DNA from: Candidatus Methanomethylophilaceae archaeon
Lineage (GTDB): Archaea; Thermoplasmatota; Thermoplasmata; Methanomassiliicoccales; Methanomethylophilaceae
Direction of reading: 5' to 3'
Length of the DNA stretch: 64,000 bases
Assembly: GCA_944320495.1 (NCBI GenBank)
Contig: CALUHR010000002.1
Location: 36,609-100,608 of the forward strand
Shown: piece after piece, positions 1 to 64,000 of the stretch
Numbering within the stretch: position 1 is the first letter of the stretch
How the letters are laid out: every line of letters starts with the position of its first letter
Program-made: the position numbers and the translations under genes
The notes under the pieces: model-generated
Databases searched by the model: none
Told to the model about the DNA's origin: nothing
What the model saw: the letters and a program-made list of their open reading frames with translations, nothing else

Positions 1-1
1 A

Positions 2-478
2 GTGGACTGCTTCCTGTACCTCGGAGAGGGGGACTTCCATCCCCTTGCGGCCGCCCTCGGAGCGGGCAGGACCGTCATGGTCCTCAACCCCGTGACCGGG
101 GAGATCAGGGACATGTCGGAGTCCAGGGACCGCCTGATAAGGCGCAGATTCGCGGCGATACAGTCCGCCAGGGAGGCGCAGAGGTTCGTCATCATCGTCT
201 GCAGCAAGATAGGCCAATGCCGCAGGGAGCTCGCCGCGGAGGCGGAGCGCATGATATCCGAGACGGGACGCTCCGGCGTGACGGTGGTCCTTGAGGAGCT
301 GACGCCAGACTCCCTCGCCTCGTACAACGCGGATGCGTTCGTGTGCACCGCATGCCCGAGGGTCGCAATGGACGAATCCGCCCGCTACGGCCGTCCGATG
401 CTGACGGTCCCGGAGCTCGAGATCGCCCTCGGACTCAGGGAGTGGACCGGATACCCGTTCGATCAGATCAGGGGATGA
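2..478 (+). CDS. dph2: Diphthamide biosynthesis enzyme Dph2 (5'-truncated by window edge)
   Basis: KxGQxR segment and D-A-F-V-C-T-A-C-P-R-V motif typical of the Dph2 C-terminal half; ends TGA. Confidence 0.85.
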   Translation: MDCFLYLGEGDFHPLAAALGAGRTVMVLNPVTGEIRDMSESRDRLIRRRFAAIQSAREAQRFVIIVCSKIGQCRRELAAEAERMISETGRSGVTVVLEELTPDSLASYNADAFVCTACPRVAMDESARYGRPMLTVPELEIALGLREWTGYPFDQIRG

Positions 479-563
479 GCCTGGCACATCCTGTCCGAAC
501 CCTTTCCGACGCACGTTCCTCCAGCCTCTAAGTATTTATAGGGACCCCATTTAACGGTGGTCC

Positions 564-728
564 ATGGCAAAGAAGAACGACACGGGATTCCAGTCCTCTG
601 CCGGTCTGATGAGGTACTTCGACACCGAGAACCAGAAGGGTATCAGGATCAGTCCCCGCACCGTCATCGGACTCGCGATCGGCCTGATCGTCGTGGTCAT
701 GCTTCTCGGCGTCTTCGTCCCCCTCTGA
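564..728 (+). CDS. secG: Preprotein translocase subunit Sec61beta (SecG-like), 54 aa, missed by ORF track
   Basis: Manual translation MAKKNDTGFQSSAGLMRYFDTENQKGIRISPRTVIGLAIGLIVVVMLLGVFVPL*: SAGLMRYF motif plus C-terminal TM helix; TATA-like TATTTATA at 533-540. Confidence 0.85.
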   Translation: MAKKNDTGFQSSAGLMRYFDTENQKGIRISPRTVIGLAIGLIVVVMLLGVFVPL

Positions 729-876
729 GACGAGACCTAAAAACTGCGGACGGTCGTCCGCGATTTACATTTCTATCTTTCAGCTGTTGCTATGTGCGTT
801 GCCCTGTCCGGCAAACGTTATCCGATTGGAACGATGAAGAAGGGCCGCCCGGCGATGCCGGGCATTGTTTGTTTGA

Positions 877-2181
877 TCAGACCCTGTCCTCTGGCAGGAT
901 CTTGTACTCGTCGTGGTACTTGGACCTGAACATCTTGGAGATGATCGGCGGCGCGATGAGCGTCGTAATGACGGACATCAGGACGACGACGGCATAGAGC
1001 TCGGAGGACATCGCACCGGAGGACAGACCGATGGATGCGACAATGATACCGACCTCTCCTCTGGGCACCATACCGAATCCGATGATGTTGAGGGAGTGCC
1101 TGTCCAGCGTCTTGTCTCCCATCTTGGAACCGAGGCTGCATCCGATGTACTTGCCGATGACGGCAAGGACGATGACGACGGCCGCGAGAAGAAGGACGGA
1201 ACCGTTGGACAGTGTGTTGAGGTCCACCTGCATCCCTACGTTGAGGAAGAAGAAGGACAGCATGAACGTGGTGATCGAGTCGATCTTCTTCTCCAGGTCC
1301 CACTCCCATGCGTGATCAGCGAACATCATGCCTGCGAGGAACGCACCGATGATGGCCGCCAGTCCGATGATCTCGGCGAGAGCGGACATGGCGAGACAGA
1401 CGATGATGGCGACGACCAGCATGTTGACCGACATCGGGACCTTACCCTCGGCCATCTTCGCCTTGCGGCGGGCCTCGAAGTAGTCATAGATGCGCGGGAT
1501 GACCCACTTGCAGATCGCGATGATGGCGAGCACGAAGATGGCCGCCTGCGCGATGATGAGGATGATACCCCCTATGGAGAGAGAATCGCTCGTGGCCATT
1601 CCCTTGACGATGGCGAGGACGATCATCCCCAGGACATCATCGATGACCGCGGCAGCGATGATGATCCTAGCCTCGCGGGTGTCCATGAGCTTCATGTCCT
1701 TGATGATGCGAGCGGTGATTCCGACCGACGTGGCGACCATCGCTGCACCGAGGAACATGGCGTGGTTCATGTTGCCGTCATAGGCCATGATCACGATCAC
1801 GCCGAAGATGAACGGTACGATGACCCCCAGCAGGGCACAGAGGAAGGCTGGCTTCCCCGATTTCATCAGATCGTTGACGCGCGTCTCCAGCCCCACAGTG
1901 AACAGCAGGAATATCACTCCGATCTCGGCGAGCGCGTAGATCACATGGTAGACGTCGTTCCCATGATCGGTCAGGACTCCCGGCTCGGGCATGACACATC
2001 CGAGCACGCCTTCGAGCAGGGTGGTGTCACCGATCGGAATGTTCGCTACCGCGATTCCGATGAGAATCTCCCCGATGAGGCCTGGGAGCCCGAACCTGGA
2101 CACTATCGCAGAGCCCACGCGGGCGAGTGCGAAGAGGACCACCAGAGTCACGAGAATCTGGGCCAGGTATTCCAATTCCAT
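877..2181 (-). CDS. Cation:proton antiporter (CPA2/NapA-Kef family)
   Basis: Many TM segments, ATSVGIT and AAVIDD motifs, VPRGEVG; start taken at ATG 2181 (MELEY). Confidence 0.9.
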   Translation of the reverse strand: MELEYLAQILVTLVVLFALARVGSAIVSRFGLPGLIGEILIGIAVANIPIGDTTLLEGVLGCVMPEPGVLTDHGNDVYHVIYALAEIGVIFLLFTVGLETRVNDLMKSGKPAFLCALLGVIVPFIFGVIVIMAYDGNMNHAMFLGAAMVATSVGITARIIKDMKLMDTREARIIIAAAVIDDVLGMIVLAIVKGMATSDSLSIGGIILIIAQAAIFVLAIIAICKWVIPRIYDYFEARRKAKMAEGKVPMSVNMLVVAIIVCLAMSALAEIIGLAAIIGAFLAGMMFADHAWEWDLEKKIDSITTFMLSFFFLNVGMQVDLNTLSNGSVLLLAAVVIVLAVIGKYIGCSLGSKMGDKTLDRHSLNIIGFGMVPRGEVGIIVASIGLSSGAMSSELYAVVVLMSVITTLIAPPIISKMFRSKYHDEYKILPEDRV

Positions 2182-2323
2182 GACGACGCGAATCGTTCTG
2201 GATATATAACAAGGTGCGGAGGTTTTACATAACATTGGATGCACCCGGGGGAACCCCCCGGGTGCCGGGCCTCGGCCCGGGATGTGTGGATGTTTCCGGA
2301 AGTCGTTTGATTGGTGTTTAGCG

Positions 2324-3139
2324 TCAGAAGGAGAACGACACCCTCCATCCGCCCTCGGGGACCCTCTGGGGGCCGAAGGTGAACATCACGAGCGGCGTGT
2401 TCTCGACGGGCTCCGCCTCGGCGTCAGACTGGACGCATTCATCTGTGGCGGCCTCCGGGATCTCCATGTGCTCCGGCAGCGCCTCAGGGATCTCCGGAGC
2501 GGCGAGCATGAGGGCCCTCACGGGAGCGGCGAGCATGGCCATGGACGGCTGAGCGACCTCGTACACCGGCTCCGGCATACTGATGATGCCCATGGCGGCG
2601 TAGTCGCAGAGGAATCCGCATTCCTCAGGCAGGTCGAAGGCGTCGCTGTCCTCGAACGGGACGTCCCACACGTGCTCCGAGTCGCCGACCAGGGAACCTA
2701 TCGAGACCCAGTCGGGCTGCTCCTCGAAACCGCATGTCGTCGCCATCAGGGCTCCGAACGCGTCGCATGCCGCCTCCGGTACCTCGTACGGGACCTCGGC
2801 CTCCTCGCGGGTGAGCACGTCGGCCCATATCGACTCTGAGCCGTCATCCGGAATCTCCGGATCCTCGCATACCGACTCGGCGGAGAGTTCCGCCACCAGG
2901 GGATCGGCCAGGCACATGAGGTCGAAGACCTCGTCCTTGACGCGCATCCTCGGCGTGTCATCGAATATGAAGGCCTTGACGAAGCGTTTGGCGCACCCAT
3001 CGTCCGGCATCCATGGGTCCGGCTCGACCATCGGCTCCAGCTCGTCTATCGCGAGCCTGGGGACGGTCAGCACCATGACGTCGCGGACACGGTCCGTCAC
3101 TTTGGCGGACTCCGCGACCTGGGAGCCGAGGCCCTTCAC
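2324..3139 (-). CDS. Hypothetical acidic protein
   Basis: Open frame with host-like codon usage; GTG start at 3139 overlaps the upstream TGA (GTGA coupling); D/E/P-rich. Confidence 0.6.
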   Translation of the reverse strand: MKGLGSQVAESAKVTDRVRDVMVLTVPRLAIDELEPMVEPDPWMPDDGCAKRFVKAFIFDDTPRMRVKDEVFDLMCLADPLVAELSAESVCEDPEIPDDGSESIWADVLTREEAEVPYEVPEAACDAFGALMATTCGFEEQPDWVSIGSLVGDSEHVWDVPFEDSDAFDLPEECGFLCDYAAMGIISMPEPVYEVAQPSMAMLAAPVRALMLAAPEIPEALPEHMEIPEAATDECVQSDAEAEPVENTPLVMFTFGPQRVPEGGWRVSFSF

Positions 3140-4608
3140 TCCAAAGGGCTCTGGAGCCCCTCCTTGGACTCCTCCTTGTCGACGCTGACCAGCATTCCGT
3201 TGCTGAACTTGAAGCGGGCGGACCTCGTGGACCTGGGGCGGGTGATGACCGGGTCGGCCATGGGGGGCAGAGCCTCTCCCTCGGCATCGATGGCGCATCC
3301 GGGCCTGGTTGCCACGGCGGAACCGGTGGCCGCCATCTGCGGGGCGACCATGGTGGCCTCGATGCTGCTGGCGACGACGTCGGAGGAGGGTTCGCTGCCC
3401 TCGACGTGGAGACCCTCTATTACCTCGGCGGGCTTGGCGGCCTCCGCGGCGACGACCTCGTCGATCACCGCTCCGACCACGGCCTCGTCGATGACGGACT
3501 CCGCGACCTCCTGCTCGATGACCGCCTCGATGTCGGCCTCGACGACGGGAGCCTCGATCGCGTCTGCGACAGGAACCTCCGCCTGGACCTCCTCGACGGG
3601 GGTCTCGACTGGAGTCTCGTCCACAGCCTCGACGACGGGGGTCTCCTCGACGGGAGCCTCGGCCTGGACCTCGGTCTCGTCATCATCGAAGAACCAGTCG
3701 TAATCCTCGACCTCGACGTTGCTGTCGCAGTCGAGCGTCTCCGGCTCCTCGGCCTCGGGCTCCGCCTCAATGAAGAACTCCTCGTGGCGCTCGGTGGCGG
3801 GCATGCCCATGAACACATCCTCGTTGAGCACGGGGGCGGGCTCGGCCTGGACCTCCTCGACGGGGACGGGCTCGGCCTGAATCTCCGGGACGGCCTCCTC
3901 AGCAGCGTCAGCGACCTCATGGCGCGGGGCAGAGACGATACGGCTCATCAGGGAGTCGTACGCCTTGGTGGCCTCCTCGGGCTTGGATTCGATTATGACG
4001 TGGTCATCATCGTCCTCGTCGTCGGCCACCTCGATGGAGGGGGCCGGATGGACGTTGCTGACACGGGTGACCTTATCCAGGAACCCGGGTCTCGTGACCT
4101 CGATGTGCCCGCCGTTGTTGACTCCGACCACTCCGACGTACGTGTTGGACTGCTGGGAGCTGAGCGGGACGTTCTTGAAGAGGCTCCTCGCATCCTCGGG
4201 AGCCGGCTCGGACTCGGCCTTGGTCTCGCTGTTGGTGGCGAAGGGGTCGGAGGATCCGACGAAATTGCCCTCGGTCGCCCTGACGAGCACAGGCTCGCCG
4301 TCGTTGAACAGGGCCTTGTCGGACATCCTGGAGATGAAGATCTCGCTGTCGTCCTTTATGTTGTATCTCTCGTAGCCGTAGTTGTCGAGCTCGCGGACTC
4401 CCTTGGAGTACACGGACGAATCCCTGTTGGCCATCCTGCCGTGGAGGTTCGTCCCCCTGTCCTTGAAGCTCTCCATGCCGCGGGAGATACTGTCCCCGAG
4501 GTGCGTGAGTCCGTTCTTTATCGTTGATGTCGCATCCGATGCGCTGATCGGAATACGAGCCTTGAAGCTCCTGCGAGAGCTACCGCTGTCTTGAGTGTTA
4601 TCACTCAT
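3136..4608 (-). CDS. Hypothetical acidic, low-complexity (E/V/A/P-rich) protein
   Basis: About 490-codon ORF with repeated VEEVQAE / PVEETP-like motifs; AT-rich promoter-like DNA upstream. Confidence 0.7.
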   Translation of the reverse strand: MSDNTQDSGSSRRSFKARIPISASDATSTIKNGLTHLGDSISRGMESFKDRGTNLHGRMANRDSSVYSKGVRELDNYGYERYNIKDDSEIFISRMSDKALFNDGEPVLVRATEGNFVGSSDPFATNSETKAESEPAPEDARSLFKNVPLSSQQSNTYVGVVGVNNGGHIEVTRPGFLDKVTRVSNVHPAPSIEVADDEDDDDHVIIESKPEEATKAYDSLMSRIVSAPRHEVADAAEEAVPEIQAEPVPVEEVQAEPAPVLNEDVFMGMPATERHEEFFIEAEPEAEEPETLDCDSNVEVEDYDWFFDDDETEVQAEAPVEETPVVEAVDETPVETPVEEVQAEVPVADAIEAPVVEADIEAVIEQEVAESVIDEAVVGAVIDEVVAAEAAKPAEVIEGLHVEGSEPSSDVVASSIEATMVAPQMAATGSAVATRPGCAIDAEGEALPPMADPVITRPRSTRSARFKFSNGMLVSVDKEESKEGLQSPLE

Positions 4609-4689
4609 ATCCACATCCCATCCGTCTTTCGTGTATGTGGTATCACTATAAAAAAAAGATGGAAGCTTAAAAAAGACGGGCGGGAATCG

Positions 4690-5073
4690 TCATCCGCGGA
4701 CGAATTTCACGTAGTCCGCCTTGCCCTCCGACTGAATGTCGCGAAGCATCCTCGACAGGGTCTCGCCGTCGCAGGAGACGACCATGACCTCGAGGCACTT
4801 GTGGTTCCTGAGGTGGGAATGGAGCTGGGTCTTGATCGTCCTCTCGTACCTCCCCTGTATGCACATCATCCACGGGTCCTCGTGGTTCCCGCGCACGATT
4901 ATCAGGACTCCCTCGACGTCGCCCTCCATCGCCTCCATCTCACGGATGTCGGCGAGTGCGGCGTTTATGGAGGCGCGTACCGCCTCGGACCTCCCACTGA
5001 GGCCATAGGTCTCTTGAATCCTGTCCAGTGCCGCGAGGTTCTCGTCGTTCAGAGAGACGCTGACTATCCCCAT
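4690..5073 (-). CDS. NikR/CopG-family ribbon-helix-helix metal-responsive regulator
   Basis: N-terminal IVSVSL RHH strand, GxSGRSE; C-terminal HxH...C (LHSHLRNHKCLEV). Confidence 0.85.
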   Translation of the reverse strand: MGIVSVSLNDENLAALDRIQETYGLSGRSEAVRASINAALADIREMEAMEGDVEGVLIIVRGNHEDPWMMCIQGRYERTIKTQLHSHLRNHKCLEVMVVSCDGETLSRMLRDIQSEGKADYVKFVRG

Positions 5074-5074
5074 G

Positions 5075-5150
5075 ATGCCACCTTAATAACTCTGCATGCT
5101 GATAGAGGTGGCATATTATTAACATTCTCAAAACACTTTAATATTAACAT
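5075..5150. promoter_or_regulatory. Divergent promoter region with inverted and direct repeats
   Basis: ATGCCACCT (5075-5083) / AGGTGGCAT (5106-5114) inverted repeat; TATTAACAT direct repeat at 5117-5125 and 5142-5150. Confidence 0.45.
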
Positions 5151-5165
5151 GCCCAACACTCAGAC

Positions 5166-5960
5166 ATGGACACCGTCATCCTGTTCCTGGCCTATTCGAT
5201 CGGTATCCTGGCGCTATCAATGATCGGAGCCTTCCTGCCCCGCATCAGGATGCTGTCGGACCGTCAGATCCACCTGCTGGTGGCGCTCAGCGCCGGCATA
5301 TTCGTGGGTCTGTTGTTCCTCCTCCTGCTCCCAGAGGCCTTCGACGCCAACATCCACGCCTACGACGGCCACGAGGGGATCAACTATGCGCTCTACGCCA
5401 TCCTGGCGGGATTCCTCCTGATCATGGCGGTCGAGATCTACCTGAAGCACCGCCACATGTCCGGATGCTCCTGCGAATGCGGATCCGACTCCCACAGCCA
5501 CAAGCTCACGTCGATGTCCTCCTTCATCGGACTGTCCATCCACGCCGCCTGCGACGGTCTCGCACTTGCCGCCACCTTCCTGGCCGGGGGCGAGATAGCC
5601 GCCATCACCACGGTGGGTATGTGCGTTCACAAGTTCGTCGTCCTGTTCTCGCTATCGTCGATGCTCCTGGTATCGGACATCCCGAAGAGGAAGAGCATGT
5701 TTTACCTGCTGGGATTCGGCCTCATCACCCCCGTGGCGGGTCTCGTGTTCTTCGCCGTGCTCAGCGGGCTCTCTGACATCAGCGGCCTCACTGGGATCCC
5801 CTTGGCGTTCGCCGCGGGTACGTTCATGTACGTCGCGCTGTGCGACATCCTCCCGGAGGCGTTCCACCGCAAGAAGCAGGACCTCCAGTCCTTCGGACTC
5901 GTGATCCTGGGAATCGCGATCGTCCTAGCCATCACAATCATCTTCCCGCACACCCATTGA
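5166..5960 (+). CDS. ZIP-family divalent metal transporter
   Basis: LSIHAACDG and CVHKF TM motifs, His/Cys-rich loop, YVALCDILPE. Confidence 0.9.
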   Translation: MDTVILFLAYSIGILALSMIGAFLPRIRMLSDRQIHLLVALSAGIFVGLLFLLLLPEAFDANIHAYDGHEGINYALYAILAGFLLIMAVEIYLKHRHMSGCSCECGSDSHSHKLTSMSSFIGLSIHAACDGLALAATFLAGGEIAAITTVGMCVHKFVVLFSLSSMLLVSDIPKRKSMFYLLGFGLITPVAGLVFFAVLSGLSDISGLTGIPLAFAAGTFMYVALCDILPEAFHRKKQDLQSFGLVILGIAIVLAITIIFPHTH

Positions 5961-6038
5961 GTGCGCTCAAAACGGGGTTCGGCCCTCACGCAGGGCTTCC
6001 CCGCAACCCTTAAGGTATGACGGACATGGGGAATCCAC

Positions 6039-6974
6039 ATGCTGGTAGAATCGGACCTGTGGTACGTCTTCATCGCCATCATCATCGTGCTCCTGGCAGC
6101 CGATCTGTGGATCAACAGGAAGCCGCACCACATCCCCCTGAAAAGCGCTCTGGCCCAGACGTGCGTCTGGGTGGGTGTCGCCCTCGCCTTCGGCGTCCTG
6201 CTGTTCATCGTGACGAAGGACGCCGAAAAGACGATGGAGTACTACACCGCGTACGCCATCGAGGAGGCGATGAGCATGGACAACCTGTTCGTGTTCATCA
6301 TCCTGTTCGCATACTTCGGAATCAAGGACGAGGATCAGCACCATGCGCTGTTCTACGGCGTCATCGGTGCCATCGTGTTCCGTGCGATCTTCATCTTCGT
6401 CGGTGTGGAGCTCATCGAGAGGTTCGAGCCGATCCTCTATGTGTTCGGAGTGATCCTGCTGATAATAGCGCTGAAGACGCTGTTCAGCAAGGACGACGAC
6501 AACAAGGAGAACAAGATCGCGAAGTACATGAAGAACCGCTTCAACTACGTCGACGGCGACGAGACCCGCGGAAAGATGTTCGTGAAGGTCAACGGCAAGC
6601 GCGTCATCACGATTCTGTTCCTGTGCGTCATCGTCATCGAGCTGACCGACATCGTGTTCGCCCTGGACTCCATCCCGGCGGTCCTGGCGATCTCCACCGA
6701 CACACTGGTCATCTACACCTCGAACATCTTCGCGGTCATGGGCCTCAGGTCCCTGTTCTTCGTCATCCACGGAGGCATGGAGTCCATCAGGTACCTCAAG
6801 TACGGTCTCGGGGTCATCCTGCTGTTCGTGTCCATGAAGCTGCTGTTCCTGCACGACTTCCCCGTCGTCTGGTCCCTGGTCATCATCATCGGAGTGCTCC
6901 TGATCACCATCGTGGCATCCCTGCTCAAGAACAGGTCCGAGAGGGCGAAGGCCGGAAAGGCGCAAAACCCCTGA
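6039..6974 (+). CDS. TerC/Alx-family membrane protein
   Basis: YAIEEAMSMDNLFVF and ELTDIVFALDSIPAVLAI motifs. Confidence 0.9.
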   Translation: MLVESDLWYVFIAIIIVLLAADLWINRKPHHIPLKSALAQTCVWVGVALAFGVLLFIVTKDAEKTMEYYTAYAIEEAMSMDNLFVFIILFAYFGIKDEDQHHALFYGVIGAIVFRAIFIFVGVELIERFEPILYVFGVILLIIALKTLFSKDDDNKENKIAKYMKNRFNYVDGDETRGKMFVKVNGKRVITILFLCVIVIELTDIVFALDSIPAVLAISTDTLVIYTSNIFAVMGLRSLFFVIHGGMESIRYLKYGLGVILLFVSMKLLFLHDFPVVWSLVIIIGVLLITIVASLLKNRSERAKAGKAQNP

Positions 6975-7036
6975 AACTCCAGGACGGGGGCCTCCCCGTC
7001 CATCCTTCCTTCCCCCTACTCACATTCATTATGTCC

Positions 7037-7051
7037 AACCCGTTACGGGTT
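7037..7051. promoter_or_regulatory. Palindrome upstream of csoR (possible autoregulatory operator)
   Basis: AACCCGT-T-ACGGGTT palindrome ending 4 nt before the ATG. Confidence 0.45.
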
Positions 7052-7055
7052 AGGT

Positions 7056-7328
7056 ATGAAGCAATGCATGGACGCGGACAATCTGCACCGTCGCCTCAAG
7101 AAGATCCAGGGGCAGATCGCCGCGATAGACCGGATGATCGACGAGGACGTCCCGTGCGAGGACATCATCGTGCAGGTCAACGCCGTGAAGAGCGCGGTCC
7201 ATAAGGTCGGCCAGATCATCATGGAAGGACACATCCAGCACTGCGTCAGGGACGGTATCGAACACGGCGACGCCGACAAGACCATCGCCGAGTTCACCAA
7301 GGTCATCGAGCAGTTCTCTAAGATCTGA
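7056..7328 (+). CDS. csoR: CsoR/RcnR-family metal-sensing repressor
   Basis: RLKKIQGQ, PCEDI, EGHIQHC (x-C-H-C fingerprint). Confidence 0.9.
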   Translation: MKQCMDADNLHRRLKKIQGQIAAIDRMIDEDVPCEDIIVQVNAVKSAVHKVGQIIMEGHIQHCVRDGIEHGDADKTIAEFTKVIEQFSKI

Positions 7329-7338
7329 CAACCTCTTG

Positions 7339-7380
7339 ATACCCCCTACGGGTATTAATACCACTACCCCGTAGGGGTAT
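7339..7380. promoter_or_regulatory. Tandem CsoR-type operators flanking a TATA-like box
   Basis: ATACCCCCTACGGGTAT (7339-7355) and TACCCCGTAGGGGTAT (7365-7380), TAC-C/G tract-GTA architecture; TATTAATA at 7353-7360. Confidence 0.75.
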
Positions 7381-7386
7381 CAGAAG

Positions 7387-9288
7387 GTGATTAGCGTGTC
7401 CTTGGTCAAGGACGCCATATCCGAACAGAAGATACCGTTCGCCTGCATCGTCATAGGCATCGCCGCCCTGCTCGCTTCGTTCCTGGCCGAGTGGGCGTGG
7501 CCAATAGTTTTCGTACCGATTCTGATCTGCGGCGTCCCGATAGTCTGGGGCGCCATCATCGGCGTGGTGAAGGAGCACGACATCACCGCCGACGTGCTCG
7601 TCTCCGTCGCCATCGTGGCTTCCGTCCTCATCGGAGAGTACGACGCCGCTGCCGAGATAGCCATCATCATGCAGATCGGAGGATTCCTCGAGGAGGCCAC
7701 CGTCAACCATGCCAACGCCAGCATCATGAGGCTCGTGGGCATGAGGCCGGCGACCGCCAGGGTCGTCAGGGGCGGACAGGAATCCACAGTCCCGGTGGAG
7801 GACGTCGTCCTCGGGGACACCGTGCGTGTGATACCGGGCGAGATCGTCCCCGTCGACGGCGTCGTCCTCAGCGGGACCACCTCGGTAAACAACTCCATCC
7901 TGACCGGCGAATCGGTCCCCCGCGACGTCGCCCCCGGGGACCGCGTCTCCTCCGGGACGGTGAACATGTTCGGTTCCGTGGACATCTCGGTGGACCGCGT
8001 GGGCGACGACACCACCATAGCCAGGATGACTAGGATCATCGAGAACGCGGACGCCGGCAAGTCCAGGGTCGTCCGCACTGCTGACAGATGGGCCGTCTAC
8101 ATCGTCATCATCGCGTTCACCGTGGCTATCCTCTCGTATCTCGCCTTCCAGGACGTATACAGGTCCGTGACCGTTCTGGTCGTGTTCTGCCCCTGCGCGC
8201 TAATACTGGCCACCCCCACCGCGATCATGGCCGCTGCGGGCAACATGTCGAAGAGGGGCATCCTCGTGAAGGACGGTGGCGCCGTCGAGCGCATGGCGTC
8301 GGTGGACACCATCCTGATGGACAAGACCGGCACCCTCACCACGGGGGAGATCGTCTGCCACGGCTTCACCAGCACCGATACCGCTACCGATGCGGAGATC
8401 ATCGAGCGCTTCGTCTCGGCGGTGGAGTCGCGCTCCGAGCACCCGCTCGGCAGGGCGATCGCATCCGCCCATAGGGGCGAGATGGAACCTGCGGAGGACT
8501 TCGCCTACATGCCCGGACGCGGGGTCTCCGGGACCGTCCGCGGCTTACGCGTCACAGCCGGCAACGAAGGTCTCATGACGGAGCTCTGCCCCGAAAACTT
8601 GGACGCAACGCTGGAATCCGCGGCCAAGGTCAGGGACGAAGGATACACCGTCGTGTTCTCCGGCATCGACGGGAGGACCGTCGGTTTCGCCGTGCTCTCG
8701 GACACGCTGAAGCGCGATTCCGCGGAGACGGTCTCCGAGCTCAGGGGCCTGGGCATCAGGACCGTCATGCTGACAGGGGACGACCGCCATGTCGCCAGGA
8801 GGATAGCCGATTCCCTCGGGATGGACGATGTGATCTGGGAATGCCTCCCGGAGGACAAGCTGCGGACCGTCGTCTCGATGGAGGGGGAGAGGACCACCTG
8901 CATGGTCGGCGACGGGATCAACGACGCCCCCGCGCTCAAGCGTGCCGACGTGGGCATCGCCATGGGCGGCATAGGGAACGAGATGGCCACCGAGAACGCG
9001 GACATAGTGTTCGTCGACGACGACGTCTCCAAAATCGGAGGTGTGGTCAGGCTGAGCCGCAGGACGCTGTTCACGATCAAGGCGGGAATAACGTTCTCGA
9101 TCGTCCTCAACTCCGTGGCCATGGTCATGGCCGTGTTCGGGCTCATGGGTCCCATCGCCGGTGCGCTGGTCCACAACATCGGATCGGTCATCGTCATCAT
9201 CATGGCCGCCCTGCTGCTCAGATACGAATGCTGGCCGTCCCCCGGTAGAGACCGCACGGGCCCCGGGAGAACCACGGCCTCGGTCTGA
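7387..9288 (+). CDS. Heavy-metal P1B-type ATPase lacking an N-terminal metal-binding domain
   Basis: TGES, CPC, DKTGT, SEHPL, TGD, GDGINDAP; start may be GTG 7396. Confidence 0.95.
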   Translation: MISVSLVKDAISEQKIPFACIVIGIAALLASFLAEWAWPIVFVPILICGVPIVWGAIIGVVKEHDITADVLVSVAIVASVLIGEYDAAAEIAIIMQIGGFLEEATVNHANASIMRLVGMRPATARVVRGGQESTVPVEDVVLGDTVRVIPGEIVPVDGVVLSGTTSVNNSILTGESVPRDVAPGDRVSSGTVNMFGSVDISVDRVGDDTTIARMTRIIENADAGKSRVVRTADRWAVYIVIIAFTVAILSYLAFQDVYRSVTVLVVFCPCALILATPTAIMAAAGNMSKRGILVKDGGAVERMASVDTILMDKTGTLTTGEIVCHGFTSTDTATDAEIIERFVSAVESRSEHPLGRAIASAHRGEMEPAEDFAYMPGRGVSGTVRGLRVTAGNEGLMTELCPENLDATLESAAKVRDEGYTVVFSGIDGRTVGFAVLSDTLKRDSAETVSELRGLGIRTVMLTGDDRHVARRIADSLGMDDVIWECLPEDKLRTVVSMEGERTTCMVGDGINDAPALKRADVGIAMGGIGNEMATENADIVFVDDDVSKIGGVVRLSRRTLFTIKAGITFSIVLNSVAMVMAVFGLMGPIAGALVHNIGSVIVIIMAALLLRYECWPSPGRDRTGPGRTTASV

Positions 9289-9295
9289 GAACAAA

Positions 9296-9335
9296 GCCGT
9301 TCGACGAAAGACGTATTTATCATTCGTCGAACGGC
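9296..9335. terminator. 13-bp inverted repeat (terminator or operator)
   Basis: GCCGTTCGACGAA-N14-TTCGTCGAACGGC between the ATPase stop and the next TATA (CTTTTATAT, 9341-9349). Confidence 0.5.
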
Positions 9336-9369
9336 GTACACTTTTATATGATACCTGCATCAGCCACTC

Positions 9370-9927
9370 ATGGCCGACGAGACCGTATCGACCAAGAAGG
9401 CCAACCCGGCGCCCCTGGGGCTCATCGGGTTCGGCATGACCACCGTGCTCCTCTCGCTCCACAACGCCGGAGCCCTCCCGCTCGACGGGGTGGTGCTCGC
9501 CATGGGCGTGTTCGTCGGAGGACTGGCGCAGGTGCTCGCCGGAATCATGGAATTCAAGAACGGCAACACGTTCGGAACCGTCGCTTTCACCCTATATGGG
9601 ATGTTCTGGCTCACATTCGTTGCCACCCACTCCGGCATCGATGGGATGTCCGGTAACGGCGACACCCTCGGGGCCTGGCTCCTCCTGTGGGGACTCCTGA
9701 CCCTGTTCCTCTTCGTTGGGACCCTCAGGGGCAGGAAGTCGAACATGTTCGTGTTCGCCACCCTGACGATAACGTTCTTCCTGCTCGGGATAGGCAACGC
9801 CGGGAGCATCGACATGCTCGTCACCGCCGGCGGCGTCGTCGGGGTAATCTGCGGATTCTCCGCCCTGTACACCGCGTTCGCGGAGGTCCTGGCGGAGCAA
9901 CTGGAGAGGGAGGTCCTCCCCTTCTGA
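9370..9927 (+). CDS. satP: Acetate uptake transporter (GPR1/FUN34/SatP family)
   Basis: NPAPLGL motif, six TM helices, NGNTFG. Confidence 0.9.
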   Translation: MADETVSTKKANPAPLGLIGFGMTTVLLSLHNAGALPLDGVVLAMGVFVGGLAQVLAGIMEFKNGNTFGTVAFTLYGMFWLTFVATHSGIDGMSGNGDTLGAWLLLWGLLTLFLFVGTLRGRKSNMFVFATLTITFFLLGIGNAGSIDMLVTAGGVVGVICGFSALYTAFAEVLAEQLEREVLPF

Positions 9928-9930
9928 GGG

Positions 9931-10272
9931 TCATCCCTCCAGGAGCTGGACGCAGTAGCCGTCCGGGTCCCTGACGAAGTAGAACGTCACCCCGGGGGAC
10001 GGGGATATCGGTCCCCTGAACCCGGGATCCAAACGTGCGGCGAGTTCGCCCGCCCCCTTCACATAGAACCCGATGGAGATGCAGGGGTAATCGACACCAC
10101 CGTCCCCGTCGCCGATTATCTCGAGATGCATTCCGTCCCTCTCCCCGAGCATCGCTATCCTGCGCCCGGGCCCTGCCTCGAAGACCGAGGCCACCGGGAG
10201 CCCGATCCCCTCGGTGTAGAACGTGAGGCTCTTATCGAAATCCGATACATGGATCGTCGTGTGGGCGAACAT
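9931..10272 (-). CDS. VOC/glyoxalase-family protein
   Basis: HTTIHVSDFDKSLTFY...RDPDGYCVQL; own GGAGG RBS just before ATG 10272. Appears fused to the upstream permease under the standard code. Confidence 0.75.
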   Translation of the reverse strand: MFAHTTIHVSDFDKSLTFYTEGIGLPVASVFEAGPGRRIAMLGERDGMHLEIIGDGDGGVDYPCISIGFYVKGAGELAARLDPGFRGPISPSPGVTFYFVRDPDGYCVQLLEG

Positions 10273-10314
10273 GACCTCCAAATCGGCATCATCGGCTTGA
10301 CAGTTGCGACTGCA

Positions 10315-11172
10315 TCGTCCGGACCTGCGGACTGCCATGACCGCGATCGCCATGAACAGGGCGGTGACTGCGAGCGAGTACACCAGGGACGCGACCGCCG
10401 AGAACTCGAATCCTCCCAGCGCCAGGTCGAACCCCATGTCCGTCCTGAAGCCCTCTAGGACATCCGCGGGCGCTCCGGAGAACACGTCCCCAAGGGCCTC
10501 GGAGCACAGCGCCTCACGGAACAGCGCGGCCATCTGGCTGGCCGGGACCAGAGTCCCCACGACCTGCATCGCCTCTGGCATGGTGCCCATCGGCATGTAG
10601 ATGCCAGACAGGAACCCGATCATCACGCTGACCACGGTGAAGAACCCGGAGAACGCCCCGGTGCTCCTGATGAACGACACCATCGCATACACGATTACCG
10701 AACCGGTAAGAGCCGAAGGTACCAGGAGGACGATGCACTCCGCGACACCGGCGGCGGACAGCGGGCAGCCCACGGCGACCAAGTACGCGAGGCATATCAC
10801 AAGAGCGATCAGGCTCATGACCAGGCCGGACGCGAAGGTGCTCAGCACGTGACCACCGACGACCTCCCACCTGCTCAGGGGCGTGACGGCGATGTCCCTG
10901 TCCCTTCCGGACACACGGTCCTCGACCATGGTCTGCAGCGAACCCGCCGAGGCCGTGACGGGGACGATGCCCAGGATGCCCGCCATCACCCATGCGTCGA
11001 TGAGATGGGGCATCCCGTCCATCTCCGGGTACGAGGAGATGAGGATGTCCCTCAGGAACAGCAGGTACAGCAGCACCACGATGAGGACGGCCATCAGCGA
11101 GAACAGGACCGACTGCCTGTCGCGAAGATAGCACAGGGTGTTCCTCTTCGCCAGTGCCAGCATCCCGCTCAT
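10315..11172 (-). CDS. ABC-2 type permease (end placed at in-frame CGA 10315-10317; standard code reads through to 9931)
   Basis: ABC-2 TM pattern, FLSGIYMP; last TM ends ...MAVRRSG then CGA and a 42-nt spacer. Confidence 0.8.
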
Positions 11173-12095
11173 TCCATCTCCTCCCCCGTGATCCTGATGA
11201 ACGCGTCGTCCAGCGTCCCTGTCCTGACCTCGAACGAGGACATCATGCCCTCCAGCCGTCCTAGGACCCCCACCGCATCCAGCGTGGAAACCATGGGGAC
11301 CTCGAAGACCCCGCGAGACTCCGAGTATCCCAGACCCATGGAGTCCAGGACCCCGCGGACGCCCTCCGGGTCCGATGCGGCCACCGTGAGCATGTCCGAG
11401 CAGTACGTCTCCTTGAGGAACTCGGGCGTGCCGTGGGCAACGACCCTTCCGCGGTTGATGACCACCACGTCATCGGCATCGGCCGCCTCCTCCATGTAGT
11501 GGGTGGTCAGCAGGACGGTCATCCCCTCCTCGGAGCTGAGAGACCTGACGGTTTCCCAGATGCGCATCCTCGTCTGAGGGTCCAGGCCCGATGTGGGCTC
11601 GTCGAGCAACAGCAGCCTGGGACGGTGTACCAGGGCCCTGGCTATGTCAGCCCTCCGCCTCTGCCCTCCCGACAGGTCCCCGTACCTGCGGTCGGCGAAC
11701 TCGTCACAGTCCGCCAGCTTCATAGCGTCGAAGACGGCATCGGAGAGCTCGGTGCCCGAAAGACCATACATCCCTCCCCTCAGGGCCAGGTTCTCGCGGA
11801 CGGTCAGGATACGGTCCATCATGGACCCCTGGAAGACCACCCCTACATCGCGCCTCACCGCCGGATCGCCCGCGTCCCTGCCGAACACCTCCACGATACC
11901 TGAATCGCGTGCCAGGGTGGAGCATATGATGGACAGCGTGGTGCTCTTGCCGGCCCCGTTGGGGCCGAGGAAGGCGAAGAACGATCCCGCGGGGACCTCG
12001 AACCCTATGCCGTCGACCGCACGCACGCCGCCATAGCTCTTGACGAGGTCGCGGACGATCAGGGCGGGAACATCTGTGGTTGCGTCTTGGGCCAT
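11169..12095 (-). CDS. ABC transporter ATP-binding protein
   Basis: GPNGAGKST, LSGGQRRR, LLLDEPT, TTHY. Confidence 0.95.
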   Translation of the reverse strand: MAQDATTDVPALIVRDLVKSYGGVRAVDGIGFEVPAGSFFAFLGPNGAGKSTTLSIICSTLARDSGIVEVFGRDAGDPAVRRDVGVVFQGSMMDRILTVRENLALRGGMYGLSGTELSDAVFDAMKLADCDEFADRRYGDLSGGQRRRADIARALVHRPRLLLLDEPTSGLDPQTRMRIWETVRSLSSEEGMTVLLTTHYMEEAADADDVVVINRGRVVAHGTPEFLKETYCSDMLTVAASDPEGVRGVLDSMGLGYSESRGVFEVPMVSTLDAVGVLGRLEGMMSSFEVRTGTLDDAFIRITGEEME

Positions 12096-12228
12096 TGTGG
12101 GACTCCCCCGGGTCGGAACGTGACAGACCGGCGAAACCGGAACACGGACCTCGGATATCAACCAACCGATGGAGTGCTATGGAGAACTGGCTCTTGGTAT
12201 GATGAAAATTGAAGAAAAAGGAAATGAG

Positions 12229-12301
12229 TGCTCCCGACGGGATTTGAACCCGTGTCGAAGCCTCGAGAGGGCTTCATGATTGGCCGCTACACTACAGGAG
12301 C
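12229..12301 (-). tRNA. tRNA-Glu(CTC)
   Basis: Cloverleaf GCTCCTG...; anticodon arm AAGCC-CTCTCGA-GGCTT; GGTTCAAATCC T-arm; TATA-like TTATATAC upstream (12327-12334). Confidence 0.95.
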
Positions 12302-12345
12302 TTGTTAAACCTGGGAATGCTCCCATGTATATAATGTTTTCGGTA

Positions 12346-13128
12346 TCGGAAGTCACTCGGGCGGATCGCAGGCAGTCTCTTGTGCTCCATGGACCTCACC
12401 TGAGCCCTGATTCTGGCGATTTCGGACAGTTCGAGACCCGTGTCTGCGGCGATCTGCGAGTCTGAACAGTCACGCTCGAGATCGAACAGGATGCCGTCGA
12501 GATCCTCGTACCTGATGCCCATCTCCGACTCGTCAGTCTGTCCCTCCCAGAGCCCGGCGGACGGGGGCTTGGCGATTATGTCCTCCGGGACGCCGATGAT
12601 CCTGGCCAGCTGCCTGACCTCGGTCTTGTAGAGGTTGGCGAGCGGAGTGACGTCGCATGCGCCGTCGCCGAACTTCGTGAAGTATCCCATCATGATCTCG
12701 CTCTGGTTCGACGTACCGAACACCAGGTAGTCTCTCTTCTTCGCCATGTTGTACAGGACGATCATCCTGCATCTGGCGGAGATGTTTCCCCTCTCCAGAG
12801 GCGTCTCCTTCCCGGACAACAGGACCGCCGCCAGGGCGTCCACCGCGGGCTGGATGTCGACCACCTTGTACTCGGCCCCCCACATCGAGCTCAGTTCCGA
12901 GGTGACCTTGTAGTCCTCGGCGGGCGTCACACGGGAGGGCATGAAGATGTTGAGCACCCTGTCGGGACCCAGCGCGTCCGCGCACAGTTTGGTGACCGTG
13001 GCGGAGTCCAGACCTCCGCTGAGACCGACCACCGCTCCCTTGCATCCCGTGCGCTCGGCGGTGGTGCGGATGAATGAGACGAGGGCATCAGCATCCTCTC
13101 TGGTGACCTGCGGGATCTTGGACGACAT
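12346..13128 (-). CDS. nadE: NH3-dependent NAD+ synthetase (end placed at CGA 12346-12348; standard code runs into tRNA-Glu, TAG at 12292)
   Basis: GLSGGLDS, GYFTKFGDG, PPSAGLW motifs. Confidence 0.92.
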
Positions 13129-13204
13129 ACCCTCCGGGAATCGTGTGCTGCGGATTTAACGTTGTTCCCGATGGGATTTAAAGGGAGGGCAACGATAAGA
13201 GTTT

Positions 13205-13987
13205 ATGCAAGTGGACATCGCACTGTGCCAGATCCGTCCGATGACCGGATCCCCGGAGATGAACGCAGAGACGGTGGCCAACATGCTGGTATCCCGGGAC
13301 GAGGAGGTCCTGATTTTTCCCGAGTCCTTCCTCACCGGTTACGGGGTGTCGCCCGAAGGCCTGGAGGAGCGCATCTCCGCCGCGCTGACCACCATCTCTG
13401 ACACCTGTCGCAAGTACGACAAGGCGGTGGCCGTGGGAACCCCCATGCCGAGTCCAGAGGGATGGACCAACAGCCTGGCGTTCCTATCTCCCGACGGCGA
13501 CTCATATTACGACAAGATCCACCTCGCCAGGTTCGGCGTGTACGCCGAGGACGGGTACGTCGCCGGCAGGAAGCCGTCGATGGGGTCCTACCACGGCATC
13601 AGGTTCGGATTCAGCATATGCTACGACATCTACTTCCCCGAGGTCCTGCACGGATGCTCCCTGAGACGCGCGGACGTGAACATATGTATCTCCGCGGCGG
13701 CCACCCCGTCCGCGCCTTACTTCGAGACCATCCTGCCCGCCAGGGCCCTGGAGAACGTGACCTACCTCGCGTTCGTGAACAACGTGGGTCCCGCCAACAG
13801 CCTCGTCATGGCAGGGACGTCCCGCGCCGTGGATCCTCTAGGCCGGGAGATCGTGCGCTGCCCCGCCGACACCGAAGCGGTCGAGACCTTCACTTTCGAC
13901 ACGGAAGTTCTCGCGAAGGCCCGTTCCACACGCAGACATCTGCAGGATTTCAGGTCCGACATAGACTGGTTCAGGCAAAGCTTTTAA
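13205..13987 (+). CDS. Nitrilase / carbon-nitrogen hydrolase
   Basis: E-K-C triad: FPES, YDKIHL, ICYDIYFPE; ends TAA. Confidence 0.9.
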   Translation: MQVDIALCQIRPMTGSPEMNAETVANMLVSRDEEVLIFPESFLTGYGVSPEGLEERISAALTTISDTCRKYDKAVAVGTPMPSPEGWTNSLAFLSPDGDSYYDKIHLARFGVYAEDGYVAGRKPSMGSYHGIRFGFSICYDIYFPEVLHGCSLRRADVNICISAAATPSAPYFETILPARALENVTYLAFVNNVGPANSLVMAGTSRAVDPLGREIVRCPADTEAVETFTFDTEVLAKARSTRRHLQDFRSDIDWFRQSF

Positions 13988-14016
13988 TTAGGGGTTCGAG
14001 TTCCCCCAATCCTTAA

Positions 14017-14100
14017 GCCGAGATGGCCCAGCCCGGTAAGGCGCGAGCCTGGAAAGCTCGTGGGAACTTTCCCTCGGGAGTTCAAATCTCCCTCTCGGCG
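14017..14100 (+). tRNA. tRNA-Ser(GGA)
   Basis: CGAGC-CTGGAAA-GCTCG anticodon arm, long variable arm, GTTCAAATC. Confidence 0.95.
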
Positions 14101-14173
14101 CTTCTTCCCATTTTTCCGACCCTCACCCCTATATACGCTCCGCCCATCACCGCCTCATAATAGGTGCGCGCGC

Positions 14174-14665
14174 ATGATAGTGAACGCTGAGCTCTACGTC
14201 AAGGACCTCCCTGGACAGCTGGTCGGCTCCCTCGAGCCCATATCCGTCGTGGACGGGAACATCCTGGGAGTCGTCCACAACCGCGAGAGGATCGTGAACC
14301 ACCGCATCTGCATCAACATCACGTTCGAGGCGGAGGACGACCAGCTCGAGAGGCTCAAGGCCATCTGGAAGTCCAAGGACATCATCATCTCGAAGATCGG
14401 GACCGCCTATGAGACCTTCACCATGGACTACATGCTGATAGGCGATATCGATGCGAGGTACATCGAGAGGCTCATCAACAAGGCATCCACGATAGCGGAC
14501 CTCGACGGTGTCGAGGTCAGCTACTCATCCAAGACCGGGGACTACTCCAAGCGCACCGGCATGCTCTCCGTGAAGACCAAGAGCCAAGAGGACCTGGACA
14601 AGCTTGACGGCTTCCTCGACGACGAGTGCCGCCGCAGCGGCATCACATACGTGAGGGGTGTCTGA
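14174..14665 (+). CDS. ACT-domain protein (homoserine dehydrogenase-associated)
   Basis: KDLPGQL ACT signature; directly upstream of hom. Confidence 0.8.
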
Positions 14666-14666
14666 G

Positions 14667-15671
14667 ATGAGGGTTTTCATCTGCGGATTCGGAACAGTGG
14701 GACAGGGCTTCTGTGAGGTCCTGGCCGCCCGCCGCCAGTTCCTCATAGACCGCTACGGGGAGCCAGTCACCGTCGTCGGGGCCATGGATTCCAAGACCTA
14801 CGCCTACAACCCGAACGGGTTCGACCCCCTGGAGCTCGTCTCCGTCAAGCAGGGGACGGGGAGGGTCGGCACTGAGACGTACCAGGACTCCGTCGAGGTC
14901 CTCTCCGGAGCGGAGTTCGACATCCTCGTTGAGGTCAGCCCCACCGATGTGAAGACCGGCGGAGCCGGACTCAGGAACATAGAGTACGCGCTCGGCAACG
15001 GGAAGGATGTCATCACGGTCAACAAGGGCCCGCTGGCCCTGAAATTCCGCCATCTCATAGACCTGGCCGAGAGCAACGGATGCTGCCTCCGCTTCGAGGG
15101 ATCCGTCGGCGGCGCCATGCCCATCATCAACCTCTGCCGCGACAACCTGGCCGGAGAGAGGATAGAATCCATACGCGGCATATTCAACGGAACATGCAAC
15201 TTCATACTCAGCAAGATGGACACCGGACAGCCGTTCGAGCAGGTCCTCAAGGAGGCCCAGCAGATGGGCTACGCCGAGACGGACCCGACAAACGACATCG
15301 AGGGGTACGACAGCGCGTGCAAGGTCGTCATCCTCGCCAACGCCGTGTTCGGCCGCGACGTCACGTTCAACGACGTGAGGATCACCGGCATCACATCGAT
15401 CACCGAGGACGCCATCTCCCTGGCCGCCTCGCACAACATGGTCATAAGGCTCATAGGTGAGGTCTCCGAGAGCAAGCTGGAGGTGGGGCCCAGGCTCGTG
15501 CCCAGAGGACACCCCCTCGGCATCTCTGGGACACTGAACACCGCCCAGATCCTGTCCGACCTCGCCGGACCGGTAACGGTCACCGGCAGGGGTGCTGGCA
15601 GGATCGAGACCGCCTCGGCGATACTGAGCGACCTCATATCCATCATGGACGAGAGGGCGAGACGGCGATGA
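14667..15671 (+). CDS. hom: Homoserine dehydrogenase (ends CGA-TGA)
   Basis: GFGTVG, TVNKGP, FEGSVGG, GIFNGT, GYAETDP, GRGAG. Confidence 0.95.
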
Positions 15672-17233
15672 GACGTGTATTCATCTACGACACCACGCTC
15701 AGGGACGGCGCCCAGTGCGAGGGCGTCTCGTTCTCCTGCGAGGACAAGCTGGACATACTGAGGAGACTGGACTCGTTCGGGACGGACTTCGTCGAAGGCG
15801 GATGGCCCGGATCGAACCCCAGGGACGACGAGTTCTTCGCCCGCGCATCCAGCCTGGGATTGACGAATACAGCGCTCACCGCCTTCGGCAGCACCCGCAG
15901 GTACGGTGTGCGTCCAGAGGATGACGCGAACCTGAAGGCATTGGCATCCTGCCCAGCCGAGTGGTGCTGCATATTCGGGAAGTCCTGGGACTTCCAGGTC
16001 ACGGAGGCCCTCGGCATCTCTCTTGAGGAGAACCTCGCCATGGTGGAGGACAGCGTGGCCTTCCTCGCATCCAAGGGCAAGAGGGTCATGTTCGACGCCG
16101 AGCACTTCTTCGACGGCTGGAGGTCCGACAGGGAGTACGCCCTGAGGGTCCTCGAGGCCGCCGAGAGGGGCGGCGCCGGGTGGGTGGTCCTCTGCGACAC
16201 CAACGGCGGATCGCTGCCGTCCACGGTGGCGGAGGGGTGCAGGGACGCCATCTCCCGCGTCAGGATACCGGTCGGGATCCACTGCCACAACGATTCCGAT
16301 CTGGCCACCGCCTGCTCGCTCGCCGCCGTGGAGGCTGGATGCACCATGGTCCAGGGGACCGTGAACGGCCTCGGCGAGAGGTGCGGCAACGCCAACCTCT
16401 GCGCCGTCATCCCCGACCTGGCACTCAAGATGGGCGTGGACGTCGGCGAGGCGGACATACCCGGCATCACCGGGCTATCGAAGTTCGTGGGGGAGGTGGC
16501 CAACATGTCACCCTCCCCGGGGATGCCCTTCACCGGCGACCGCGCGTTCGCCCACAAGGGCGGGATGCACGTCTCCGCGCTGGTGAAGAACCCGCGCACC
16601 TACGAGCACGTCGACCCGGCATCGGTGGGCAACGCCAGGAGGGTCCTGGTGTCGGACATGGCAGGGAGAGCGAGCATCTCCGAGAAGCTGAGGGAGCTCG
16701 GCCTCGAGCCGGGCGAGGACAGCCCGGAGATCACCCGCATGATCAAGGAGATGGAGTCCCGCGGATACGAGTTCGAGGGGGCGGACGCCAGCTTCGAGCT
16801 CCTCGTCAGGAGGCTTCGCGGGGACCTCGCCCAGAGGTTCCGCGTGGAGGGCTTCAGGGTGTTCATGGACAGCCGCGAGGGCGGCATGGACTCCGAGGCC
16901 AGCGTGAAGGTCGTGGACGCGGACGGCGTGATGGAGCACACCGCCGCTGACGGCAACGGTCCCGTCAACGCCCTCGACAACGCGCTCAGGAAGGCCCTGC
17001 AGGGCTTCTTCCCGGGACTCAAAGAGATAAGACTGACTGATTACAAGGTACGCGTCCTCGACGAAAAATCGGCCACAAGGGCCAGCGTCAGGGTGCTGAT
17101 CAGGACCACCGACGGGGTCAACAGCTGGACCACCGTGGGCGTGTCCGAAAACGTGATAGAGGCGAGTCTAATCGCACTCATCGATTCCCTGGAATACGCC
17201 CTCATGCTGCAGGGCCAGGAGGAGATACAATGA
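15668..17233 (+). CDS. cimA: Citramalate synthase (LeuA/CimA family)
   Basis: [36 protein letters not shown]. Confidence 0.85.
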
Positions 17234-17502
17234 GCAGAACCATAGTGACCCTGGTCGGCAGGGACCACGTCGGCATCATCGCCGCAGTTTGCAACTTCTT
17301 CGCCGAGAACGACATCAACATCCTCGACATCAAACAGACCACAGTCCAGGACTACATCAACATGATCCTGATCGTCGACACCTCGGGATACACCCAGGGG
17401 TTCGACAAGCTCAACGAGGGTCTGGAGAGGGTCGGCGAGAAGGTCGGCTGCATCATCAAGGCCACGCACGAGGACGTCTTCCAGATGATGCACAGGATCT
17501 GA
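17230..17502 (+). CDS. ACT-domain protein (UPF0237-like)
   Basis: [26 protein letters not shown]. Confidence 0.85.
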
Positions 17503-17506
17503 GAAC

Positions 17507-18871
17507 ATGGTGGAGCTAAGCGAGGTCTTCGAGACCTACGAGATGGTCTCCCATGAGAACCTGGACGTCAGGACGATCACCATGGGCATCAGCCTGCTGG
17601 ACTGCATCGACCCCGACCTGGACGCCCTCTGCGCCAAGATCCACGACAAGATCGTCAGGCTCGCCGGGAGGCTCGTCGAGGTCGGGGACCAGCTCGGCGT
17701 GGAGTTCGGTGTACCCGTCATCAACAAGAGGGTGTCCGTCACCCCGATCGCCATCGTGGGCGGGGCGGCGTGCAGATCGCCCGCCGACTTCGTGCGCATA
17801 GCCGAGACGCTGGACGCCACGGCCGACGAGATCGGCATCAACTTCATCGGAGGATACTCCGCCCTCGTCCAGAAGGGCATGACCCCCGCCGACAGGATGC
17901 TCATAGAGTCCATCCCCGAAGCCCTGGCGAAGACCGAGCGCGTATGCTCGTCCATCAGTCTGGGATCCACTCGCACCGGCATCAACATGGACGCCGTCAG
18001 GCTCATGGGCGACATCGTCGTACGCGCCGCTGAGGCCACGAAGGACAGGGACTCCATCGGATGCGCCAAGCTCGTCGTGTTCTGCAACCCGCCGGACGAC
18101 AACCCGTTCATGGCCGGGGCGTTCCACGGCGTGACCGAGGCCGATCACGTGATCAATGTCGGAGTCAGCGGACCCGGCGTCGTCAGGGAGGCCCTCACGA
18201 AGGTCCGTGGAAGGAGCTTCGAGGAGCTCTGCGAGACCATCAAGAAGACCGCATTCAAGGTCACCAGGGTAGGCCAGCTGTTCGCCAAAGAGGCGTCCAA
18301 GAGGCTGGACACCCCGTTCGGCATCGTCGACCTCTCCCTCGCTCCCACGCCCGCAGTCGGGGACAGCATCGCAGACATCATCCACGAGATGGGCATGGAG
18401 TACGCCGGGGCCCCCGGGACCACGGCCGCCCTGGCCATCCTCAACGACCAGGTCAAGAAGGGTGGCGTCATGGCATCGTCCTACGTCGGAGGGCTCAGCG
18501 GGGCGTTCATCCCCGTGACCGAGGACAGCGCGATGGCAGAGGCGGCCGAGATCGGCGCCCTCACCCTCGAGAAGCTCGAGGCCATGACCTGCGTCTGCTC
18601 CGTCGGTCTGGACATGATCGCCGTGCCCGGGGACGTCCCCGCCACGTCCATCGCTGGGATCATCGCGGACGAGATGGCCATAGGCATGGTCAACCAGAAG
18701 ACCACCGCGGTCAGGATCATCCCCGTCATAGGCAAGACCGTCGGCGACCGCGTGGCATTCGGCGGTCTCCTGGGAGACGCCGGCATCATGCCCGTCAACA
18801 GGTACGACTGCGCCGACTTCGTAAACAGGGGCGGAAGGATCCCCGCTCCGATCCACAGCTTCAAGAACTGA
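17507..18871 (+). CDS. UPF0210/DUF711 (PFL-like) protein
   Basis: [12 protein letters not shown] start and PAPIHSFKN end; usual partner of the UPF0237 ACT protein. Confidence 0.9.
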
Positions 18872-19032
18872 CCGGGCGGAAGCCCGGCAAACCCCTTCCA
18901 TTCTTCTCTCGATTCTTGCAGAAGGACCGGGTGCTCGGACCGATGATGGAATCATTCAAAAATTAAGGGATTTAAGAAAAGTTTGCTCGGCACCGAAGTG
19001 CCAGAGAATTAGAAGTAGTGAAGTGCACAAGG

Positions 19033-19201
19033 TGGGGGCAGAGGGATTTGAACCCTCGTCAGCGGGTTTCCTCCACCGGGGAGCGACCCCGGATGAATCA
19101 ATGAGTCATCGCTCCAGTTAGTCATCAACTGTCAGCAAACCCATTTTCAATCACTCTCAATAACTGGAGCCCACCAGTCTGCCAGGTTAGCCTATACCCC
19201 C
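19033..19201 (-). tRNA. tRNA-Trp(CCA) with 96-nt intron (19068-19163)
   Basis: 5' exon GGGGGTA...GTGGG-CT-CCA-G; 3' exon A-CCCGC...GGTTCAAATCC...TGCCCCCA. Confidence 0.92.
19068..19163 (-). ncRNA. Intron-encoded box C/D guide RNA of pre-tRNA-Trp
   Basis: D' CTGA (19132-19135), C' TTGATGA (19122-19128), D-like ATGA (19106-19109); guides pair with C39 and C34 by the +5 rule. Confidence 0.85.
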
Positions 19202-19227
19202 TTGTTGAGCGTGATTGCGAGTTGCAA

Positions 19228-19335
19228 TCACTTCTTGCGCATCTTCGCTGCTCTCTTTCTTCTCCTCATCTTCTTCTTGCGCCACTTCCAACGCTGGTTG
19301 CCGCGTTTCTTCCAGGCGCGCGAGCTTCTCTTCAT
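19228..19335 (-). CDS. rpl41e: Ribosomal protein eL41 (eS32), 35 aa, missed by ORF track
   Basis: MKRSSRAWKKRGNQRWKWRKKKMRRRKRAAKMRKK*: RWKWRKKxMRR core. Confidence 0.85.
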   Translation of the reverse strand: MKRSSRAWKKRGNQRWKWRKKKMRRRKRAAKMRKK

Positions 19336-19382
19336 GATCGTTCCTTCCTGAATGTTGTCCCCCGGAGGGGTTGCATCCTAGG

Positions 19383-19457
19383 CGGGCCCGCCGGGATTCG
19401 AACCCGGGGCGTCTGGCTTAGAAGGCCAGCGCTATATCCTGGCTAAGCCACAAGCCC
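19383..19457 (-). tRNA. tRNA-Arg(TCT)
   Basis: CTGGC-CTTCTAA-GCCAG anticodon arm; GGTTCGAATCC. Confidence 0.95.
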
Positions 19458-19508
19458 GCTCTTCCCCTCCATCTGCTAATATGATTTAAAGGTTACTCGG
19501 AGCCAGCA

Positions 19509-20087
19509 TCACGCACCTGTCGAGATGTAATCGGTAATCGAACCATAGCCCATGAACATGAACGCCGCCTCGGCGATGCATATCAGTCCCAGGACCAGGA
19601 GAAGGGGCCACCAGTTCAGAATCTTTCCCACGCCCTTGACGAGCGCCTCCGCGAAGTTGAGCAGCCCGTAGACCACCGCACCGAGTATGAACGCGACGAT
19701 GATCCTCACCGGGTTCTCGGAGAGGAAACTGACGTCGAAGTCGGACACGGTCGTCACACCTCCGAGCCAGATGTACACGAGAACCATCACGAACAGCGCG
19801 ATGATGACCGCGAAGTGGACCTCGCGGAACGGACGGATGATGAGCGTGAAGGCCGCGACGGCGACGAAAACCGACGTCACCATGGCCCATGTGCCGTAGT
19901 AGGAGGCGGCCTCTATGGCCATGAAGACCCCGAACAGGAAGCCGAGGAACATCAGCCCCTTGTACTTCCAGGAGTCCTTGTCTTTGACGTACGTGACGGC
20001 GATGAGCACCGCCAACAGGCCTCCGATCAGTAGAATGGTCTGGGGGAGATTGTCACCCAGCCAGGTCATTATGTCTGTCCCATCCAT
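19509..20087 (-). CDS. Hypothetical multi-pass membrane protein
   Basis: 192-aa ORF with about 6 hydrophobic segments and host-like codon usage. Confidence 0.75.
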   Translation of the reverse strand: MDGTDIMTWLGDNLPQTILLIGGLLAVLIAVTYVKDKDSWKYKGLMFLGFLFGVFMAIEAASYYGTWAMVTSVFVAVAAFTLIIRPFREVHFAVIIALFVMVLVYIWLGGVTTVSDFDVSFLSENPVRIIVAFILGAVVYGLLNFAEALVKGVGKILNWWPLLLVLGLICIAEAAFMFMGYGSITDYISTGA

Positions 20088-20148
20088 ATGTAAGAAAACG
20101 GATGATGGTTATAAAGGGGTTAGGCCCGCCCGGAGGCGGGCTCTTGGA

Positions 20149-20547
20149 TCATGCGATCTGTTTTCCGGCGTCGGGATTGGCGCCCTGGTTGTAGACAGCC
20201 TCGACGTCGAACACCCACATCGCGTTGGCGTGGAGGTGAATGGGGGCGAGAGCCTCGTTCATCTTGTCGAGGTCGGCACCGGAGTCGATGCGGACAGGGT
20301 TCTTTACGTCAATCTCCCAGGCCTCCATGCCGGCGGCAATCATGAAGGAGGCTTTCGGATTCTCGGCCAGGTTGGCGGCCGACTTCTTCATCAGGACCTC
20401 TCCGACGACCATTTTGTCGGGAGCGGGGGACATGATGGTGCCGCAGACGATGGCATGGGGCTGCCCGTCTTTTCCAGCTGTGACGAGTACCTTGACGGTA
20501 CCCTGTGCGTTCATTTTCTCGATGACATTGGACGGAATGCTTGCCAT
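20149..20547 (-). CDS. Pyridoxamine 5'-phosphate oxidase-like FMN-binding protein
   Basis: VLVTAGKDGQPHA, KSAANLAENPKASF; start ATG 20547. Confidence 0.8.
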   Translation of the reverse strand: MASIPSNVIEKMNAQGTVKVLVTAGKDGQPHAIVCGTIMSPAPDKMVVGEVLMKKSAANLAENPKASFMIAAGMEAWEIDVKNPVRIDSGADLDKMNEALAPIHLHANAMWVFDVEAVYNQGANPDAGKQIA

Positions 20548-20711
20548 TCGAATCACCATATTCTGAATCGGGCTGTCAGTATTTGGGGGATTGGTATCAT
20601 GGATGTAATCTGTCATCAGATTGGAGCATACGTCCAATATTTTGCCTGGACCACGTTTTTAATATCAAAAAGTGGCAACATTTATTATTATTCATAATAG
20701 TTAGTGACTAG

Positions 20712-21590
20712 ATGTACCAGCACACATAGATGACGTTCGAGAGCATGGAATCGGAGATCCAGGACCTCAGCTTCCACAGTGCCGTCCTGAGAAGGGACTC
20801 CCGCTCCGGTAGGCATTGGGATTCAACCGTCATGAGAACCCCCGATGGGAGCTTCACCAATCTCGCCCTCATCTTCTCTGACCAGTGCCCCTGGTCCTGC
20901 GAGATCCGCGTGGACGGCGATGCGGAGTACGTCGCGACTGGATCAGTACTCGAACAGATTCATGTCGTCGGACAGCAGGTAGTCACCATCCGCCGCAGGC
21001 TTTCGGAGAAGGCTGGGACCGGGGTGACGAAGATACAGGGTCTGGCGTTCTCGGAGGTCCTGCTCAACGCCATCTGCCATCGCAGCTACTGCGATCCCTC
21101 GCCCATAGTGGTGGATGTGAATCTGGAATGCACAACAGTGACCTCCCCCGGCGGCATGATGAGACTGGGGATAAGCTACAGGGAGCGCACGAGGAACCCG
21201 CGTCTGACCGAGATTCTCGTATCCATGGGATACAAGAACACGGCCATACGCGGCATGGCGGGTGTCAGGAGGGCCTATCGCAGCTGCTAGTACAGGCCGG
21301 AGGTAACCGTCGGGGATTCATGGAGCGTCAGCCTGCCGGGGATGGTGGAGCTCGGCTCCGCCTATGAGGGCAGGAGATGCAACGTCATCAGATACATGCT
21401 GGGACACGGCCCCGTAGACGAGGATGAGATCGTGAGAAGGCTCGGGATGGCGGCATCCACGGCGCACGAGGTCCTGTGCAGGATGACCGACGAGGGCGTC
21501 CTGTTCTCCATGGGAGACAGGGATGACAGGAGGTTCTTCCTGAGTGACAGACCCAGATGGGCAGGCATCGCGAACGGACACCGTCACTGA
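20712..21590 (+). CDS. RecG-C/ATP-binding + wHTH regulator-like protein with in-frame TAG codons (candidate Pyl protein or pseudogene)
   Basis: TNLALIFSDQC, EVLLNAICHRSY, RNPRL motifs; ORFs 20730-21290 and 21342-21590 share one frame separated by TAG 21288-21290; another TAG at 20727-20729 follows ATG 20712. Confidence 0.6.
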
Positions 21591-21612
21591 GAATTGAAAG
21601 AAAGAAGAAAGG

Positions 21613-21685
21613 TGGACAGGGCGAGATTCGAACTCGCGGCCTCTACCATGCCAAGGTAACGATCTTCCAACTGATCTACCTGCCC
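21613..21685 (-). tRNA. tRNA-Ala(GGC)
   Basis: TTACC-TTGGCAT-GGTAG anticodon arm; GTTCGAATC. Confidence 0.95.
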
Positions 21686-21712
21686 AGCAAATTGTGGATA
21701 GTTTCCTAGTAT

Positions 21713-23134
21713 TTATAAGTTTGTTTTGTCGAAGTCCTGGACGAGGTTGGTCTGGAACCTGTGGACCTCTCCGGGGATCGAAGTGGGGTATTTTCCATTC
21801 ACACAGGCCAGGCAGAGGTCGGCCTCCTTGAACCCGATGGCCTCGACGAGGCCCTCGATGCTGATATAGCCGAGACTGTCCGCGCCGATGATCTGTCTGA
21901 TCTCCTCGACACTGTGCTTGGTCGCTATGAACTGGTCGCGGGTCTTCATGTCCACACCGTAATAGCACGGCGCGATGATCGGCGGACTGCCGATCCTGAC
22001 ATGGATCTCCTTCGCTCCGGCGGACCGGAGCATCTGGATGAGCTTCTTCAGGGTGGTACCCCTGACGATGCTGTCGTCGATGATCATGATGCGCTTGCCG
22101 CTGACCGTGCTCCTGATGGGATTCATCTTCATGGAGACGGCCTGCTCCCTCTGCTTCTGGTCGGGCATGATGAAGGTCCTCTCGGCGAAGCGATTCTTCA
22201 TGAAGCCCTCCTCATAGGGTATGCCTGTCGCGGCTGAATAGCCGATGGCGTGGGCGCGTCCGGAATCGGGGATGGGCATGACCAGGTCCACATCTGCGGG
22301 GCATTCCCTCGCCAGGATCTCGCCGATGCGCCTGCGCACCTCGTATACCTCGCTCCCGTCGATGACGGAATCGGGACGTGCGAAGTAGACCCACTCGAAC
22401 ATGCAGTAGGCCTTGGGATGCTGACCGACCGCGGGATAGATCTTGAACGTGTCCTTGGTGATCTCGCAGATCTCCCCGGGTTCGATGTCGCGGACGAACT
22501 CCCCGTGGAGCGCGTCGATGGCAGCGCTCTCCGACACGGCGATGTATCCCCCGTCGAGCCTTCCGAGGCACAGAGGCCTGAATCCGTAGGGGTCGCGGAT
22601 GGCGAACAGCCTGTCGTTGATGAGGATCGTGAGAGCGTACGCCCCGTCGAGCTCGCCCATCGCGGCCCTGATCGCCTTGACCGGGTCGTTGTACATGGTC
22701 ATGTACTTGCCCAGGAGCTTGGTGACCAGCTCGCTGTCAGAATCCGTGAGGAAGGTCCAGCCCTCCTTCATGTAGCGGTCCTTCAGCTCGGCGAAGTTGG
22801 TGATGTCGCCGTTGTGCGCGACGGCCACGGTACCGAAGTTGGTCATGACCGTGAGCGGCTGAGCATTCACTATGCTCTTGGAACCGGTCGTGGAATAGCG
22901 GACGTGGCCGACACCGACGTGGCCGACCGCGGCCTGCACATCCGCCTTGGGGAGGGCCAGATTGACCAGCCCGTTCCCCTTGAGGGTGTCTATGGAGGCG
23001 CCGTTGAAAACGGAGATGCCGGCGCTCTCCTGCCCGCGATGCTGGATGATCATGAGGGCCGTGTAAAGCGACGGAGCGACATCGTAGTCGGCGCTGATGC
23101 CGACAACGCCGCAGCTGTGCTTTGGCCCTGTCAT
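21713..23134 (-). CDS. purF: Amidophosphoribosyltransferase
   Basis: N-terminal SCGVVG, QHRGQESAG, GHVRYST, DDSIVRGTT; ends TAA. Confidence 0.97.
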   Translation of the reverse strand: MTGPKHSCGVVGISADYDVAPSLYTALMIIQHRGQESAGISVFNGASIDTLKGNGLVNLALPKADVQAAVGHVGVGHVRYSTTGSKSIVNAQPLTVMTNFGTVAVAHNGDITNFAELKDRYMKEGWTFLTDSDSELVTKLLGKYMTMYNDPVKAIRAAMGELDGAYALTILINDRLFAIRDPYGFRPLCLGRLDGGYIAVSESAAIDALHGEFVRDIEPGEICEITKDTFKIYPAVGQHPKAYCMFEWVYFARPDSVIDGSEVYEVRRRIGEILARECPADVDLVMPIPDSGRAHAIGYSAATGIPYEEGFMKNRFAERTFIMPDQKQREQAVSMKMNPIRSTVSGKRIMIIDDSIVRGTTLKKLIQMLRSAGAKEIHVRIGSPPIIAPCYYGVDMKTRDQFIATKHSVEEIRQIIGADSLGYISIEGLVEAIGFKEADLCLACVNGKYPTSIPGEVHRFQTNLVQDFDKTNL

Positions 23135-23147
23135 GAGGATCCCTCGA

Positions 23148-23318
23148 TCAGTCGCGGATCTTAGCCCAGTTGTAGGACCTGATGGTTGCGGTCTTGCCGT
23201 ACCCGCAGGAGGCGCAGACGCCCTTCCTGACGTGGTAGGCGCGCTTGCCGCACCTGCGGCAGGGGATGTGAGTCTTGTACTTGTTGTGTTTTCCCTGTGC
23301 GGGTGTTCCCTTTCCCAT
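23148..23318 (-). CDS. rpl37e: Ribosomal protein eL37, missed by ORF track
   Basis: [41 protein letters not shown]...: C2-C2 zinc finger. Confidence 0.95.
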
Positions 23319-23432
23319 GATCATCACTCCAGTGAATCGTGAGCGCCATCTCTCACACGCGTACGCGTGCTATACTGGACGGCGGATGGGCCTGCCTATA
23401 GGCAGGCATTATTTGAAGGTATCTGCCGGGCG

Positions 23433-24545
23433 TCAGACGAACGCGCCGATGGTGGGCGCGTCCAGACGGTCCATGTCGTAGAAGATGATGGCCTCCCTCA
23501 TGCCCTCGGCGCCGCATCCGGTGCCCATGAAGTGATCGAGCAGCGACATCCTCCAGAGCAGGTCCATGATCGACACGGACAGGCACCCATAATAGGAGTT
23601 AGACATGTCGTCCTCGTAGCCGTTCTCGTCCATCAGGGAGAAGACGCTCCCCATGAAGCTGTCCCTGGAGTTCAGCGTACGTATGTAGTCCCTCAGGACC
23701 GCGGCACCCTCCTGGTCGGGCACCCTGAGCCGGACGTCGGCGGCGTCGGCGAACGCCTTGTGGTGGAGCTCGCCCTCGTCGTCCATGACCATCCACTCGA
23801 CGGTGCCGTCCACGGCCATGAACATGTTCCAGTTCCACTGCGGGTCGCAGTACACCGGAACGCTGAGCGGATCCTCGGAGCCCATGGACTCCATCGCGGA
23901 CTCCATCCCCGCCTCCTGCAGGGACGCCATGTCAGGCTCCCTGTCCGGCTGGATGGCGCGGAGGGACATCACCGGCTCGATGGAGGCGGCATCCATGATC
24001 CTGCCCAGGTACGAGATGTCGGAGAACATGGCGAGGTTCTCGGACACGGACATCCTCAGACCGGAGGGGTCCACCATCACGCCGGCCTCGCGGCAGTTGG
24101 CGTAGAACTCCGTGTAGACGGCCTTGGACTCCGCCATCGCGGCGTCCGCCCTCGATGATGCCAGCGCCACCACGGAGCGGGCCTCGTCCATGGCGCTGAC
24201 GCCGCTGCCGGTCCAAGCCCCCCTGCATGAGAGGTCGAGCTCGACCTGCAGACGGTCGCTGGCGTAGAGGTGGAACGGGAACTGGCGGCAGTAGGCCGGC
24301 CTGTCCTTGTACACGGAGCACCTCCTCCCGTTGAGGAACGTGCAGGAGCCGCGGCCCTTCTTCAGCGCGAGCGCGGTGTAGGGCTCCGGACCCCTGGATC
24401 TCACGAGCGCCGAGGGGTGGTTCCTCTTGAAGAACGGGCGCTCCTCCGGAAGGACCTCCGGCTGGCACAGGCAGCACATGCCGCACTGAGGGGGGCACTC
24501 GACGAGCCTCCCCGATATCTCTGAGTAATCGACCTCGTAGTCCAC
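23433..24545 (-). CDS. YkgJ-like cysteine-cluster (Zn/Fe-chelating) protein
   Basis: CGMCC, CTFL, CSVYKDRPAYCRQFPF; GTG start at 24545 overlapping the pyrC end. Confidence 0.8.
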   Translation of the reverse strand: MDYEVDYSEISGRLVECPPQCGMCCLCQPEVLPEERPFFKRNHPSALVRSRGPEPYTALALKKGRGSCTFLNGRRCSVYKDRPAYCRQFPFHLYASDRLQVELDLSCRGAWTGSGVSAMDEARSVVALASSRADAAMAESKAVYTEFYANCREAGVMVDPSGLRMSVSENLAMFSDISYLGRIMDAASIEPVMSLRAIQPDREPDMASLQEAGMESAMESMGSEDPLSVPVYCDPQWNWNMFMAVDGTVEWMVMDDEGELHHKAFADAADVRLRVPDQEGAAVLRDYIRTLNSRDSFMGSVFSLMDENGYEDDMSNSYYGCLSVSIMDLLWRMSLLDHFMGTGCGAEGMREAIIFYDMDRLDAPTIGAFV

Positions 24546-25803
24546 GGACGTCCCTTCCGATTGGTTCGCCGCAGAACTCTCCGTCCCGTACTTGAAGGCT
24601 TCCCCTGACGCAGACGCATCTCGGGAAGACGGCCGGGAACCCCCCGTAGGGGGAGTGGCCACACCTGCTGTGCAGACGGGGCACGTCTATGGGTGCGGAC
24701 CGCCTGAGGTCGAAGATCGCGAGGTCCGCATCGTAGCCCTCGGCAATCCTGCCCTTGGGGACGTCGAACAGCCTGCCGGCGTTGTACGATCCCATCCTGA
24801 CCGCCTCGGACAGCTGGAGATCGCCCCTGCGGACCATCTCCATCATCATGGGCACCGCCGTCTCCACACCCGGTATGCCTGACGGCGCCTCGGCGAACGG
24901 ACGGTCCTTCTCGTCGGCCGCATGGGGCGCGTGGTCGGTCCCGAGCATGTCGAACCCGCCCCCCATGAAGAGGGCGCGGAGGGCCTCCCTGTTGCGGGCG
25001 TCCCTCAGCGGGGGGTTCACCTTGTACTCGGCGCCGGGGTTGCGATCGGCGTCGAAGGTGATGTGGTGCATCGTGCATTCGGTGGAGAAGCCTGCATCCC
25101 TCGCCATGGCCAGACCCTCTGGGGTGGTCAGATGGCAGATGTTGATGCTGGATCCGCGGAAGTTCGCGGCCAGTCTGGAGATGGCCTTCCACTCCGCTTC
25201 GGCCGGACGGTTCCTCAGGTGGTCCCTGCAGCACCGCTCCTCCCCCTTCGATATGAAATGGTCGTCCTCAGCGTGGACGCTCATGCGCCTGCCGGTGGCG
25301 AGCACGTCCCTGACCGCCGGGATCATCTCCTCGTCGTCGTCCAGGAGGATGTTCCCAGTCGTCGATCCCATGAACAGCTTGAACCCCACGACGAGCGGCG
25401 CCAGCATCCCGGCGTTGATTCCCGCGGTGACCGCCGCGAACAGACCGTAGTCCGTGACGGCCTTCCTGCCGACGACGGCCTTCTTCTCCGTGAACGTGCG
25501 GACGTCGGTGACGGGCGGCACGGTGTTGGGCATGTCGTACACGCAGGTCACTCCCGCGTGGACCGCAGCTAGCGTCCCGGTGCCGAAGTCCTCCTTCCCG
25601 GTCATCCCGGGGTCGCGGAGATGCACATGTGGATCGATGAACCCGGGCAGCATGACGTCGCTGGTCCCCAGCTCGATCCTCCTGTCCCCTCCACGCACCA
25701 TGCTGCCTACGGAGACTATCCTCCCGTCACAGATCCCGACCTCGGTGTACCTGAGCTCCCCGTCGACGAGGGCCCTGCCGCACACCACGGTCTCGATGTC
25801 CAA
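24535..25803 (-). CDS. pyrC: Dihydroorotase (end placed at CGA 24535-24537, 422 aa; standard code gives 623 aa)
   Basis: PGFIDPHVHLRDPG, DMPNT, KVNPPLR, GTDHAPH, GIPGVET. Confidence 0.92.
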
Positions 25804-26389
25804 TGTCCTCCCTCCGGACGATGTCGCCGCGCGGGGTGGTCTCGCGCCAGGCCTCGCCCGTGAAGGTCTCTATCCTGGCCCCCTCGCGCCTCCATGTTCC
25901 CGGCGGGAGACCCGCCTTCATGCAGAGATGGTCGAGGTACTCCTCCTTGTCCCAGCCCTGCTCAACGGGGACCTGCGGGAGGAACAGCCCTCTGCGGCCC
26001 ATGAACGATAGTATCAGCCCGTCGCGTCCGATGACGATGCTCTTCAGAATCCCCTCGGGCGTGTCCGCGCGTATCGCCTCCGGCCTGCTCAGGACGGTGA
26101 CCTCGACGGTCACGCCGCCGAGCTCCCCGGGGGACAGGCGGGGGAACCTCGGATCGTTGCAGGCGGATCCGGCCGCCTCGACGATAGCCCTGCCCAGCGG
26201 CATCACGGGCATGGGGATCCCTATGCATCCGCGGAGCTCTCCGGCTGGGAACGTGTCCAGGGTGACGAACGCCCCTGCGGAGTCCGAGAAGGCGCCGATG
26301 TCGGGGATCGCCGGTGCCGGACGGCCCGAGGCCTCGGCCTCCACGGCCGATCTGGCCAGTCTAACTGCCTCCTCGCCCTGGAGCATCAT
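25793..26389 (-). CDS. AMMECR1-family protein (end placed at CGA 25793-25795)
   Basis: GAFVTL, LRGCIG, DPRFP, GLFLPQVPVEQGW. Confidence 0.9.
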
Positions 26390-26841
26390 CGCTCACCGAC
26401 ACCCTTGAAGACGCCGTCCGCGTCCCTGCGGTCGTCGGAGACGATCTCGACCCTCTTGGGGGCCTCCCTGCGGCATTCGTGGGCCCTGCAGGCGGCGTCC
26501 TTCATGGTGGCCTCGGTGCTGCGGAACCCGTCCCTGACGGGAGCCGGCATGGGAGCGCGCTCCATCAGGGCGCTCATGCCCATGAAGAACTCCAGGCCCA
26601 TGTTCACGAAGTGCCTCTGCACCTCGGGGTCTGTGAATGCCGAATAGGCAGTGCGGGCGAGGTCCTCCGCCCTGGCGCGGGACTCGTCGGCGAATCCCCT
26701 GGCGTGCCCGTAGGCCTGCCTGGCCGCGTCCCTCTCGGCATCGACGAACTCCCTGGCGGCGCTCTTCTGCGTCTCGATCATCCTCTCTATGAGGTCCCTG
26801 TTGTTTGCGACGAACGCCTCGAACTCTTCATCTGTGGTCAT
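26386..26841 (-). CDS. Hypothetical helical protein (ends CGA-TGA)
   Basis: 151-aa ORF coupled to both neighbours. Confidence 0.75.
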   Translation of the reverse strand: MTTDEEFEAFVANNRDLIERMIETQKSAAREFVDAERDAARQAYGHARGFADESRARAEDLARTAYSAFTDPEVQRHFVNMGLEFFMGMSALMERAPMPAPVRDGFRSTEATMKDAACRAHECRREAPKRVEIVSDDRRDADGVFKGVGER

Positions 26842-28015
26842 AGTAGACCCTCCTGAACTTGATAAGGAGCTTATCGCCCTTGAACTCTGCCCCGTCTATC
26901 TCCGAATCCATCATGACGTCGGGCAGCTGGACGTTGATCTTCTGGCTCCCGACATGGACCATCAGGGTGCTGCGGTCCAGCCTGAAGAGCTCGACCTCCT
27001 TCGAATCCACGAAGGGCATGCGGATCTCGACGATGTCGTGGTCCCCGGAGGTCACGAACCTCATGGGGCTGGCCTCAGAGTAGACCGCGGCGGGATCGCC
27101 GTCGCCGTAGATCAGGCGCGCCATCTCCCTGAGCTTCTCCTCCCCGCGGAGCTCGGTGCGCATCATGGGGCACCCCTTGATGACCATGGGGTCGAACGCG
27201 CTGTGGATCAGCGCCATGTTCTCCTCCTGCTCGGCGAACCTCTCCCTCAGGAACTCCGACTCGGACGCCTCCGGGGGCAGAATGCGGTTGACGATCAGCG
27301 CCTCGACGTTCTTGTTGTAGAGGCTGAGGTAGGTGTAGGCGCGCATGGTCTCGCGGATGACCATCTTCTCCGGGTTCACCACGAGGCGGACGGTGGTGCG
27401 GGTCGGATCCTCGAGGATGACCTTGACGCGGGACATGTTGTCCTTGATGTCCTCGATGCTCTCCATCACCTCGTCGGACGGCAGTGGCATGTCCATGATC
27501 TTGCCGACTGTGGCCTTGGCGATCTTCATGAGCCTGCGGATCACCGGGAACCCGCGGTCGAGATACCAGTTGGTCACGTCGGGGAAGCTCATCAGCCTCA
27601 GCGTCTCCCCGGTGGGGGCGGTGTCCATGACGACCACGTCGTAGGTACCCTGCTCGTCGAACTGGTTCACGTAGAACAGCGCGGAGATCATCTCCATGCC
27701 GGGAAGTATGGCCATCTCCTCCGCGGATATCTCGCCCATTCCCTGGGAGAGCATGAACGCCGAGACGTAGTTCTGGATGTCGCTCCACTTGTTGCGCATC
27801 TCGTAGATTATGTCGATCTCGAGGACGTCGAGGTTCTCCCTCACATGCGTGATCGAGTTCCCCAGCTTCATGTCGAGGGAGTCGCCGAGGGAGTGGGCCG
27901 AATCCGTGCTCATCAGGATCGTCCTGTAACCCAGCTCTGCGAGGCGGAAAGCAGTGGCGGCCGATGTGGACGTCTTTCCGACGCCCCCCTTGCCGGTGTA
28001 GATGATGAGCCTCAT
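26828..28015 (-). CDS. ArsA/Get3-family ATPase with C-terminal HSP20-like domain
   Basis: GKGGVGKT, STDSAHSL, DTAPTGETLR, beta-rich C-terminal extension. Confidence 0.9.
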   Translation of the reverse strand: MRLIIYTGKGGVGKTSTSAATAFRLAELGYRTILMSTDSAHSLGDSLDMKLGNSITHVRENLDVLEIDIIYEMRNKWSDIQNYVSAFMLSQGMGEISAEEMAILPGMEMISALFYVNQFDEQGTYDVVVMDTAPTGETLRLMSFPDVTNWYLDRGFPVIRRLMKIAKATVGKIMDMPLPSDEVMESIEDIKDNMSRVKVILEDPTRTTVRLVVNPEKMVIRETMRAYTYLSLYNKNVEALIVNRILPPEASESEFLRERFAEQEENMALIHSAFDPMVIKGCPMMRTELRGEEKLREMARLIYGDGDPAAVYSEASPMRFVTSGDHDIVEIRMPFVDSKEVELFRLDRSTLMVHVGSQKINVQLPDVMMDSEIDGAEFKGDKLLIKFRRVYYDHR

Positions 28016-28116
28016 GACCGATGCCACGCATGGCGAGCTATTTAAATGGTCCAATGGAAGGGACGGGAGACCAGATGTTCGAAGACCCCTGTCAGGACGA
28101 TGGAATTTAGAAGAGA

Positions 28117-28223
28117 TGGTGCCGGGAATGGGACTTGAACCCATGGCCTTCGGATTTCCCTGGCAGAGGTCTGGTGACCAGAACCCTATGAGTCCGACGC
28201 TCTACCAACTGAGCCACCCCGGC
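28117..28223 (-). tRNA. tRNA-Met(CAT), elongator type, with ~31-nt intron and encoded CCA
   Basis: GCCGGGG acceptor; TCGGA-CTCATA[intron]A-TCCGA; GGTTCAAGTCC. Confidence 0.9.
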
Positions 28224-28381
28224 TTAAGGCTCCCGATTGGCTCCTAGATTATATTGCTTTCTATCGGTCGACGGTCCGCGGACATCCATGGCTCACGCTG
28301 GACGGGAGAATGATGGGAAGATGCGCCGTGACCCGGGCGCGGGGTTTGGGGTTTGAGCGGGGGCCTGGACCCCCTTGAGAA

Positions 28382-29146
28382 TCACTCCTCGACCTTCTCC
28401 TCTGCGGGGGCCTCGGCCTCGGAGGGTGCCTCGGGCTCAGCGGCCTCCTCAGCGGGAGCGTCCTCGACGGCCTCCTCCTCGGAGGTCTCCTCGACGACGG
28501 TCTCGGGCATGATGGACTCGGGCTCGGAGTCGCCGGCGGCCATGACCTCGGACTTGCGGATCTCGATCCTCTTGATGGGGATGATGATGCGGCAGGCGCG
28601 GGCCAGGTCCTTGGCGAGGTCTCCGGAGACGATGGCCTTGACCATCTGGGACAGGGTCTGCTCCTGACCCATGGCGACGAGGGTCTCTCCGATGACGCGC
28701 CTCATGGCGTCCTCCTGGGAGGACTGGATGCGCTTGTCGGCGATGGCCATGGTCTTGATCCTGTAGGAGAAGCCGTCCTTGGTGACGATGTCGACGACGT
28801 GGTCGGTCTTGGTCTTCTTCCTGCGGGTCAGCCTCCTGACGTAGTCGCTGGTCAGGTCGTGGCCGATGAACTCGGTCTTGGCGTCGTGTCCGTCGACGGA
28901 GGACACCTTGAACCTGAGCTTGATGTGCATCTTGGAGAAGTCGCCGGTGAGGTCCTGGACGGTGACCTCGACGGTACGTCCGATGACGTACTCGGGGTCC
29001 GCGGAGGGGGTCTCTCCGATCTCGGCCTCGTTGAACATGCGCGGGGCGTGGATCTTGTACCACTCCTTCGCCTTCCACTTGTCCCTGACCTTACGGCCGC
29101 CACCGGCCGCCTTGGCCTTCTTTGCTGCAACGGATGCTCCTGCCAT
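28382..29146 (-). CDS. rps3ae: Ribosomal protein eS1 (S3Ae)
   Basis: KVRDKWKAKEWY, DYVRRLTRR; acidic C-terminal tail. Confidence 0.97.
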   Translation of the reverse strand: MAGASVAAKKAKAAGGGRKVRDKWKAKEWYKIHAPRMFNEAEIGETPSADPEYVIGRTVEVTVQDLTGDFSKMHIKLRFKVSSVDGHDAKTEFIGHDLTSDYVRRLTRRKKTKTDHVVDIVTKDGFSYRIKTMAIADKRIQSSQEDAMRRVIGETLVAMGQEQTLSQMVKAIVSGDLAKDLARACRIIIPIKRIEIRKSEVMAAGDSEPESIMPETVVEETSEEEAVEDAPAEEAAEPEAPSEAEAPAEEKVEE

Positions 29147-29438
29147 AGTAGGTAACTCCTTTGAACTGTCCGCGACGATTCATCGGTCATATAAAAGGCT
29201 ATGCGGAACGCGGAATCCTGTCCGGACGACGGAAATCGCATGTGCCAGACATTCCTTCGCTATCCTTGTAAGGAATATGTTATCCTTTTTGGATTGGTAC
29301 CGCGTGTATTTGAACTTCACTCAACATAACTTATAATGAAACGCCGGGATCGGAGAGGGGTCCGAACGGAGGACGTGGATGGAGAATCGATGAGAGGTAA
29401 GGATTGAGGGGATGACCCCCTCGTTTGGATTGCGGTTT

Positions 29439-30284
29439 TCAGAGGACGACCGGCGTGATGTGCGCGGAGAGTCCCAGGTCCTGCTCGGACATGCCCATGG
29501 CCAGCCCGTAGAGCTGGGACAGGTGCAGGACCGGCATGTTGAACCCGAGGTCCTTCTGGCTGCCGTCGAACTGCAGGTGGCAGAACGGGCAGACGTCGAT
29601 GATGTACTTGGCGCCGGAGGCCTGCATGTTCTCCAGGTTGGTCTGGGTGAACTTCATGGCGACGTCGCCGAAGGCGGCCTTGAGTCCTCCGCCGGCTCCG
29701 CAGCACAGCATCTTCTGCTGCCTGGGCATGCTCTTGGCACCGGTGGCCTCGACGAGGTCGTCCAGGATGTGGGGGTTCTCGGGGTCGTCCAGGTTCTTGA
29801 TGGCGCTGGGCTTGAGGAAGTGGCATCCGTAGAAGGTGGCGACCTGGTACTCCAGGGGCTTGGTGACCTTCTCCTTGATCTTCTCGACGCCGATCTCGTT
29901 GTAGAGGACCTCGGCGAAGTGGCGGACCTCGGTGGTTCCCTTGTACTCCATTCCGATCTCCTTCAGGACCTCGTTGACCTCCTTGAGGGCCTCGGGGTTG
30001 CCGTTTAGCTCGTGAGCTGCGTCGAACAGGGTTCCGTAGCATCCGTTGCAGATGGTCATGATGGGCAGACCCTTCTGCTCGGCGAGGGCCAGGTTCCTTG
30101 CGGCGGCGGCGAGCCAGGTCTTCTTGTTGAAGGCCCTGATGACTCCGGGAGCGGGGCAGCAGCTCGCATCGTCCAGATCGACGAGCTCGATGTCCAGAGC
30201 CTTGCAGACCTCCCTGGTGGACTTCTCGATACCGGGGTACCTGAGGGGGGCGATGCATCCGAGGAAAAACGCGTACTTTGCCAT
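29439..30284 (-). CDS. hdrB: Heterodisulfide reductase subunit B
   Basis: Two CCG domains: SCCPAPG, CNGC, CCGAGGG, CPFCHLQFD. Confidence 0.95.
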   Translation of the reverse strand: MAKYAFFLGCIAPLRYPGIEKSTREVCKALDIELVDLDDASCCPAPGVIRAFNKKTWLAAAARNLALAEQKGLPIMTICNGCYGTLFDAAHELNGNPEALKEVNEVLKEIGMEYKGTTEVRHFAEVLYNEIGVEKIKEKVTKPLEYQVATFYGCHFLKPSAIKNLDDPENPHILDDLVEATGAKSMPRQQKMLCCGAGGGLKAAFGDVAMKFTQTNLENMQASGAKYIIDVCPFCHLQFDGSQKDLGFNMPVLHLSQLYGLAMGMSEQDLGLSAHITPVVL

Positions 30285-30288
30285 TCTA

Positions 30289-30786
30289 TCACTCCGAAGT
30301 GATCTTGTCGAAACCGGTGACGGTCAGAATCTTGTCCAGATCGGCCTTGGCCTTGTCGGAAGCAAGGACGGTGGGCGGGATTCCGGGCAGGCCGAGAGAC
30401 TCGCGAAGCGCGGTGATGTCGTCCTTGACAGGGACGGTGTGGCCGTACTTGGAGAAGTTCTTGGCGGTGTTCTTGTGGTTGGGGTACATGTGACCCTCGG
30501 CGACGGCGAGGTTCCTGAGGGAGATCACGATGTCCACGATGGGGACCTGCCTGGGGCACCTCTCGACGCAGGTGTAGCATGTGCTGCACTCCCACAGCTC
30601 CTCACTGTTCAGGATCTCCTCCCTGAGGCCGAGCTGGGCCATCCTCATGAGTTTCCTGGTCCTGTAGGAGGTCCTCCTACCGGAGGGGCAGCCAGCGGTG
30701 CAGGTTCCGCACTGGAAGCAGAGCTTGACGTCGCCGGCTCCTGCCGCAGTCAGCTCGTTGAAGAACTCTGGGTTGGGTGAAACCAT
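30289..30786 (-). CDS. hdrC: Heterodisulfide reductase subunit C
   Basis: CFQCGTCTAGCPSG and CSTCYTCVERCPR. Confidence 0.95.
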   Translation of the reverse strand: MVSPNPEFFNELTAAGAGDVKLCFQCGTCTAGCPSGRRTSYRTRKLMRMAQLGLREEILNSEELWECSTCYTCVERCPRQVPIVDIVISLRNLAVAEGHMYPNHKNTAKNFSKYGHTVPVKDDITALRESLGLPGIPPTVLASDKAKADLDKILTVTGFDKITSE

Positions 30787-30870
30787 AGTATCGAGCCGTG
30801 CCACACGGTCACCGTATTTAATCGAGACAGTCGGCACCGCATGGGTGTTATCTTATCGGGTAATCCTTAA

Positions 30871-31671
30871 TCACGAGAGTCTGGACTTGAGCGCGGCGAT
30901 GAGCCTCTGCACCTGCCTTCCGTCCGTCCGGTACAGTGCGGTGATGGCGTGGCGGAGCACCTTGGGATCCACGGCGCTCTTCAGCCTGAGGTTCCTCCTC
31001 GTGAGCAGGTACTCCTCGACGAAGAAGCTCTTGTTGGAGCCCAGGAGCTCCGGGAGCGAGAAGGTCTCCGCGTCGACGGTGTACTCGCGGTCCACCGAGT
31101 CCATGAACATGAACGCGACCCTCTGGGCGCCGTAGCGGTAGCGGATGAACGACGGGCCGTTGTCCACCATGACCATGCCCATGTAGCCGATCTCGTCCAT
31201 GGCGAACTCGTCCGCGTCGAACAGGTACAGCGGATCGTCGATGATGGCTATGTCCGTGCGGTCCTCCCTGAGCATCCTGATGTTGTACTCGTCATCGGAT
31301 ATCACGACGTTGGCGTCGGTCATCTTCAGCGACGAGAGGACGGACATCAGCAGGTCCTCCATCACGGGGCTGCAGCACACCGTGAACCTCCTGGACATGT
31401 CGCAGCGGAGTGCCATGGACCTGGCCACCGATGCTATCTCCTCGCCTTCGGGCGTGAGGCGGGATCCGGCGGGCGTGGTCTTCAGCACAGGGGCGCCGGC
31501 GGCGTCCTCTATGCTGGACATGTACTTGTGGAGGACAGGGACGGAGATCCCCATGCGCTGTGCCGCGGCCGTCTGGCTACCCGTCTCCTGCACCGCGAGG
31601 AGCGCCTCGAGCTGGCGCGCGGTTACCTGCTTGCCGTTGATCGTCTGCGAGCTCTGTACGCGGATCTGCAC
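30871..31671 (-). CDS. LysR/ModE-like HTH regulator
   Basis: GSQTAAAQRMGIS HTH, GSRLTPEG. Confidence 0.8.
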   Translation of the reverse strand: MQIRVQSSQTINGKQVTARQLEALLAVQETGSQTAAAQRMGISVPVLHKYMSSIEDAAGAPVLKTTPAGSRLTPEGEEIASVARSMALRCDMSRRFTVCCSPVMEDLLMSVLSSLKMTDANVVISDDEYNIRMLREDRTDIAIIDDPLYLFDADEFAMDEIGYMGMVMVDNGPSFIRYRYGAQRVAFMFMDSVDREYTVDAETFSLPELLGSNKSFFVEEYLLTRRNLRLKSAVDPKVLRHAITALYRTDGRQVQRLIAALKSRLS

Positions 31672-31762
31672 GGCATACGGGTATTACCTTCCAGGGTAAA
31701 ACGGTGTCGAATGACAAATTGACGAACGTCAAACTGAAGACGTGGACGCCCATGCGGCGTCA

Positions 31763-32242
31763 ATGGCCCTCAACGGAAGGATAGCTGTCATCGGACTCGG
31801 AAGCCCAATCATGTGCGACGACGCGGTCGGTCTCCGCGTATCGGAGACGATAGACGCCCTCGACATGGACGAAGTGGACTGCTTCCAGGAGGCCATCGGC
31901 GGACTGGACATACTGCCCGTGATCCACGGCTACTCCCACGCGATAGTGGTCGACGCCATCCAGACGGGCGAGTACGGGCCCGGCACCGTCCTGCTCTTCA
32001 GGGAGAGCGACTTCGACGAGGTAATCACGGATGCCGCGACGCACGACGTCAACCTCCCCACGGCCATAAAGATCGGCCGCAAGATGGATCCGGAGATCAT
32101 GCCCGAGACGATATCCTTCGTCGCCGTCGAGGTGCAGGACATCAAGACCGTCACGGAGACGATGACCCCCGAGGTGGAGGCGGCCGTGGACAGCGCCAAG
32201 GCCGCGGTCCTCCATCTGATAGAGACGGCCAGGGGCGCCTGA
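31763..32242 (+). CDS. Hydrogenase maturation protease
   Basis: IGLGSPIMCDDAVG, IVVDAI, THD. Confidence 0.9.
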   Translation: MALNGRIAVIGLGSPIMCDDAVGLRVSETIDALDMDEVDCFQEAIGGLDILPVIHGYSHAIVVDAIQTGEYGPGTVLLFRESDFDEVITDAATHDVNLPTAIKIGRKMDPEIMPETISFVAVEVQDIKTVTETMTPEVEAAVDSAKAAVLHLIETARGA

Positions 32243-32248
32243 GTACCC

Positions 32249-33520
32249 TCAGAACGCCAGGTCGGAGATCTCCGTCTTCCTGACAGCGCGTCCGGCCTTC
32301 CCGAGGACCATCACATTCATCCTCTCGGGACGGAGGATGTCCCTCGCCACGCGCATGACGTCCTCCTCGGTGACCGCATCTATCTTGTCAAGACGCTCCT
32401 CGAGGCTCTCGGTGGACCCGTTGAGCATGTGGTTGACGCCTAGCCTGTACAGCCTGTGCTCGGTTGACTCCATGGCCCTCACGTTCGCACCCTTCACGAG
32501 GCGCTTGGCGCGCTCCAGCTCGCCCTCCTCGAGACCATCCCTCAGAAGCCTCCCGAACTCCGCGGAGGTCGTGGACATGGCCTCGGACGCGTTCCCGTCG
32601 GTGCAGGACATGTACGCCACCATGGAGCTCGCGTCGCTCTCCTGGCTCACCGTCGTGTACACCGAGTAGACGAGCGCCTTCTGCTCCCTCACGGACTGGA
32701 ACAGCCTGGAGCTGGTCCCGCTCCCGAGGACAGCGGAGAGCATCGTCAGCGCGGAGCGGTCCGGATGGGACGCCCCGTAGGAGGGGAAGCCCATGGCGAC
32801 CTGAAGATGATCGGAATCCCCCTTCTCGCATCTGAACTCCGCCTTCGGCATCGGGGGCTCAGCCCTCGCGTTCGCCCTTCCCCCGGACATCCCGTCCAGG
32901 GCTGTCTCGGCCCAGGCGACCGTCTCGTCGAGGTCGACGTCGCCAGCAGCGTAGACCGCCAGGTTGGGGATGAGGTACTTCTCCTCGTAGTAGGCCCTGA
33001 GGTCCGCGGAGGTCAGGCGGGCGACGATCCCCTTGTCCCCTCCCTCGTCCTGGGACAGGGGGTGCCCCCTCCATAGCATGCTCTCGAAGATGTCGTGGAT
33101 GCGCGTCTCAGGCTCGCTCTCGATCATGCTCAGCTCCTGGAGGACGATCTTCTTCTCGAGCTCCGTGTCCTTCTCGTTGATGAGCGGATTGGCGACTATG
33201 TCCCCGACCATCTCCATGGCCGTCCCCCTGGTCTCGCTGATGGTGATGCCGTAGAACGCGGTCATCTCGCGGCCTGTGAACGCGTTGAGCTCCCCTCCGG
33301 CGCCCTCCATCTCCTTGGCCATCTGGTAGGAGTCGCGGGTCTTCGTCTCGCGGAACACCGTGTGCTCCAGGAGATGCGACAGCCCGAATATGCCATCGGT
33401 CTCGTCCCTGGAGCCTGTGGCAACTCCGATCATGTATCCGGCGCTCCGGCTCCCGGGGATGCGCTCTGCCACGACGGGTATGCCTCCCGCCGTCCTGGCC
33501 ATGGTTATGCGGTCGCTCAT
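32249..33520 (-). CDS. M16-family Zn peptidase
   Basis: SHLLEHTVF (HxxEH), LNAFTGRE, SSRLFQSVRE. Confidence 0.92.
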   Translation of the reverse strand: MSDRITMARTAGGIPVVAERIPGSRSAGYMIGVATGSRDETDGIFGLSHLLEHTVFRETKTRDSYQMAKEMEGAGGELNAFTGREMTAFYGITISETRGTAMEMVGDIVANPLINEKDTELEKKIVLQELSMIESEPETRIHDIFESMLWRGHPLSQDEGGDKGIVARLTSADLRAYYEEKYLIPNLAVYAAGDVDLDETVAWAETALDGMSGGRANARAEPPMPKAEFRCEKGDSDHLQVAMGFPSYGASHPDRSALTMLSAVLGSGTSSRLFQSVREQKALVYSVYTTVSQESDASSMVAYMSCTDGNASEAMSTTSAEFGRLLRDGLEEGELERAKRLVKGANVRAMESTEHRLYRLGVNHMLNGSTESLEERLDKIDAVTEEDVMRVARDILRPERMNVMVLGKAGRAVRKTEISDLAF

Positions 33521-33572
33521 GCCCTTCCCATCCACCGTTCCCATTAATATCTTCGTCGGGATACCGGGTGGC

Positions 33573-34304
33573 ATGTGCCTAGAGACCATCAGATACTCGG
33601 ACCTGGGTCTGGACGATCCGGTCGGGATCGTCGGGTTCCCCAGCGTAGGTCTGGTGAGCTCGATCGCGGCGAACTATTATGTCAGCCAGCTCAAGATGGA
33701 ACCTGTAGCCGGCATCCACGGGGAGAGGATCCCGCCGTACAGCCTTGTGTCCAATGCCACGGCATATCCGCCTGTGCGCCTGTACGGCCACAAGAGACGC
33801 ACCAAGAACGGCAAGGACGCCGTCGTGTGCACTTCCGAGTTCGCCCCGAAGCCCGAGGACTGCTACCTGCTGGGCAACACCGTCCTGGGGACCCTGAGGG
33901 ACCTGGGATGCAGGGACGTCATCTGCCTCGAGGGGATACCACGGATGACCGAGCAGGACCAGCCCGTCATATGCGGCGGGAGCGGCCCCGGCGTCGGCAG
34001 GCTGTACGAGGCCTCCGGCCTCCAGAAGATGGAGAGCGGCATGGTCAAAGGGATAACCGGCGTCATGATGTATATGGCTGCCCAGAGGGGGATGAACCTC
34101 GTCACCATCCTCTGCCCGGCGAACCCGAGCATCCCGGACCCGGCATCCGCCGCGGCCTTCATGGAGCCGGTCTCCAAGATGGTCAAGGGACTGAAGGTCA
34201 ACACCAAGCTTCTGTTCGAGGAGGGTGACGAGATCATGCGCAGGACCCAGACGAGCCAGGCGACCATGGACAACGACCCCTCCGAGAGCGCCATCTACGG
34301 GTGA
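33573..34304 (+). CDS. PAC2-family proteasome assembly chaperone
   Basis: GFPSVGLVSSIAA, PDPASAA. Confidence 0.85.
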   Translation: MCLETIRYSDLGLDDPVGIVGFPSVGLVSSIAANYYVSQLKMEPVAGIHGERIPPYSLVSNATAYPPVRLYGHKRRTKNGKDAVVCTSEFAPKPEDCYLLGNTVLGTLRDLGCRDVICLEGIPRMTEQDQPVICGGSGPGVGRLYEASGLQKMESGMVKGITGVMMYMAAQRGMNLVTILCPANPSIPDPASAAAFMEPVSKMVKGLKVNTKLLFEEGDEIMRRTQTSQATMDNDPSESAIYG

Positions 34305-34305
34305 C

Positions 34306-34755
34306 ATGTACGGACTGACCCAGTGCGGCCTCTGCCGCCGCCCCCGGATCGTCGAGACGAACGACTCCGTCACCACCTGCCCGTACTGCGGGCATTCGGA
34401 GCGTGCCGGAAGGAACGGGTTCATCTTTACATCCGAGAGCCAGTCGGAGGTCCGCGCCGCGCTGTCCAGGGCCATGGGCGCGGACGAGTTCCTTCCGACC
34501 CAGGCGGACCTGAGGGAGAGAAGGAGGAGGATCGGGGAATCGGATCCGGAGTCCACCCTGGCCTACCGCTACGAGCATGCCACGGACCTCGAAGAGAAGA
34601 TGGAGATCCTCTCGGAGGGGCTCACCGCCCTCAGAGGGGAGTTCACCCTGGAGGATGTCGAGGGGTACGAGCCCAGGAGGGCGGAGAAGATGCTCTCCGC
34701 CATGCTGGACCGCGGCTTCGTCCACGAGACCCGTCCGGGATTCTATCGGGCGCGA
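34306..34755 (+). CDS. Zn-ribbon + winged-helix protein (DUF1922-like; end placed at CGA 34753-34755)
   Basis: CxxC...CPYC N-terminus; C-terminal MLDRGFVHETRPGFYRA then CGA abutting the convergent gene's stop. Confidence 0.75.
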
Positions 34756-35481
34756 TCACTTCGACTTGGGGATGTCCCCGCGCTTCTTGCCCTCCATCAG
34801 GAGGACCTCACGGACGATGTTGGGCAGCTTCCTCTGCATGATGTAGAAGTAGTACAGGCCACCGAGGACCAGCATCAGAACCATGAACGCGTAGAACAGC
34901 AGGCTGTCACCGTTCAGGATGGCACCGCAGAGCAGCATGTCGTAGGCCACCATCGGCAGGAGTGCCTGGAGCGCGAACTCCATGACGCGGTGCCTGGCTA
35001 TGCCCTCTCCAACGTTGGTTCCGCATGCGCCCATTATCAGGGACATCGAGACGGACAGCAGGATGAGGACGACGAACGACGGACCTATGGAGACGTCCAT
35101 GTCCGTGAGCGCCCCGTAAATGAGGAAGCAGAACCCGGTGGCGAACCCGCAGGAGTTCCCCAGACCGAGGGCGAAACCGTAGAACACGGAATCCGACTTG
35201 CCCCTGAACCTGCGCAGGTTCATCACGAGCACCATGGCCAGTATCTGGATGACCGCGAGCAGAACCATCAGTATGATGCTCGATGCAGCGTTGAGTATGC
35301 GCATCGCCACGAAGACGATCGATCCCTCCACGAGGCCGACCACGAACAGCATGAAGAACGTGGGGTCGCTGAAGAACGGCTGCTCGACCCTCGGATAGGT
35401 GTAGTTCCTGACACCCAGGAACATGAGCGCGAGAGCCGGCGCTATCCCGACCACCATGGCGATGCCCATTACAGCGTCCAT
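34756..35481 (-). CDS. Hypothetical multi-pass membrane protein
   Basis: 241-aa hydrophobic ORF, FYGFALGLG. Confidence 0.75.
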   Translation of the reverse strand: MDAVMGIAMVVGIAPALALMFLGVRNYTYPRVEQPFFSDPTFFMLFVVGLVEGSIVFVAMRILNAASSIILMVLLAVIQILAMVLVMNLRRFRGKSDSVFYGFALGLGNSCGFATGFCFLIYGALTDMDVSIGPSFVVLILLSVSMSLIMGACGTNVGEGIARHRVMEFALQALLPMVAYDMLLCGAILNGDSLLFYAFMVLMLVLGGLYYFYIMQRKLPNIVREVLLMEGKKRGDIPKSK

Positions 35482-35496
35482 GCTCTCGGCCAGAAA

Positions 35497-37431
35497 TCAT
35501 GGTCTATTAATGGTTGCGGGAGACGCACCAACATCCTCGGAGAGCAGACGGTCGGAATAGTGCACCACCATGCAGGACCTCTCGCATCTGCCGCAGGAAT
35601 TGCATCTCCCGGGATCGACGCGCATGCCACCGTCCATCGTGATGGCGCAGCGGGGGCATCCCTTGGCGCATATCCCGCACTCTGTGCACATCATCGCCCT
35701 CACAAGCGCCGTGACCGCCCTGGAGAACACCTCCTTCGCGTTCCTTGCGTCGGGGGAGTTGACGGACACCTGACCGCCGCCGAACAGACGGGCCCGGCCT
35801 ATCGGCAGACGCAGGAGGGCGATCTCGTACGCGTCGTCGTACTTCGCATCCCCCACGGTGCGCAGGGCGTCCTCCACGTAGGAGAAGTCCCTTTGCCTCG
35901 GGACGTTGACGATGGCCTCTATTGAGAATCCCCCGGCGGCGCACGGCGATGCGCCCTTCAGCATCCTCATGGACGGGCCGGGCTGCGCCTTCGGCCTGAG
36001 GTCGAGGCCCATCTCGTCGGCGATGCGGACCATCTTCGGCGGAAGGGCCTTCCACCTCCAGAACCCCATTGACGCGTACTCCGGCGGGAGCCCTCTGGAT
36101 TCCGCGTAAGATGCGAGATAGGAATCCCACTCGGATGCGAGATCCGGATGGATCCTGCGCGTGTTCGCCCACTCGCTCTCCAGGCATGCGGGGCAGAGGT
36201 AGCACCCAATCCTCTCGAAGTCCCTGTCGTACAGCGGATTGTAATCGAGACCGTGGGTTAGGATGTAGAGCCAGACCTCCGCGGCACTCCAATCGCGGAT
36301 GGGGTTGAGGTTGATCTGGTTGGGAACGAAAGGATTCCTGGTGACGAACGACGTCTTCGAGCGGGCGAAGGACTCCAGGCGCCTGTTGCCCTCCACAGTG
36401 ACCGTCCCCTTGGGGAAGTCCCTGTCGATCGTGTCCGTGACAGGACCGAGCTTGCAGACCTTGCAACACCAGCGGAAGTCCTTGGCCGGCGGCCCGAAGG
36501 AGTCGATGTTGTCGCTGAAGCCCGTTCCTCCCACGGCACGGTGGAGCCTCAGACCGTTCATCCTCGCGAAGCGGTCCACGTACTCCAGCGTCTCAGGGAA
36601 CTCCAGGCCCGTATCTATGTTGATGAGGTCCACGTTGCCGCATGCCTCCATGGCCAGGGCGCATGCCGCGAGGGAGTCCTTGCCTCCCGAGAAGGACACG
36701 GTCACAGGCAGATGATTGCGGTTGCCCTCGTCCATGAACCTGCGGATCTCGTGGACGGCGCGCCTCTGTATCCTCCTCACATGACCCCTGTTGCAGGCGA
36801 CGAACGTGTCCAGACCCGCCTTCGGGGACATGGGGATCCCCGACGGCGCGTTCAGGTCGCGGATCTTGACCGCGCGCTCCGCGCTGCGGAGGGAACCGCT
36901 GTCGCAGAGCGCCACGCCAGGACCCGCCTTACCACCCTTCAGGAGAATGAGCGGGTCGCCCTCGGAGAACGTCCCGACGACCTCGGTCACGTTCGCCCCG
37001 GGCACGACCTTGCCTTTGAGATGTCCGGACATCCCCGCGAAGCGGACGATGGAGCGCTTCGCCACGGGGGCGAACATCTCCGCCCCGTGCTGCCTGAGCT
37101 CCAGGACCATGCGGGCGCGGCGTATGTCATACCTCATGACGGCCACGACCGCCCCGTGGGCGACGATCTCATCCGCGCGATCCTCCCCCGGGATCTTGTT
37201 GAGGAACATCGCCCTTCCCCTCAGGGGGGCGTCCGTCCCGAAGGTTTCGCGGAACAGTGCCAGCACCATATCGATGGTGTCGCCCATACACGGGCGGATG
37301 TCGCCGGGGCTGTTGATCCTGAACTGCCTGCCCTCCGAACCGCAAACGGAGCACGAATCCCCCAGCAGCAGCGTGCCGCAGGCATCGCACCATCTGAGCT
37401 CCTCCTTCCCGTGGGCGGTCTGATTGGCCAT
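35497..37431 (-). CDS. PAPS-reductase-family protein with Zn-ribbon, PUA-like and 4Fe-4S domains
   Basis: SFSGGKDS, RWCCKVCK, RIGCYLCP, two CxxCxxCxxxC. Confidence 0.9.
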   Translation of the reverse strand: MANQTAHGKEELRWCDACGTLLLGDSCSVCGSEGRQFRINSPGDIRPCMGDTIDMVLALFRETFGTDAPLRGRAMFLNKIPGEDRADEIVAHGAVVAVMRYDIRRARMVLELRQHGAEMFAPVAKRSIVRFAGMSGHLKGKVVPGANVTEVVGTFSEGDPLILLKGGKAGPGVALCDSGSLRSAERAVKIRDLNAPSGIPMSPKAGLDTFVACNRGHVRRIQRRAVHEIRRFMDEGNRNHLPVTVSFSGGKDSLAACALAMEACGNVDLINIDTGLEFPETLEYVDRFARMNGLRLHRAVGGTGFSDNIDSFGPPAKDFRWCCKVCKLGPVTDTIDRDFPKGTVTVEGNRRLESFARSKTSFVTRNPFVPNQINLNPIRDWSAAEVWLYILTHGLDYNPLYDRDFERIGCYLCPACLESEWANTRRIHPDLASEWDSYLASYAESRGLPPEYASMGFWRWKALPPKMVRIADEMGLDLRPKAQPGPSMRMLKGASPCAAGGFSIEAIVNVPRQRDFSYVEDALRTVGDAKYDDAYEIALLRLPIGRARLFGGGQVSVNSPDARNAKEVFSRAVTALVRAMMCTECGICAKGCPRCAITMDGGMRVDPGRCNSCGRCERSCMVVHYSDRLLSEDVGASPATINRP

Positions 37432-37527
37432 ATGACCGAATCAAGAGCGGATACGATTTAAACATGATGAGCTGCCACGGACGGAGATGGCGCACGGGAC
37501 GCCGAAGGGTCCCACCCCAGCTTTTTA

Positions 37528-38223
37528 ATGGGTGAACCAATCGCAAGTGACATGGATGAGACGTACACGATAATCGACGCCCCGAAGAGGGGGCGGTTCG
37601 AAAGGCGTGAGGTCATCGACATAGCGGTCGCGGTGGTCGTGCTGTCCGTGGCGTTCATGGTGCTGTACCGCAACGGCAGCATCATGGACTACCTGGGATA
37701 CCACCTGGGCGATTCGATGAGATGGGTCGGACTGTTCGGTGTCTGCCTCGTCATCGTGTGCCTGAGCTTCCTGCTCCACGAGCTGGGTCACAAGTTCGTC
37801 GCCCAGAACAGCGGCATGAGGTCCGAGTTCAGGATGTGGCCTGCGGGACTGGGCATCACGCTGGTCACCTCGCTCTTCGGATTCCTCTTCGCCGCCCCGG
37901 GCGCAGTGGTGATCCACGGATGCCCGGACAAGAGGACGAACGGGAGGATCAGCATCGCCGGACCGGTGGTCAACATCGTGCTCTGTGCGGTGGGGATCGC
38001 GGGATGCCTCGTGTTCAACTACTCGGCGTGGGTGCTGTTCTTCATGCTGCTGGCATCGCTGAACGCGTTCCTCGCGTTCTTCAACCTGCTGCCGATACCG
38101 CCTCTCGACGGCTCGAAGATCGTGACCTGGAACGTCCCGGTCTACGTGATCGCCCTGGCGGCGGCCATCATAGAGCTGGCGTATCTGTATCTCTGGATGC
38201 CGGACCTGTACTTCGTCTATTGA
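37528..38223 (+). CDS. Site-2 protease / M50 metallopeptidase
   Basis: HELGH, AGPVVN, NLLPIPPLDG. Confidence 0.92.
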   Translation: MGEPIASDMDETYTIIDAPKRGRFERREVIDIAVAVVVLSVAFMVLYRNGSIMDYLGYHLGDSMRWVGLFGVCLVIVCLSFLLHELGHKFVAQNSGMRSEFRMWPAGLGITLVTSLFGFLFAAPGAVVIHGCPDKRTNGRISIAGPVVNIVLCAVGIAGCLVFNYSAWVLFFMLLASLNAFLAFFNLLPIPPLDGSKIVTWNVPVYVIALAAAIIELAYLYLWMPDLYFVY

Positions 38224-38259
38224 GATGCGGCGCCCGGTACCCCCGGGCCCGCATCCTTT

Positions 38260-39744
38260 TCAGTTCCCGTGGAACAGGCACTTGGTCTGGTACTCGGGCT
38301 CGCTGGAGGCGTACATCCCCAGCTTCTTGTAGAGCCCGTCGTCCACCTGCGATATTATCACGGACGAGTGGACGTCGCTCCCGCGCAGCGACGGGAGTGC
38401 GGCGAACGCCCTCTCGGCGTACGGGTCGGAGTTCGCGGCGATAGACAGGGCGACGAGCATTTCGTCGATGTGGAGGCGGGGGTTCCTGTTGCCCAGGTAG
38501 TCCACCTTGAGCCTCTGCATGGAGTGGATGACCTCGGGGGAGATCAGCATCACCGAATCGTCGATGCCCGCGGCGATCTTCAGGGCGTTGAGGATCATCG
38601 CCGACGACGCGGTCAGTAGCGGGGACGCCTTGCCGACCACCATCCTGCCGTCCGGGAGCTCCGCGGCGACCACTGGCCTGTCGGTCCTGGACGCCTCCTC
38701 CCTCGCCCTCACCACCGAATTGCGATAGGCGACGTCGATCCCGGCGCGGTTCATGATGAGCTCCGAACGGAACACCGCCTCGTCGTCCACTCTGCCCTCC
38801 CTGCGGTCCCTGAGCGCGGAGAAGTACCTGCGGATGATCTCGTTGTTGGCGGCCCTGCGGACGGCCTCGTCGTCCACGATGCAGTTGCCGGCCATGTTGA
38901 CCCCCATGTCCGTGGGGGACTTGTACGGGGATTCGCCGGAGATCTCCTTGAGTATGGCGTTCAGGACCGGGAAGATCTCCACGTCCCTGTTGTAGTTGAC
39001 CGCCATCTTGCCGTATGCCTCGAGATGGAACGGATCGATCATGTTGCTGTCGCTCAGGTCCGACGTGGCTGCCTCATAGGCGATGTTCACCGGATGGCCG
39101 AGCGGGAGGTTCCAGATCGGGAAGGTCTCGAACTTCGCGTAACCGGACGGGACGCCCATCCTGTGCTCGTGGTAGAGCTGGGAGAGACAGACGGCCATCT
39201 TCCCGCTGCCCGGCCCGGGTGCGGTGACGACGACCAGCGGCTTGGTTGTCTCGACGTACTCGTTCCTGCCGTAACCGTCGTCCGAGACGATGAGCTGCAG
39301 GTTCGAAGGATATCCGGCGATGGGGTAGTGGCGGTAGACACGGAGACCCAGGTCCTCGGCCTTCCTCTGGAAGGCGTCGGCGGCCGCCTGCCCGTTGTAC
39401 TGTGTGATGACCAGGCCGCACACGCCGATCCCACGGTCGGTGAAGGAGTCCACCAGCCTCAGGACCTCCTGGTCGTATCCTATGCCGATGTCCTTGCGGA
39501 CCTTGTTCTTGACGATGTCCTCGGCGTTGATGACCACTATGGCCTCGGCCTGACCGCCGAACTCCATCAGCATGCGGATCTTGCTGTCCGGCATGAACCC
39601 GGGCAGGACCCTGGACGCGTGGTAGTCGTCGAACAGCTTGCCGCCGAACTCGAGGTACAGCTTGCCGCCGAACCTCTGGATGCGCTCCCTGATGTGCTCG
39701 GACTGGGTCTTGAGGTACTTGTCGTTGTCGAATCCGCCAGCCAT
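38260..39744 (-). CDS. DUF1846-family protein
   Basis: LYLEFGGKLFDDYHASRVLPGF, APGPGSGK, YAKFETFP. Confidence 0.9.
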   Translation of the reverse strand: MAGGFDNDKYLKTQSEHIRERIQRFGGKLYLEFGGKLFDDYHASRVLPGFMPDSKIRMLMEFGGQAEAIVVINAEDIVKNKVRKDIGIGYDQEVLRLVDSFTDRGIGVCGLVITQYNGQAAADAFQRKAEDLGLRVYRHYPIAGYPSNLQLIVSDDGYGRNEYVETTKPLVVVTAPGPGSGKMAVCLSQLYHEHRMGVPSGYAKFETFPIWNLPLGHPVNIAYEAATSDLSDSNMIDPFHLEAYGKMAVNYNRDVEIFPVLNAILKEISGESPYKSPTDMGVNMAGNCIVDDEAVRRAANNEIIRRYFSALRDRREGRVDDEAVFRSELIMNRAGIDVAYRNSVVRAREEASRTDRPVVAAELPDGRMVVGKASPLLTASSAMILNALKIAAGIDDSVMLISPEVIHSMQRLKVDYLGNRNPRLHIDEMLVALSIAANSDPYAERAFAALPSLRGSDVHSSVIISQVDDGLYKKLGMYASSEPEYQTKCLFHGN

Positions 39745-39989
39745 CTGACTCACCTGCCTCCTAATCTTGAGGGCATTGTTAAAAGTTCCCCAATCCTGAA
39801 TATCCGAACAGACTTGTCCCCGTAACATGGACATGTGGATGGGAAATGCGCGCGGAACCGTGGAATCGTCTGTCCCCCGAAAGCTCGGGCCAGCGATTGC
39901 CGATCGCCCTCAGTCAGAATCCCCGCCCTCCGGGATCAGGACCCTCGAGGGCGGGTAAAAGGCGGGCTCCCGCCCGCCTGGGTTTAGGA

Positions 39990-41423
39990 TCACATGTACT
40001 CGGGGCAGGGGTACCTCAGATGTCCGAGGATGCTCCCCTCCCACTGCTCGAGCTTGCCGGGGTTGAGGATGTTCTCCGGGTCCATGGCCTTCTTGATGGC
40101 CCTGATTGAGGACAGCTCGGAGGCCCTCTCCTTCTGGAAGTTCGGAGCCTTTGAGATGCCCACGCCGTGCTCGCCGGTGACGGTGCCGCCGAGCTCGATG
40201 CAAACATCGAAGATCTCGTCGACGGCCTTGACGCCGCGGTCCCACTCGTCCTTGTCGGTGGGGTCGATGACCATCTTGGTGTGCAGGTTGCCGTCGGACG
40301 CATGGCCGTAGGTGGCGATGGTGACGTTGTACCTCTCGGCAATCTCCTGGAATGCCTTGACGGCCTTCGGGACCTGGGAGACGGACACGCCCATGTCGTC
40401 GGCGAGGGAGACGGAGGAGCATCCGGGCTTCAGCGCGGAGAGCGAGGTCATGACGGACTTGCGCGCATCGGTCCACTTGGCGATGAGGTCCTTGTCCTTG
40501 GTGGGGATGACCTCGATGGCGCCGAGGCCCTTGGCGATCTCCGCCACGATGGCGATGTCCCTGTCGACGACCTCGTCGGTCTCGCCGTCGCACTCGACGA
40601 TGCACAGGGCGCCGCAGTCCGGCAGGGGGTTGCCCCTGGCCTTGTTCACGGCGTTGATGCTGACGCTGTCCATGAGCTCGCAGGAGGCAGGGATCAGAGG
40701 TTTGGCGATGATCGCGGAGATGCACTCGCCGGCCTTCTCTACGTCGGCGAAGCAACAGAGGCAGGAAGCGGACTTCTTGGGCTTGGTGGTCAGCTTGAGG
40801 GTGACCTCGGTGATGACGCCCAGGGTTCCCTCGGACCCGCACATCAGGCGGGCGAGCTGGTAGCCGGAGGAGTCCTTGATGGTCCTGGTCCCGCAGCGGA
40901 CGATCTCCCCGTCGGCCTTGACGAAGGTCAGGCCCATGACGAAGTCCCTAGTGGCGCCGTACTTGACGGCGCGCATGCCGGACGCATTGTTGGCGACCAT
41001 ACCGCCGATCTGGCACGCCTCGGCGGAACCAGGGGACGGGGGGAAGAAGAACCCGTACTTGGCCAGCTCCTCGTTGAGGTCGTTGTACACGACGCCGGCC
41101 TCCACGTCGACCCACAGGTCGGCAACGCTGACCTTCTTGACGTGGTTCATCCTCTGCATGGCCATGACGATGCCGCCCTTGATGGGGACGGCGGACCCGC
41201 AGAGACCGGTGCCCGCTCCGCGGGGGGTCACCGGGATCTTGTTCGCGTAGGCGATCTTCATGATCTCCGAGACCTGCTCGGTGGTGCGTGGCTGGACCAC
41301 TATGTCTGGGGTCCTGTGGAAGATTGAAGCGTCGAATCCGTACGTGTACAGGACTGCGGGCTCGACGGAGTATCCGTCCTTGCCCACTACGGCCTCTATC
41401 TGGTCGATGATCTTCTGGTCCAT
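39990..41423 (-). CDS. FAD-linked oxidase (GlcD / D-lactate dehydrogenase family)
   Basis: PRGAGTGLCG, GSEGTLG, HASDGNLH, GEHGVG, NILNPGK. Confidence 0.9.
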   Translation of the reverse strand: MDQKIIDQIEAVVGKDGYSVEPAVLYTYGFDASIFHRTPDIVVQPRTTEQVSEIMKIAYANKIPVTPRGAGTGLCGSAVPIKGGIVMAMQRMNHVKKVSVADLWVDVEAGVVYNDLNEELAKYGFFFPPSPGSAEACQIGGMVANNASGMRAVKYGATRDFVMGLTFVKADGEIVRCGTRTIKDSSGYQLARLMCGSEGTLGVITEVTLKLTTKPKKSASCLCCFADVEKAGECISAIIAKPLIPASCELMDSVSINAVNKARGNPLPDCGALCIVECDGETDEVVDRDIAIVAEIAKGLGAIEVIPTKDKDLIAKWTDARKSVMTSLSALKPGCSSVSLADDMGVSVSQVPKAVKAFQEIAERYNVTIATYGHASDGNLHTKMVIDPTDKDEWDRGVKAVDEIFDVCIELGGTVTGEHGVGISKAPNFQKERASELSSIRAIKKAMDPENILNPGKLEQWEGSILGHLRYPCPEYM

Positions 41424-41552
41424 GATCGTACCTCTAATGCTGCGGCGATGCCCGCGCGCGATATAATAGGTTGTGCGGTGCGTCGACCGATTCAACGACG
41501 CTTCACGTACGGGATGGTTTGGAGGGAGCGGGCTGAGCGCCCGCCCCCTTTG

Positions 41553-43616
41553 TCAGAACTGCTTCGGCCTGCCGGAGGCGGTGACCCTGAGGATCGCCTC
41601 ATCCATGTCATACATCGAGATGGACTCGGCGTACCTGTGACGATCGACGTCGACCGTGACCTCCGCATCGTCCACGTAGCTCCTCCTGGCCTCGTTCAGC
41701 ACGTACTCCCTGGCCTTCGCCTCCTGGTCGGCGATGGCCTCCTCGATCGATGTGTACGTGAACATCCCCATCTTGGAGAAGGCCTGGTACTGTCCGAATC
41801 CCCTGACCTCGAACTTGCTCCCGTGACCGGGGAGCGGGGCCATCCTGTTGCCATTCTTGTCGAAGCTCGTGCTCTCGCCGGATGCCCCGAACTGCGGGCG
41901 TATCAGCACCTCCAGGGTCTCGGAGACCATAGATGTGATCGCTCCGATGGCGTTGCCCACGTCGGAATCGCAGTCTATGACCACGTCCGTCCCGAAGATG
42001 TCGGCCATCCACCTGATGTAGACGCCGGACGGGGCGCCTATGCCGATGATCGGCCTGTCTATCTTGAATGAACATCCCAGGACCCTGTCCGACCTCCCCC
42101 TGATGGCGGACATGACGAGCTCCCTGCCCGTCTCCCCGAACTCCACGTCACCAAGTCCCTCGGACATGAGGGCGTCCACCAGTTCGAGTGCCAGCTTCTC
42201 CCTTATACACCTCTTGGCGTCCTCCACGAACTCCTTGGGGGTCATCCCGCAGATGGAGGCCATGTACTCCACCGCGGACAGGGAGACATCCGCGTCGAAC
42301 CTCTCGTAAGAGCCGTCAGCATGGAGGATGTCGGTGGGCGTCAGCCCGATCCTCTGCAGATACCCCATGTCCTCCAGCATAGGGATGTCGAACGCAGTCT
42401 CCTTGCGACCTGTCTCCATGCATATAGCTGTCATGGTCTTCGGAAACTCGGATACGGAGCGGAGGAGCTCCATGTTGACCTCCCCGACGAACGATGGGTC
42501 CCGGGGCATCTTGATGGTGCGGAGAAACTCAATCCTGAACACCGTCGACTGTCCCTGGGCCTTGACCCTGCTCTTCCCGACGCGGAATCCCTTGATCAGA
42601 TCGAAGTACCTCTTGACGTTGGGCCACTTGACGGCCGCGACACACACGGGCAGGACGCGTAGCGAGGTCAGCTGGATCGCGCCCTCGCTCACTATGATGC
42701 GACTGTCGCCGCCGATCCCAGATGTGGCAATTTGGGCGGCCATGACCCTGGTGCGCTTACCACCGATGACAGCACCCTCTGGCTCCAGATGAGGACGTCC
42801 ATTCCTGAGGATGCCTATGTCCGTGGTGGTGCCGCCCATGTCCATGACGACCGCGTCCTTGAGACCCGTGAGATGCACCGCGCCCATGAGGCTGGCCGCA
42901 GGACCGGAGAGGATCGTCTCCACCGGGCGCTCGCGAGCCACGTCCTTGCCCATCAGAGTGCCGTCCCCGCGGAAGATCATGAGCGGGGCGCGGATGCCCC
43001 TGGCCCCCATGACAGCCTCCATCGAGGCTATCAGCTCATCGATTACGGGTATCAGACGGCTGTTCATCACGCATGTCGTGGTGCGCTCCACGAATCCCAG
43101 GCTGGATGTGAGCTCGTAGCCGCAGACCACGGGGACACCGAGGCGCTCCCTGGCCAGCTCCCTCACGCGTATCTCGTGCTCGGGGTTGCGGACCGAGAGC
43201 AGGCCCGACACGGCGAGACCCTCGATCTTGCCCTTGACGCTGTCCATGAACCTGATGGCGGCCTCCTCGTCTAGGGGGACGTCCTCGTCACCGGCCAGGT
43301 TGTGGCTACCGGCAATCTTCACCGAGTAGTCAGCCCCGGCCTTCATGTCGTAGTCGCCACCGATGCAGATGAGCCCGACCCTGCACCCCTTGCCCTCGAC
43401 GACGGAGTTCGTCGCCAGCGTGGAGGACAGCGCCACCATCTCCACCGCATCCACATGGGCCGGGTTCAGGGCATCGATTGCCCCCCTGATGCCTATGCTC
43501 AGGTCGTCGCGAGTGGTCATGCTCTTGGCCTTGTCCAGGACCTCGCCTGTGTTCATGTCCATAATCACCGCGTCAGTGTACGTTCCGCCCGTGTCTATTC
43601 CCAAACCCAATCTCAT
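41553..43616 (-). CDS. Hydantoinase/oxoprolinase-family protein
   Basis: GIDTGGTYTD, LSGPAAS, DMGGTTTD, GIGGDS. Confidence 0.9.
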   Translation of the reverse strand: MRLGLGIDTGGTYTDAVIMDMNTGEVLDKAKSMTTRDDLSIGIRGAIDALNPAHVDAVEMVALSSTLATNSVVEGKGCRVGLICIGGDYDMKAGADYSVKIAGSHNLAGDEDVPLDEEAAIRFMDSVKGKIEGLAVSGLLSVRNPEHEIRVRELARERLGVPVVCGYELTSSLGFVERTTTCVMNSRLIPVIDELIASMEAVMGARGIRAPLMIFRGDGTLMGKDVARERPVETILSGPAASLMGAVHLTGLKDAVVMDMGGTTTDIGILRNGRPHLEPEGAVIGGKRTRVMAAQIATSGIGGDSRIIVSEGAIQLTSLRVLPVCVAAVKWPNVKRYFDLIKGFRVGKSRVKAQGQSTVFRIEFLRTIKMPRDPSFVGEVNMELLRSVSEFPKTMTAICMETGRKETAFDIPMLEDMGYLQRIGLTPTDILHADGSYERFDADVSLSAVEYMASICGMTPKEFVEDAKRCIREKLALELVDALMSEGLGDVEFGETGRELVMSAIRGRSDRVLGCSFKIDRPIIGIGAPSGVYIRWMADIFGTDVVIDCDSDVGNAIGAITSMVSETLEVLIRPQFGASGESTSFDKNGNRMAPLPGHGSKFEVRGFGQYQAFSKMGMFTYTSIEEAIADQEAKAREYVLNEARRSYVDDAEVTVDVDRHRYAESISMYDMDEAILRVTASGRPKQF

Positions 43617-43729
43617 TAGACCGCTCCCGGTATGTCTGGCCGCGTATCCCGTTGAACAATAATTATAAGGTGTGCCTACAGCCAGTCGCCCGACGCCACC
43701 TTTAATAAGTGGACGCTCTGCCCTGGCTC

Positions 43730-44356
43730 ATGAAATCCGTCATTGTTCTGCTCGGACCCCCGGGATCCGGGAAGGGTACCCAGGGAGAGATGCTCAGCGA
43801 GAAGCTCGGATACGTCAGGCTGTCCACCGGCGACATGCTCCGCGAGGCCGTCAGGAACGGCACCGAGCTCGGGAAGAAGGCCAAGACCTACATGGACTCG
43901 GGCGCCCTCGTCCCCAACGACCTGATCATCGGCCTCATGAAGGAGAAGATCGCCCAGGCTGAGGGGGGCGTCATCCTCGACGGATTCCCCAGAACCGTCG
44001 AGCAGGCCGACGCTCTCGACCAGCAGCTGCAGGTCGACCTGGCACTGAACCTGGACGTCCCCGACGAGGAGCTCATCAACAGACTCACCAAGAGGCGCTC
44101 CTGCCCCGACTGCAACGCCGTCTACCACCTGATCTACAACCCTCCGAAGACCGAGAGCGTCTGCGACAAGTGCGGCGCCAAGCTCTACCAGAGGGACGAC
44201 GACAAGGAGGAGACCGTCGCCAACAGGCTCAAGGTCTACCGCGAGAACACCATGCCCCTCATCGGATACTACGAGAAGAAGGGCGTCCTCGTGACCATCA
44301 AGGGCGTCGGAAGCATCGACGACATCTACGCCCAGGTCGAGAAGGCCGTCCAGTGA
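43730..44356 (+). CDS. adk: Adenylate kinase (bacterial type, Zn LID)
   Basis: GPPGSGKGTQ, LSTGDMLR, LDGFPRT, CPDC...CDKC, QRDDD. Confidence 0.97.
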   Translation: MKSVIVLLGPPGSGKGTQGEMLSEKLGYVRLSTGDMLREAVRNGTELGKKAKTYMDSGALVPNDLIIGLMKEKIAQAEGGVILDGFPRTVEQADALDQQLQVDLALNLDVPDEELINRLTKRRSCPDCNAVYHLIYNPPKTESVCDKCGAKLYQRDDDKEETVANRLKVYRENTMPLIGYYEKKGVLVTIKGVGSIDDIYAQVEKAVQ

Positions 44357-44541
44357 TTCCACCCGGGGCGGGTCCGTCCCGCCCCGCAAACACCTTCTTC
44401 TTTCTGTCCGTTCCGCTTCGAGATCGCCCCACGGACCTCGGGAACGGGATTGCCGACATGTTTCTACGCCCTCCGTAGATGACCGGCATCCCGGAGCACA
44501 AAGGATACCTTTAAGAAGGATAAGTAAATCGGGGATTCAAC

Positions 44542-44617
44542 AGCCTCGTAGTGTAGCGGTCAATCATGCGGGACTCTGGATCCTGCGACCTCAGTTCGAA
44601 TCTGAGCGAGGCTACCA
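44542..44617 (+). tRNA. tRNA-Gln(CTG), CCA encoded
   Basis: CGGGA-CTCTGGA-TCCTG anticodon arm; GTTCGAATC. Confidence 0.95.
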
Positions 44618-44748
44618 TTTCCTTCTCCAACACATACTCCGACAGCATCCGCTCCGCCTGCCCTGGGACGGTTCCCCACGTCGGGCCAGCATCCTCGGAG
44701 ACACCCATAATATACTGTCTGCCCCATCGTCCGTCTAAGAGGTTTATC

Positions 44749-45906
44749 ATGATAGACAGAGACGTTGTTCTCGGCAACCTTGAGAAATACGATCTCAAGG
44801 ACGCCAAGATCGGGGTCCTCGCCTCCCACTCCGCCCTCGACACCTGCGAGGGTGCCGTGACGGAGGGATTCAGGACCGTGGCCGTCTGCCAGAAGGGCAG
44901 GGACGCCTCCTTCTCCAGGTACTTCAGGGCCCAGAGGGACGCCTCCGGGAACCTGGTCCGCGGAGTGGTCGACGACGCCCTGATGCTGGACAAGTTCGAC
45001 CAGATTCTGCAGCCGGAGATCCAGAACGACATCATGGCCAGGAACGCACTCTTCGTCCCCAACCGCTCGTTCACGTCCTACTGCAGCATCGACGCCGTGG
45101 AGGACGACTTCGCCGTCCCGATGGTTGGCAGCAGGAACCTGCTCCGCTCCGAGGAGCGCGGCGGGGACCGCGACTACTACTGGCTCCTCGAGCAGGCCGG
45201 CATGCCCTACCCCAAGAAGGTCGACAAGCCGGAGGACATCGACGGGCTCACGATCATCAAGGTCCACCACAAGGTCAAGAAGCTCGAGAGGGGATTCTTC
45301 ACCGCCAAGGACTACGACCAGTTCGTCCAGAAGTCCCAGGAGCTCATCGCCCAGAACGTCCTCGAACCGGACTTCCTGCAGCACGCCAGGATGGAGAAGT
45401 ACATCATCGGACCCGTGTTCAACCTGGACTTCTTCTACAACCCGCTCGAGGAGAAGGGCGAGAGGGTGGAGCTCCTCGGAATCGACTGGAGGTTCGAGAG
45501 CTCCCTCGACGGCTACGTCAGGCTCCCTGCCAAGCAGCAGGTCGAGCTGGAGGAGGACGGCATCATCCCGGAGTACACCGTCTGCGGACACAACTCCGCC
45601 ACCATGAGGGAGTCCCTCCTGGACAAGGCGTTCGAGCTCGCGGAGAAGTACGTCGCTGCCACCAAGAAGTTCTACGACCCCGGCATCATCGGACCGTTCT
45701 GCCTGCAGACCTGCGTTGACAAGGACCTGCACTTCCACATCTATGATGTCGCGCCCCGCATCGGCGGAGGCACCAACGTGCACATGTCCGTCGGACACCC
45801 GTACGGCAACACCCTCTGGAGGACCAACATGTCCTCCGGCAGGAGGCTCGCCAAGATGGTCCGCGAGGCCATAGAGCAGGAGCGCACGGACGAGATCGTC
45901 ACATGA
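44749..45906 (+). CDS. purP: FAICAR synthetase PurP (ATP-grasp)
   Basis: ASHSALD, FVPNRSF, TVCGHNSAT, RIGGGTN. Confidence 0.9.
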   Translation: MIDRDVVLGNLEKYDLKDAKIGVLASHSALDTCEGAVTEGFRTVAVCQKGRDASFSRYFRAQRDASGNLVRGVVDDALMLDKFDQILQPEIQNDIMARNALFVPNRSFTSYCSIDAVEDDFAVPMVGSRNLLRSEERGGDRDYYWLLEQAGMPYPKKVDKPEDIDGLTIIKVHHKVKKLERGFFTAKDYDQFVQKSQELIAQNVLEPDFLQHARMEKYIIGPVFNLDFFYNPLEEKGERVELLGIDWRFESSLDGYVRLPAKQQVELEEDGIIPEYTVCGHNSATMRESLLDKAFELAEKYVAATKKFYDPGIIGPFCLQTCVDKDLHFHIYDVAPRIGGGTNVHMSVGHPYGNTLWRTNMSSGRRLAKMVREAIEQERTDEIVT

Positions 45907-46706
45907 GTGGTAGCATGAAATCGTCAAGGATTGCGGTCCTGGCCGTCGTCCTCCTCGCCCTGACCATCGTGCCCTTCGTCTCGGACGACACGGACGCCAT
46001 GGCGGTCATCAACAACGGCGATGGACAGGTCAGCTGGGACTTCGACAACATGGACGGGGGCTACATCAGGTTCTCCGTGAACAACCTGGACGGATCGTTC
46101 ACCATGGACGTGACCGTGTACGAGGGCGACAACCCCGTGGCCACCCTCACGGGCGTCCGCGTGGCGGCCAACTCCGTCACCGAGGTCACCGTCGACATGC
46201 CCGACTTCAAATCCGTCGGCAGCCACCTGCTCCGCGTCGAATGCACCCCCGTGGGACAGTTCGAGGGGTCTAGCGAGTTCAACCTCCAGGTCGAGGTCTC
46301 CAAGAACCTCCTCTCCAACTGGGTGACCTATGCGGTCATCGCCGTCGTGGTCATCGTCATCGCGATTTTCGCCTACCTGAAGATCCGCGACACGCCCAAG
46401 AACAAGCCCGAGATGACCTTCGAGGAGCTCGAGGCCCAGAGGAAGGCCGACATGGCCGAGAAGGCTGAGAAGAAGCAGAAGAAGGAGAAGCCTGCCGCCA
46501 AGACCACCGAGAGGAGGAAGTACACCGGCGGCGAGAGGAAGGCCGAATCCTCCGAGCCCGCGAAGGCGAAGGAGGAGAAGCCCAAGATGACCTTCGAGGA
46601 GCTCGAGGCACAGAAGAAGGCCCAGAAGGCCGAGAAGAAGTCCACCGGCCTCACCGAGAGGGAAAGATACCTCGCGGAGAAGAGGAAGAAGAACAAGGAA
46701 GAGTGA
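45903..46706 (+). CDS. Membrane-anchored protein: signal peptide, beta-rich domain, TM, Lys/Glu-rich repeated tail
   Basis: Hydrophobic N-terminus ending SDDTDA; WVTYAVIAVVVIVIAIFAYL TM; duplicated MTFEELEAQ. Confidence 0.75.
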   Translation: MSGSMKSSRIAVLAVVLLALTIVPFVSDDTDAMAVINNGDGQVSWDFDNMDGGYIRFSVNNLDGSFTMDVTVYEGDNPVATLTGVRVAANSVTEVTVDMPDFKSVGSHLLRVECTPVGQFEGSSEFNLQVEVSKNLLSNWVTYAVIAVVVIVIAIFAYLKIRDTPKNKPEMTFEELEAQRKADMAEKAEKKQKKEKPAAKTTERRKYTGGERKAESSEPAKAKEEKPKMTFEELEAQKKAQKAEKKSTGLTERERYLAEKRKKNKEE

Positions 46707-47044
46707 TCGAAACCCCTTACCGGCCCCTCCGTCTTCTGGAGGGGCCGAGACTCACATCAGCGCGGCCATCATCGATGTCACAGTCAGCACGATGACCGCG
46801 AGTATCGGCGCATTCGTCATCAGGGCGTTCTCGAGAGCGTACGACCCGGACCTCTCCGCGACACTGCTGGCGGAACGGGACCCCTCGTCACGGTATGACG
46901 AGTGCGCATCCTGGATTCGTGCATGGTTCATCGTCACTGCCGATGACCCCCTTGATCCCGTCTCACCATGCTAGATGTGACGGAAGTCCAGGCCATGGCG
47001 CATCCGTAGGATCGATGCGAGAAGAGGGTTTGGAGAGTCGCCCC

Positions 47045-47542
47045 TCGAAGTCTCAGCTTGGGGTCCCTGAGGTCCAGGAGCGCGACCTCGCGCCTGTCCA
47101 TGAAGAAGCCCAGGTCCTTGAACATCAGGATGGACGCCTTGTTGTCCGGCTGGATCATCGCGTGCGCCACCGCGGCGCCCTGCTCCCTTCCGAGACGGAC
47201 GCACTCCCGCAGGAGCCTGATGCCGATCATGTTCCTGCGGAAGTACGGATGCACGCCCATGTTCTCGATCCAGAGGAGATTGTCCTCGTCGCAGATGTGA
47301 TGGAGCATCTGGGCGAAGATGAAGCCGACGATCTCGTCGTCCTCCACCGCGACGAGGCTGAGCCCGCTCTCCAGGTACGCCTTGAAGTGGTTCCTGCTGC
47401 TGGCGCCGAGGTTGTCCTTCCAGTCCTGCGGGAGGTCCTCCCACCGGTTCTCAAGGGTCTCGGCGAAGTACTCGCGTATGCACGAGAGCTCCAGCTCGCG
47501 GACCTTCTCGATGTCGCGGACCTTCAGCGGGCGGATCTCCAT
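47045..47542 (-). CDS. GNAT acetyltransferase (end placed at CGA 47045-47047, 165 aa)
   Basis: MGVHPYFRRNMIG acetyl-CoA motif, DNKASILMFKDLGF. Confidence 0.85.
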
Positions 47543-47544
47543 GC

Positions 47545-49314
47545 TCACATCTCCTCGGGCGCGCCCATGCCCAGGCAGTCCAGCACATCGGCCATGACGT
47601 CCCTGGCGCACTCCACCAGGGTGAGCCTGGCGTCCCTGCGCGGACCGGAGTCCAGGACGGACACGGAGGCGTAGAACTGGTTGAACGCCACGGCCACGTC
47701 GTGACCGTATGCGGGGAGCATGTGGATCTTCTTGCCGTCGCCGGCCGCCTTGAGCACCTCGGAGTACCTGGCGAGAGTCTTCACGAGGTTGACCTCGAAC
47801 CTGTCGTCCAGCTTGGACGGGTCAGTGTCGCGGGTGAAGTCGCCGGCCTTCCTCAGCATGCTGCAGGCCCTGGCATGGACGTACTGCAGGTACGGTCCGG
47901 AGTTCCCGTCGAAGTTCAGGGCCTCGCTCCACTTGAAGACGAACTGCTTCTCCGGCTGGACCCTGACGATGTTGTACCTGATGGCGCCGATGCCCACGAT
48001 GCGGGCGATCTCCCTCATGCGCTCCTCGCTCATGTCGGATCCGCGGACCTCGGTCCTGGACCTGATCTCCTGATAGGCGTGCTCCACTGCCTCGTCGATG
48101 AGGTCGTCGAGATAGACGACGACACCCTTCCTGGTGGACATCTTCCCCTCGGGGAGGGAGACGAACGAGTAGAACAGCGGCTCGGGAACACCCTCCTCGC
48201 CGAGGATCCTCAGCGCGGCACAGAGCTGCTGGGAGCCGAGCTTCTGGTCCTCTCCGAGGACGTCGATGACGCGGTCGGAGCGGGTGAACTTGTCTATGTG
48301 GTAGGCGAGGTCGCGTGTGGTGTACAGGGTGGTCCCGTCGGAACGGGTGAAGGTGAACTTGGTGTTCTTCCCCTGGATGCCGAAGTCCTTCAGATCGACG
48401 TAGCACGCGCCGTCCTCGGTCTCTCCGGCGTACTCGGAGGCCTTGAGCCTGGAGACCACGTCCCTGGCGGAGCCGTCCTCTATGTAGCGGGACTCCCAGG
48501 TGTACCTGTCCAGGGTGACGTTGATGGTGGCGAGGGTCTCGCGGAGACCGTCGAGCATGGCCTCGGCGACCTTCCTGACGTTGCCGATGACTTCGGAGTC
48601 CCCGGCCTCGAACCTCCTCATCATATCGGCGATCTGGGCCTGGACCTCGGGGTCGGACTCCATGCGCCTGTTGGCGACACGGTACTTGGCGACGAGCCTG
48701 TGGTCGGTCTTGTCGCGCTCCTTCTCGTGCCCGGACGCCTTGGCGTGCTCCTCCCTCTCGGCCTCGGCCTCCTCGTCGGAGACGTTCATGACGCCCCATG
48801 TCAGGATGACGACCTGCTTGCCGACGTCGTTGACGTAGTACTCGGTGGTGACCTCGTGGCCGCACCTCCTCAGGCACCTGGCCAGGGTGTCCCCGATGAC
48901 GGGGTTCCTGGCACGGCCCACGTGGATGGGGCCGGTGGGGTTGGTGGAGGTGTGCTCCACGTTCACCCTGAGCCCGGAGGCGGGGGCGGAGCCGTAGCAC
49001 GGCCCGCACCTGAGGATCTCGTCGAGAACGCCCTTGACCATGGGCGCGGTGTCGACGGCGAAGTTCAGATAGCCGTTGACGGCACCGACCGATGCGATGA
49101 GACCGGACGGCTGTATCCTGGATGCCAGGTCCTCCGCGATGGCGGCCGGGGCCTTCCTGAGGGCCTTGGACATCGTGAAGCATGGTACGGCGAGGTCCGC
49201 CCCCTCGACGGAGGGCAGCTCCACCGTGAAGTCGAGACCGCCCGCGCCGGCGGCCTCAAGGGCGCCGGACACGGCGGAACGGACCTGATCCTCGAAATCA
49301 GACATGAATGACAT
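47545..49314 (-). CDS. argS: Arginyl-tRNA synthetase
   Basis: EHTSTNPTGPIHVGRARN, KMSTRKG, GPYLQYVHARACS. Confidence 0.97.
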   Translation of the reverse strand: MSFMSDFEDQVRSAVSGALEAAGAGGLDFTVELPSVEGADLAVPCFTMSKALRKAPAAIAEDLASRIQPSGLIASVGAVNGYLNFAVDTAPMVKGVLDEILRCGPCYGSAPASGLRVNVEHTSTNPTGPIHVGRARNPVIGDTLARCLRRCGHEVTTEYYVNDVGKQVVILTWGVMNVSDEEAEAEREEHAKASGHEKERDKTDHRLVAKYRVANRRMESDPEVQAQIADMMRRFEAGDSEVIGNVRKVAEAMLDGLRETLATINVTLDRYTWESRYIEDGSARDVVSRLKASEYAGETEDGACYVDLKDFGIQGKNTKFTFTRSDGTTLYTTRDLAYHIDKFTRSDRVIDVLGEDQKLGSQQLCAALRILGEEGVPEPLFYSFVSLPEGKMSTRKGVVVYLDDLIDEAVEHAYQEIRSRTEVRGSDMSEERMREIARIVGIGAIRYNIVRVQPEKQFVFKWSEALNFDGNSGPYLQYVHARACSMLRKAGDFTRDTDPSKLDDRFEVNLVKTLARYSEVLKAAGDGKKIHMLPAYGHDVAVAFNQFYASVSVLDSGPRRDARLTLVECARDVMADVLDCLGMGAPEEM

Positions 49315-49324
49315 TGTGAACACC

Positions 49325-50557
49325 TCAGTTGGGCCTGTACCTCAGAAGGGCGGCCACGCCTCCGAACGCCTTCAGGAGCATGTCCCCCTCCTCGGAATCG
49401 CCCGAGATCAGCTGCAGGCGGGTGTTGTACGCATCCGCCCTGTTGAAGAAGTCGTCGATCAGGTCCTCGTCCTTCGTGACGGTGGCGGACTGCCCGCACT
49501 CGGGGCACTGGAACTTCTGGTCCGCGTCGGCCACTGTCTTCTCGTGGATGTGCCCGTTGGGGCACTCGAGGGTGATCCTGCGCTTCTTGAGGGAATCCGA
49601 CAGGAGGAGCATGTCCACTGCGCCCATGTCCAGGGCGCTGCGGACCTCGTCCTCTCCGTAGCACGAGAGACCGCCGTCCGCCTTGCGGATCTCGGTGAAG
49701 AGCCTCTGCATGTACACCTTCTCCTGGGTGAGCTGCATGTCCGTGATGATCCCCTGCGCATTCTGGACCAGCTCCCTCAGGCCGGATTCGTCCGTGTAAC
49801 CGGTATCGACCAGCGGGCTGACGACCTTCTTCCTCAGCTCGTGGTGGAGGTACTCCTCCTTGACGAAGAACTCCTTCGTCGCGCCGGGCCCGCCTATCAG
49901 GATGCCCAGGAGCTCCGGGCGGTTGAGGAAGACCTCGGTCGCGTTGTCGGCCACCTTCTTGAAGAACTCGTGGGCCGCGATCTCGATCAGCCTCTCGAAA
50001 CGGACGGACGACTGACCTCCCTGGTGGTGCTTGCTCGGGACGAGCGAGTCGAAGTGCTTCAACACCTGGATCCTGCTCCCCGACAGTATGCCCAGGGTGG
50101 CCTCGGACCTGTCGATGGTGATCAGACCGTAGCATTTCTTGTCCAGGAGCATGGACTCCAGCGGCTCGGTGAAGAATGTGGAGTCGCACCTGTACAGGAA
50201 CGCCGTGATCGGCTCCGGGGGGTTGATGACGTACTGGACCATCTTGGTCTGGTCGCCCGCCCTGGGAACCTCTCCGCAGAAGATGACGACGCCGTTCTCC
50301 GGCGGTGACTTGTAGGTTTTGAGTCGAGCGGCTATCGAATCGATCGCGCTCTGGACGTTCTTCATCGTGGTCTTGGACTTGATGTTGGACGCCTGGGACT
50401 GCTCGTTCCTCAGGTAGGCCATGACGTCGGAGATCTGCTTGGTCTTGGGGACGTAGACGGAGATGAGCTCCGTGCTCCTGCCCCTGTAGTTCTGGATCTC
50501 CTGCATGTCCTTCTTGAAGTCGTACTTCGCCCTGTCCTCGGAGTTCTTGTCTGCCAT
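49325..50557 (-). CDS. prf1: Peptide chain release factor aRF1 (contains in-frame CGA at codon 78)
   Basis: ASNIKS, YRCDSTF, GGQS motifs. Confidence 0.97.
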   Translation of the reverse strand: MADKNSEDRAKYDFKKDMQEIQNYRGRSTELISVYVPKTKQISDVMAYLRNEQSQASNIKSKTTMKNVQSAIDSIAARLKTYKSPPENGVVIFCGEVPRAGDQTKMVQYVINPPEPITAFLYRCDSTFFTEPLESMLLDKKCYGLITIDRSEATLGILSGSRIQVLKHFDSLVPSKHHQGGQSSVRFERLIEIAAHEFFKKVADNATEVFLNRPELLGILIGGPGATKEFFVKEEYLHHELRKKVVSPLVDTGYTDESGLRELVQNAQGIITDMQLTQEKVYMQRLFTEIRKADGGLSCYGEDEVRSALDMGAVDMLLLSDSLKKRRITLECPNGHIHEKTVADADQKFQCPECGQSATVTKDEDLIDDFFNRADAYNTRLQLISGDSEEGDMLLKAFGGVAALLRYRPN

Positions 50558-50697
50558 GGGAATCACCCTTCGGGTTTCTGGTGTCAAATGGGTCAGCCTA
50601 TTAACCTTTGCTCCCTTAATGCGCGCGCATCCGCGCGGAACCGCGCTGGACCAGCAAGTTATTAGTCGGGGTCGGGGATTGCGGGACGGTATATCCC

Positions 50698-51381
50698 ATG
50701 GACAAGGTTGTGGTCTCCGTCGGCGGATCGGTCCTGATCCCCGGTAACAACGATTCCGAGTACATCTCCAGGCTGGCCGGCATGCTCTCCTCCGTCAAGG
50801 ACGAGGTCCAGCTGGCCGTCGTCTGCGGGGGAGGGCGCACCGCCCGCTACTACGCGACCACCGGCCGCGAGCTCGGAGGGGACACATACCAGCTCGACAT
50901 CATGGGGATCGCCGCCACCAGGATCAACGCCCAGCTCCTCGGGGTCGCCCTCGGCGACATGCCGGAGCGCGTGCCCGAGACCGCGGCGGAGACCGCCAGG
51001 GCCTCCGAGCCCGGAAGGATAGTCGTCATGGGAGGGACCGAACCCGGCCATACGACCGACGCCGTCGCCATGATGGTCGCCCGCGAGATGGGGGCGGACC
51101 GCGTGGTGAATGCCACGGCCGTCGATGCCGTGTACACCGCCGACCCCCGCAAGGATCCGAACGCGGAGAAGATACCCAGGATGACCATCGAACGCCTCGG
51201 CGAGCTCGTCTACAAGGAGCACGACGCCTCCGCGTCCAGCGTCTTCGACCCCCTCGGGGTGCAGATAGCCAGGGAGTCCCGCATCGACATTTCGATGGTT
51301 GACGGCAGGAACGTCGAGGAGCTCAGGAAGGCCATCCTCGGACAGCCGTTCGACGGGACCTTCGTGGATTCTCACAACTGA
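50698..51381 (+). CDS. pyrH: Uridylate kinase
   Basis: VVSVGGS, VVCGGG, PGHTTD, DPRKDPNA. Confidence 0.95.
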   Translation: MDKVVVSVGGSVLIPGNNDSEYISRLAGMLSSVKDEVQLAVVCGGGRTARYYATTGRELGGDTYQLDIMGIAATRINAQLLGVALGDMPERVPETAAETARASEPGRIVVMGGTEPGHTTDAVAMMVAREMGADRVVNATAVDAVYTADPRKDPNAEKIPRMTIERLGELVYKEHDASASSVFDPLGVQIARESRIDISMVDGRNVEELRKAILGQPFDGTFVDSHN

Positions 51382-51383
51382 GA

Positions 51384-52217
51384 TCGGAGCGGCTCGAAGT
51401 CCTTCGACTTCACGCACTCGTATCCCAGCGACGCCGCTATGTCCGCGATGCGGTGCTCCTCGGGCCCCTTCATCGACTTGCGGTGGATGTAGACGGAGTC
51501 CGTGGCCGTCGCCTCGCAGGCGTCCCTTATCATCCTGGCTATGTCCTCGTCGCCCCTCCCCTCGAGCTGATAGTTCGGGATCATGTGGCCGAAGTTCACC
51601 CTGCTCGACAGGGCGGCCTCCGTGAACCTTGGGGCGTAGTGTCCCCCTCCGATCCCCACGAGGCTGCGGTACTCGTCGTGCGGCTCCAGGTCGGCGATGA
51701 CATGTGCCAGCACCTCCGCGAGATGCCTGTCTCCCCAGTGGGTCTCGTCACTTCCGATCTCGATGTAGAAGGTCGGCTTCCCGAGCCACGGGCCGTGATG
51801 CGTGACCTCGAAGCATGTCTGGACGGACGGGTCCGAGTTCAGCGCGTGGATTCTCCTGACGGCGTCGGTCATCGCGGCCGGTGCCGATCTCACCAGCGTC
51901 TCCGTCCTCCCGCCGAAATCCGCCTCGTGGTAGTTGCCGATCGGATGGGCGGTCAGCGCCGGGCGTCCGCTCTTGGACGAATGCCTCGACATCACGACCA
52001 CATAGTCCGGGTCCACCCCGAACCTCGCGGCCTCCAGATCCAGGTCCTCATGCCTGATGTGCATGTCCGCTATGCTCATCATCACGTCGTCCTCCCTGCG
52101 CATGTAGGAGGCCCCCTCGGAGGACCCCATGTCCTCCCATCCGCCCTGGGACAGGAGGGACTCCCTCATGTTGACGGACGGGAGGTCCGCCTCGCTGCAT
52201 ACGATGAGCCTGGACAT
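51384..52217 (-). CDS. dtdA: D-aminoacyl-tRNA deacylase (archaeal DTD2 type; end placed at CGA 51384-51386)
   Basis: SRHSS, LTAHPIGN, EVTHHGP, EIGS, GGGHYAP. Confidence 0.9.
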
Positions 52218-52326
52218 GCGGCCTCCATGGCGGCCCCCGTATAAGCGCTTCCCCTCTAAGCTCTTAATTTCTACTGCTGTGGAATGTATTTGGACCGTTT
52301 ATAAACAGGCAGAAGGGGTCCGGTGC

Positions 52327-53496
52327 ATGAACAAGTTCACGCTCGCCGAACGCGCGCTCCTGCACCTGTACCGCTACAGGCACGTGTCCCCGGCGATAGA
52401 GATCGACGCCCCGAGGGAGATGACCCAGACCGGTGTGGCCGAGGCCCTGGGGATCTCCAGGTCGCACGCCTCCCTCATAACCGCCAGGCTGGAGCAGGAG
52501 GGGAAGATCTACGCCGGGAAGTCGCGCATCATAGGCCAGAACCGCGGCGGTGCGAGGAAGATCTACTTCATCACGCCTCTCGGCAGGGAGACCTGCGAGG
52601 AGCTCAGACGCACGATGGAGGCGCAGGGGATAACGGAGGACGACCTCCTCGTGCCGTACAACATCAACTACTGCAGCTCGTCCGCGTTCTGGTCGCTCCC
52701 TCCGGAGGAGAGGGCGGAGCTGGGATGCCTCCTGGTCCTCCGCGTGCCGGTCAGCCGCCGGGACTTCAGGTCCCCGCCGTCCCAGCTCGTGCCGTTCGAC
52801 TTCCGCGGATACCTGGCGATCAAACAGGAGACCCGCAGGTGGTACCTGCAGAGGGCGGACGTCGAGAGCCTGAGGAGCTGGCACAGCGCCGCCGCGGACT
52901 GGTGCATGGACAGGAGGTGCGATCCGAAGGAGAGGCTGTACCACCTCTACAGGTCCGGCCGCAAGCGGGAGGCGGCGCGGCTCGCGTCCTCCCAGAGGTT
53001 CATGCTGATGGACTTCCCCGATTCGGAGACCCGCGACATCGTGTCGGTGCTGGCGGACGAGTTCTCCGACCCGGAGCTGTGCCTCACATCGGCCAGGATG
53101 AGCCTGCGCCTTGGGGAGACCAGGAGCGCGATGTCGCAGCTGGAATCCTCGCGCAACGACCTCGGGACCTCCGGCGACGCGCTTCGCTCGGAGATAATGC
53201 TGGCCGAGGGGGAGACGGCATCCGCCCTCGACGAGGCGCTGGACGCCTACGTCGGCGATGTGGACACGGCGGCCGCGCTCGGGCTCTGCATGGTCGCCAA
53301 CGGGAGGTACGAGGAGGCCCTGACTTATCTCCGCAGATGCAGGGGCGAGATGCGCAGGACCGGCTGCCTGTTCCGCCTTGACGAGATCCTGTCGGTGCAG
53401 GCGAAGGCCCTCAGATGCCTGGGCGCCACGGCGGAGGCGGAGGCCTCCGAGGCCGCGTCCCAGTACTGGCGCAAGGATCCGCTGCACAGGTACCGA
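52327..53496 (+). CDS. Winged-HTH + TPR-like helical protein (end placed at CGA 53494-53496, 389 aa)
   Basis: TQTGVAEALGISRSH...KIYFITPLG wHTH; standard code would run about 300 codons antisense into pheS. Confidence 0.75.
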
Positions 53497-55014
53497 TCAG
53501 AGGCAGGGGTTCGACCTGAGGTGGTCGATGTCCGAGATGTACAGGTCCCTGATGTCCGTGATGCCCCACTTGAGCATCGCCAGCCTCTCGAAGCCGAATC
53601 CCCAGGCCAGGACGGGCGCGTCTACGCCGAACGGCGCGACGACCTCCGGCCTGAATATGCCTGCGCCTCCGAGCTCCATCCACTTGCCGTTGAAGAACAC
53701 CTCGAGCTCGAGGGACGGCTCCGTGTAAGGGAAGTACGCGGGACGGATGCGGATCTGGTCGAAGCCCATCCTCGCGTAGAACTCGCGGATCATCGAGATG
53801 AGCATGTCGAAGTCGGCGTCCTCGTCGATGACGATGCCCTCGATCTGGGTGAACTCGGGCAGATGGGTGGAGTCGATGGACTCCTTCCTGAATATGCGGG
53901 AGATGGAGAACGCCTTCCTGGGCGCGTCGGGATGCTCCGCGATGTAGCGGATGCTGCTCACGGTGCTGTGCGTGCGGAGCAGGGCCATCTCGGCCTTCTC
54001 GCGGGACCATGTGCCTCCCCATCCGGTGGAGCCGGTGTCGCCGCCGTCCTCGTGGATGGCCTTGACCATGGAGACCAGGCGCTCGCCGTCGATGTGTATG
54101 GACGAGGGGTGCTCCAGATAGAACGTGTCCTGAAGGTCCCTGGCGGGATGGTCCTGGGGCGTGTAGAGCACATCCAGGTTCCAGAAGGCGGGCTGGACGT
54201 ACTCGGACTTCATCTCGGTGAATCCCATGTCGGTGAACAGCCTGCGGACCTGCGCCCCGAGGCGGGAGAGCATGTGCTTCTTGGCGGGATACACGGTGGG
54301 GGCGAATGTCTGGATATCGTAGGGCCTGAAGTCGGCCTCCTTCCACTCTCCGCTCTGGATCATGCGGTCTGTGATGTCGGTGACCTGGGGCCTGAGCTCT
54401 ATGCCTGAGGACGCGACCTCCCTGCCCAGGTCCGTGAGGACTATGGACCTCTCGGTGACGACCTTCTCGGCGATCATGCCCTGGCGGCCCTTCAGATCCT
54501 TGATGACCTTGGGGTCCGCCTCGGACTCCGGCACGGGGGCCTCGGCCATCCTGGAGAGGAGCTCCTCGTCGGGCATCCTCGAGCCCAGCATGTCCCTCCC
54601 GGTCTGGGTGAGGGTCATCACCTTCACGCCGTCCTCGGCGCGGATGTCTGCGAGACCCTTCCTCTTGAGCCAGCCGACGGCGATCCTCCCCATGCCCTCG
54701 GGCATGGCGGCCTCCATGTCGGCCATGGGCATGCTGCCGCCGTTGTCCCCTATGATGGTGATGGCGACCCTCTCGGGAAGGCCGACGGAGACGGCCGATT
54801 CATCGGTCAGGACATAGAACCTGTCGGACCTCTCGGATATGGCGGCCAGGCCCTTGGACTCGAGCCATGACGCTGCGCTCATGGCCTCCACCTCGACGGA
54901 GAACGCGCCTCCGGACACCAGGTCCGCGGTTGTCGCCGACCCTCCTCTCTCCTCGAGTGCCAGCAGAAGCCTCTTCTCATTGTGGCTGAGTCCGTCAAGC
55001 AGTGCCTTGTCCAT
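53497..55014 (-). CDS. pheS: Phenylalanyl-tRNA synthetase alpha subunit
   Basis: HPARDLQDTF, STHLPEFTQIEG, YFPYTEPS, GFGFERL; start ATG 55014. Confidence 0.97.
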   Translation of the reverse strand: MDKALLDGLSHNEKRLLLALEERGGSATTADLVSGGAFSVEVEAMSAASWLESKGLAAISERSDRFYVLTDESAVSVGLPERVAITIIGDNGGSMPMADMEAAMPEGMGRIAVGWLKRKGLADIRAEDGVKVMTLTQTGRDMLGSRMPDEELLSRMAEAPVPESEADPKVIKDLKGRQGMIAEKVVTERSIVLTDLGREVASSGIELRPQVTDITDRMIQSGEWKEADFRPYDIQTFAPTVYPAKKHMLSRLGAQVRRLFTDMGFTEMKSEYVQPAFWNLDVLYTPQDHPARDLQDTFYLEHPSSIHIDGERLVSMVKAIHEDGGDTGSTGWGGTWSREKAEMALLRTHSTVSSIRYIAEHPDAPRKAFSISRIFRKESIDSTHLPEFTQIEGIVIDEDADFDMLISMIREFYARMGFDQIRIRPAYFPYTEPSLELEVFFNGKWMELGGAGIFRPEVVAPFGVDAPVLAWGFGFERLAMLKWGITDIRDLYISDIDHLRSNPCL

Positions 55015-55019
55015 CTGAA

Positions 55020-56141
55020 TCACCATTCGAATCCGTCGTAGGTCATGTCGCCGACGATGTCCTTCGCCTTCTCGCGGCGCTCCTGGTGCCCCTCGAGGAA
55101 CACGTTGATCCTCTCGGTTAGGCACATCTTGCACTCGCCGCAGAGGATCTCCCCCTTCCTGCACTTGTCGGCGAGCTCGTTGAGCCTGGCATCGTCCGGC
55201 TCGAAGAGGTAGAAGTTGTACTTGAAAACCGCGCAGACCTCCGGGTTGCCCCCGAGCTTCCTCTGCTCCTCCACGGACACCCTCCCGCCGGTGAACGCGC
55301 GCCCGACCTTCTTCTTGACCGCCTTGGGCGTGTCCGTCGTGTATATGGTCGCGTTCTCGTCGGAGGACGACATCTTGTCCCCGCCGTTCAGTCCGGGGAA
55401 CATCTTGCAGAAGATCAGCGCGGGCTTCGGGTATCCGAGATGCGGGGCGGCGTCCCTGGTGACCCTGAAGTGCGGGTCCTGGTCTATCCCGCAGGGGATG
55501 ACGACGGGGACCGGCCTCCCGGCATCCTCGGAGGGGAGGAAGGCGGGCACCGACTGCATCGTGGTGTAGAAGATAGAGCCGATGTTCGTGGACGCATCGA
55601 AGCCGAAGACCGCCTTGGCCGTGGAGAACGTGGTCCTCTTCGCGACCCTCAGCGCTATCGGGTACATCTTCCCGACGTTCTTGGTGTCCACTATGATCCT
55701 GGTCCTCTTGGGATCGAACCCCAGGGCGACGAAGTCGAGGGCGTTCTCGTACGCCATCCTGCCCGTCTCCTCGAGGGTGAGGTCCTTGAACAGGAACTTC
55801 TCGTCGTCGGTCATCTGGAACAGCATGTCGCAGCCGAAGGTGTCCTGCATCCACTTGTTGAAGATCCAGGGCATCAGGTGTCCGAGATGGGTGTTGCCGG
55901 ACGGTCCCCTGCCGGTGTAGATCGTGAAACGGTTGCCCTTGTCGTACTCGTCGAGGAGCCAGCCCATGTCCCTGTGGGTGTAGAATATCCCGCGTCTGAG
56001 CATGGGGTGGACGTCGCCGTAGCGGGACATCCTGGCTATGAGGGCGTCGTCGATCGGGGTCGTCCCGAACTGCCTCATCAGCTCGTCGTAGTCTATGTCC
56101 CCTGTGACCTCCCAGGGCGTGACCTTGAACTCCTCGGCCAT
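55020..56141 (-). CDS. trpS: Tryptophanyl-tRNA synthetase
   Basis: YTGRGPSG, HLGH, DQDPHF, KMSSS. Confidence 0.97.
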   Translation of the reverse strand: MAEEFKVTPWEVTGDIDYDELMRQFGTTPIDDALIARMSRYGDVHPMLRRGIFYTHRDMGWLLDEYDKGNRFTIYTGRGPSGNTHLGHLMPWIFNKWMQDTFGCDMLFQMTDDEKFLFKDLTLEETGRMAYENALDFVALGFDPKRTRIIVDTKNVGKMYPIALRVAKRTTFSTAKAVFGFDASTNIGSIFYTTMQSVPAFLPSEDAGRPVPVVIPCGIDQDPHFRVTRDAAPHLGYPKPALIFCKMFPGLNGGDKMSSSDENATIYTTDTPKAVKKKVGRAFTGGRVSVEEQRKLGGNPEVCAVFKYNFYLFEPDDARLNELADKCRKGEILCGECKMCLTERINVFLEGHQERREKAKDIVGDMTYDGFEW

Positions 56142-56232
56142 TGCGATTACCTAACCGAGCCATGCGCGCATGCGTCTTAAGCCTTGCTGGGTCCCTGCGA
56201 TGACTATTTTTACGGCACGCGGATGTCCACGC

Positions 56233-56688
56233 ATGTTCAGGATTCTGGGCGAGGACGCCCTCTACATAGACATCGCCGCCACCTTCAAGAGGAGGCTCGG
56301 GGAGCTGGCATCCGCCGATGACGAGAAGGAGAAGGGATTCAGGGAGCTCCTCGACAGGTCGGAGATCCTGTACCTGCTCAACGGCACGACCGAGGAGCAC
56401 ACGTTCTTCATCAGGGTCCCCAAGGAGATCACCCCGGAGGAGATCCAATCCATGGCCGACGCGGTTCTCGCCATCCTCGGCAGGACGGTCGAGGAGACGC
56501 CGCTGATCGACGTCGACGGCATCCGCCAGAAGTATCAGGTCATCATCACGAACTGGGACGAGCCCGAGATCATCGGGAAGAACAAGACCGCCGGCATGTC
56601 TTCCGGAGAGGTGTTCAAGCCCATCTTCAGGTCCCTGGACGCGCCGGGCAGGGCGAACTTCTCGGCGCAGAATCAGTTCTTCCTCTGA
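56233..56688 (+). CDS. Hypothetical protein
   Basis: ORF with host-like codon usage in the gap between trpS and the next gene. Confidence 0.65.
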   Translation: MFRILGEDALYIDIAATFKRRLGELASADDEKEKGFRELLDRSEILYLLNGTTEEHTFFIRVPKEITPEEIQSMADAVLAILGRTVEETPLIDVDGIRQKYQVIITNWDEPEIIGKNKTAGMSSGEVFKPIFRSLDAPGRANFSAQNQFFL

Positions 56689-57722
56689 GGGTCGAAGCAG
56701 GACTCCGCCGGACGCACCGGGGTCCCCGGGACCCCGTCGTTCAGCGGATGCCTGCCGTCCCTTCCGTCGAATCCCGCGTAGAAGTCGACCGGGTGGCCGG
56801 CCGACCATCCCTTGGAGACGTCCTCGACGAACGCCGCCTCGTCGGACATTATGCGGACGGCCAGCGACAGGAACATCAGCGCCACGCAGAAGACCGCGCT
56901 GATCACTATGAGCGAGACCGCGTTCCATCCAGGGTCCGCAGCGTAGAGCAGGATCACGAGTGCCAGCAGCGCCGGGACGGCCATCCTCTTGGCGGTGCCT
57001 ATCAGACCGTCGAACAGCCTGAAGGTCGCTCCCGCGTGCTCTATGCGCACGTCCATCGTCGCGATGGAGAAGCTCAGGAGGGAGGCCGCGGCTATGTACA
57101 TGGACACGGCGACGGCCAGCATGTAGTTGTCCCCGACATCCGAGCGGAAACCGGCGTTGGCGGTGACGAACATCCACAGGAACGCCATGAGGACGAGTGC
57201 GGGGACCATAGACATGAGCCCCTGCCCCAGGGGCGCGCGGTCCCTGACTATGGTGCGGTTCATCCTCATGTTGCGGGCATCCAGACCGGGCGGCACGTCG
57301 AAGAGGAACAGCATCACGCGATCCATGACGGTGGGCGACGGCCTGGTGCGGCCGTGCTCCACGGATTCGAGCACGGTCAGAGCGAACCTCCTGGACGCCA
57401 GGTCCACGGCGGACGCCACGCCGACCGAGCCGATGAGGAGCATGGCCGAGACGGCCCCGAGCCTCCAATCCAGGAGGTACAGGACGACGGATACGGCTGC
57501 CGATATCCCCAGAGGGATCCATCTCCCCCTGACCAGCATGTCCCAGATGCCGAGGACGACGAAGGGCGCGGCGATGGCCGCGGACGACTCGTAGAAATCG
57601 ATGCCGTCGACGACGGAGGGCAGGACGACGGCGAGTATGACCGAGACGAGGATCGAGACCGCGAGGATGACAACGCGGATCCTCCCGTCCCTGTCGAGCA
57701 GTGTGTCTGCGCCGCCCTTCAT
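56673..57722 (-). CDS. Hypothetical multi-pass membrane protein
   Basis: 349-aa ORF with many TM segments; ATGA-coupled to the upstream gene. Confidence 0.7.
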   Translation of the reverse strand: MKGGADTLLDRDGRIRVVILAVSILVSVILAVVLPSVVDGIDFYESSAAIAAPFVVLGIWDMLVRGRWIPLGISAAVSVVLYLLDWRLGAVSAMLLIGSVGVASAVDLASRRFALTVLESVEHGRTRPSPTVMDRVMLFLFDVPPGLDARNMRMNRTIVRDRAPLGQGLMSMVPALVLMAFLWMFVTANAGFRSDVGDNYMLAVAVSMYIAAASLLSFSIATMDVRIEHAGATFRLFDGLIGTAKRMAVPALLALVILLYAADPGWNAVSLIVISAVFCVALMFLSLAVRIMSDEAAFVEDVSKGWSAGHPVDFYAGFDGRDGRHPLNDGVPGTPVRPAESCFDPQRKN

Positions 57723-58057
57723 TCCTTATCAGTCCACGCCTCGACGGTGACGGAAGCCTTGTCCCCGCGGAACACTCCGAGGAGGATTCCCATGCTGCGG
57801 GACTTGCCGGTCTCGAAGGGGCCGAACGTAGCCTCCAGGACGCCCTCCTTGTGGCACGCCGAGGAGCGGTCCTCCCTGGCGATCACCACATCGACCGGAT
57901 GGTCCGAGCTGATCCTGACCCTCAGCATGCGCCGGGGTTTCACATCGAGAGCGATCGGGACGACGTTCCTGTAGCATCCGTCGACCGTGATGTCGAAATC
58001 GCCGACAGAAACGGTCTCCGGACCGAACACTGTCTCCCTACCGCCGAACATTGGCAT
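57719..58057 (-). CDS. Hypothetical beta-rich protein
   Basis: 112-aa ORF co-oriented within the operon. Confidence 0.6.
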   Translation of the reverse strand: MPMFGGRETVFGPETVSVGDFDITVDGCYRNVVPIALDVKPRRMLRVRISSDHPVDVVIAREDRSSACHKEGVLEATFGPFETGKSRSMGILLGVFRGDKASVTVEAWTDKE

Positions 58058-58094
58058 CCCTGCATCCGGAAGACCGTGCCAGGATAAAACTGCT

Positions 58095-59105
58095 TCACTC
58101 GGGGAACGGATCGGGGGACCTGAGCTCCTCGAGATCCGTGGAGTATCTCCACATGCGCGGGTAGTGGCCCGGATCCATGATGACCCTGGTCGTCTCGACC
58201 GCGACGCCGGACCTCGCCGAAAGGACGCGGTCTGTGGACGTCGCCATCCTCCCGAGACCGACGAGCTCCCCGCGCGCCGTCATCATTGCGACGAGCGCGT
58301 TCTTCCTGATGCCCTCGTCGAGCATGTGGACACCCTTGACGGCGAGATCGGCGCCGTGGCAGACGGCGTCCACGGCGGTCGCCTTGACGATGACCTTCGG
58401 CAGAGGCTCGACCAGGACCTCCAGCGGGAGGATCATGTCCCTCAGGTACTCCCCGTGCCCGTACTGCTGCCAGAACACGTACGCATCCCTGATCTCCTGG
58501 AGGGTGTGGGCGCGCGCCTCCGTCATCCTGCCGGACCTCGTGCGCCTGAGCTCGGTCATGCTCGCACCGCATCCGAGGACATCCCCGACATCCACGCAGA
58601 GCGTGCGGACGTATGTGCCGGCATCGCAGTGAATGCGGAACAGGACGTCCCTGCCGCTGATGTCCAGGACCTCCAGCTCGTGGATGGTGCGGATCCTCAG
58701 CTGCCTCTTCACCGCCGAACGGACCGGGGGAAGCTGGTATATCTTCCCGACGAAGCGGGACATGACCTCCCTGACCCTGGCCTCCGGCCTGTCGCCGTGC
58801 AGCCTCATCAGGCACACGTACTCCTTGTCCGATGAGAGGACCACATCGGTCAGCCTGACGGCCTTGCCCAGGGTTATCGGCAGGACCCCGCTGACATACG
58901 GGTCCAGCGTCCCGCCGTGGCCGGCCTTCTCCATGCCCAGCGCGTCCCTCGCCCAGGCGGTGGCCTGGTGCGACGTAGGGCCGCGGGGCTTGTCGAGGAT
59001 TATGACCCCGCCCCTGAGAAGCTCCCCCAGAGTGCGGTCGGATGGCCTCACGCCCCAGCGGTCAGGCACCGCGTCGGGATCCTTAATGACCAGCCTGCCA
59101 GGCAT
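58095..59105 (-). CDS. cbf5: Pseudouridine synthase Cbf5 (TruB family, with PUA domain)
   Basis: LDKPRGPTSHQ, GHGGTLDP, CDAGTYVR, AVCHGA. Confidence 0.95.
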   Translation of the reverse strand: MPGRLVIKDPDAVPDRWGVRPSDRTLGELLRGGVIILDKPRGPTSHQATAWARDALGMEKAGHGGTLDPYVSGVLPITLGKAVRLTDVVLSSDKEYVCLMRLHGDRPEARVREVMSRFVGKIYQLPPVRSAVKRQLRIRTIHELEVLDISGRDVLFRIHCDAGTYVRTLCVDVGDVLGCGASMTELRRTRSGRMTEARAHTLQEIRDAYVFWQQYGHGEYLRDMILPLEVLVEPLPKVIVKATAVDAVCHGADLAVKGVHMLDEGIRKNALVAMMTARGELVGLGRMATSTDRVLSARSGVAVETTRVIMDPGHYPRMWRYSTDLEELRSPDPFPE

Positions 59106-59625
59106 TCAGACCCTCCAGGATGGTATCGAGCACCTGGTCCGGGTCCATGTCGTCGGTGTTGATCACGAGGTCGTAGACGCTCAGATCCTCGATGTCTATG
59201 CCGTACCACTGCTTGTAGCGCTTGGCTTCGGACCTCTGCCTCTCCACGGTGGCGGCGGTGGCCTCCTCGAGGGTCTCGCCCTCGCGCAGACCGACCCTCT
59301 GCATCCTGACCTCGGGGCTGGCACAGATGTGGATCTTGAACGCCTCGATGCCGTTGCGGGAGAGCATGTACGCGGACAGCCTGGACTCGAGGATCAGATC
59401 CTCGTGGGTCCTGGCCATCTGGAGGATCCTCTCGTCGATCATGTTGTCGATAGAAGGGTCCCTCTCCGCCAGCTCGCCGAGCTGGGTGAGGGTAAGGTGT
59501 TTCTCTGCGGCCAGCTCCCTGAAGATCCTGCCGAAGACGACGGCCTCGAGGCCTAGCGTCTCCGACAGCTTGCTGCAGGCGGTGGTCTTGCCTGATCCCG
59601 GAGGACCGCTTATGGTTATTCTCAT
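59083..59625 (-). CDS. cmk: Cytidylate kinase
   Basis: ITISGPPGSGKTT, ESRLS, YDLVINT; ends TAA. Confidence 0.95.
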   Translation of the reverse strand: MRITISGPPGSGKTTACSKLSETLGLEAVVFGRIFRELAAEKHLTLTQLGELAERDPSIDNMIDERILQMARTHEDLILESRLSAYMLSRNGIEAFKIHICASPEVRMQRVGLREGETLEEATAATVERQRSEAKRYKQWYGIDIEDLSVYDLVINTDDMDPDQVLDTILEGLNAWQAGH

Positions 59626-60359
59626 TCGATCTCAGCCTTCTTGACCTCGAGGTCCAGCTGCCTGAGGTGCTTCCTCAGGAAGATGAACCTGATCAGCCTG
59701 TTCTCGATCTGTCCGATCGGCATGCTCACCATGGTGTAGATGATGATCCATGAGGGCATGAACCCGAGCAGATAGGTGTTCAGGTCGTAGCCCATGGACC
59801 AGGGGATGTCCGCCAGCGGAGGGTTCTCCAGGGAGAAGTAGACGGGGTCCACTCCGTTCCCCAGGGCGGGGTCCGCCAGCAGGAAGTACCATACCCAGGC
59901 GTACACGGGGAGCAGGAAGATCATGGTTATGGGCATGGTCTTCATCTGCTGCGTGCTGGCCTCCATGGACATAGCCATGATCTGCGGCTGCATCTCCTGG
60001 AGCTTCTTCATCTTGAACAGGTTGTTCTCCACCCTTGCCTGGCGGAACTCCCTGTTGAAGTCGCTCTGGATCTGCTGGTTCCTGGCCATCTTGATCGGAT
60101 CCGTCATCAGGCTCCTGACGATGGTGCTGACCGTAATCATGATCAGGCCGGCGATTATCAGCGTCAGGACCGGATACTGTCCGTCGAAGGCGATGTACCT
60201 GAACACGAAGTCCAGGGCCTGGCCGATCTGGGCCCTGAACATCATGACGACCATCATGATGACCAGGACCAGCATCATGCCGATCATCGTCTTGGACGAC
60301 ATCGGCGGGGCCTGGTTCTGGACCTGCTGCATGCTCTGTGGACTGCCTGGGTTGGGCAC
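59622..60359 (-). CDS. DUF106 / EMC3-TMCO1 (Oxa1 superfamily) membrane protein
   Basis: TM-coiled coil-TM layout at its usual position between secY and cmk. Confidence 0.85.
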   Translation of the reverse strand: MPNPGSPQSMQQVQNQAPPMSSKTMIGMMLVLVIMMVVMMFRAQIGQALDFVFRYIAFDGQYPVLTLIIAGLIMITVSTIVRSLMTDPIKMARNQQIQSDFNREFRQARVENNLFKMKKLQEMQPQIMAMSMEASTQQMKTMPITMIFLLPVYAWVWYFLLADPALGNGVDPVYFSLENPPLADIPWSMGYDLNTYLLGFMPSWIIIYTMVSMPIGQIENRLIRFIFLRKHLRQLDLEVKKAEIE

Positions 60360-60363
60360 TCGA

Positions 60364-61902
60364 TCACTCTCCGTTTCCGAAGAATCCGCGCATCACCGGG
60401 TTCATCTCCATCATCTGCTCGCGGCCCATGGCCTCATAGAGGTGGATGATGATTCCCACGCACAGCAGCACTCCTGTACCGCTCGCGTTACCCGTGGTTC
60501 CGATCATGTCGGCTCCCGCGGCCAGTGCACCGACCATCGCTCCAGACATGATGGTGATGGTGGGGATGTACCTCTCCAGCACCCTCTTGAGGACGCGGGG
60601 GTCGCGCCTGAATCCGGGGATCTGCATGCCGCTGCGCTGGATCTGGTTGGCCACCGATTCCGGACCGAGGTTGGTGGTGTCCACCCAGAACTTGGCGAAC
60701 ATGATGGATCCCATGACCATCACCGTGAAGTAGATGGCCACGTGAGCCAGGTTCTGTATCGCGTTGTGTCCGTTGCCGTAGTACGACGGATCGAGTATGG
60801 GCATGAGCCAGCTGTTCAGTCCGGTGGGCGCCGACAGGTACCACGCTATACCTCCCGCGGCCGTGGTCGACCCGTCCTCGAAGTAGCCGATGCTGGCATT
60901 TCCTCCGAGCAGGGGGATCTGGCTGAGGAAGTCGTTGCTGAAGAGCAGCAGCGCGGTCATGCTGACGATGGCGAGCAGCGAGGACATCAGGATGACCGGG
61001 ATGTTGCTCGCGTACATCAGCTTGATCGGGTAGCGACCCCTCGCACCCCTGGCGTTGCCATGTGCCAGCGGCAGCTCGATACGGGAGGATTCCAGATACG
61101 CGACGACCAGGAAGATCGCTATGGTTCCCACCAGGGCGATCATCGGGTTGTTGTTGTTCAGGAACACCTGCTCGTAGTAGCCTCCGGCCCACTGGTCCGG
61201 GGATGCGTTGAACACGTAGTACAGCGCCATCGGGATGGTACCCGCAGGGGGGTTGCTGAGGCTCATGGCCGCAGACGTGTCCACGGGATACCAGTTGAGG
61301 GCTCCCGTGAACAGCGACTGGGCCACGCCAGCAGCGATGAACAGCGATATTCCGCTGCCGATTCCCCATTTGGACACCACCTCGTCCATCATGAACAGGA
61401 TGTACGATCCTGCGAACAGCTGGACGATCAGCAGTATCTTGGCGCCCGCGCTGCCCAGTGCATCGACGGCTCCGTCCGAGGGGACCAGGTATCCGAATAC
61501 CTGGGGGATAGCCTCGAAGAGGATCATGACGATGACGAGCAGCTTGAGCACCGACTGATAGCAGGCCTTGTCCTCGCGCCTTGTGAGGTCGAGTTTGATG
61601 ATCTTCGCGCCGACGAACAGCTGCATGATGATGGAAGCCGTTACGATCGGCCCGATGCCGAGTTGCAGTATGGAACCGGAAGCTCCTGCCATGATGGTCC
61701 TATACTGTGCGAATATGTCCAGCGACTCGGACTGGTCCAAGCCGTACAGGTACACATTGGTCATCACGAAGTAGAGGACCAATATGATGATGACCCACAT
61801 CATCTTAGTCCTGAAGTGCACGTGCCCCTCAGGACGTTTGACGGAGGGTAGCCTGTCGCTCAAGGGTTTTACCTTGTACAACAGGCTCGGTGTCTCTTCC
61901 AT
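60364..61902 (-). CDS. secY: Preprotein translocase SecY
   Basis: LGIGPIVTASII, WGIGSGISLFI, YASNIPVIL, IPGFRRDP. Confidence 0.98.
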   Translation of the reverse strand: MEETPSLLYKVKPLSDRLPSVKRPEGHVHFRTKMMWVIIILVLYFVMTNVYLYGLDQSESLDIFAQYRTIMAGASGSILQLGIGPIVTASIIMQLFVGAKIIKLDLTRREDKACYQSVLKLLVIVMILFEAIPQVFGYLVPSDGAVDALGSAGAKILLIVQLFAGSYILFMMDEVVSKWGIGSGISLFIAAGVAQSLFTGALNWYPVDTSAAMSLSNPPAGTIPMALYYVFNASPDQWAGGYYEQVFLNNNNPMIALVGTIAIFLVVAYLESSRIELPLAHGNARGARGRYPIKLMYASNIPVILMSSLLAIVSMTALLLFSNDFLSQIPLLGGNASIGYFEDGSTTAAGGIAWYLSAPTGLNSWLMPILDPSYYGNGHNAIQNLAHVAIYFTVMVMGSIMFAKFWVDTTNLGPESVANQIQRSGMQIPGFRRDPRVLKRVLERYIPTITIMSGAMVGALAAGADMIGTTGNASGTGVLLCVGIIIHLYEAMGREQMMEMNPVMRGFFGNGE

Positions 61903-61928
61903 CCCTATCTACACTCCCGACAGTGATC

Positions 61929-62363
61929 TCACTCAGCGGCTGCTTCAGCGATCGAACCCCCGGCACCGGAGATCTTCTCGCGGGCCTTCTCGGACGCCTC
62001 GGCGACCGTGACGTTTACCGCGATGTCGATGCTCCCGTTGCCGAGGAGCTTGTCGATGCCCGCCTGGGAGAGGTCGACGGTGTACGCCTCCCCCTCCTTC
62101 TTGGCGAAGCCCATGGAAACGAACCTCTCGATCTGCTCGGAGAGTTCGCCCACGTTGATGGTGCGGTTGGCCTGCACCATGCACTGGGGTCTCTTGAACC
62201 CGTGGCGGCCGTAGTGGTCCCTGTCGTACTTGAGCATCCCGATCTTACCGGTCTTGCCCAGTCCGGCCTGTCCGTGACCGCCGATGATACCGGCACCGCG
62301 GCCGGATTTCTTGCCGCGGCCGTGGGTCCTGTAGCCCCTGAACTTCTTGGTTCTGCTTGGCAT
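61929..62363 (-). CDS. rpl15: Ribosomal protein uL15
   Basis: RGYRTHGRG, GRHGFKRP, KLLGNG. Confidence 0.95.
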   Translation of the reverse strand: MPSRTKKFRGYRTHGRGKKSGRGAGIIGGHGQAGLGKTGKIGMLKYDRDHYGRHGFKRPQCMVQANRTINVGELSEQIERFVSMGFAKKEGEAYTVDLSQAGIDKLLGNGSIDIAVNVTVAEASEKAREKISGAGGSIAEAAAE

Positions 62364-62373
62364 TCCTCGCACC

Positions 62374-62838
62374 TCACAGCATCCTGTTGATGAGGGCGTT
62401 GATCTCCGCTCCCCTGTATCCCAGGGCACCGCCGTTCTGGAACGAGCGCTTGTTGCCCTCGTATCCCTTCACGGGCGGGTGGAGGCGGAAGACGGGCTTG
62501 GCGCCCTCGACGTCCTTCATCTTGTAGTCGTTCTCGATGATCGCTTTCGCCATGTCCTCGACGGTGGCGAACTCGGAGTTCTCCTTGAGGTAGTCGTCGG
62601 TGACGGAGTCGTCGCCGGCCACACGTCCGCGGGCGCGGATCATGGCGGCGAGGGTCTCCTGGTCGACCTCTCCCCAGGTGCAGTAGTCCTTGACCTTCTG
62701 GAGCATCCCCTTGGTGGATGCGTTCTCGGGGACGACCACGCAGTGGTTGACCCTGGTGAGGCCCAGGAGGCCCATGGTGTGCTCGATGTCGTAGTTGACG
62801 TCCGGAATTCCGCGGACGCGGATGACTGCGTACGCCAT
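62374..62838 (-). CDS. rpl30: Ribosomal protein uL30
   Basis: AVIRVRG, FRLHPPVKG, GALGYRG. Confidence 0.95.
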   Translation of the reverse strand: MAYAVIRVRGIPDVNYDIEHTMGLLGLTRVNHCVVVPENASTKGMLQKVKDYCTWGEVDQETLAAMIRARGRVAGDDSVTDDYLKENSEFATVEDMAKAIIENDYKMKDVEGAKPVFRLHPPVKGYEGNKRSFQNGGALGYRGAEINALINRML

Positions 62839-62840
62839 GC

Positions 62841-63515
62841 TCACTCCTCCTCCTGCTCGGACTCGGCGTAGCTGACACCGGTGGGACCGGAAACGATGTT
62901 CAGGTCCTTGGCCTGCTCCTCGGTGACCCTCATGCGTGAGGTCATCCTCAGGGCGTCGAAGGTGGCCATCGCGTAGTTGACCTTGGTCTTCGTGTTGCCC
63001 CTGGCGAATCCCCACGCGTCGTGGACTCCGGCGAGGGTCAGCAGGCTCTTGGCGACATCGCCGACGGCCAGGGAGACACCCCTGGGTGCCGGTTTGAGCG
63101 TGACGGTGACGGATCCGGTGGATCCGACGACCTCGAACGGAAGGCTGTGGGCCTGTCCGCATCCGCACTGCCAGGAGCCGCAGCCCCTCTTGATCTCGAT
63201 CATGTTCAGCTTGGCGTTGTCGATGGCCTTCTTGATAGAAGGTCCGACCTCCTTGCCTTTGGCCCTGCCGATTCCGATGAACCCGTCGCCGTTTCCGACG
63301 ATGCAGGTGACCGCGAACCTGACCCTCCTTCCGGAGTCGGTCATCCTCTGGACCATGTTGAGGTCGATGACCTCGTCCTTGAGGTCAGGCAGGAGGATGT
63401 CCACGATCTCGGGCTCACGGAGGGGCAGCTTGGTGGCGAGGGCGTCGCTCATGGTCGTGCTCTCTCCGTTGAGGACCATCTGCCCGAGCCTTGTCTTGGG
63501 TACCCAGTCAGCCAT
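62841..63515 (-). CDS. rps5: Ribosomal protein uS5
   Basis: WVPKTRLG, QRMTDSGRR, PAPRG. Confidence 0.97.
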   Translation of the reverse strand: MADWVPKTRLGQMVLNGESTTMSDALATKLPLREPEIVDILLPDLKDEVIDLNMVQRMTDSGRRVRFAVTCIVGNGDGFIGIGRAKGKEVGPSIKKAIDNAKLNMIEIKRGCGSWQCGCGQAHSLPFEVVGSTGSVTVTLKPAPRGVSLAVGDVAKSLLTLAGVHDAWGFARGNTKTKVNYAMATFDALRMTSRMRVTEEQAKDLNIVSGPTGVSYAESEQEEE

Positions 63516-63516
63516 T

Positions 63517-63999
63517 TCACTCAGCCTCCATCTTCTCTTTGAGGCTGTTCAGGTCAGCCTCGATCCCTTCGTCGATGTGCTTCCCGAGGATCCTGTCTTC
63601 GTCGGGGAGGACGTCCTCGCCGTGGGGAACCTCGAGGCCGGCATCGCACATGCCGGCGACGGTGGCGAAGAGGACTCCGCCGTGCTGGACCTTCTGCATG
63701 CCGATGTCGAGCACAGCGTACTCGATGCCGGCGGCGACGGCCCTCTTCCCGGCCAGGTACCCGACCAGGTATGCGGCGGGTATGGACGAGCAGGAGTGGT
63801 TCCAGCCCATGGCCTTCAGCTCTTTGGTGCTGGCGGCGACGAGGACCTTGTCCCCCTCCATGCCGAACTCGGCCATCTGGACGGTGATGTTCTTGTTGGA
63901 CCTCCTGACGACGGCCCTGGCCTCCTGGCTCGTGAGGAGCCTGCGGCGGGCGTAGTAGTCGGTGCGGTTCTCTCTTCTCCTGCGGAATGCTACTTTGTA
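63517..63999 (-). CDS. rpl18: Ribosomal protein uL18 (5'-truncated by window edge)
   Basis: YKVAFRRRRENRTDYYARR...VVRRSNKNI, AAYLVG, LDIG. Confidence 0.95.
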   Translation of the reverse strand, partial: YKVAFRRRRENRTDYYARRRLLTSQEARAVVRRSNKNITVQMAEFGMEGDKVLVAASTKELKAMGWNHSCSSIPAAYLVGYLAGKRAVAAGIEYAVLDIGMQKVQHGGVLFATVAGMCDAGLEVPHGEDVLPDEDRILGKHIDEGIEADLNSLKEKMEAE

Positions 64000-64000
64000 T

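What the first reader, a model, noticed from the sequence alone, without database searches (positions are those of the whole stretch)
10315..53496. CGA behaves like a stop codon: found at expected gene ends, absent inside genes
Seen: eight genes lack TAA/TGA/TAG at their expected C-terminus and have an in-frame CGA there: ABC permease 10315-17, nadE 12346-48, pyrC 24535-37, AMMECR1 25793-95, DUF1922-like 34753-55, GNAT 47045-47, dtdA 51384-86, wHTH-TPR 53494-96. Two more end CGA-TGA (hom, ORF 26386-26841). Seen: going by eye through several hundred Arg codons in the confidently called CDSs, internal Arg is AGG/CGC/CGT/AGA/CGG, and the only internal CGA found is in aRF1. Under the standard code these genes gain junk tails, some of 200-390 codons, running into neighbouring genes or a tRNA. 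Inference: CGA terminates translation, by direct aRF1 recognition, by C-to-U editing to UGA, or by stalling on an unassigned codon plus rescue. Known CGA/CGG changes that I recall in prokaryotes are sense-to-sense; I know of no CGA-to-stop case.
Basis: partly seen in the sequence, partly recalled or inferred. Interest (0 to 1): 0.96.

Follow-up and report, generated by a model that had tools for sequence, protein, structure and literature searches.

The report
Arginine codon CGA ends genes
In this gut methanogen and its genus, the arginine codon CGA is missing from inside genes and instead ends about a quarter of them, so it very probably acts as a fourth stop codon, which has not been established for any free-living organism.

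Summary
The genome is a Methanomethylophilaceae archaeon (Methanomassiliicoccales) close to Ca. Methanoprimaticola.

- **Gene ends:** in my gene calls about 410 of about 1,670 genes (24%) end at CGA. After these ends, the distance to the next TAA/TAG/TGA is as random as after TGA stops.
- **Gene bodies:** only about 6-9 in-frame CGAs have coding sequence on both sides. Most of those sit between adjacent same-frame genes.
- **Relatives:** the homologous stop toggles between TGA and CGA within the genus. Nine same-genus genomes have 0 CGA in about 39,000 homology-supported codons. Other families of the order use CGA as Arg.
- **tRNA:** CGA is not unassigned. A tRNA-Arg(UCG) is kept, but its anticodon arm is abnormal only in this genus.
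- **Release factor:** the aRF1 gene keeps exactly one in-frame CGA at a conserved Arg, in a fixed context, in 38 of 38 clade sequences.

Best reading: aRF1 reads CGA as a weaker stop in competition with a weakened tRNA, and the CGA in the aRF1 gene acts as a feedback sensor.

Cultured M. alvus looks like an earlier stage. No paper found reports this. Other windows of this scan flagged the same signal, including a follow-up on another genome. Reads and RNA data could not be checked.

The parts
10315..10317 (-). CGA ending the ABC-2 permease gene. A glyoxalase-family gene follows in the same frame.
12346..12348 (-). CGA ending nadE (NAD synthase). The next standard stop is 17 codons on, near tRNA-Glu.
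15666..15671 (+). CGA-TGA tandem end of homoserine dehydrogenase.
24535..24537 (-). CGA ending pyrC (dihydroorotase). The homologous codon is TGA or CGA in sister species. The standard-code tail is about 200 codons.
25793..25795 (-). CGA ending the AMMECR1 gene.
26386..26391 (-). CGA-TGA tandem end of the ORF at 26386-26841.
34753..34755 (+). CGA ending a small DUF5817/DUF1922-like gene. It abuts the TGA stop of the convergent gene at 34756.
47045..47047 (-). CGA ending the GNAT acetyltransferase gene.
49325..50557 (-). aRF1 gene (eRF1 family), 410 aa from the likely ATG. NIKS, YxCxxxF (YRCDSTF) and GGQ motifs are intact.
50324..50326 (-). The single in-frame CGA inside aRF1. It is codon 88 of the open frame (residue 78 from the ATG) and aligns to a conserved Arg 17 residues after NIKS. 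The context NCT-CGA-CTN is invariant in 38 clade sequences.
51384..51386 (-). CGA ending dtdA (D-aminoacyl-tRNA deacylase).
53494..53496 (+). CGA ending the wHTH-TPR gene. It abuts the TGA stop of the convergent gene at 53497.

Best explanation
In this genus of Methanomethylophilaceae, CGA has changed from an arginine codon into a working stop codon, used alongside TGA, with TAA and TAG rare.

Most likely the single archaeal release factor aRF1 accepts CGA as a near-match of UGA. It would do so in competition with a tRNA-Arg(UCG) that is retained but has a weakened anticodon arm.

Because termination usually wins, CGA has been purged from gene bodies and is free to replace TGA at gene ends. 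The aRF1 gene keeps one in-frame CGA at a conserved Arg, in a context unlike genuine CGA stops. There the tRNA must win for full-length aRF1 to be made. More aRF1 would therefore mean more truncation of its own product, which is negative feedback.

Shown: the codon distribution, the TGA/CGA interchange, the tRNA features and the aRF1 CGA. Inferred: recognition by aRF1, competition with the tRNA, and the feedback loop.
For: **Genome-wide pattern**
- Gene calls with CGA allowed as a stop give 1,663-1,676 genes: TGA 1,186-1,196, CGA 406-410, TAA 52, TAG 18-19.
- The distance from a CGA end to the next standard stop has median 24 codons, with 40% at 40 or more. After TGA stops the median is 28, with 41% at 40 or more.
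- 43 long tails have hits in relatives. Of the 27 I inspected, 5 are the next gene in the same frame and 22 overlap a gene in another frame or strand, mostly antisense through the convergent gene. None looked like a true extension.

**Relatives**
- Homologs in CGA-using genomes end within 5 codons of the G000 CGA in 98% of 44 pairs (6 genes). For TGA-ended controls the figure is 95%.
- The pyrC stop is TGA in 4 same-genus species and CGA in 8 sequences (including this genome), at or within two codons of the same aligned position.
- Nine same-genus genomes have 0 CGA in about 39,000 homology-supported codons. Eleven genomes of other families have 2-31 each, most often aligned to Arg.

**tRNA-Arg(UCG)**
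- It is present (Rfam tRNA, 55.7 bits) with compensatory changes in its stems. The 31:39 pair is unpaired in 11 of 11 sequences, or the loop has C33 in place of U33 in G005, G007, G008 and G015.
- Relatives outside the genus have C31-G39 and U33.

**aRF1**
- CGA at codon 88 occurs in 38 of 38 distinct clade sequences, with U at -1 and C at +4 always. Genuine CGA stops have T at +4 in 54%, C at +4 in 17% and T at -1 in 10%.
- Other CGA-purged genera keep exactly one CGA in aRF1, at codon 21, 35, 60, 133 or 337, with 0 CGA in about 950 flanking codons.

**Strength of the stop**
- The top 10% of genes by codon bias use CGA stops in 4.0%. The bottom half use them in 34.6%, as expected of a weaker stop.

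**Precedent**
- Yeast eRF1/eRF3 can decode CGA as a stop, and UGA-biased variants at the x of YxCxxxF, including L123R, enhance this (PMC7379694). This aRF1 has Arg at that position.
Against: - There is no direct evidence.
- A tRNA able to read CGA exists, so some readthrough is likely and the stop may be leaky.
- No aRF1 substitution separates CGA-stop users cleanly from non-users. NIKS and YxCxxxF are unchanged, and T-to-A three residues before YxC correlates only partly.
- No conserved RNA structure was found next to the aRF1 CGA.
- A few other possible internal CGAs exist: a flavodoxin-like gene, a coiled-coil/TM protein, and a gmhA/gmhB-like junction.
- Gene calls come from my own self-trained codon model, not from a validated gene finder.
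Confidence: 0.7

Rival explanations
1. CGA is an inefficiently decoded, near-unassigned codon. Ribosomes stall there and are released by a rescue pathway (aPelota/ABCE1 type), not by aRF1-catalysed termination.
For: The tRNA-Arg(UCG) anticodon arm is abnormal in this genus. M. alvus tolerates CGA only in the last few codons of genes, with a standard stop close behind. That looks like a harmful codon and not like a clean stop.
Against: A quarter of all genes would depend on rescue, which does not hydrolyse peptidyl-tRNA on its own. It gives no reason for aRF1 in particular to keep one CGA in dozens of species. The TGA/CGA interchange at the same site suggests near-equivalent function.
Confidence: 0.12
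2. C-to-U editing of mRNA turns CGA into UGA, which aRF1 then reads normally.
For: It would explain both the avoidance of CGA in genes and its equivalence to TGA. RNA data could not be examined.
Against: No mRNA editing of this kind is known to me in archaea (my knowledge). Editing would have to be near complete at about 400 sites yet spare the aRF1 CGA. It does not explain why a tRNA-Arg(UCG) with covarying stems is kept, or why aRF1 always holds one CGA.
Confidence: 0.05
3. CGA is still Arg everywhere, and the genes really carry the long C-terminal extensions, or the CGAs are assembly or base-calling errors for TGA.
For: A tRNA-Arg(UCG) exists. The genome is a metagenome-assembled draft of 14 contigs.
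Against: Tails have noncoding codon statistics and random lengths, and they run through neighbouring genes. CGA is purged from gene bodies, which errors cannot cause. The same pattern is seen in many independent assemblies, including single-contig genomes.
Confidence: 0.03

Closest known systems
Sense-to-stop reassignments in organelles (vertebrate mitochondrial AGA/AGG, Scenedesmus mitochondrial TCA, Thraustochytrium mitochondrial TTA; NCBI tables 2, 22, 23)
   Same: A former sense codon is absent from gene bodies and sits at gene ends. For AGA/AGG it is also a former arginine codon.
   Different: Those are tiny organelle genomes with few genes, usually without the cognate tRNA. Here it is a free-living archaeon with about 400 affected genes, the cognate tRNA retained, and one eRF1-type factor that would have to accept C at the first stop position.
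Misdecoding of CGA as a stop by yeast eRF1/eRF3 (Wada and Ito 2018, PMC7379694)
   Same: [quoted passage not shown] UGA-biased variants at the x of YxCxxxF, including Arg, increase it, and this aRF1 has Arg there.
   Different: In yeast it is a minor side reaction at rare codon repeats. Here it would be the normal meaning of the codon.
Unassigned codons (CGG in Mycoplasma capricolum, Oba et al. 1991, as cited in PMC8629427)
   Same: An arginine CGN codon disappears from coding sequence.
   Different: There the tRNA is missing and the codon is not used to end genes. Here the tRNA is present and the codon ends 24% of genes.
Autoregulation of bacterial release factor 2 (prfB) through an in-frame UGA (my knowledge)
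   Same: The gene of the release factor contains, in frame, a codon that the factor itself terminates at, conserved across species.
   Different: prfB escapes by +1 frameshifting on a defined slippery/SD signal. Here escape would be plain decoding by tRNA-Arg(UCG), and it is inferred only.
Speculated CGA stop in two Njordarchaeales MAGs (bioRxiv 10.64898/2026.04.02.715157)
   Same: CGA is absent from HMM-matched regions of an archaeal genome, and the author raises a possible stop meaning.
   Different: That is a different phylum. tRNA(UCG) is absent there, CGG is reassigned to Trp, and no analysis of gene ends was done.
Proposed 'Genetic Code 34' (all TAG read as pyrrolysine) in Methanomethylophilus and others (bioRxiv 10.1101/2024.09.30.615893)
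   Same: It is the same family, and the stop-codon set is already altered there. TAG is very rare as a stop here too (18-19 genes).
   Different: That is stop-to-sense. CGA is not mentioned in that paper.

Membership tests
Sense-to-stop codon reassignment | The codon is absent from conserved positions inside genes. | tested here: met
   There are 6-9 coding-coding CGAs genome-wide against 434-906 for other rare Arg codons. Nine same-genus genomes have 0 CGA in about 39,000 homology-supported codons.
Sense-to-stop codon reassignment | The codon sits at homolog C-termini with no standard stop nearby. | tested here: met
   98% of 44 homolog pairs end within 5 codons of the CGA. Tail lengths equal those after TGA stops. 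TGA and CGA interchange at the pyrC stop.
Sense-to-stop codon reassignment | The cognate tRNA is lost. | tested here: not met
   tRNA-Arg(UCG) is present with covarying stems, though its anticodon arm is abnormal.
Sense-to-stop codon reassignment | Release at the codon is shown biochemically or by proteomics. | not testable with these tools
No peptide data are available.
Unassigned codon | No tRNA can read the codon, and the codon is not used as a terminator. | tested here: not met
   The tRNA is present. 24% of genes end at CGA.
Release-factor autoregulation through an in-frame stop (prfB-like logic) | An in-frame copy of the factor's own stop codon is conserved in the factor's gene. | tested here: met
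   CGA at codon 88 occurs in 38 of 38 clade sequences. Other CGA-purged genera have one CGA at another codon.
Release-factor autoregulation through an in-frame stop (prfB-like logic) | A defined recoding signal is present at the site. | tested here: inconclusive
   The -1 U and +4 C are invariant and differ from genuine CGA stops. No conserved RNA structure was found.
Release-factor autoregulation through an in-frame stop (prfB-like logic) | Factor level feeds back on its own synthesis. | not testable with these tools
   This needs reporter or in vitro translation assays.
aRF1/eRF1 class-I release factor | eRF1 domains and the NIKS, YxCxxxF and GGQ motifs are present. | tested here: met
   Pfam eRF1_3 scores 90.3 bits. 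The motifs are seen in the translation and alignment.
Elongator tRNA-Arg(UCG) | Cloverleaf, UCG anticodon, A20, and a canonical anticodon arm (U33, paired 31:39). | tested here: not met
   The cloverleaf, UCG and A20 are present. However, 31:39 is unpaired in 11 of 11, or C33 replaces U33 in a second type.

The most novel reading that the evidence does not exclude
CGA is a dual-meaning codon in a free-living archaeal lineage. By default it is a stop read by aRF1. This would be the first natural sense-to-stop reassignment in a cellular genome, and the first stop codon that does not begin with U to be read by an eRF1-type factor. At one programmed site in the aRF1 mRNA it is instead read as Arg by a deliberately weakened tRNA-Arg(UCG). 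That forms a feedback loop setting the balance between release factor and tRNA. Living intermediates of the transition would exist, including cultured Methanomethylophilus alvus.
Probability: 0.5. Interest if true: 0.97.

Novelty: new variant of a known kind. Interest (0 to 1): 0.93.

Why it matters
- **Genetic code evolution:** no sense-to-stop change has been established in a free-living organism. This case would show how one arises: codon purging, then a weakened tRNA, then capture by the release factor. The intermediate stages are still alive in related genera.
- **Release factor specificity:** it bears on how eRF1-type factors define the first stop-codon base.
- **Annotation:** standard gene calling gives false C-terminal extensions or gene fusions for roughly 4-25% of genes in these gut methanogens. 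This corrupts public protein databases.
- **Applied use:** the family supplies the PylRS/tRNA-Pyl pairs used for genetic code expansion, and cultured or named relatives exist (M. alvus, Ca. Methanoprimaticola sp. MG2). The claim is therefore directly testable.

Tried and rejected
- **Diagnostic aRF1 substitution:** none separates users cleanly from non-users. Met after NIKS and the FCGEVPRAGD block are shared by the whole family, and T129A correlates only partly.
- **Readthrough-stimulating RNA structure next to the aRF1 CGA:** the consensus fold is weak and has no compensatory pairs.
- **Six-frame test of whether TAG is sense:** antisense shadow frames swamped it, so I draw no conclusion from it.
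- **Homology of the long post-CGA tails:** this first looked like evidence for real extensions (43 of 165 with hits). Of the 27 inspected, all were the next same-frame gene or overlaps with genes in another frame or strand, mostly the convergent gene read antisense.
- **Flavodoxin-like gene with an internal CGA:** close relatives have AGG there, so it is a sporadic event and not a second programmed site.
- **Artefact and plain-Arg readings:** rejected, as set out under the rival explanations.
Full report
**Origin of the window.** The window is G000:C2:36609-100608 of a 1.77-Mb, 14-contig genome with 62% G+C. Its aRF1 is 100% identical to that of an 'uncultured Methanomassiliicoccales archaeon' MAG and 91% identical to Ca. 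Methanoprimaticola sp. MG2. The other relatives are Methanomethylophilaceae.

**Check of the observation.**
- All eight sites read CGA in the gene's frame.
- A self-trained codon model that allows CGA as a stop ends genes at each of them, and at the two CGA-TGA tandems.
- Pfam domains finish a few residues before each CGA. In the ABC permease ORF, a separate glyoxalase domain follows the CGA in the same frame, so the standard code would produce a false fusion.
- The only CGA inside a gene in the window is in aRF1, at 50324-50326.

**Genome-wide pattern.**
- I classed each in-frame CGA in stop-to-stop ORFs by the coding score of the 40 codons on either side. Only 9 have coding sequence on both sides, against 434 for CGG, 895 for CGT and 906 for AGA. 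Another 73 have coding sequence upstream and noncoding sequence downstream.
- With four stops allowed, 1,663-1,676 genes are called: TGA 1,186-1,196, CGA 406-410, TAA 52, TAG 18-19.
- The distance from a CGA end to the next standard in-frame stop has median 24 codons, 40% at 40 or more and 26% at 100 or more. After TGA stops the values are 28, about 41% and 23%. No hidden standard stop backs up the CGA.
- 43 of 165 long tails have hits in relatives. Of the 27 I inspected, 5 are the next gene in the same frame and 22 overlap a gene in another frame or strand, mostly the convergent gene read antisense. None looked like an extension.

**Relatives.**
- At the pyrC stop, four same-genus species have TGA. 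Eight sequences (including this genome) have CGA at or within two codons of the same aligned position. The change is silent in the overlapping start of the next gene.
- In 20-kb samples, nine same-genus genomes have 0 CGA among about 39,000 homology-supported codons. Eleven genomes of other families of the order have 2-31 each, most often aligned to Arg.
- In several same-genus genomes, CGA lies exactly at the aligned C-terminus of genes that end in TGA or CGA here.
- Homologs in CGA-using genomes end within 5 codons of the G000 CGA in 98% of 44 pairs (6 genes). TGA controls give 95%.
- These are independent assemblies, some of them single contigs, so an assembly artefact is excluded.

**Spread and stages.**
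- Within the family, 20-kb samples show 0-1 CGA in seven genera, including Methanomethylophilus, and 1-10 in seven others.
- Gene calls on 400-kb samples give these shares of CGA ends:

| Genome | Genes ending in CGA | Tails to next standard stop |
|---|---|---|
| This genome (G000) | 24.5% | random, as after TGA |
| G013 (Ca. Methanoprimaticola sp. MG2) | 11.6% | random, as after TGA |
| G008 | 4.1% | random, as after TGA |
| G048 | 2.8% | median 4 codons, none at 40 or more |

- G048 is 1,666,795 bp, the size I recall for M. alvus Mx1201.
- In M. alvus, every in-frame CGA found lies within the last 25 codons of its ORF, most within the last 10. It therefore looks like an earlier stage, in which CGA is purged and tolerated only where truncation is harmless.

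**tRNA.**
- CGA is not unassigned. ARAGORN and Rfam find a tRNA-Arg(UCG) at 55.7 bits.
- Eleven same-genus copies show compensatory changes in the acceptor and anticodon stems, so the gene is under selection. The 31:39 pair is unpaired in 11 of 11.
- A second type, in G005, G007, G008 and G015, has the loop CCUCGAC (C33 in place of U33) and a 27:43 mismatch.
- Other families, and other genera of the same family including M. alvus, have C31-G39 and U33.
- tRNA-Arg(CCG) is also present and can read CGG, so the UCG tRNA is needed mainly for CGA.

**aRF1.**
- NIKS, YxCxxxF (as YRCDSTF) and GGQ are intact.
- The in-frame CGA aligns to a conserved Arg 17 residues after NIKS. In 38 distinct sequences of the clade (at least 81% identity) it is always CGA.
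- The codon before it is always NCT and the codon after it always CTN, while neighbouring codons vary freely at synonymous sites.
- Genuine CGA stops differ: T at +4 in 54%, C at +4 in 17%, T at -1 in 10%.
- Other CGA-purged genera also keep exactly one CGA in aRF1, at codon 21, 35, 60, 133 or 337, with 0 CGA in about 950 flanking codons. Lineages with several CGAs in aRF1 mostly have CGA in the flanks as well. M. alvus has one, at the YRG motif.
- With CGA otherwise near zero in these genomes, one copy per aRF1 gene cannot be chance.
- No substitution in aRF1 marks the users cleanly. No conserved RNA structure flanks the site.

**Strength of the stop.**
- Genes in the top tenth by codon bias end in CGA in 4.0%. 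Genes in the bottom half do so in 34.6%.
- CGA is directly followed by a standard stop in 6.2% of cases, against 3.4% for TGA.
- This fits a weaker, somewhat leaky stop.

**Mechanism.**
- Shown: the codon distribution, the TGA/CGA interchange, the tRNA features and the aRF1 CGA.
- Inferred: aRF1 reads CGA in competition with the tRNA, and its own CGA gives negative feedback.
- Precedent: yeast eRF1/eRF3 decode CGA as a stop to some extent and compete with tRNA-Arg. UGA-biased variants L123F, L123R and L123Y at the x of YxCxxxF enhance this (PMC7379694). This aRF1 has Arg at x.
- Editing and stalling with rescue remain possible but explain less.

**Literature.**
- Searches found no report of CGA as a stop in Methanomassiliicoccales.
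- Codetta-type screens cannot infer stops.
- One 2026 preprint only raises the possibility for two Njordarchaeales MAGs.
- The 'Code 34' preprint on TAG as pyrrolysine in this family does not mention CGA.

**Earlier notes of this scan.** Other notes flagged the same signal in other windows of this genome. One follow-up on another genome reached a similar verdict. I tested the claim independently here.

Noticed in passing
window 34753-34758 and 53494-53499; genome-wide in G000: 41 of 410 CGA-ended genes abut exactly the stop of a convergent gene: 13 CGA|TCG pairs (the CGATCG palindrome) and 15 CGA|TCA. Only one TGA|TCA pair exists among 1,196 TGA-ended genes. CGA stops are followed by TCG in 13.7%, against a background of 1.4%. 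This is unexplained, and may reflect a context requirement of a weak stop.
   Followed up: partly
G000 genome-wide; window 20826-21290: TAG ends only 18-19 of about 1,670 called genes. Most ORFs that end in TAG under the standard code have an earlier CGA. This fits amber avoidance or pyrrolysine use in this family. My six-frame test of TAG as a sense codon was confounded by antisense frames.
   Followed up: partly
G000:C8:55361-55837 (+), locus L273: A flavodoxin-like gene has an internal CGA at codon 109, where the closest relatives have AGG (Arg). It is either a young pseudogene or depends on leaky readthrough.
   Followed up: yes
G000:C13:193669-194673 (-), locus L275: A gmhA-like SIS domain and a gmhB-like HAD phosphatase are joined in frame by a single CGA, with no obvious start codon except a Val two codons later. 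They could be two coupled genes or a readthrough fusion.
   Followed up: partly
G000:C5:178103-179095 (+), locus L274: A CGA at codon 211 is followed in frame by two predicted membrane helices and a second CGA at codon 279. This could be an internal readthrough CGA or a small separate membrane protein.
   Followed up: no
G000:C1:21187-22227 (+), locus L276: The second eRF1-domain protein of the genome (Pelota-like) itself ends at CGA. Another gene follows in the same frame 40 codons later.
   Followed up: partly
window 9931-11172 (-): The ABC-2 permease and a glyoxalase-family gene lie in the same frame, separated only by CGA. Standard-code annotation would fuse them into one 413-aa protein.
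   Followed up: yes
window about 19031-19201 (-) (G000:C2:55639-55809): ARAGORN with introns allowed finds a tRNA-Trp(CCA) with a 96-nt intron just downstream of tRNA-Arg(TCT). tRNA-Tyr also needs the intron option to be found.
   Followed up: no
G048 (1,666,795 bp, apparently M. alvus), loci L253-L272 and L404: In this cultured relative, CGA occurs in 10 of about 110,000 called codons, all within the last 25 codons of ORFs. aRF1 has one CGA, and the tRNA-Arg(UCG) anticodon arm is normal. It looks like an intermediate stage that could be tested at the bench.
   Followed up: partly

Follow-up and report, generated by a model that had tools for sequence, protein, structure and literature searches.

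Why does the gene for the protein that ends translation keep an in-frame CGA codon in a genome that has almost removed CGA from its genes and ends about 15% of them with it? The question was raised by a 64,000-nt stretch of DNA (the window) from a Candidatus Methanomethylophilaceae archaeon (assembly GCA_944320495.1, contig CALUHR010000002.1), a member of a family of gut methanogens. An initial annotation noted CGA at codon 78 of the aRF1 gene as the only internal CGA, proposed by analogy with bacterial prfB that aRF1 truncates its own synthesis there, and suggested alignment of aRF1 genes from relatives as a test. On analysis, the codon proved to be exactly as described and the observation holds. 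The interpretation is partly supported, since the comparative evidence argues for selection on the presence of the codon whereas the feedback itself is inferred.

The aRF1 gene and its internal CGA

The aRF1 protein is full-length. Pfam profiles for all three eRF1 domains (PF03463, PF03464, and PF03465; eRF1_1, eRF1_2, and eRF1_3) scored above their cutoffs, and the NCBIfam equivalog TIGR03676 scored 544 bits against a cutoff of 234.7, covering residues 11-408 of 410. The motifs NIKS (residues 58-61), YRCDSTF (residues 122-128; YxCxxxF), and GGQ (residues 180-182) are present. R78 aligns with Arg in the conserved (A/S)RL(K/R) segment of every relative examined, and the conserved protein continues in the same frame directly after the CGA, with residues 79-410 holding most of domain 1 and all of domains 2 and 3. 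The features of the locus are collected in Table 1.

Table 1. Features at the aRF1 locus (window positions).
Position	Strand	Feature	Observation
49325..50557	-	aRF1 gene, 410 codons plus TGA stop	Full-length protein requires CGA at codon 78 to be read as Arg
50324..50326	-	In-frame CGA, codon 78, a conserved Arg of the N domain	Proposed regulatory stop-or-Arg decision point; sequence context GCT CGA CTC AAA
50322..50329	-	Conserved 8-nt context (G/T)CT-CGA-CT	Rare T-ending codon 77 (GCT or TCT) before the CGA; Leu79 as CTN after it
50327..50557	-	Codons 1-77	Hypothetical product if translation ends at CGA78, a 77-residue N-terminal fragment that includes NIKS; read from the sequence alone
50318..50320	-	AAA at Lys80	Rare codon recurrent two codons after the CGA; AAA in 35 of 47 genus genes, against about 8% of Lys codons genome-wide
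51384..51386	-	Terminal CGA of the neighboring gene (ORF 51372-52217)	Orthologs end in TGA at 68 loci, CGA at 14, and TAA at 3

Within the window, the claim that this is the only internal CGA holds. The other 16 in-frame CGAs in window ORFs lie in low-scoring 5′ extensions upstream of plausible true starts, at or near gene ends (positions 10317, 12348, 15666, 25795, 26391, and 51386), or in spurious low-scoring ORFs.

CGA usage in the genome

In order to determine how CGA is used genome-wide, we counted it by relative position in 813 confident ORFs, and the pattern was far beyond chance. Counts by decile were 192, 46, 3, 5, 2, 2, 2, 8, 18, and 148, whereas other rare codons were flat in the interior. 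After the first CGA in the second half of an ORF, the codon score fell from +0.41 to -0.52 and GC3 from 0.89 to 0.64, a fall not shown by any of 10 control codons. About 170 of 1114 confident genes end at CGA, with a median distance to the next standard stop of 15 codons and a maximum of 489. Orthologous gene ends swap between TGA and CGA, both at the neighboring gene listed in Table 1 and at the adjacent gene (50698-51381), which ends in TGA here but in CGA in 12 relatives. Taken together, CGA is nearly absent from conserved sense positions, is found at orthologous stop positions, and marks the end of the coding signal, as expected of a sense codon that has come to act as a terminator in this genome.

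The initial annotation had contrasted the C that follows CGA in aRF1 with T or G at ten terminal CGAs, and had likened stop+C to the leaky context of eukaryotic termination. This was not upheld. The base following about 170 terminal CGAs was T at 55%, C at 19%, G at 19%, and A at 7%, and in other lineages the aRF1 CGA is followed by G or T. We expected terminal CGAs followed by a base other than T to need closer backup stops, but the distance to the next standard stop did not differ from that at CGAs followed by T (Mann-Whitney p = 0.66).

Genome-wide, aRF1 is not the only gene with an internal CGA. Four were found: aRF1 R78, rpl18e R30, the gmhA-gmhB linker, and one accessory membrane protein. 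The CGA of rpl18e is invariant and that of gmhA-gmhB semi-conserved. A codon-score scan missed rpl18e because its ORF is fused upstream in the same frame, and it was recovered by a homology scan against the complete genome G015; aRF1 and rpl18e are the only two internal CGAs shared by the two genomes. Of seven CGAs with coding signal on both sides, three were dismissed on inspection, as a same-frame next gene with a recognizable start follows the CGA at C8:98215 and C1:9793 (contig:position), and C13:499017 is a low-scoring, probably spurious ORF. A fourth, C14:41696, was tentatively read as a terminal CGA, solely because the downstream translation does not look like protein.

Conservation of CGA in aRF1 genes

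We next compared aRF1 genes from related genomes, and the outcome was clearer than expected. In the genus, 45 of 47 distinct aRF1 genes have xCT-CGA-CTN at codons 77-79, while neighboring synonymous sites vary freely: codon 76 uses all four Ala codons and codon 79 uses four Leu codons. Codon 77 is xCT in the same proportion and is lost (TCA, GCC) in exactly the two genes that lack CGA78. These two genes carry a CGA elsewhere in aRF1, at codon 25 or 11. In families that use CGA normally, codon 78 varies freely (CGC, CGT, CGG, AGA). The patch of otherwise rare codons described around CGA78 in the initial annotation is only partly conserved, since xCT at codon 77, GAT at 73, and AAA at 80 recur in relatives but TCG74 and ATA75 are private to this genome.

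In the genus, aRF1 has 44 CGAs in 17,875 codons, against 6 in 76,532 neighboring aligned codons. In the family Methanomethylophilaceae, all 59 loci with no CGA in at least 900 neighboring codons have at least one CGA in aRF1, and 56 have exactly one. The positions in these loci are 9, 11, 25, 50, 78, and 123, all in the N domain and in the first 30% of the gene; R327 is the only CGA in locus L103, which is not among the 59 because it has one neighboring CGA. Seven or more different positions are used in the family. Other families show no significant enrichment (7.9 versus 4.8 per 1000). Frequent use of CGA as a gene terminator, by contrast, is confined to part of the genus (this genome and genomes G013 and G010), whereas the complete or large genomes G015, G008, G041, and G042 are depleted of CGA yet end only 0-2% of genes with it. 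The aRF1 CGA is therefore linked to CGA avoidance and not strictly to terminal CGA, and for most of the family, recognition of CGA by aRF1 rests only on avoidance.

Only 8% of terminal CGAs have T at -1, and CT is rare after real stops, following 1 of 170 CGA ends and 8 of 880 TGA ends. However, the C is imposed by the Leu codon, and the 3′ context is not uniform among lineages. RNAalifold on 20 genus sequences gave -11.6 kcal/mol with no compensatory pair, and an Rfam search found nothing in the aRF1 or rpl18e loci. In an alignment of 91 aRF1 sequences, NIKS, the GTS-like loop, and YxCxxxF were unchanged between CGA-depleted and normal lineages. Family-specific changes exist (KSK.TMK instead of KSQ.TRK; VPRAGDQT), but they are also present in family members that use CGA normally and do not discriminate.

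The cognate tRNA

The tRNA-Arg(UCG), able to decode CGA, is retained in this genome (C13:413317-413390) and was found in 24 of 25 genus genomes, the exception being G006, which is 93% complete. Plain BLAST missed it in the second clade of the genus and a covariance model was needed. The tRNA evolves fast, being 79-91% identical within the genus, while tRNA-Arg(GCG) is 99-100% identical. Compensatory changes keep four stem pairs. The anticodon arm is non-canonical in the genus: the 31:39 pair is always mismatched in the main clade, and the second clade has C33 plus a 27:43 mismatch. Other families have a canonical 5-bp stem. Since the cognate tRNA is not lost, the codon is ambiguous rather than cleanly reassigned.

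Discussion

The reading that we favor, with a probability of about 0.6, is that CGA is an ambiguous, stop-like codon for which aRF1 and a retained but altered tRNA-Arg(UCG) compete. In this view, when aRF1 activity is high relative to the tRNA, ribosomes would terminate at the early CGA of the aRF1 mRNA and release a 77-residue fragment, and when it is low, Arg would be inserted and full-length aRF1 made. This would be negative feedback by same-frame readthrough, not frameshift, holding the ratio of termination to decoding at CGA within bounds. Negative feedback predicts selection for an in-frame CGA in the release-factor gene. A plausible reason for such a brake is that the essential rpl18e gene carries a CGA fixed by an older nucleotide-level constraint, so that CGA decoding could never be allowed to fall to zero. 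The sequence analyses establish the codon, its conservation and relocation within aRF1, the purge of CGA and its use at gene ends in this genome, and the retention of an unusual tRNA. That aRF1 itself reads CGA, with C accepted at the first codon position despite unchanged recognition motifs, that readthrough is partial and depends on aRF1 dose, that full-length synthesis responds to aRF1 level, and the link to rpl18e are inferred from sequence without expression, ribosome-profiling, or proteomic data. The invariant CGA of rpl18e, a highly expressed essential gene, also shows that termination at CGA cannot be efficient in every context.

The strongest alternative, although doubtful, is that CGA is simply decoded very slowly because tRNA-Arg(UCG) is weak or scarce, and that stalled ribosomes are rescued or drop off, for example through aPelota/ABCE1, without recognition by aRF1. 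The CGA would then tie aRF1 output to the supply or charging of this tRNA. Consistent with this, most of the family avoids CGA yet hardly uses it as a terminator, the anticodon arm is unusual, no change in aRF1 recognition motifs is seen, and in G015 the "terminal" CGAs sit mostly within 10 codons of a standard stop, as expected for a hazardous codon tolerated only at the extreme C-terminus. However, this model gives no reason why the release-factor gene in particular should always keep a CGA, and both the roughly 170 genes of this genome that rely on CGA as their only nearby terminator and the interchange of TGA and CGA at orthologous ends need productive termination, not stalling.

Two further explanations are unlikely. 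The CGA could be kept as part of a DNA or RNA motif such as a binding site, antisense target, or structure, since the 8-nt block is invariant in the genus wherever CGA78 is present. This appears to be the case for rpl18e, where TCTGGCGAGA is invariant across seven families, in a comparison that did not include G045, a family member with normal CGA use; this 10-nt block occurs only once more in the genome, at chance level. Outside the genus, however, the aRF1 CGA sits at other positions (9, 11, 25, 50, 123, 327) with unrelated flanks and only an in-frame CGA in common, codon 78 varies freely in normal-code families, and neither covarying structure nor an Rfam match was found. Alternatively, C-to-U editing could convert CGA to UGA, making terminal CGAs ordinary stops and the aRF1 CGA a site of regulated editing. 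The TGA/CGA interchange, the T-rich 3′ context preferred at terminal CGAs, and the unchanged aRF1 motifs would fit, but mRNA C-to-U editing is not known in archaea, and editing explains neither the retention and co-evolution of a tRNA whose only unique codon is CGA nor why the release-factor gene keeps the site. Chance survival of an incomplete purge is very unlikely: although relatives that use CGA normally have it at the same, probably ancestral, aRF1 positions (R25, R27, R50, R78, and R123 in locus L108; R27, R50, and R123 in other families), nothing comparable survives in about 150,000 neighboring aligned codons, no depleted locus has zero, loss of CGA78 coincides twice with a CGA at a new position in nested lineages of the genus, and the synonymous -1 T is coupled to the CGA.

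Release factors that throttle their own synthesis through a stop signal in their own gene are a textbook case in bacteria. As in prfB (RF2; Craigen and Caskey; reviewed in PMC5009743), a class-I release-factor gene carries, early in its frame and conserved across a large clade, a codon on which the encoded factor would terminate, so that full-length synthesis would fall as factor activity rises. Here, however, the frame is unchanged, there is no slippery CUU-U or upstream Shine-Dalgarno-like stimulator, the codon is a former sense codon that moves between lineages, and the factor belongs to an unrelated family. The eRF1-type gene of Mimivirus/Megavirus (PMC3521657) likewise must be translated past in-frame stop signals, interpreted as bacterial-like autoregulation, but it is viral and combines frameshift and readthrough at two fixed standard stops, whereas the present gene is cellular and archaeal, with a single, relocatable CGA and a cognate tRNA. 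Plant eRF1-1 feeds back on its expression through readthrough at a stop signal in its own mRNA (PMC5397192), but there the signal is the normal terminal stop and the output is 3′UTR-triggered mRNA decay (NMD); here it lies inside the coding region and the output would be truncated versus full-length protein. Yeast eRF1/eRF3 can read CGA as a stop in competition with tRNA-Arg (PMC7379694), as a low-level side reaction at a poorly decoded codon, whereas here it has apparently become genome-shaping. tRNAs with a 4-bp anticodon stem change stop-codon decoding in Blastocrithidia, ciliates, and bacteria (PMC13092985), and the 31:39 pair is similarly lost in the main clade, but those are near-cognate tRNA-Trp(CCA) species gaining UGA, not the cognate tRNA of a sense codon becoming a stop, in which the mismatch may weaken or tune decoding. 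In the ambiguous codes of Condylostoma and other ciliates (PMC4967479) and of methanogens that use UAG as Pyl or stop (PMC12626013), one codon likewise has two outcomes in one cell and the genome is shaped to limit the damage, but there standard stops acquired a sense reading, whereas here a sense codon acquired a stop reading and the release-factor gene itself carries it. We found no autoregulation of this kind described for archaeal aRF1.

Standard-code annotation of these abundant gut and rumen methanogens wrongly extends or fuses many genes. In addition, Methanomethylophilus-type translation parts are widely used for genetic-code expansion, to which an unrecognized ambiguous codon and an unusual tRNA in this family are relevant. 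The pattern also shows a possible route by which a sense codon becomes a stop without killing the cell: the codon is first purged, then kept only where it regulates (aRF1) or cannot be changed (rpl18e), and in one sub-lineage is then recruited to end genes. A broader reading, which we consider about as likely as not, is that a whole archaeal family runs an ambiguous CGA codon (Arg or stop) governed by a translational homeostat, whose sensor is an obligatory but positionally mobile in-frame CGA in aRF1, whose counterweight is a retained, re-tuned tRNA-Arg(UCG), and in which an unremovable CGA in rpl18e is the reason the codon can never become a pure stop. If true, this would be the first release-factor autoregulation described in Archaea and a living intermediate of a sense-to-stop change of the genetic code in a free-living organism.

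CGA usage in the genome and in the aRF1 gene

The window (contig C2, 36609-100608) belongs to a 1.77-Mb, 62% G+C archaeal assembly of the Methanomethylophilaceae, near 'Candidatus Methanoprimaticola'. The gene under study encodes a 410-residue aRF1 that scored 544 bits against TIGR03676, has all three eRF1 domains, and carries the NIKS, YxCxxxF and GGQ motifs. Codon 78 of this gene is CGA, in the context GCT CGA CTC AAA, and aligns with an Arg that is conserved in every relative examined. The initial annotation had singled out this codon as the only internal CGA and as a candidate for RF2-like autoregulation of aRF1, and its observation of the codon was confirmed and could be extended. Locations of the features described are listed in the table.

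Locations of the features described. C numbers denote contigs of this genome unless G015, the complete genome of a genus member, is indicated; L numbers are loci used in the comparisons
Feature	Location	Strand	Codon of interest
aRF1 gene	window 49325-50557	minus	CGA (codon 78) at window 50326..50324
aRF1 codon 180 (first Gly of GGQ)	window 50018-50020	minus	GGA
aRF1 codon 186 (Arg)	window 50000-50002	minus	CGT
Gene ends with tandem CGA-TGA	window 15666-15671 and 26386-26391		CGATGA
Examples of ORFs ending in TAG	window 12292-13128, 20730-21290 and 24755-25450		TAG
rpl18e (locus L352)	C13:191557-191913	minus	CGA (codon 30) at C13:191826
GmhA-GmhB fusion (locus L112/L168)	C13:193618-194700		CGA at C13:194145
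tRNA-Arg(UCG) (locus L111/L115)	C13:413317-413390
NifH-like and NifD-like genes	C5:79790-82207 and G015:C1:1209619-1212072		CGA between the genes
Accessory membrane protein (locus L113)	C5:178082-179086		CGA at C5:178733
Terminal CGAs followed by a same-frame gene	C8:98215 and C1:9793		CGA
CGA read as terminal	C14:41696		CGA

Genes were called with an iterated codon-usage model, which gave 1400 ORFs. In 813 confident ORFs, CGA counts by relative position decile were 192, 46, 3, 5, 2, 2, 2, 8, 18 and 148, whereas CGT, CGG, AGA, CTA and other rare codons were flat in the interior. After the first CGA in the second half of an ORF (62 ORFs with tails of at least 8 codons), the mean codon score dropped from +0.41 to -0.52 and GC3 from 0.89 to 0.64, a fall that was shown by none of ten control codons. 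About 170 of 1114 confident genes end at CGA, while the others end at TGA (880), TAA (34) and TAG (30). The median distance from a terminal CGA to the next standard in-frame stop is 15 codons, with a maximum of 489, and the base following a terminal CGA is T in 55%, C in 19%, G in 19% and A in 7%. Eleven terminal CGAs genome-wide are followed directly by TGA, and at two such gene ends in the window the TGA overlaps the ATG of the next gene. At orthologous gene ends, relatives interchange TGA and CGA; for example, the two genes next to aRF1 show TGA 74 / CGA 12 and TGA 68 / CGA 14. NifH-like and NifD-like genes (probably cfbC and cfbD of F430 synthesis) lie in the same frame, separated by a CGA that is conserved in both this genome and G015, and standard-code annotation would fuse them into a single protein of about 800 residues. 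ORFs that end in TAG mostly have low coding scores, both in the window and genome-wide, which fits TAG being read as pyrrolysine in this order.

Internal CGA codons

A codon-score scan of the genome found seven CGAs with coding signal on both sides. On inspection, two were terminal CGAs followed by a same-frame next gene with a recognisable start, a third (on contig C14) was read as terminal because the downstream translation does not look like protein, and one more sits in an ORF that is probably spurious. A homology scan against G015 found only two internal CGAs shared by both genomes, namely aRF1 R78 and rpl18e R30. Two further cases exist in this genome. The first is the linker of a GmhA-GmhB fusion, which is Lys (AAA) in a normal-code family, whereas in the genus it is CGA in 11 genomes, AGA in 2, AAG in 1 and TAG in 2; two genomes carry a CGA eight codons downstream, one of which has AAG at the linker. 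This may be a programmed leaky stop that yields both GmhA alone and the fusion protein. The second is an accessory membrane protein with a true internal CGA followed by CTG and two transmembrane helices; homologues were found in only two genus genomes and lack the segment containing the CGA. Within the window, aRF1 is the only gene with a true internal CGA.

Conservation of an in-frame CGA in aRF1

Among 47 distinct aRF1 coding sequences of the genus (82-100% protein identity), codon 78 is CGA in 45. Codon 77 is GCT or TCT, both rare codons here, in the same 45, whereas codon 76 uses all four Ala codons, codon 79 uses four Leu codons and codon 81 uses all four Thr codons. Of the two exceptions, one has AAG at codon 78 and a CGA at R25, and the other has AGA at codon 78 and a CGA at position 11. 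Both have lost the T before codon 78, and both are nested inside CGA78 clades. Elsewhere in the gene, the first Gly of GGQ is GGA and Arg186 is the rare codon CGT in all 47 sequences, these being the only two zero-variation columns among 137 conserved columns of four-fold or higher degeneracy.

In about 100 Methanomethylophilaceae loci, every aRF1 has at least one in-frame CGA, whereas the roughly 2000 aligned codons of neighbouring genes usually have none. After removal of duplicates and low-confidence ORFs, the genus showed 44 CGA in 17,875 aRF1 codons against 6 in 76,532 neighbouring codons, and the rest of the family 63 in 16,718 against 33 in 72,830. In other families of the order, the counts were 22 in 2,802 against 26 in 5,455, which is not significant. 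All 59 loci with no CGA in at least 900 neighbouring codons have at least one CGA in aRF1, and 56 have exactly one. The positions in those 59 loci are 9, 11, 25, 50, 78 and 123; R327 is the only CGA in the aRF1 of L103, a family locus that has one neighbouring CGA and so is not among the 59. Because these sequences are related, p-values from such comparisons overstate the case; however, the variety of positions and the two relocations are independent events. Family members that use CGA normally (loci L108 and L109) carry CGA at several of these same Arg positions, and the sites are therefore probably ancestral, with different lineages having kept different ones. Contigs carrying clear Methanomethylophilaceae aRF1 genes (loci L032, L034, L035, L044, L048, L051, L052 and L079) are deposited in bins named Ruminococcus, Bifidobacteriaceae, Lachnospiraceae, Prevotella, Dialister, Bacteroidaceae and Anaerovoracaceae, and these look like binning errors in public MAGs.

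Avoidance of CGA and its use as a terminator

Samples of 80 kb showed that the family genomes G041, G042 and G008 are as depleted as this genome (1-2 CGA in about 13,000 mid-gene codons) but have almost no terminal CGAs, whereas G045, of the same family, and G030, of another family, use CGA normally. Within the genus, genes ending at CGA number 5 of 29 in genome G013 and 3 of 12 in G010, while the fraction is 0-5% in G004, G006, G007, G008, G015, G019 and G020. The whole G015 genome gave decile counts of 117, 13, 2, 1, 1, 0, 0, 0, 0 and 17, and about 27 of its 1311 genes end at CGA, mostly within ten codons of a standard stop. The aRF1 CGA therefore tracks CGA avoidance, which is family-wide, and frequent CGA termination is a later development in the sub-lineage that includes this genome. 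The sampling thus does not support the view that the whole genus ends a quarter of its genes at CGA.

The cognate tRNA

ARAGORN identified a tRNA with anticodon UCG in this genome, with a short D loop and a 4-nt variable loop. A covariance model built from 11 orthologues recovered it in 19 of 25 genus genomes. In those 19, the 31:39 pair is always a mismatch (A.A, C.A or U.C), which is conserved across the main clade of the genus, while compensatory changes keep pairs 27-30/40-43; the D loop is short. Five further genus genomes (G005, G007, G008, G015 and G019), forming a second clade, have a different version with the loop CCUCGAC, in which C replaces the near-universal U at position 33, and a 27:43 mismatch. 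Families that use CGA normally have a canonical five-pair stem with C31-G39, and other depleted family members range from canonical (G042) to slightly weakened (G041 and another family genome, G044). The tRNA is only 79-91% identical within the genus, whereas tRNA-Arg(GCG) is identical or differs by one base, and tRNA-Arg(UCG) evolves much faster. CGG has its own tRNA(CCG) here, so CGA is the only codon that needs tRNA-Arg(UCG).

A conserved CGA in rpl18e

Codon 30 of ribosomal protein L18e is CGA in 30 of 30 family genomes from eight genera, and also in 9 of 9 genomes from six other families that use CGA normally; overall, it is CGA in all 40 genomes checked, spanning seven families of the order. 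The codon lies in a 10-nt block, TCTGGCGAGA, that is invariant across all 17 aligned sequences, while flanking synonymous sites vary. This CGA therefore appears to be held by a nucleotide-level constraint that is older than the purge of CGA and unrelated to it. An Rfam search returned no match, and a search of the genome for the block found no informative second copy. It follows that CGA must still be readable as Arg everywhere, which explains why the tRNA is retained, and that termination at CGA cannot be efficient in every context.

Proposed mechanism

We propose that aRF1 and tRNA-Arg(UCG) compete at CGA, and that one in-frame CGA early in the aRF1 mRNA would make full-length aRF1 synthesis fall as aRF1 activity rises relative to the tRNA. 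In this view, the process is same-frame readthrough rather than a prfB-type frameshift. An early position would give a short fragment, and all six positions in the 59 fully depleted loci lie in the first 30% of the gene, although the seventh, R327 in L103, does not. The need to keep L18e synthesis going would give a reason for such a governor. The finding that yeast eRF1/eRF3 can release on CGA in competition with the tRNA makes the chemistry plausible (PMC7379694), and autoregulatory stops in release-factor genes are known in bacteria, in Mimivirus (PMC3521657) and, in another form, in plants (PMC5397192). A literature search found no paper describing CGA termination or aRF1 autoregulation in this family, although one preprint raises a possible CGA stop in two unrelated vent archaea that lack tRNA(UCG) (10.64898/2026.04.02.715157).

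While the position, conservation and relocation of the aRF1 CGA were read directly from the sequences, the competition and the resulting autoregulation are inferred from sequence comparison alone, and no recognition-motif change in aRF1 was found to track the phenomenon. The idea that codon 78 lies in a leaky context was only partly borne out. The T preceding CGA78 is coupled to the codon, and CT is rare after real stops; however, the +4 C is dictated by Leu79, other lineages have G or T at this position, and tail lengths do not depend on the +4 base. A sensor of tRNA supply, without direct recognition of CGA by aRF1, remains a serious rival for the lineages that do not use CGA as a terminator.

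Taken together, the interpretation offered in the initial annotation was supported in part. Autoregulation is the best available reading, and it passes the comparison of aRF1 genes across related genomes that had been set out in advance as its test, but it is still an inference. The principle of a release factor that limits its own synthesis is already known, whereas here it would act through same-frame readthrough of CGA, set inside an undescribed change of the genetic code.
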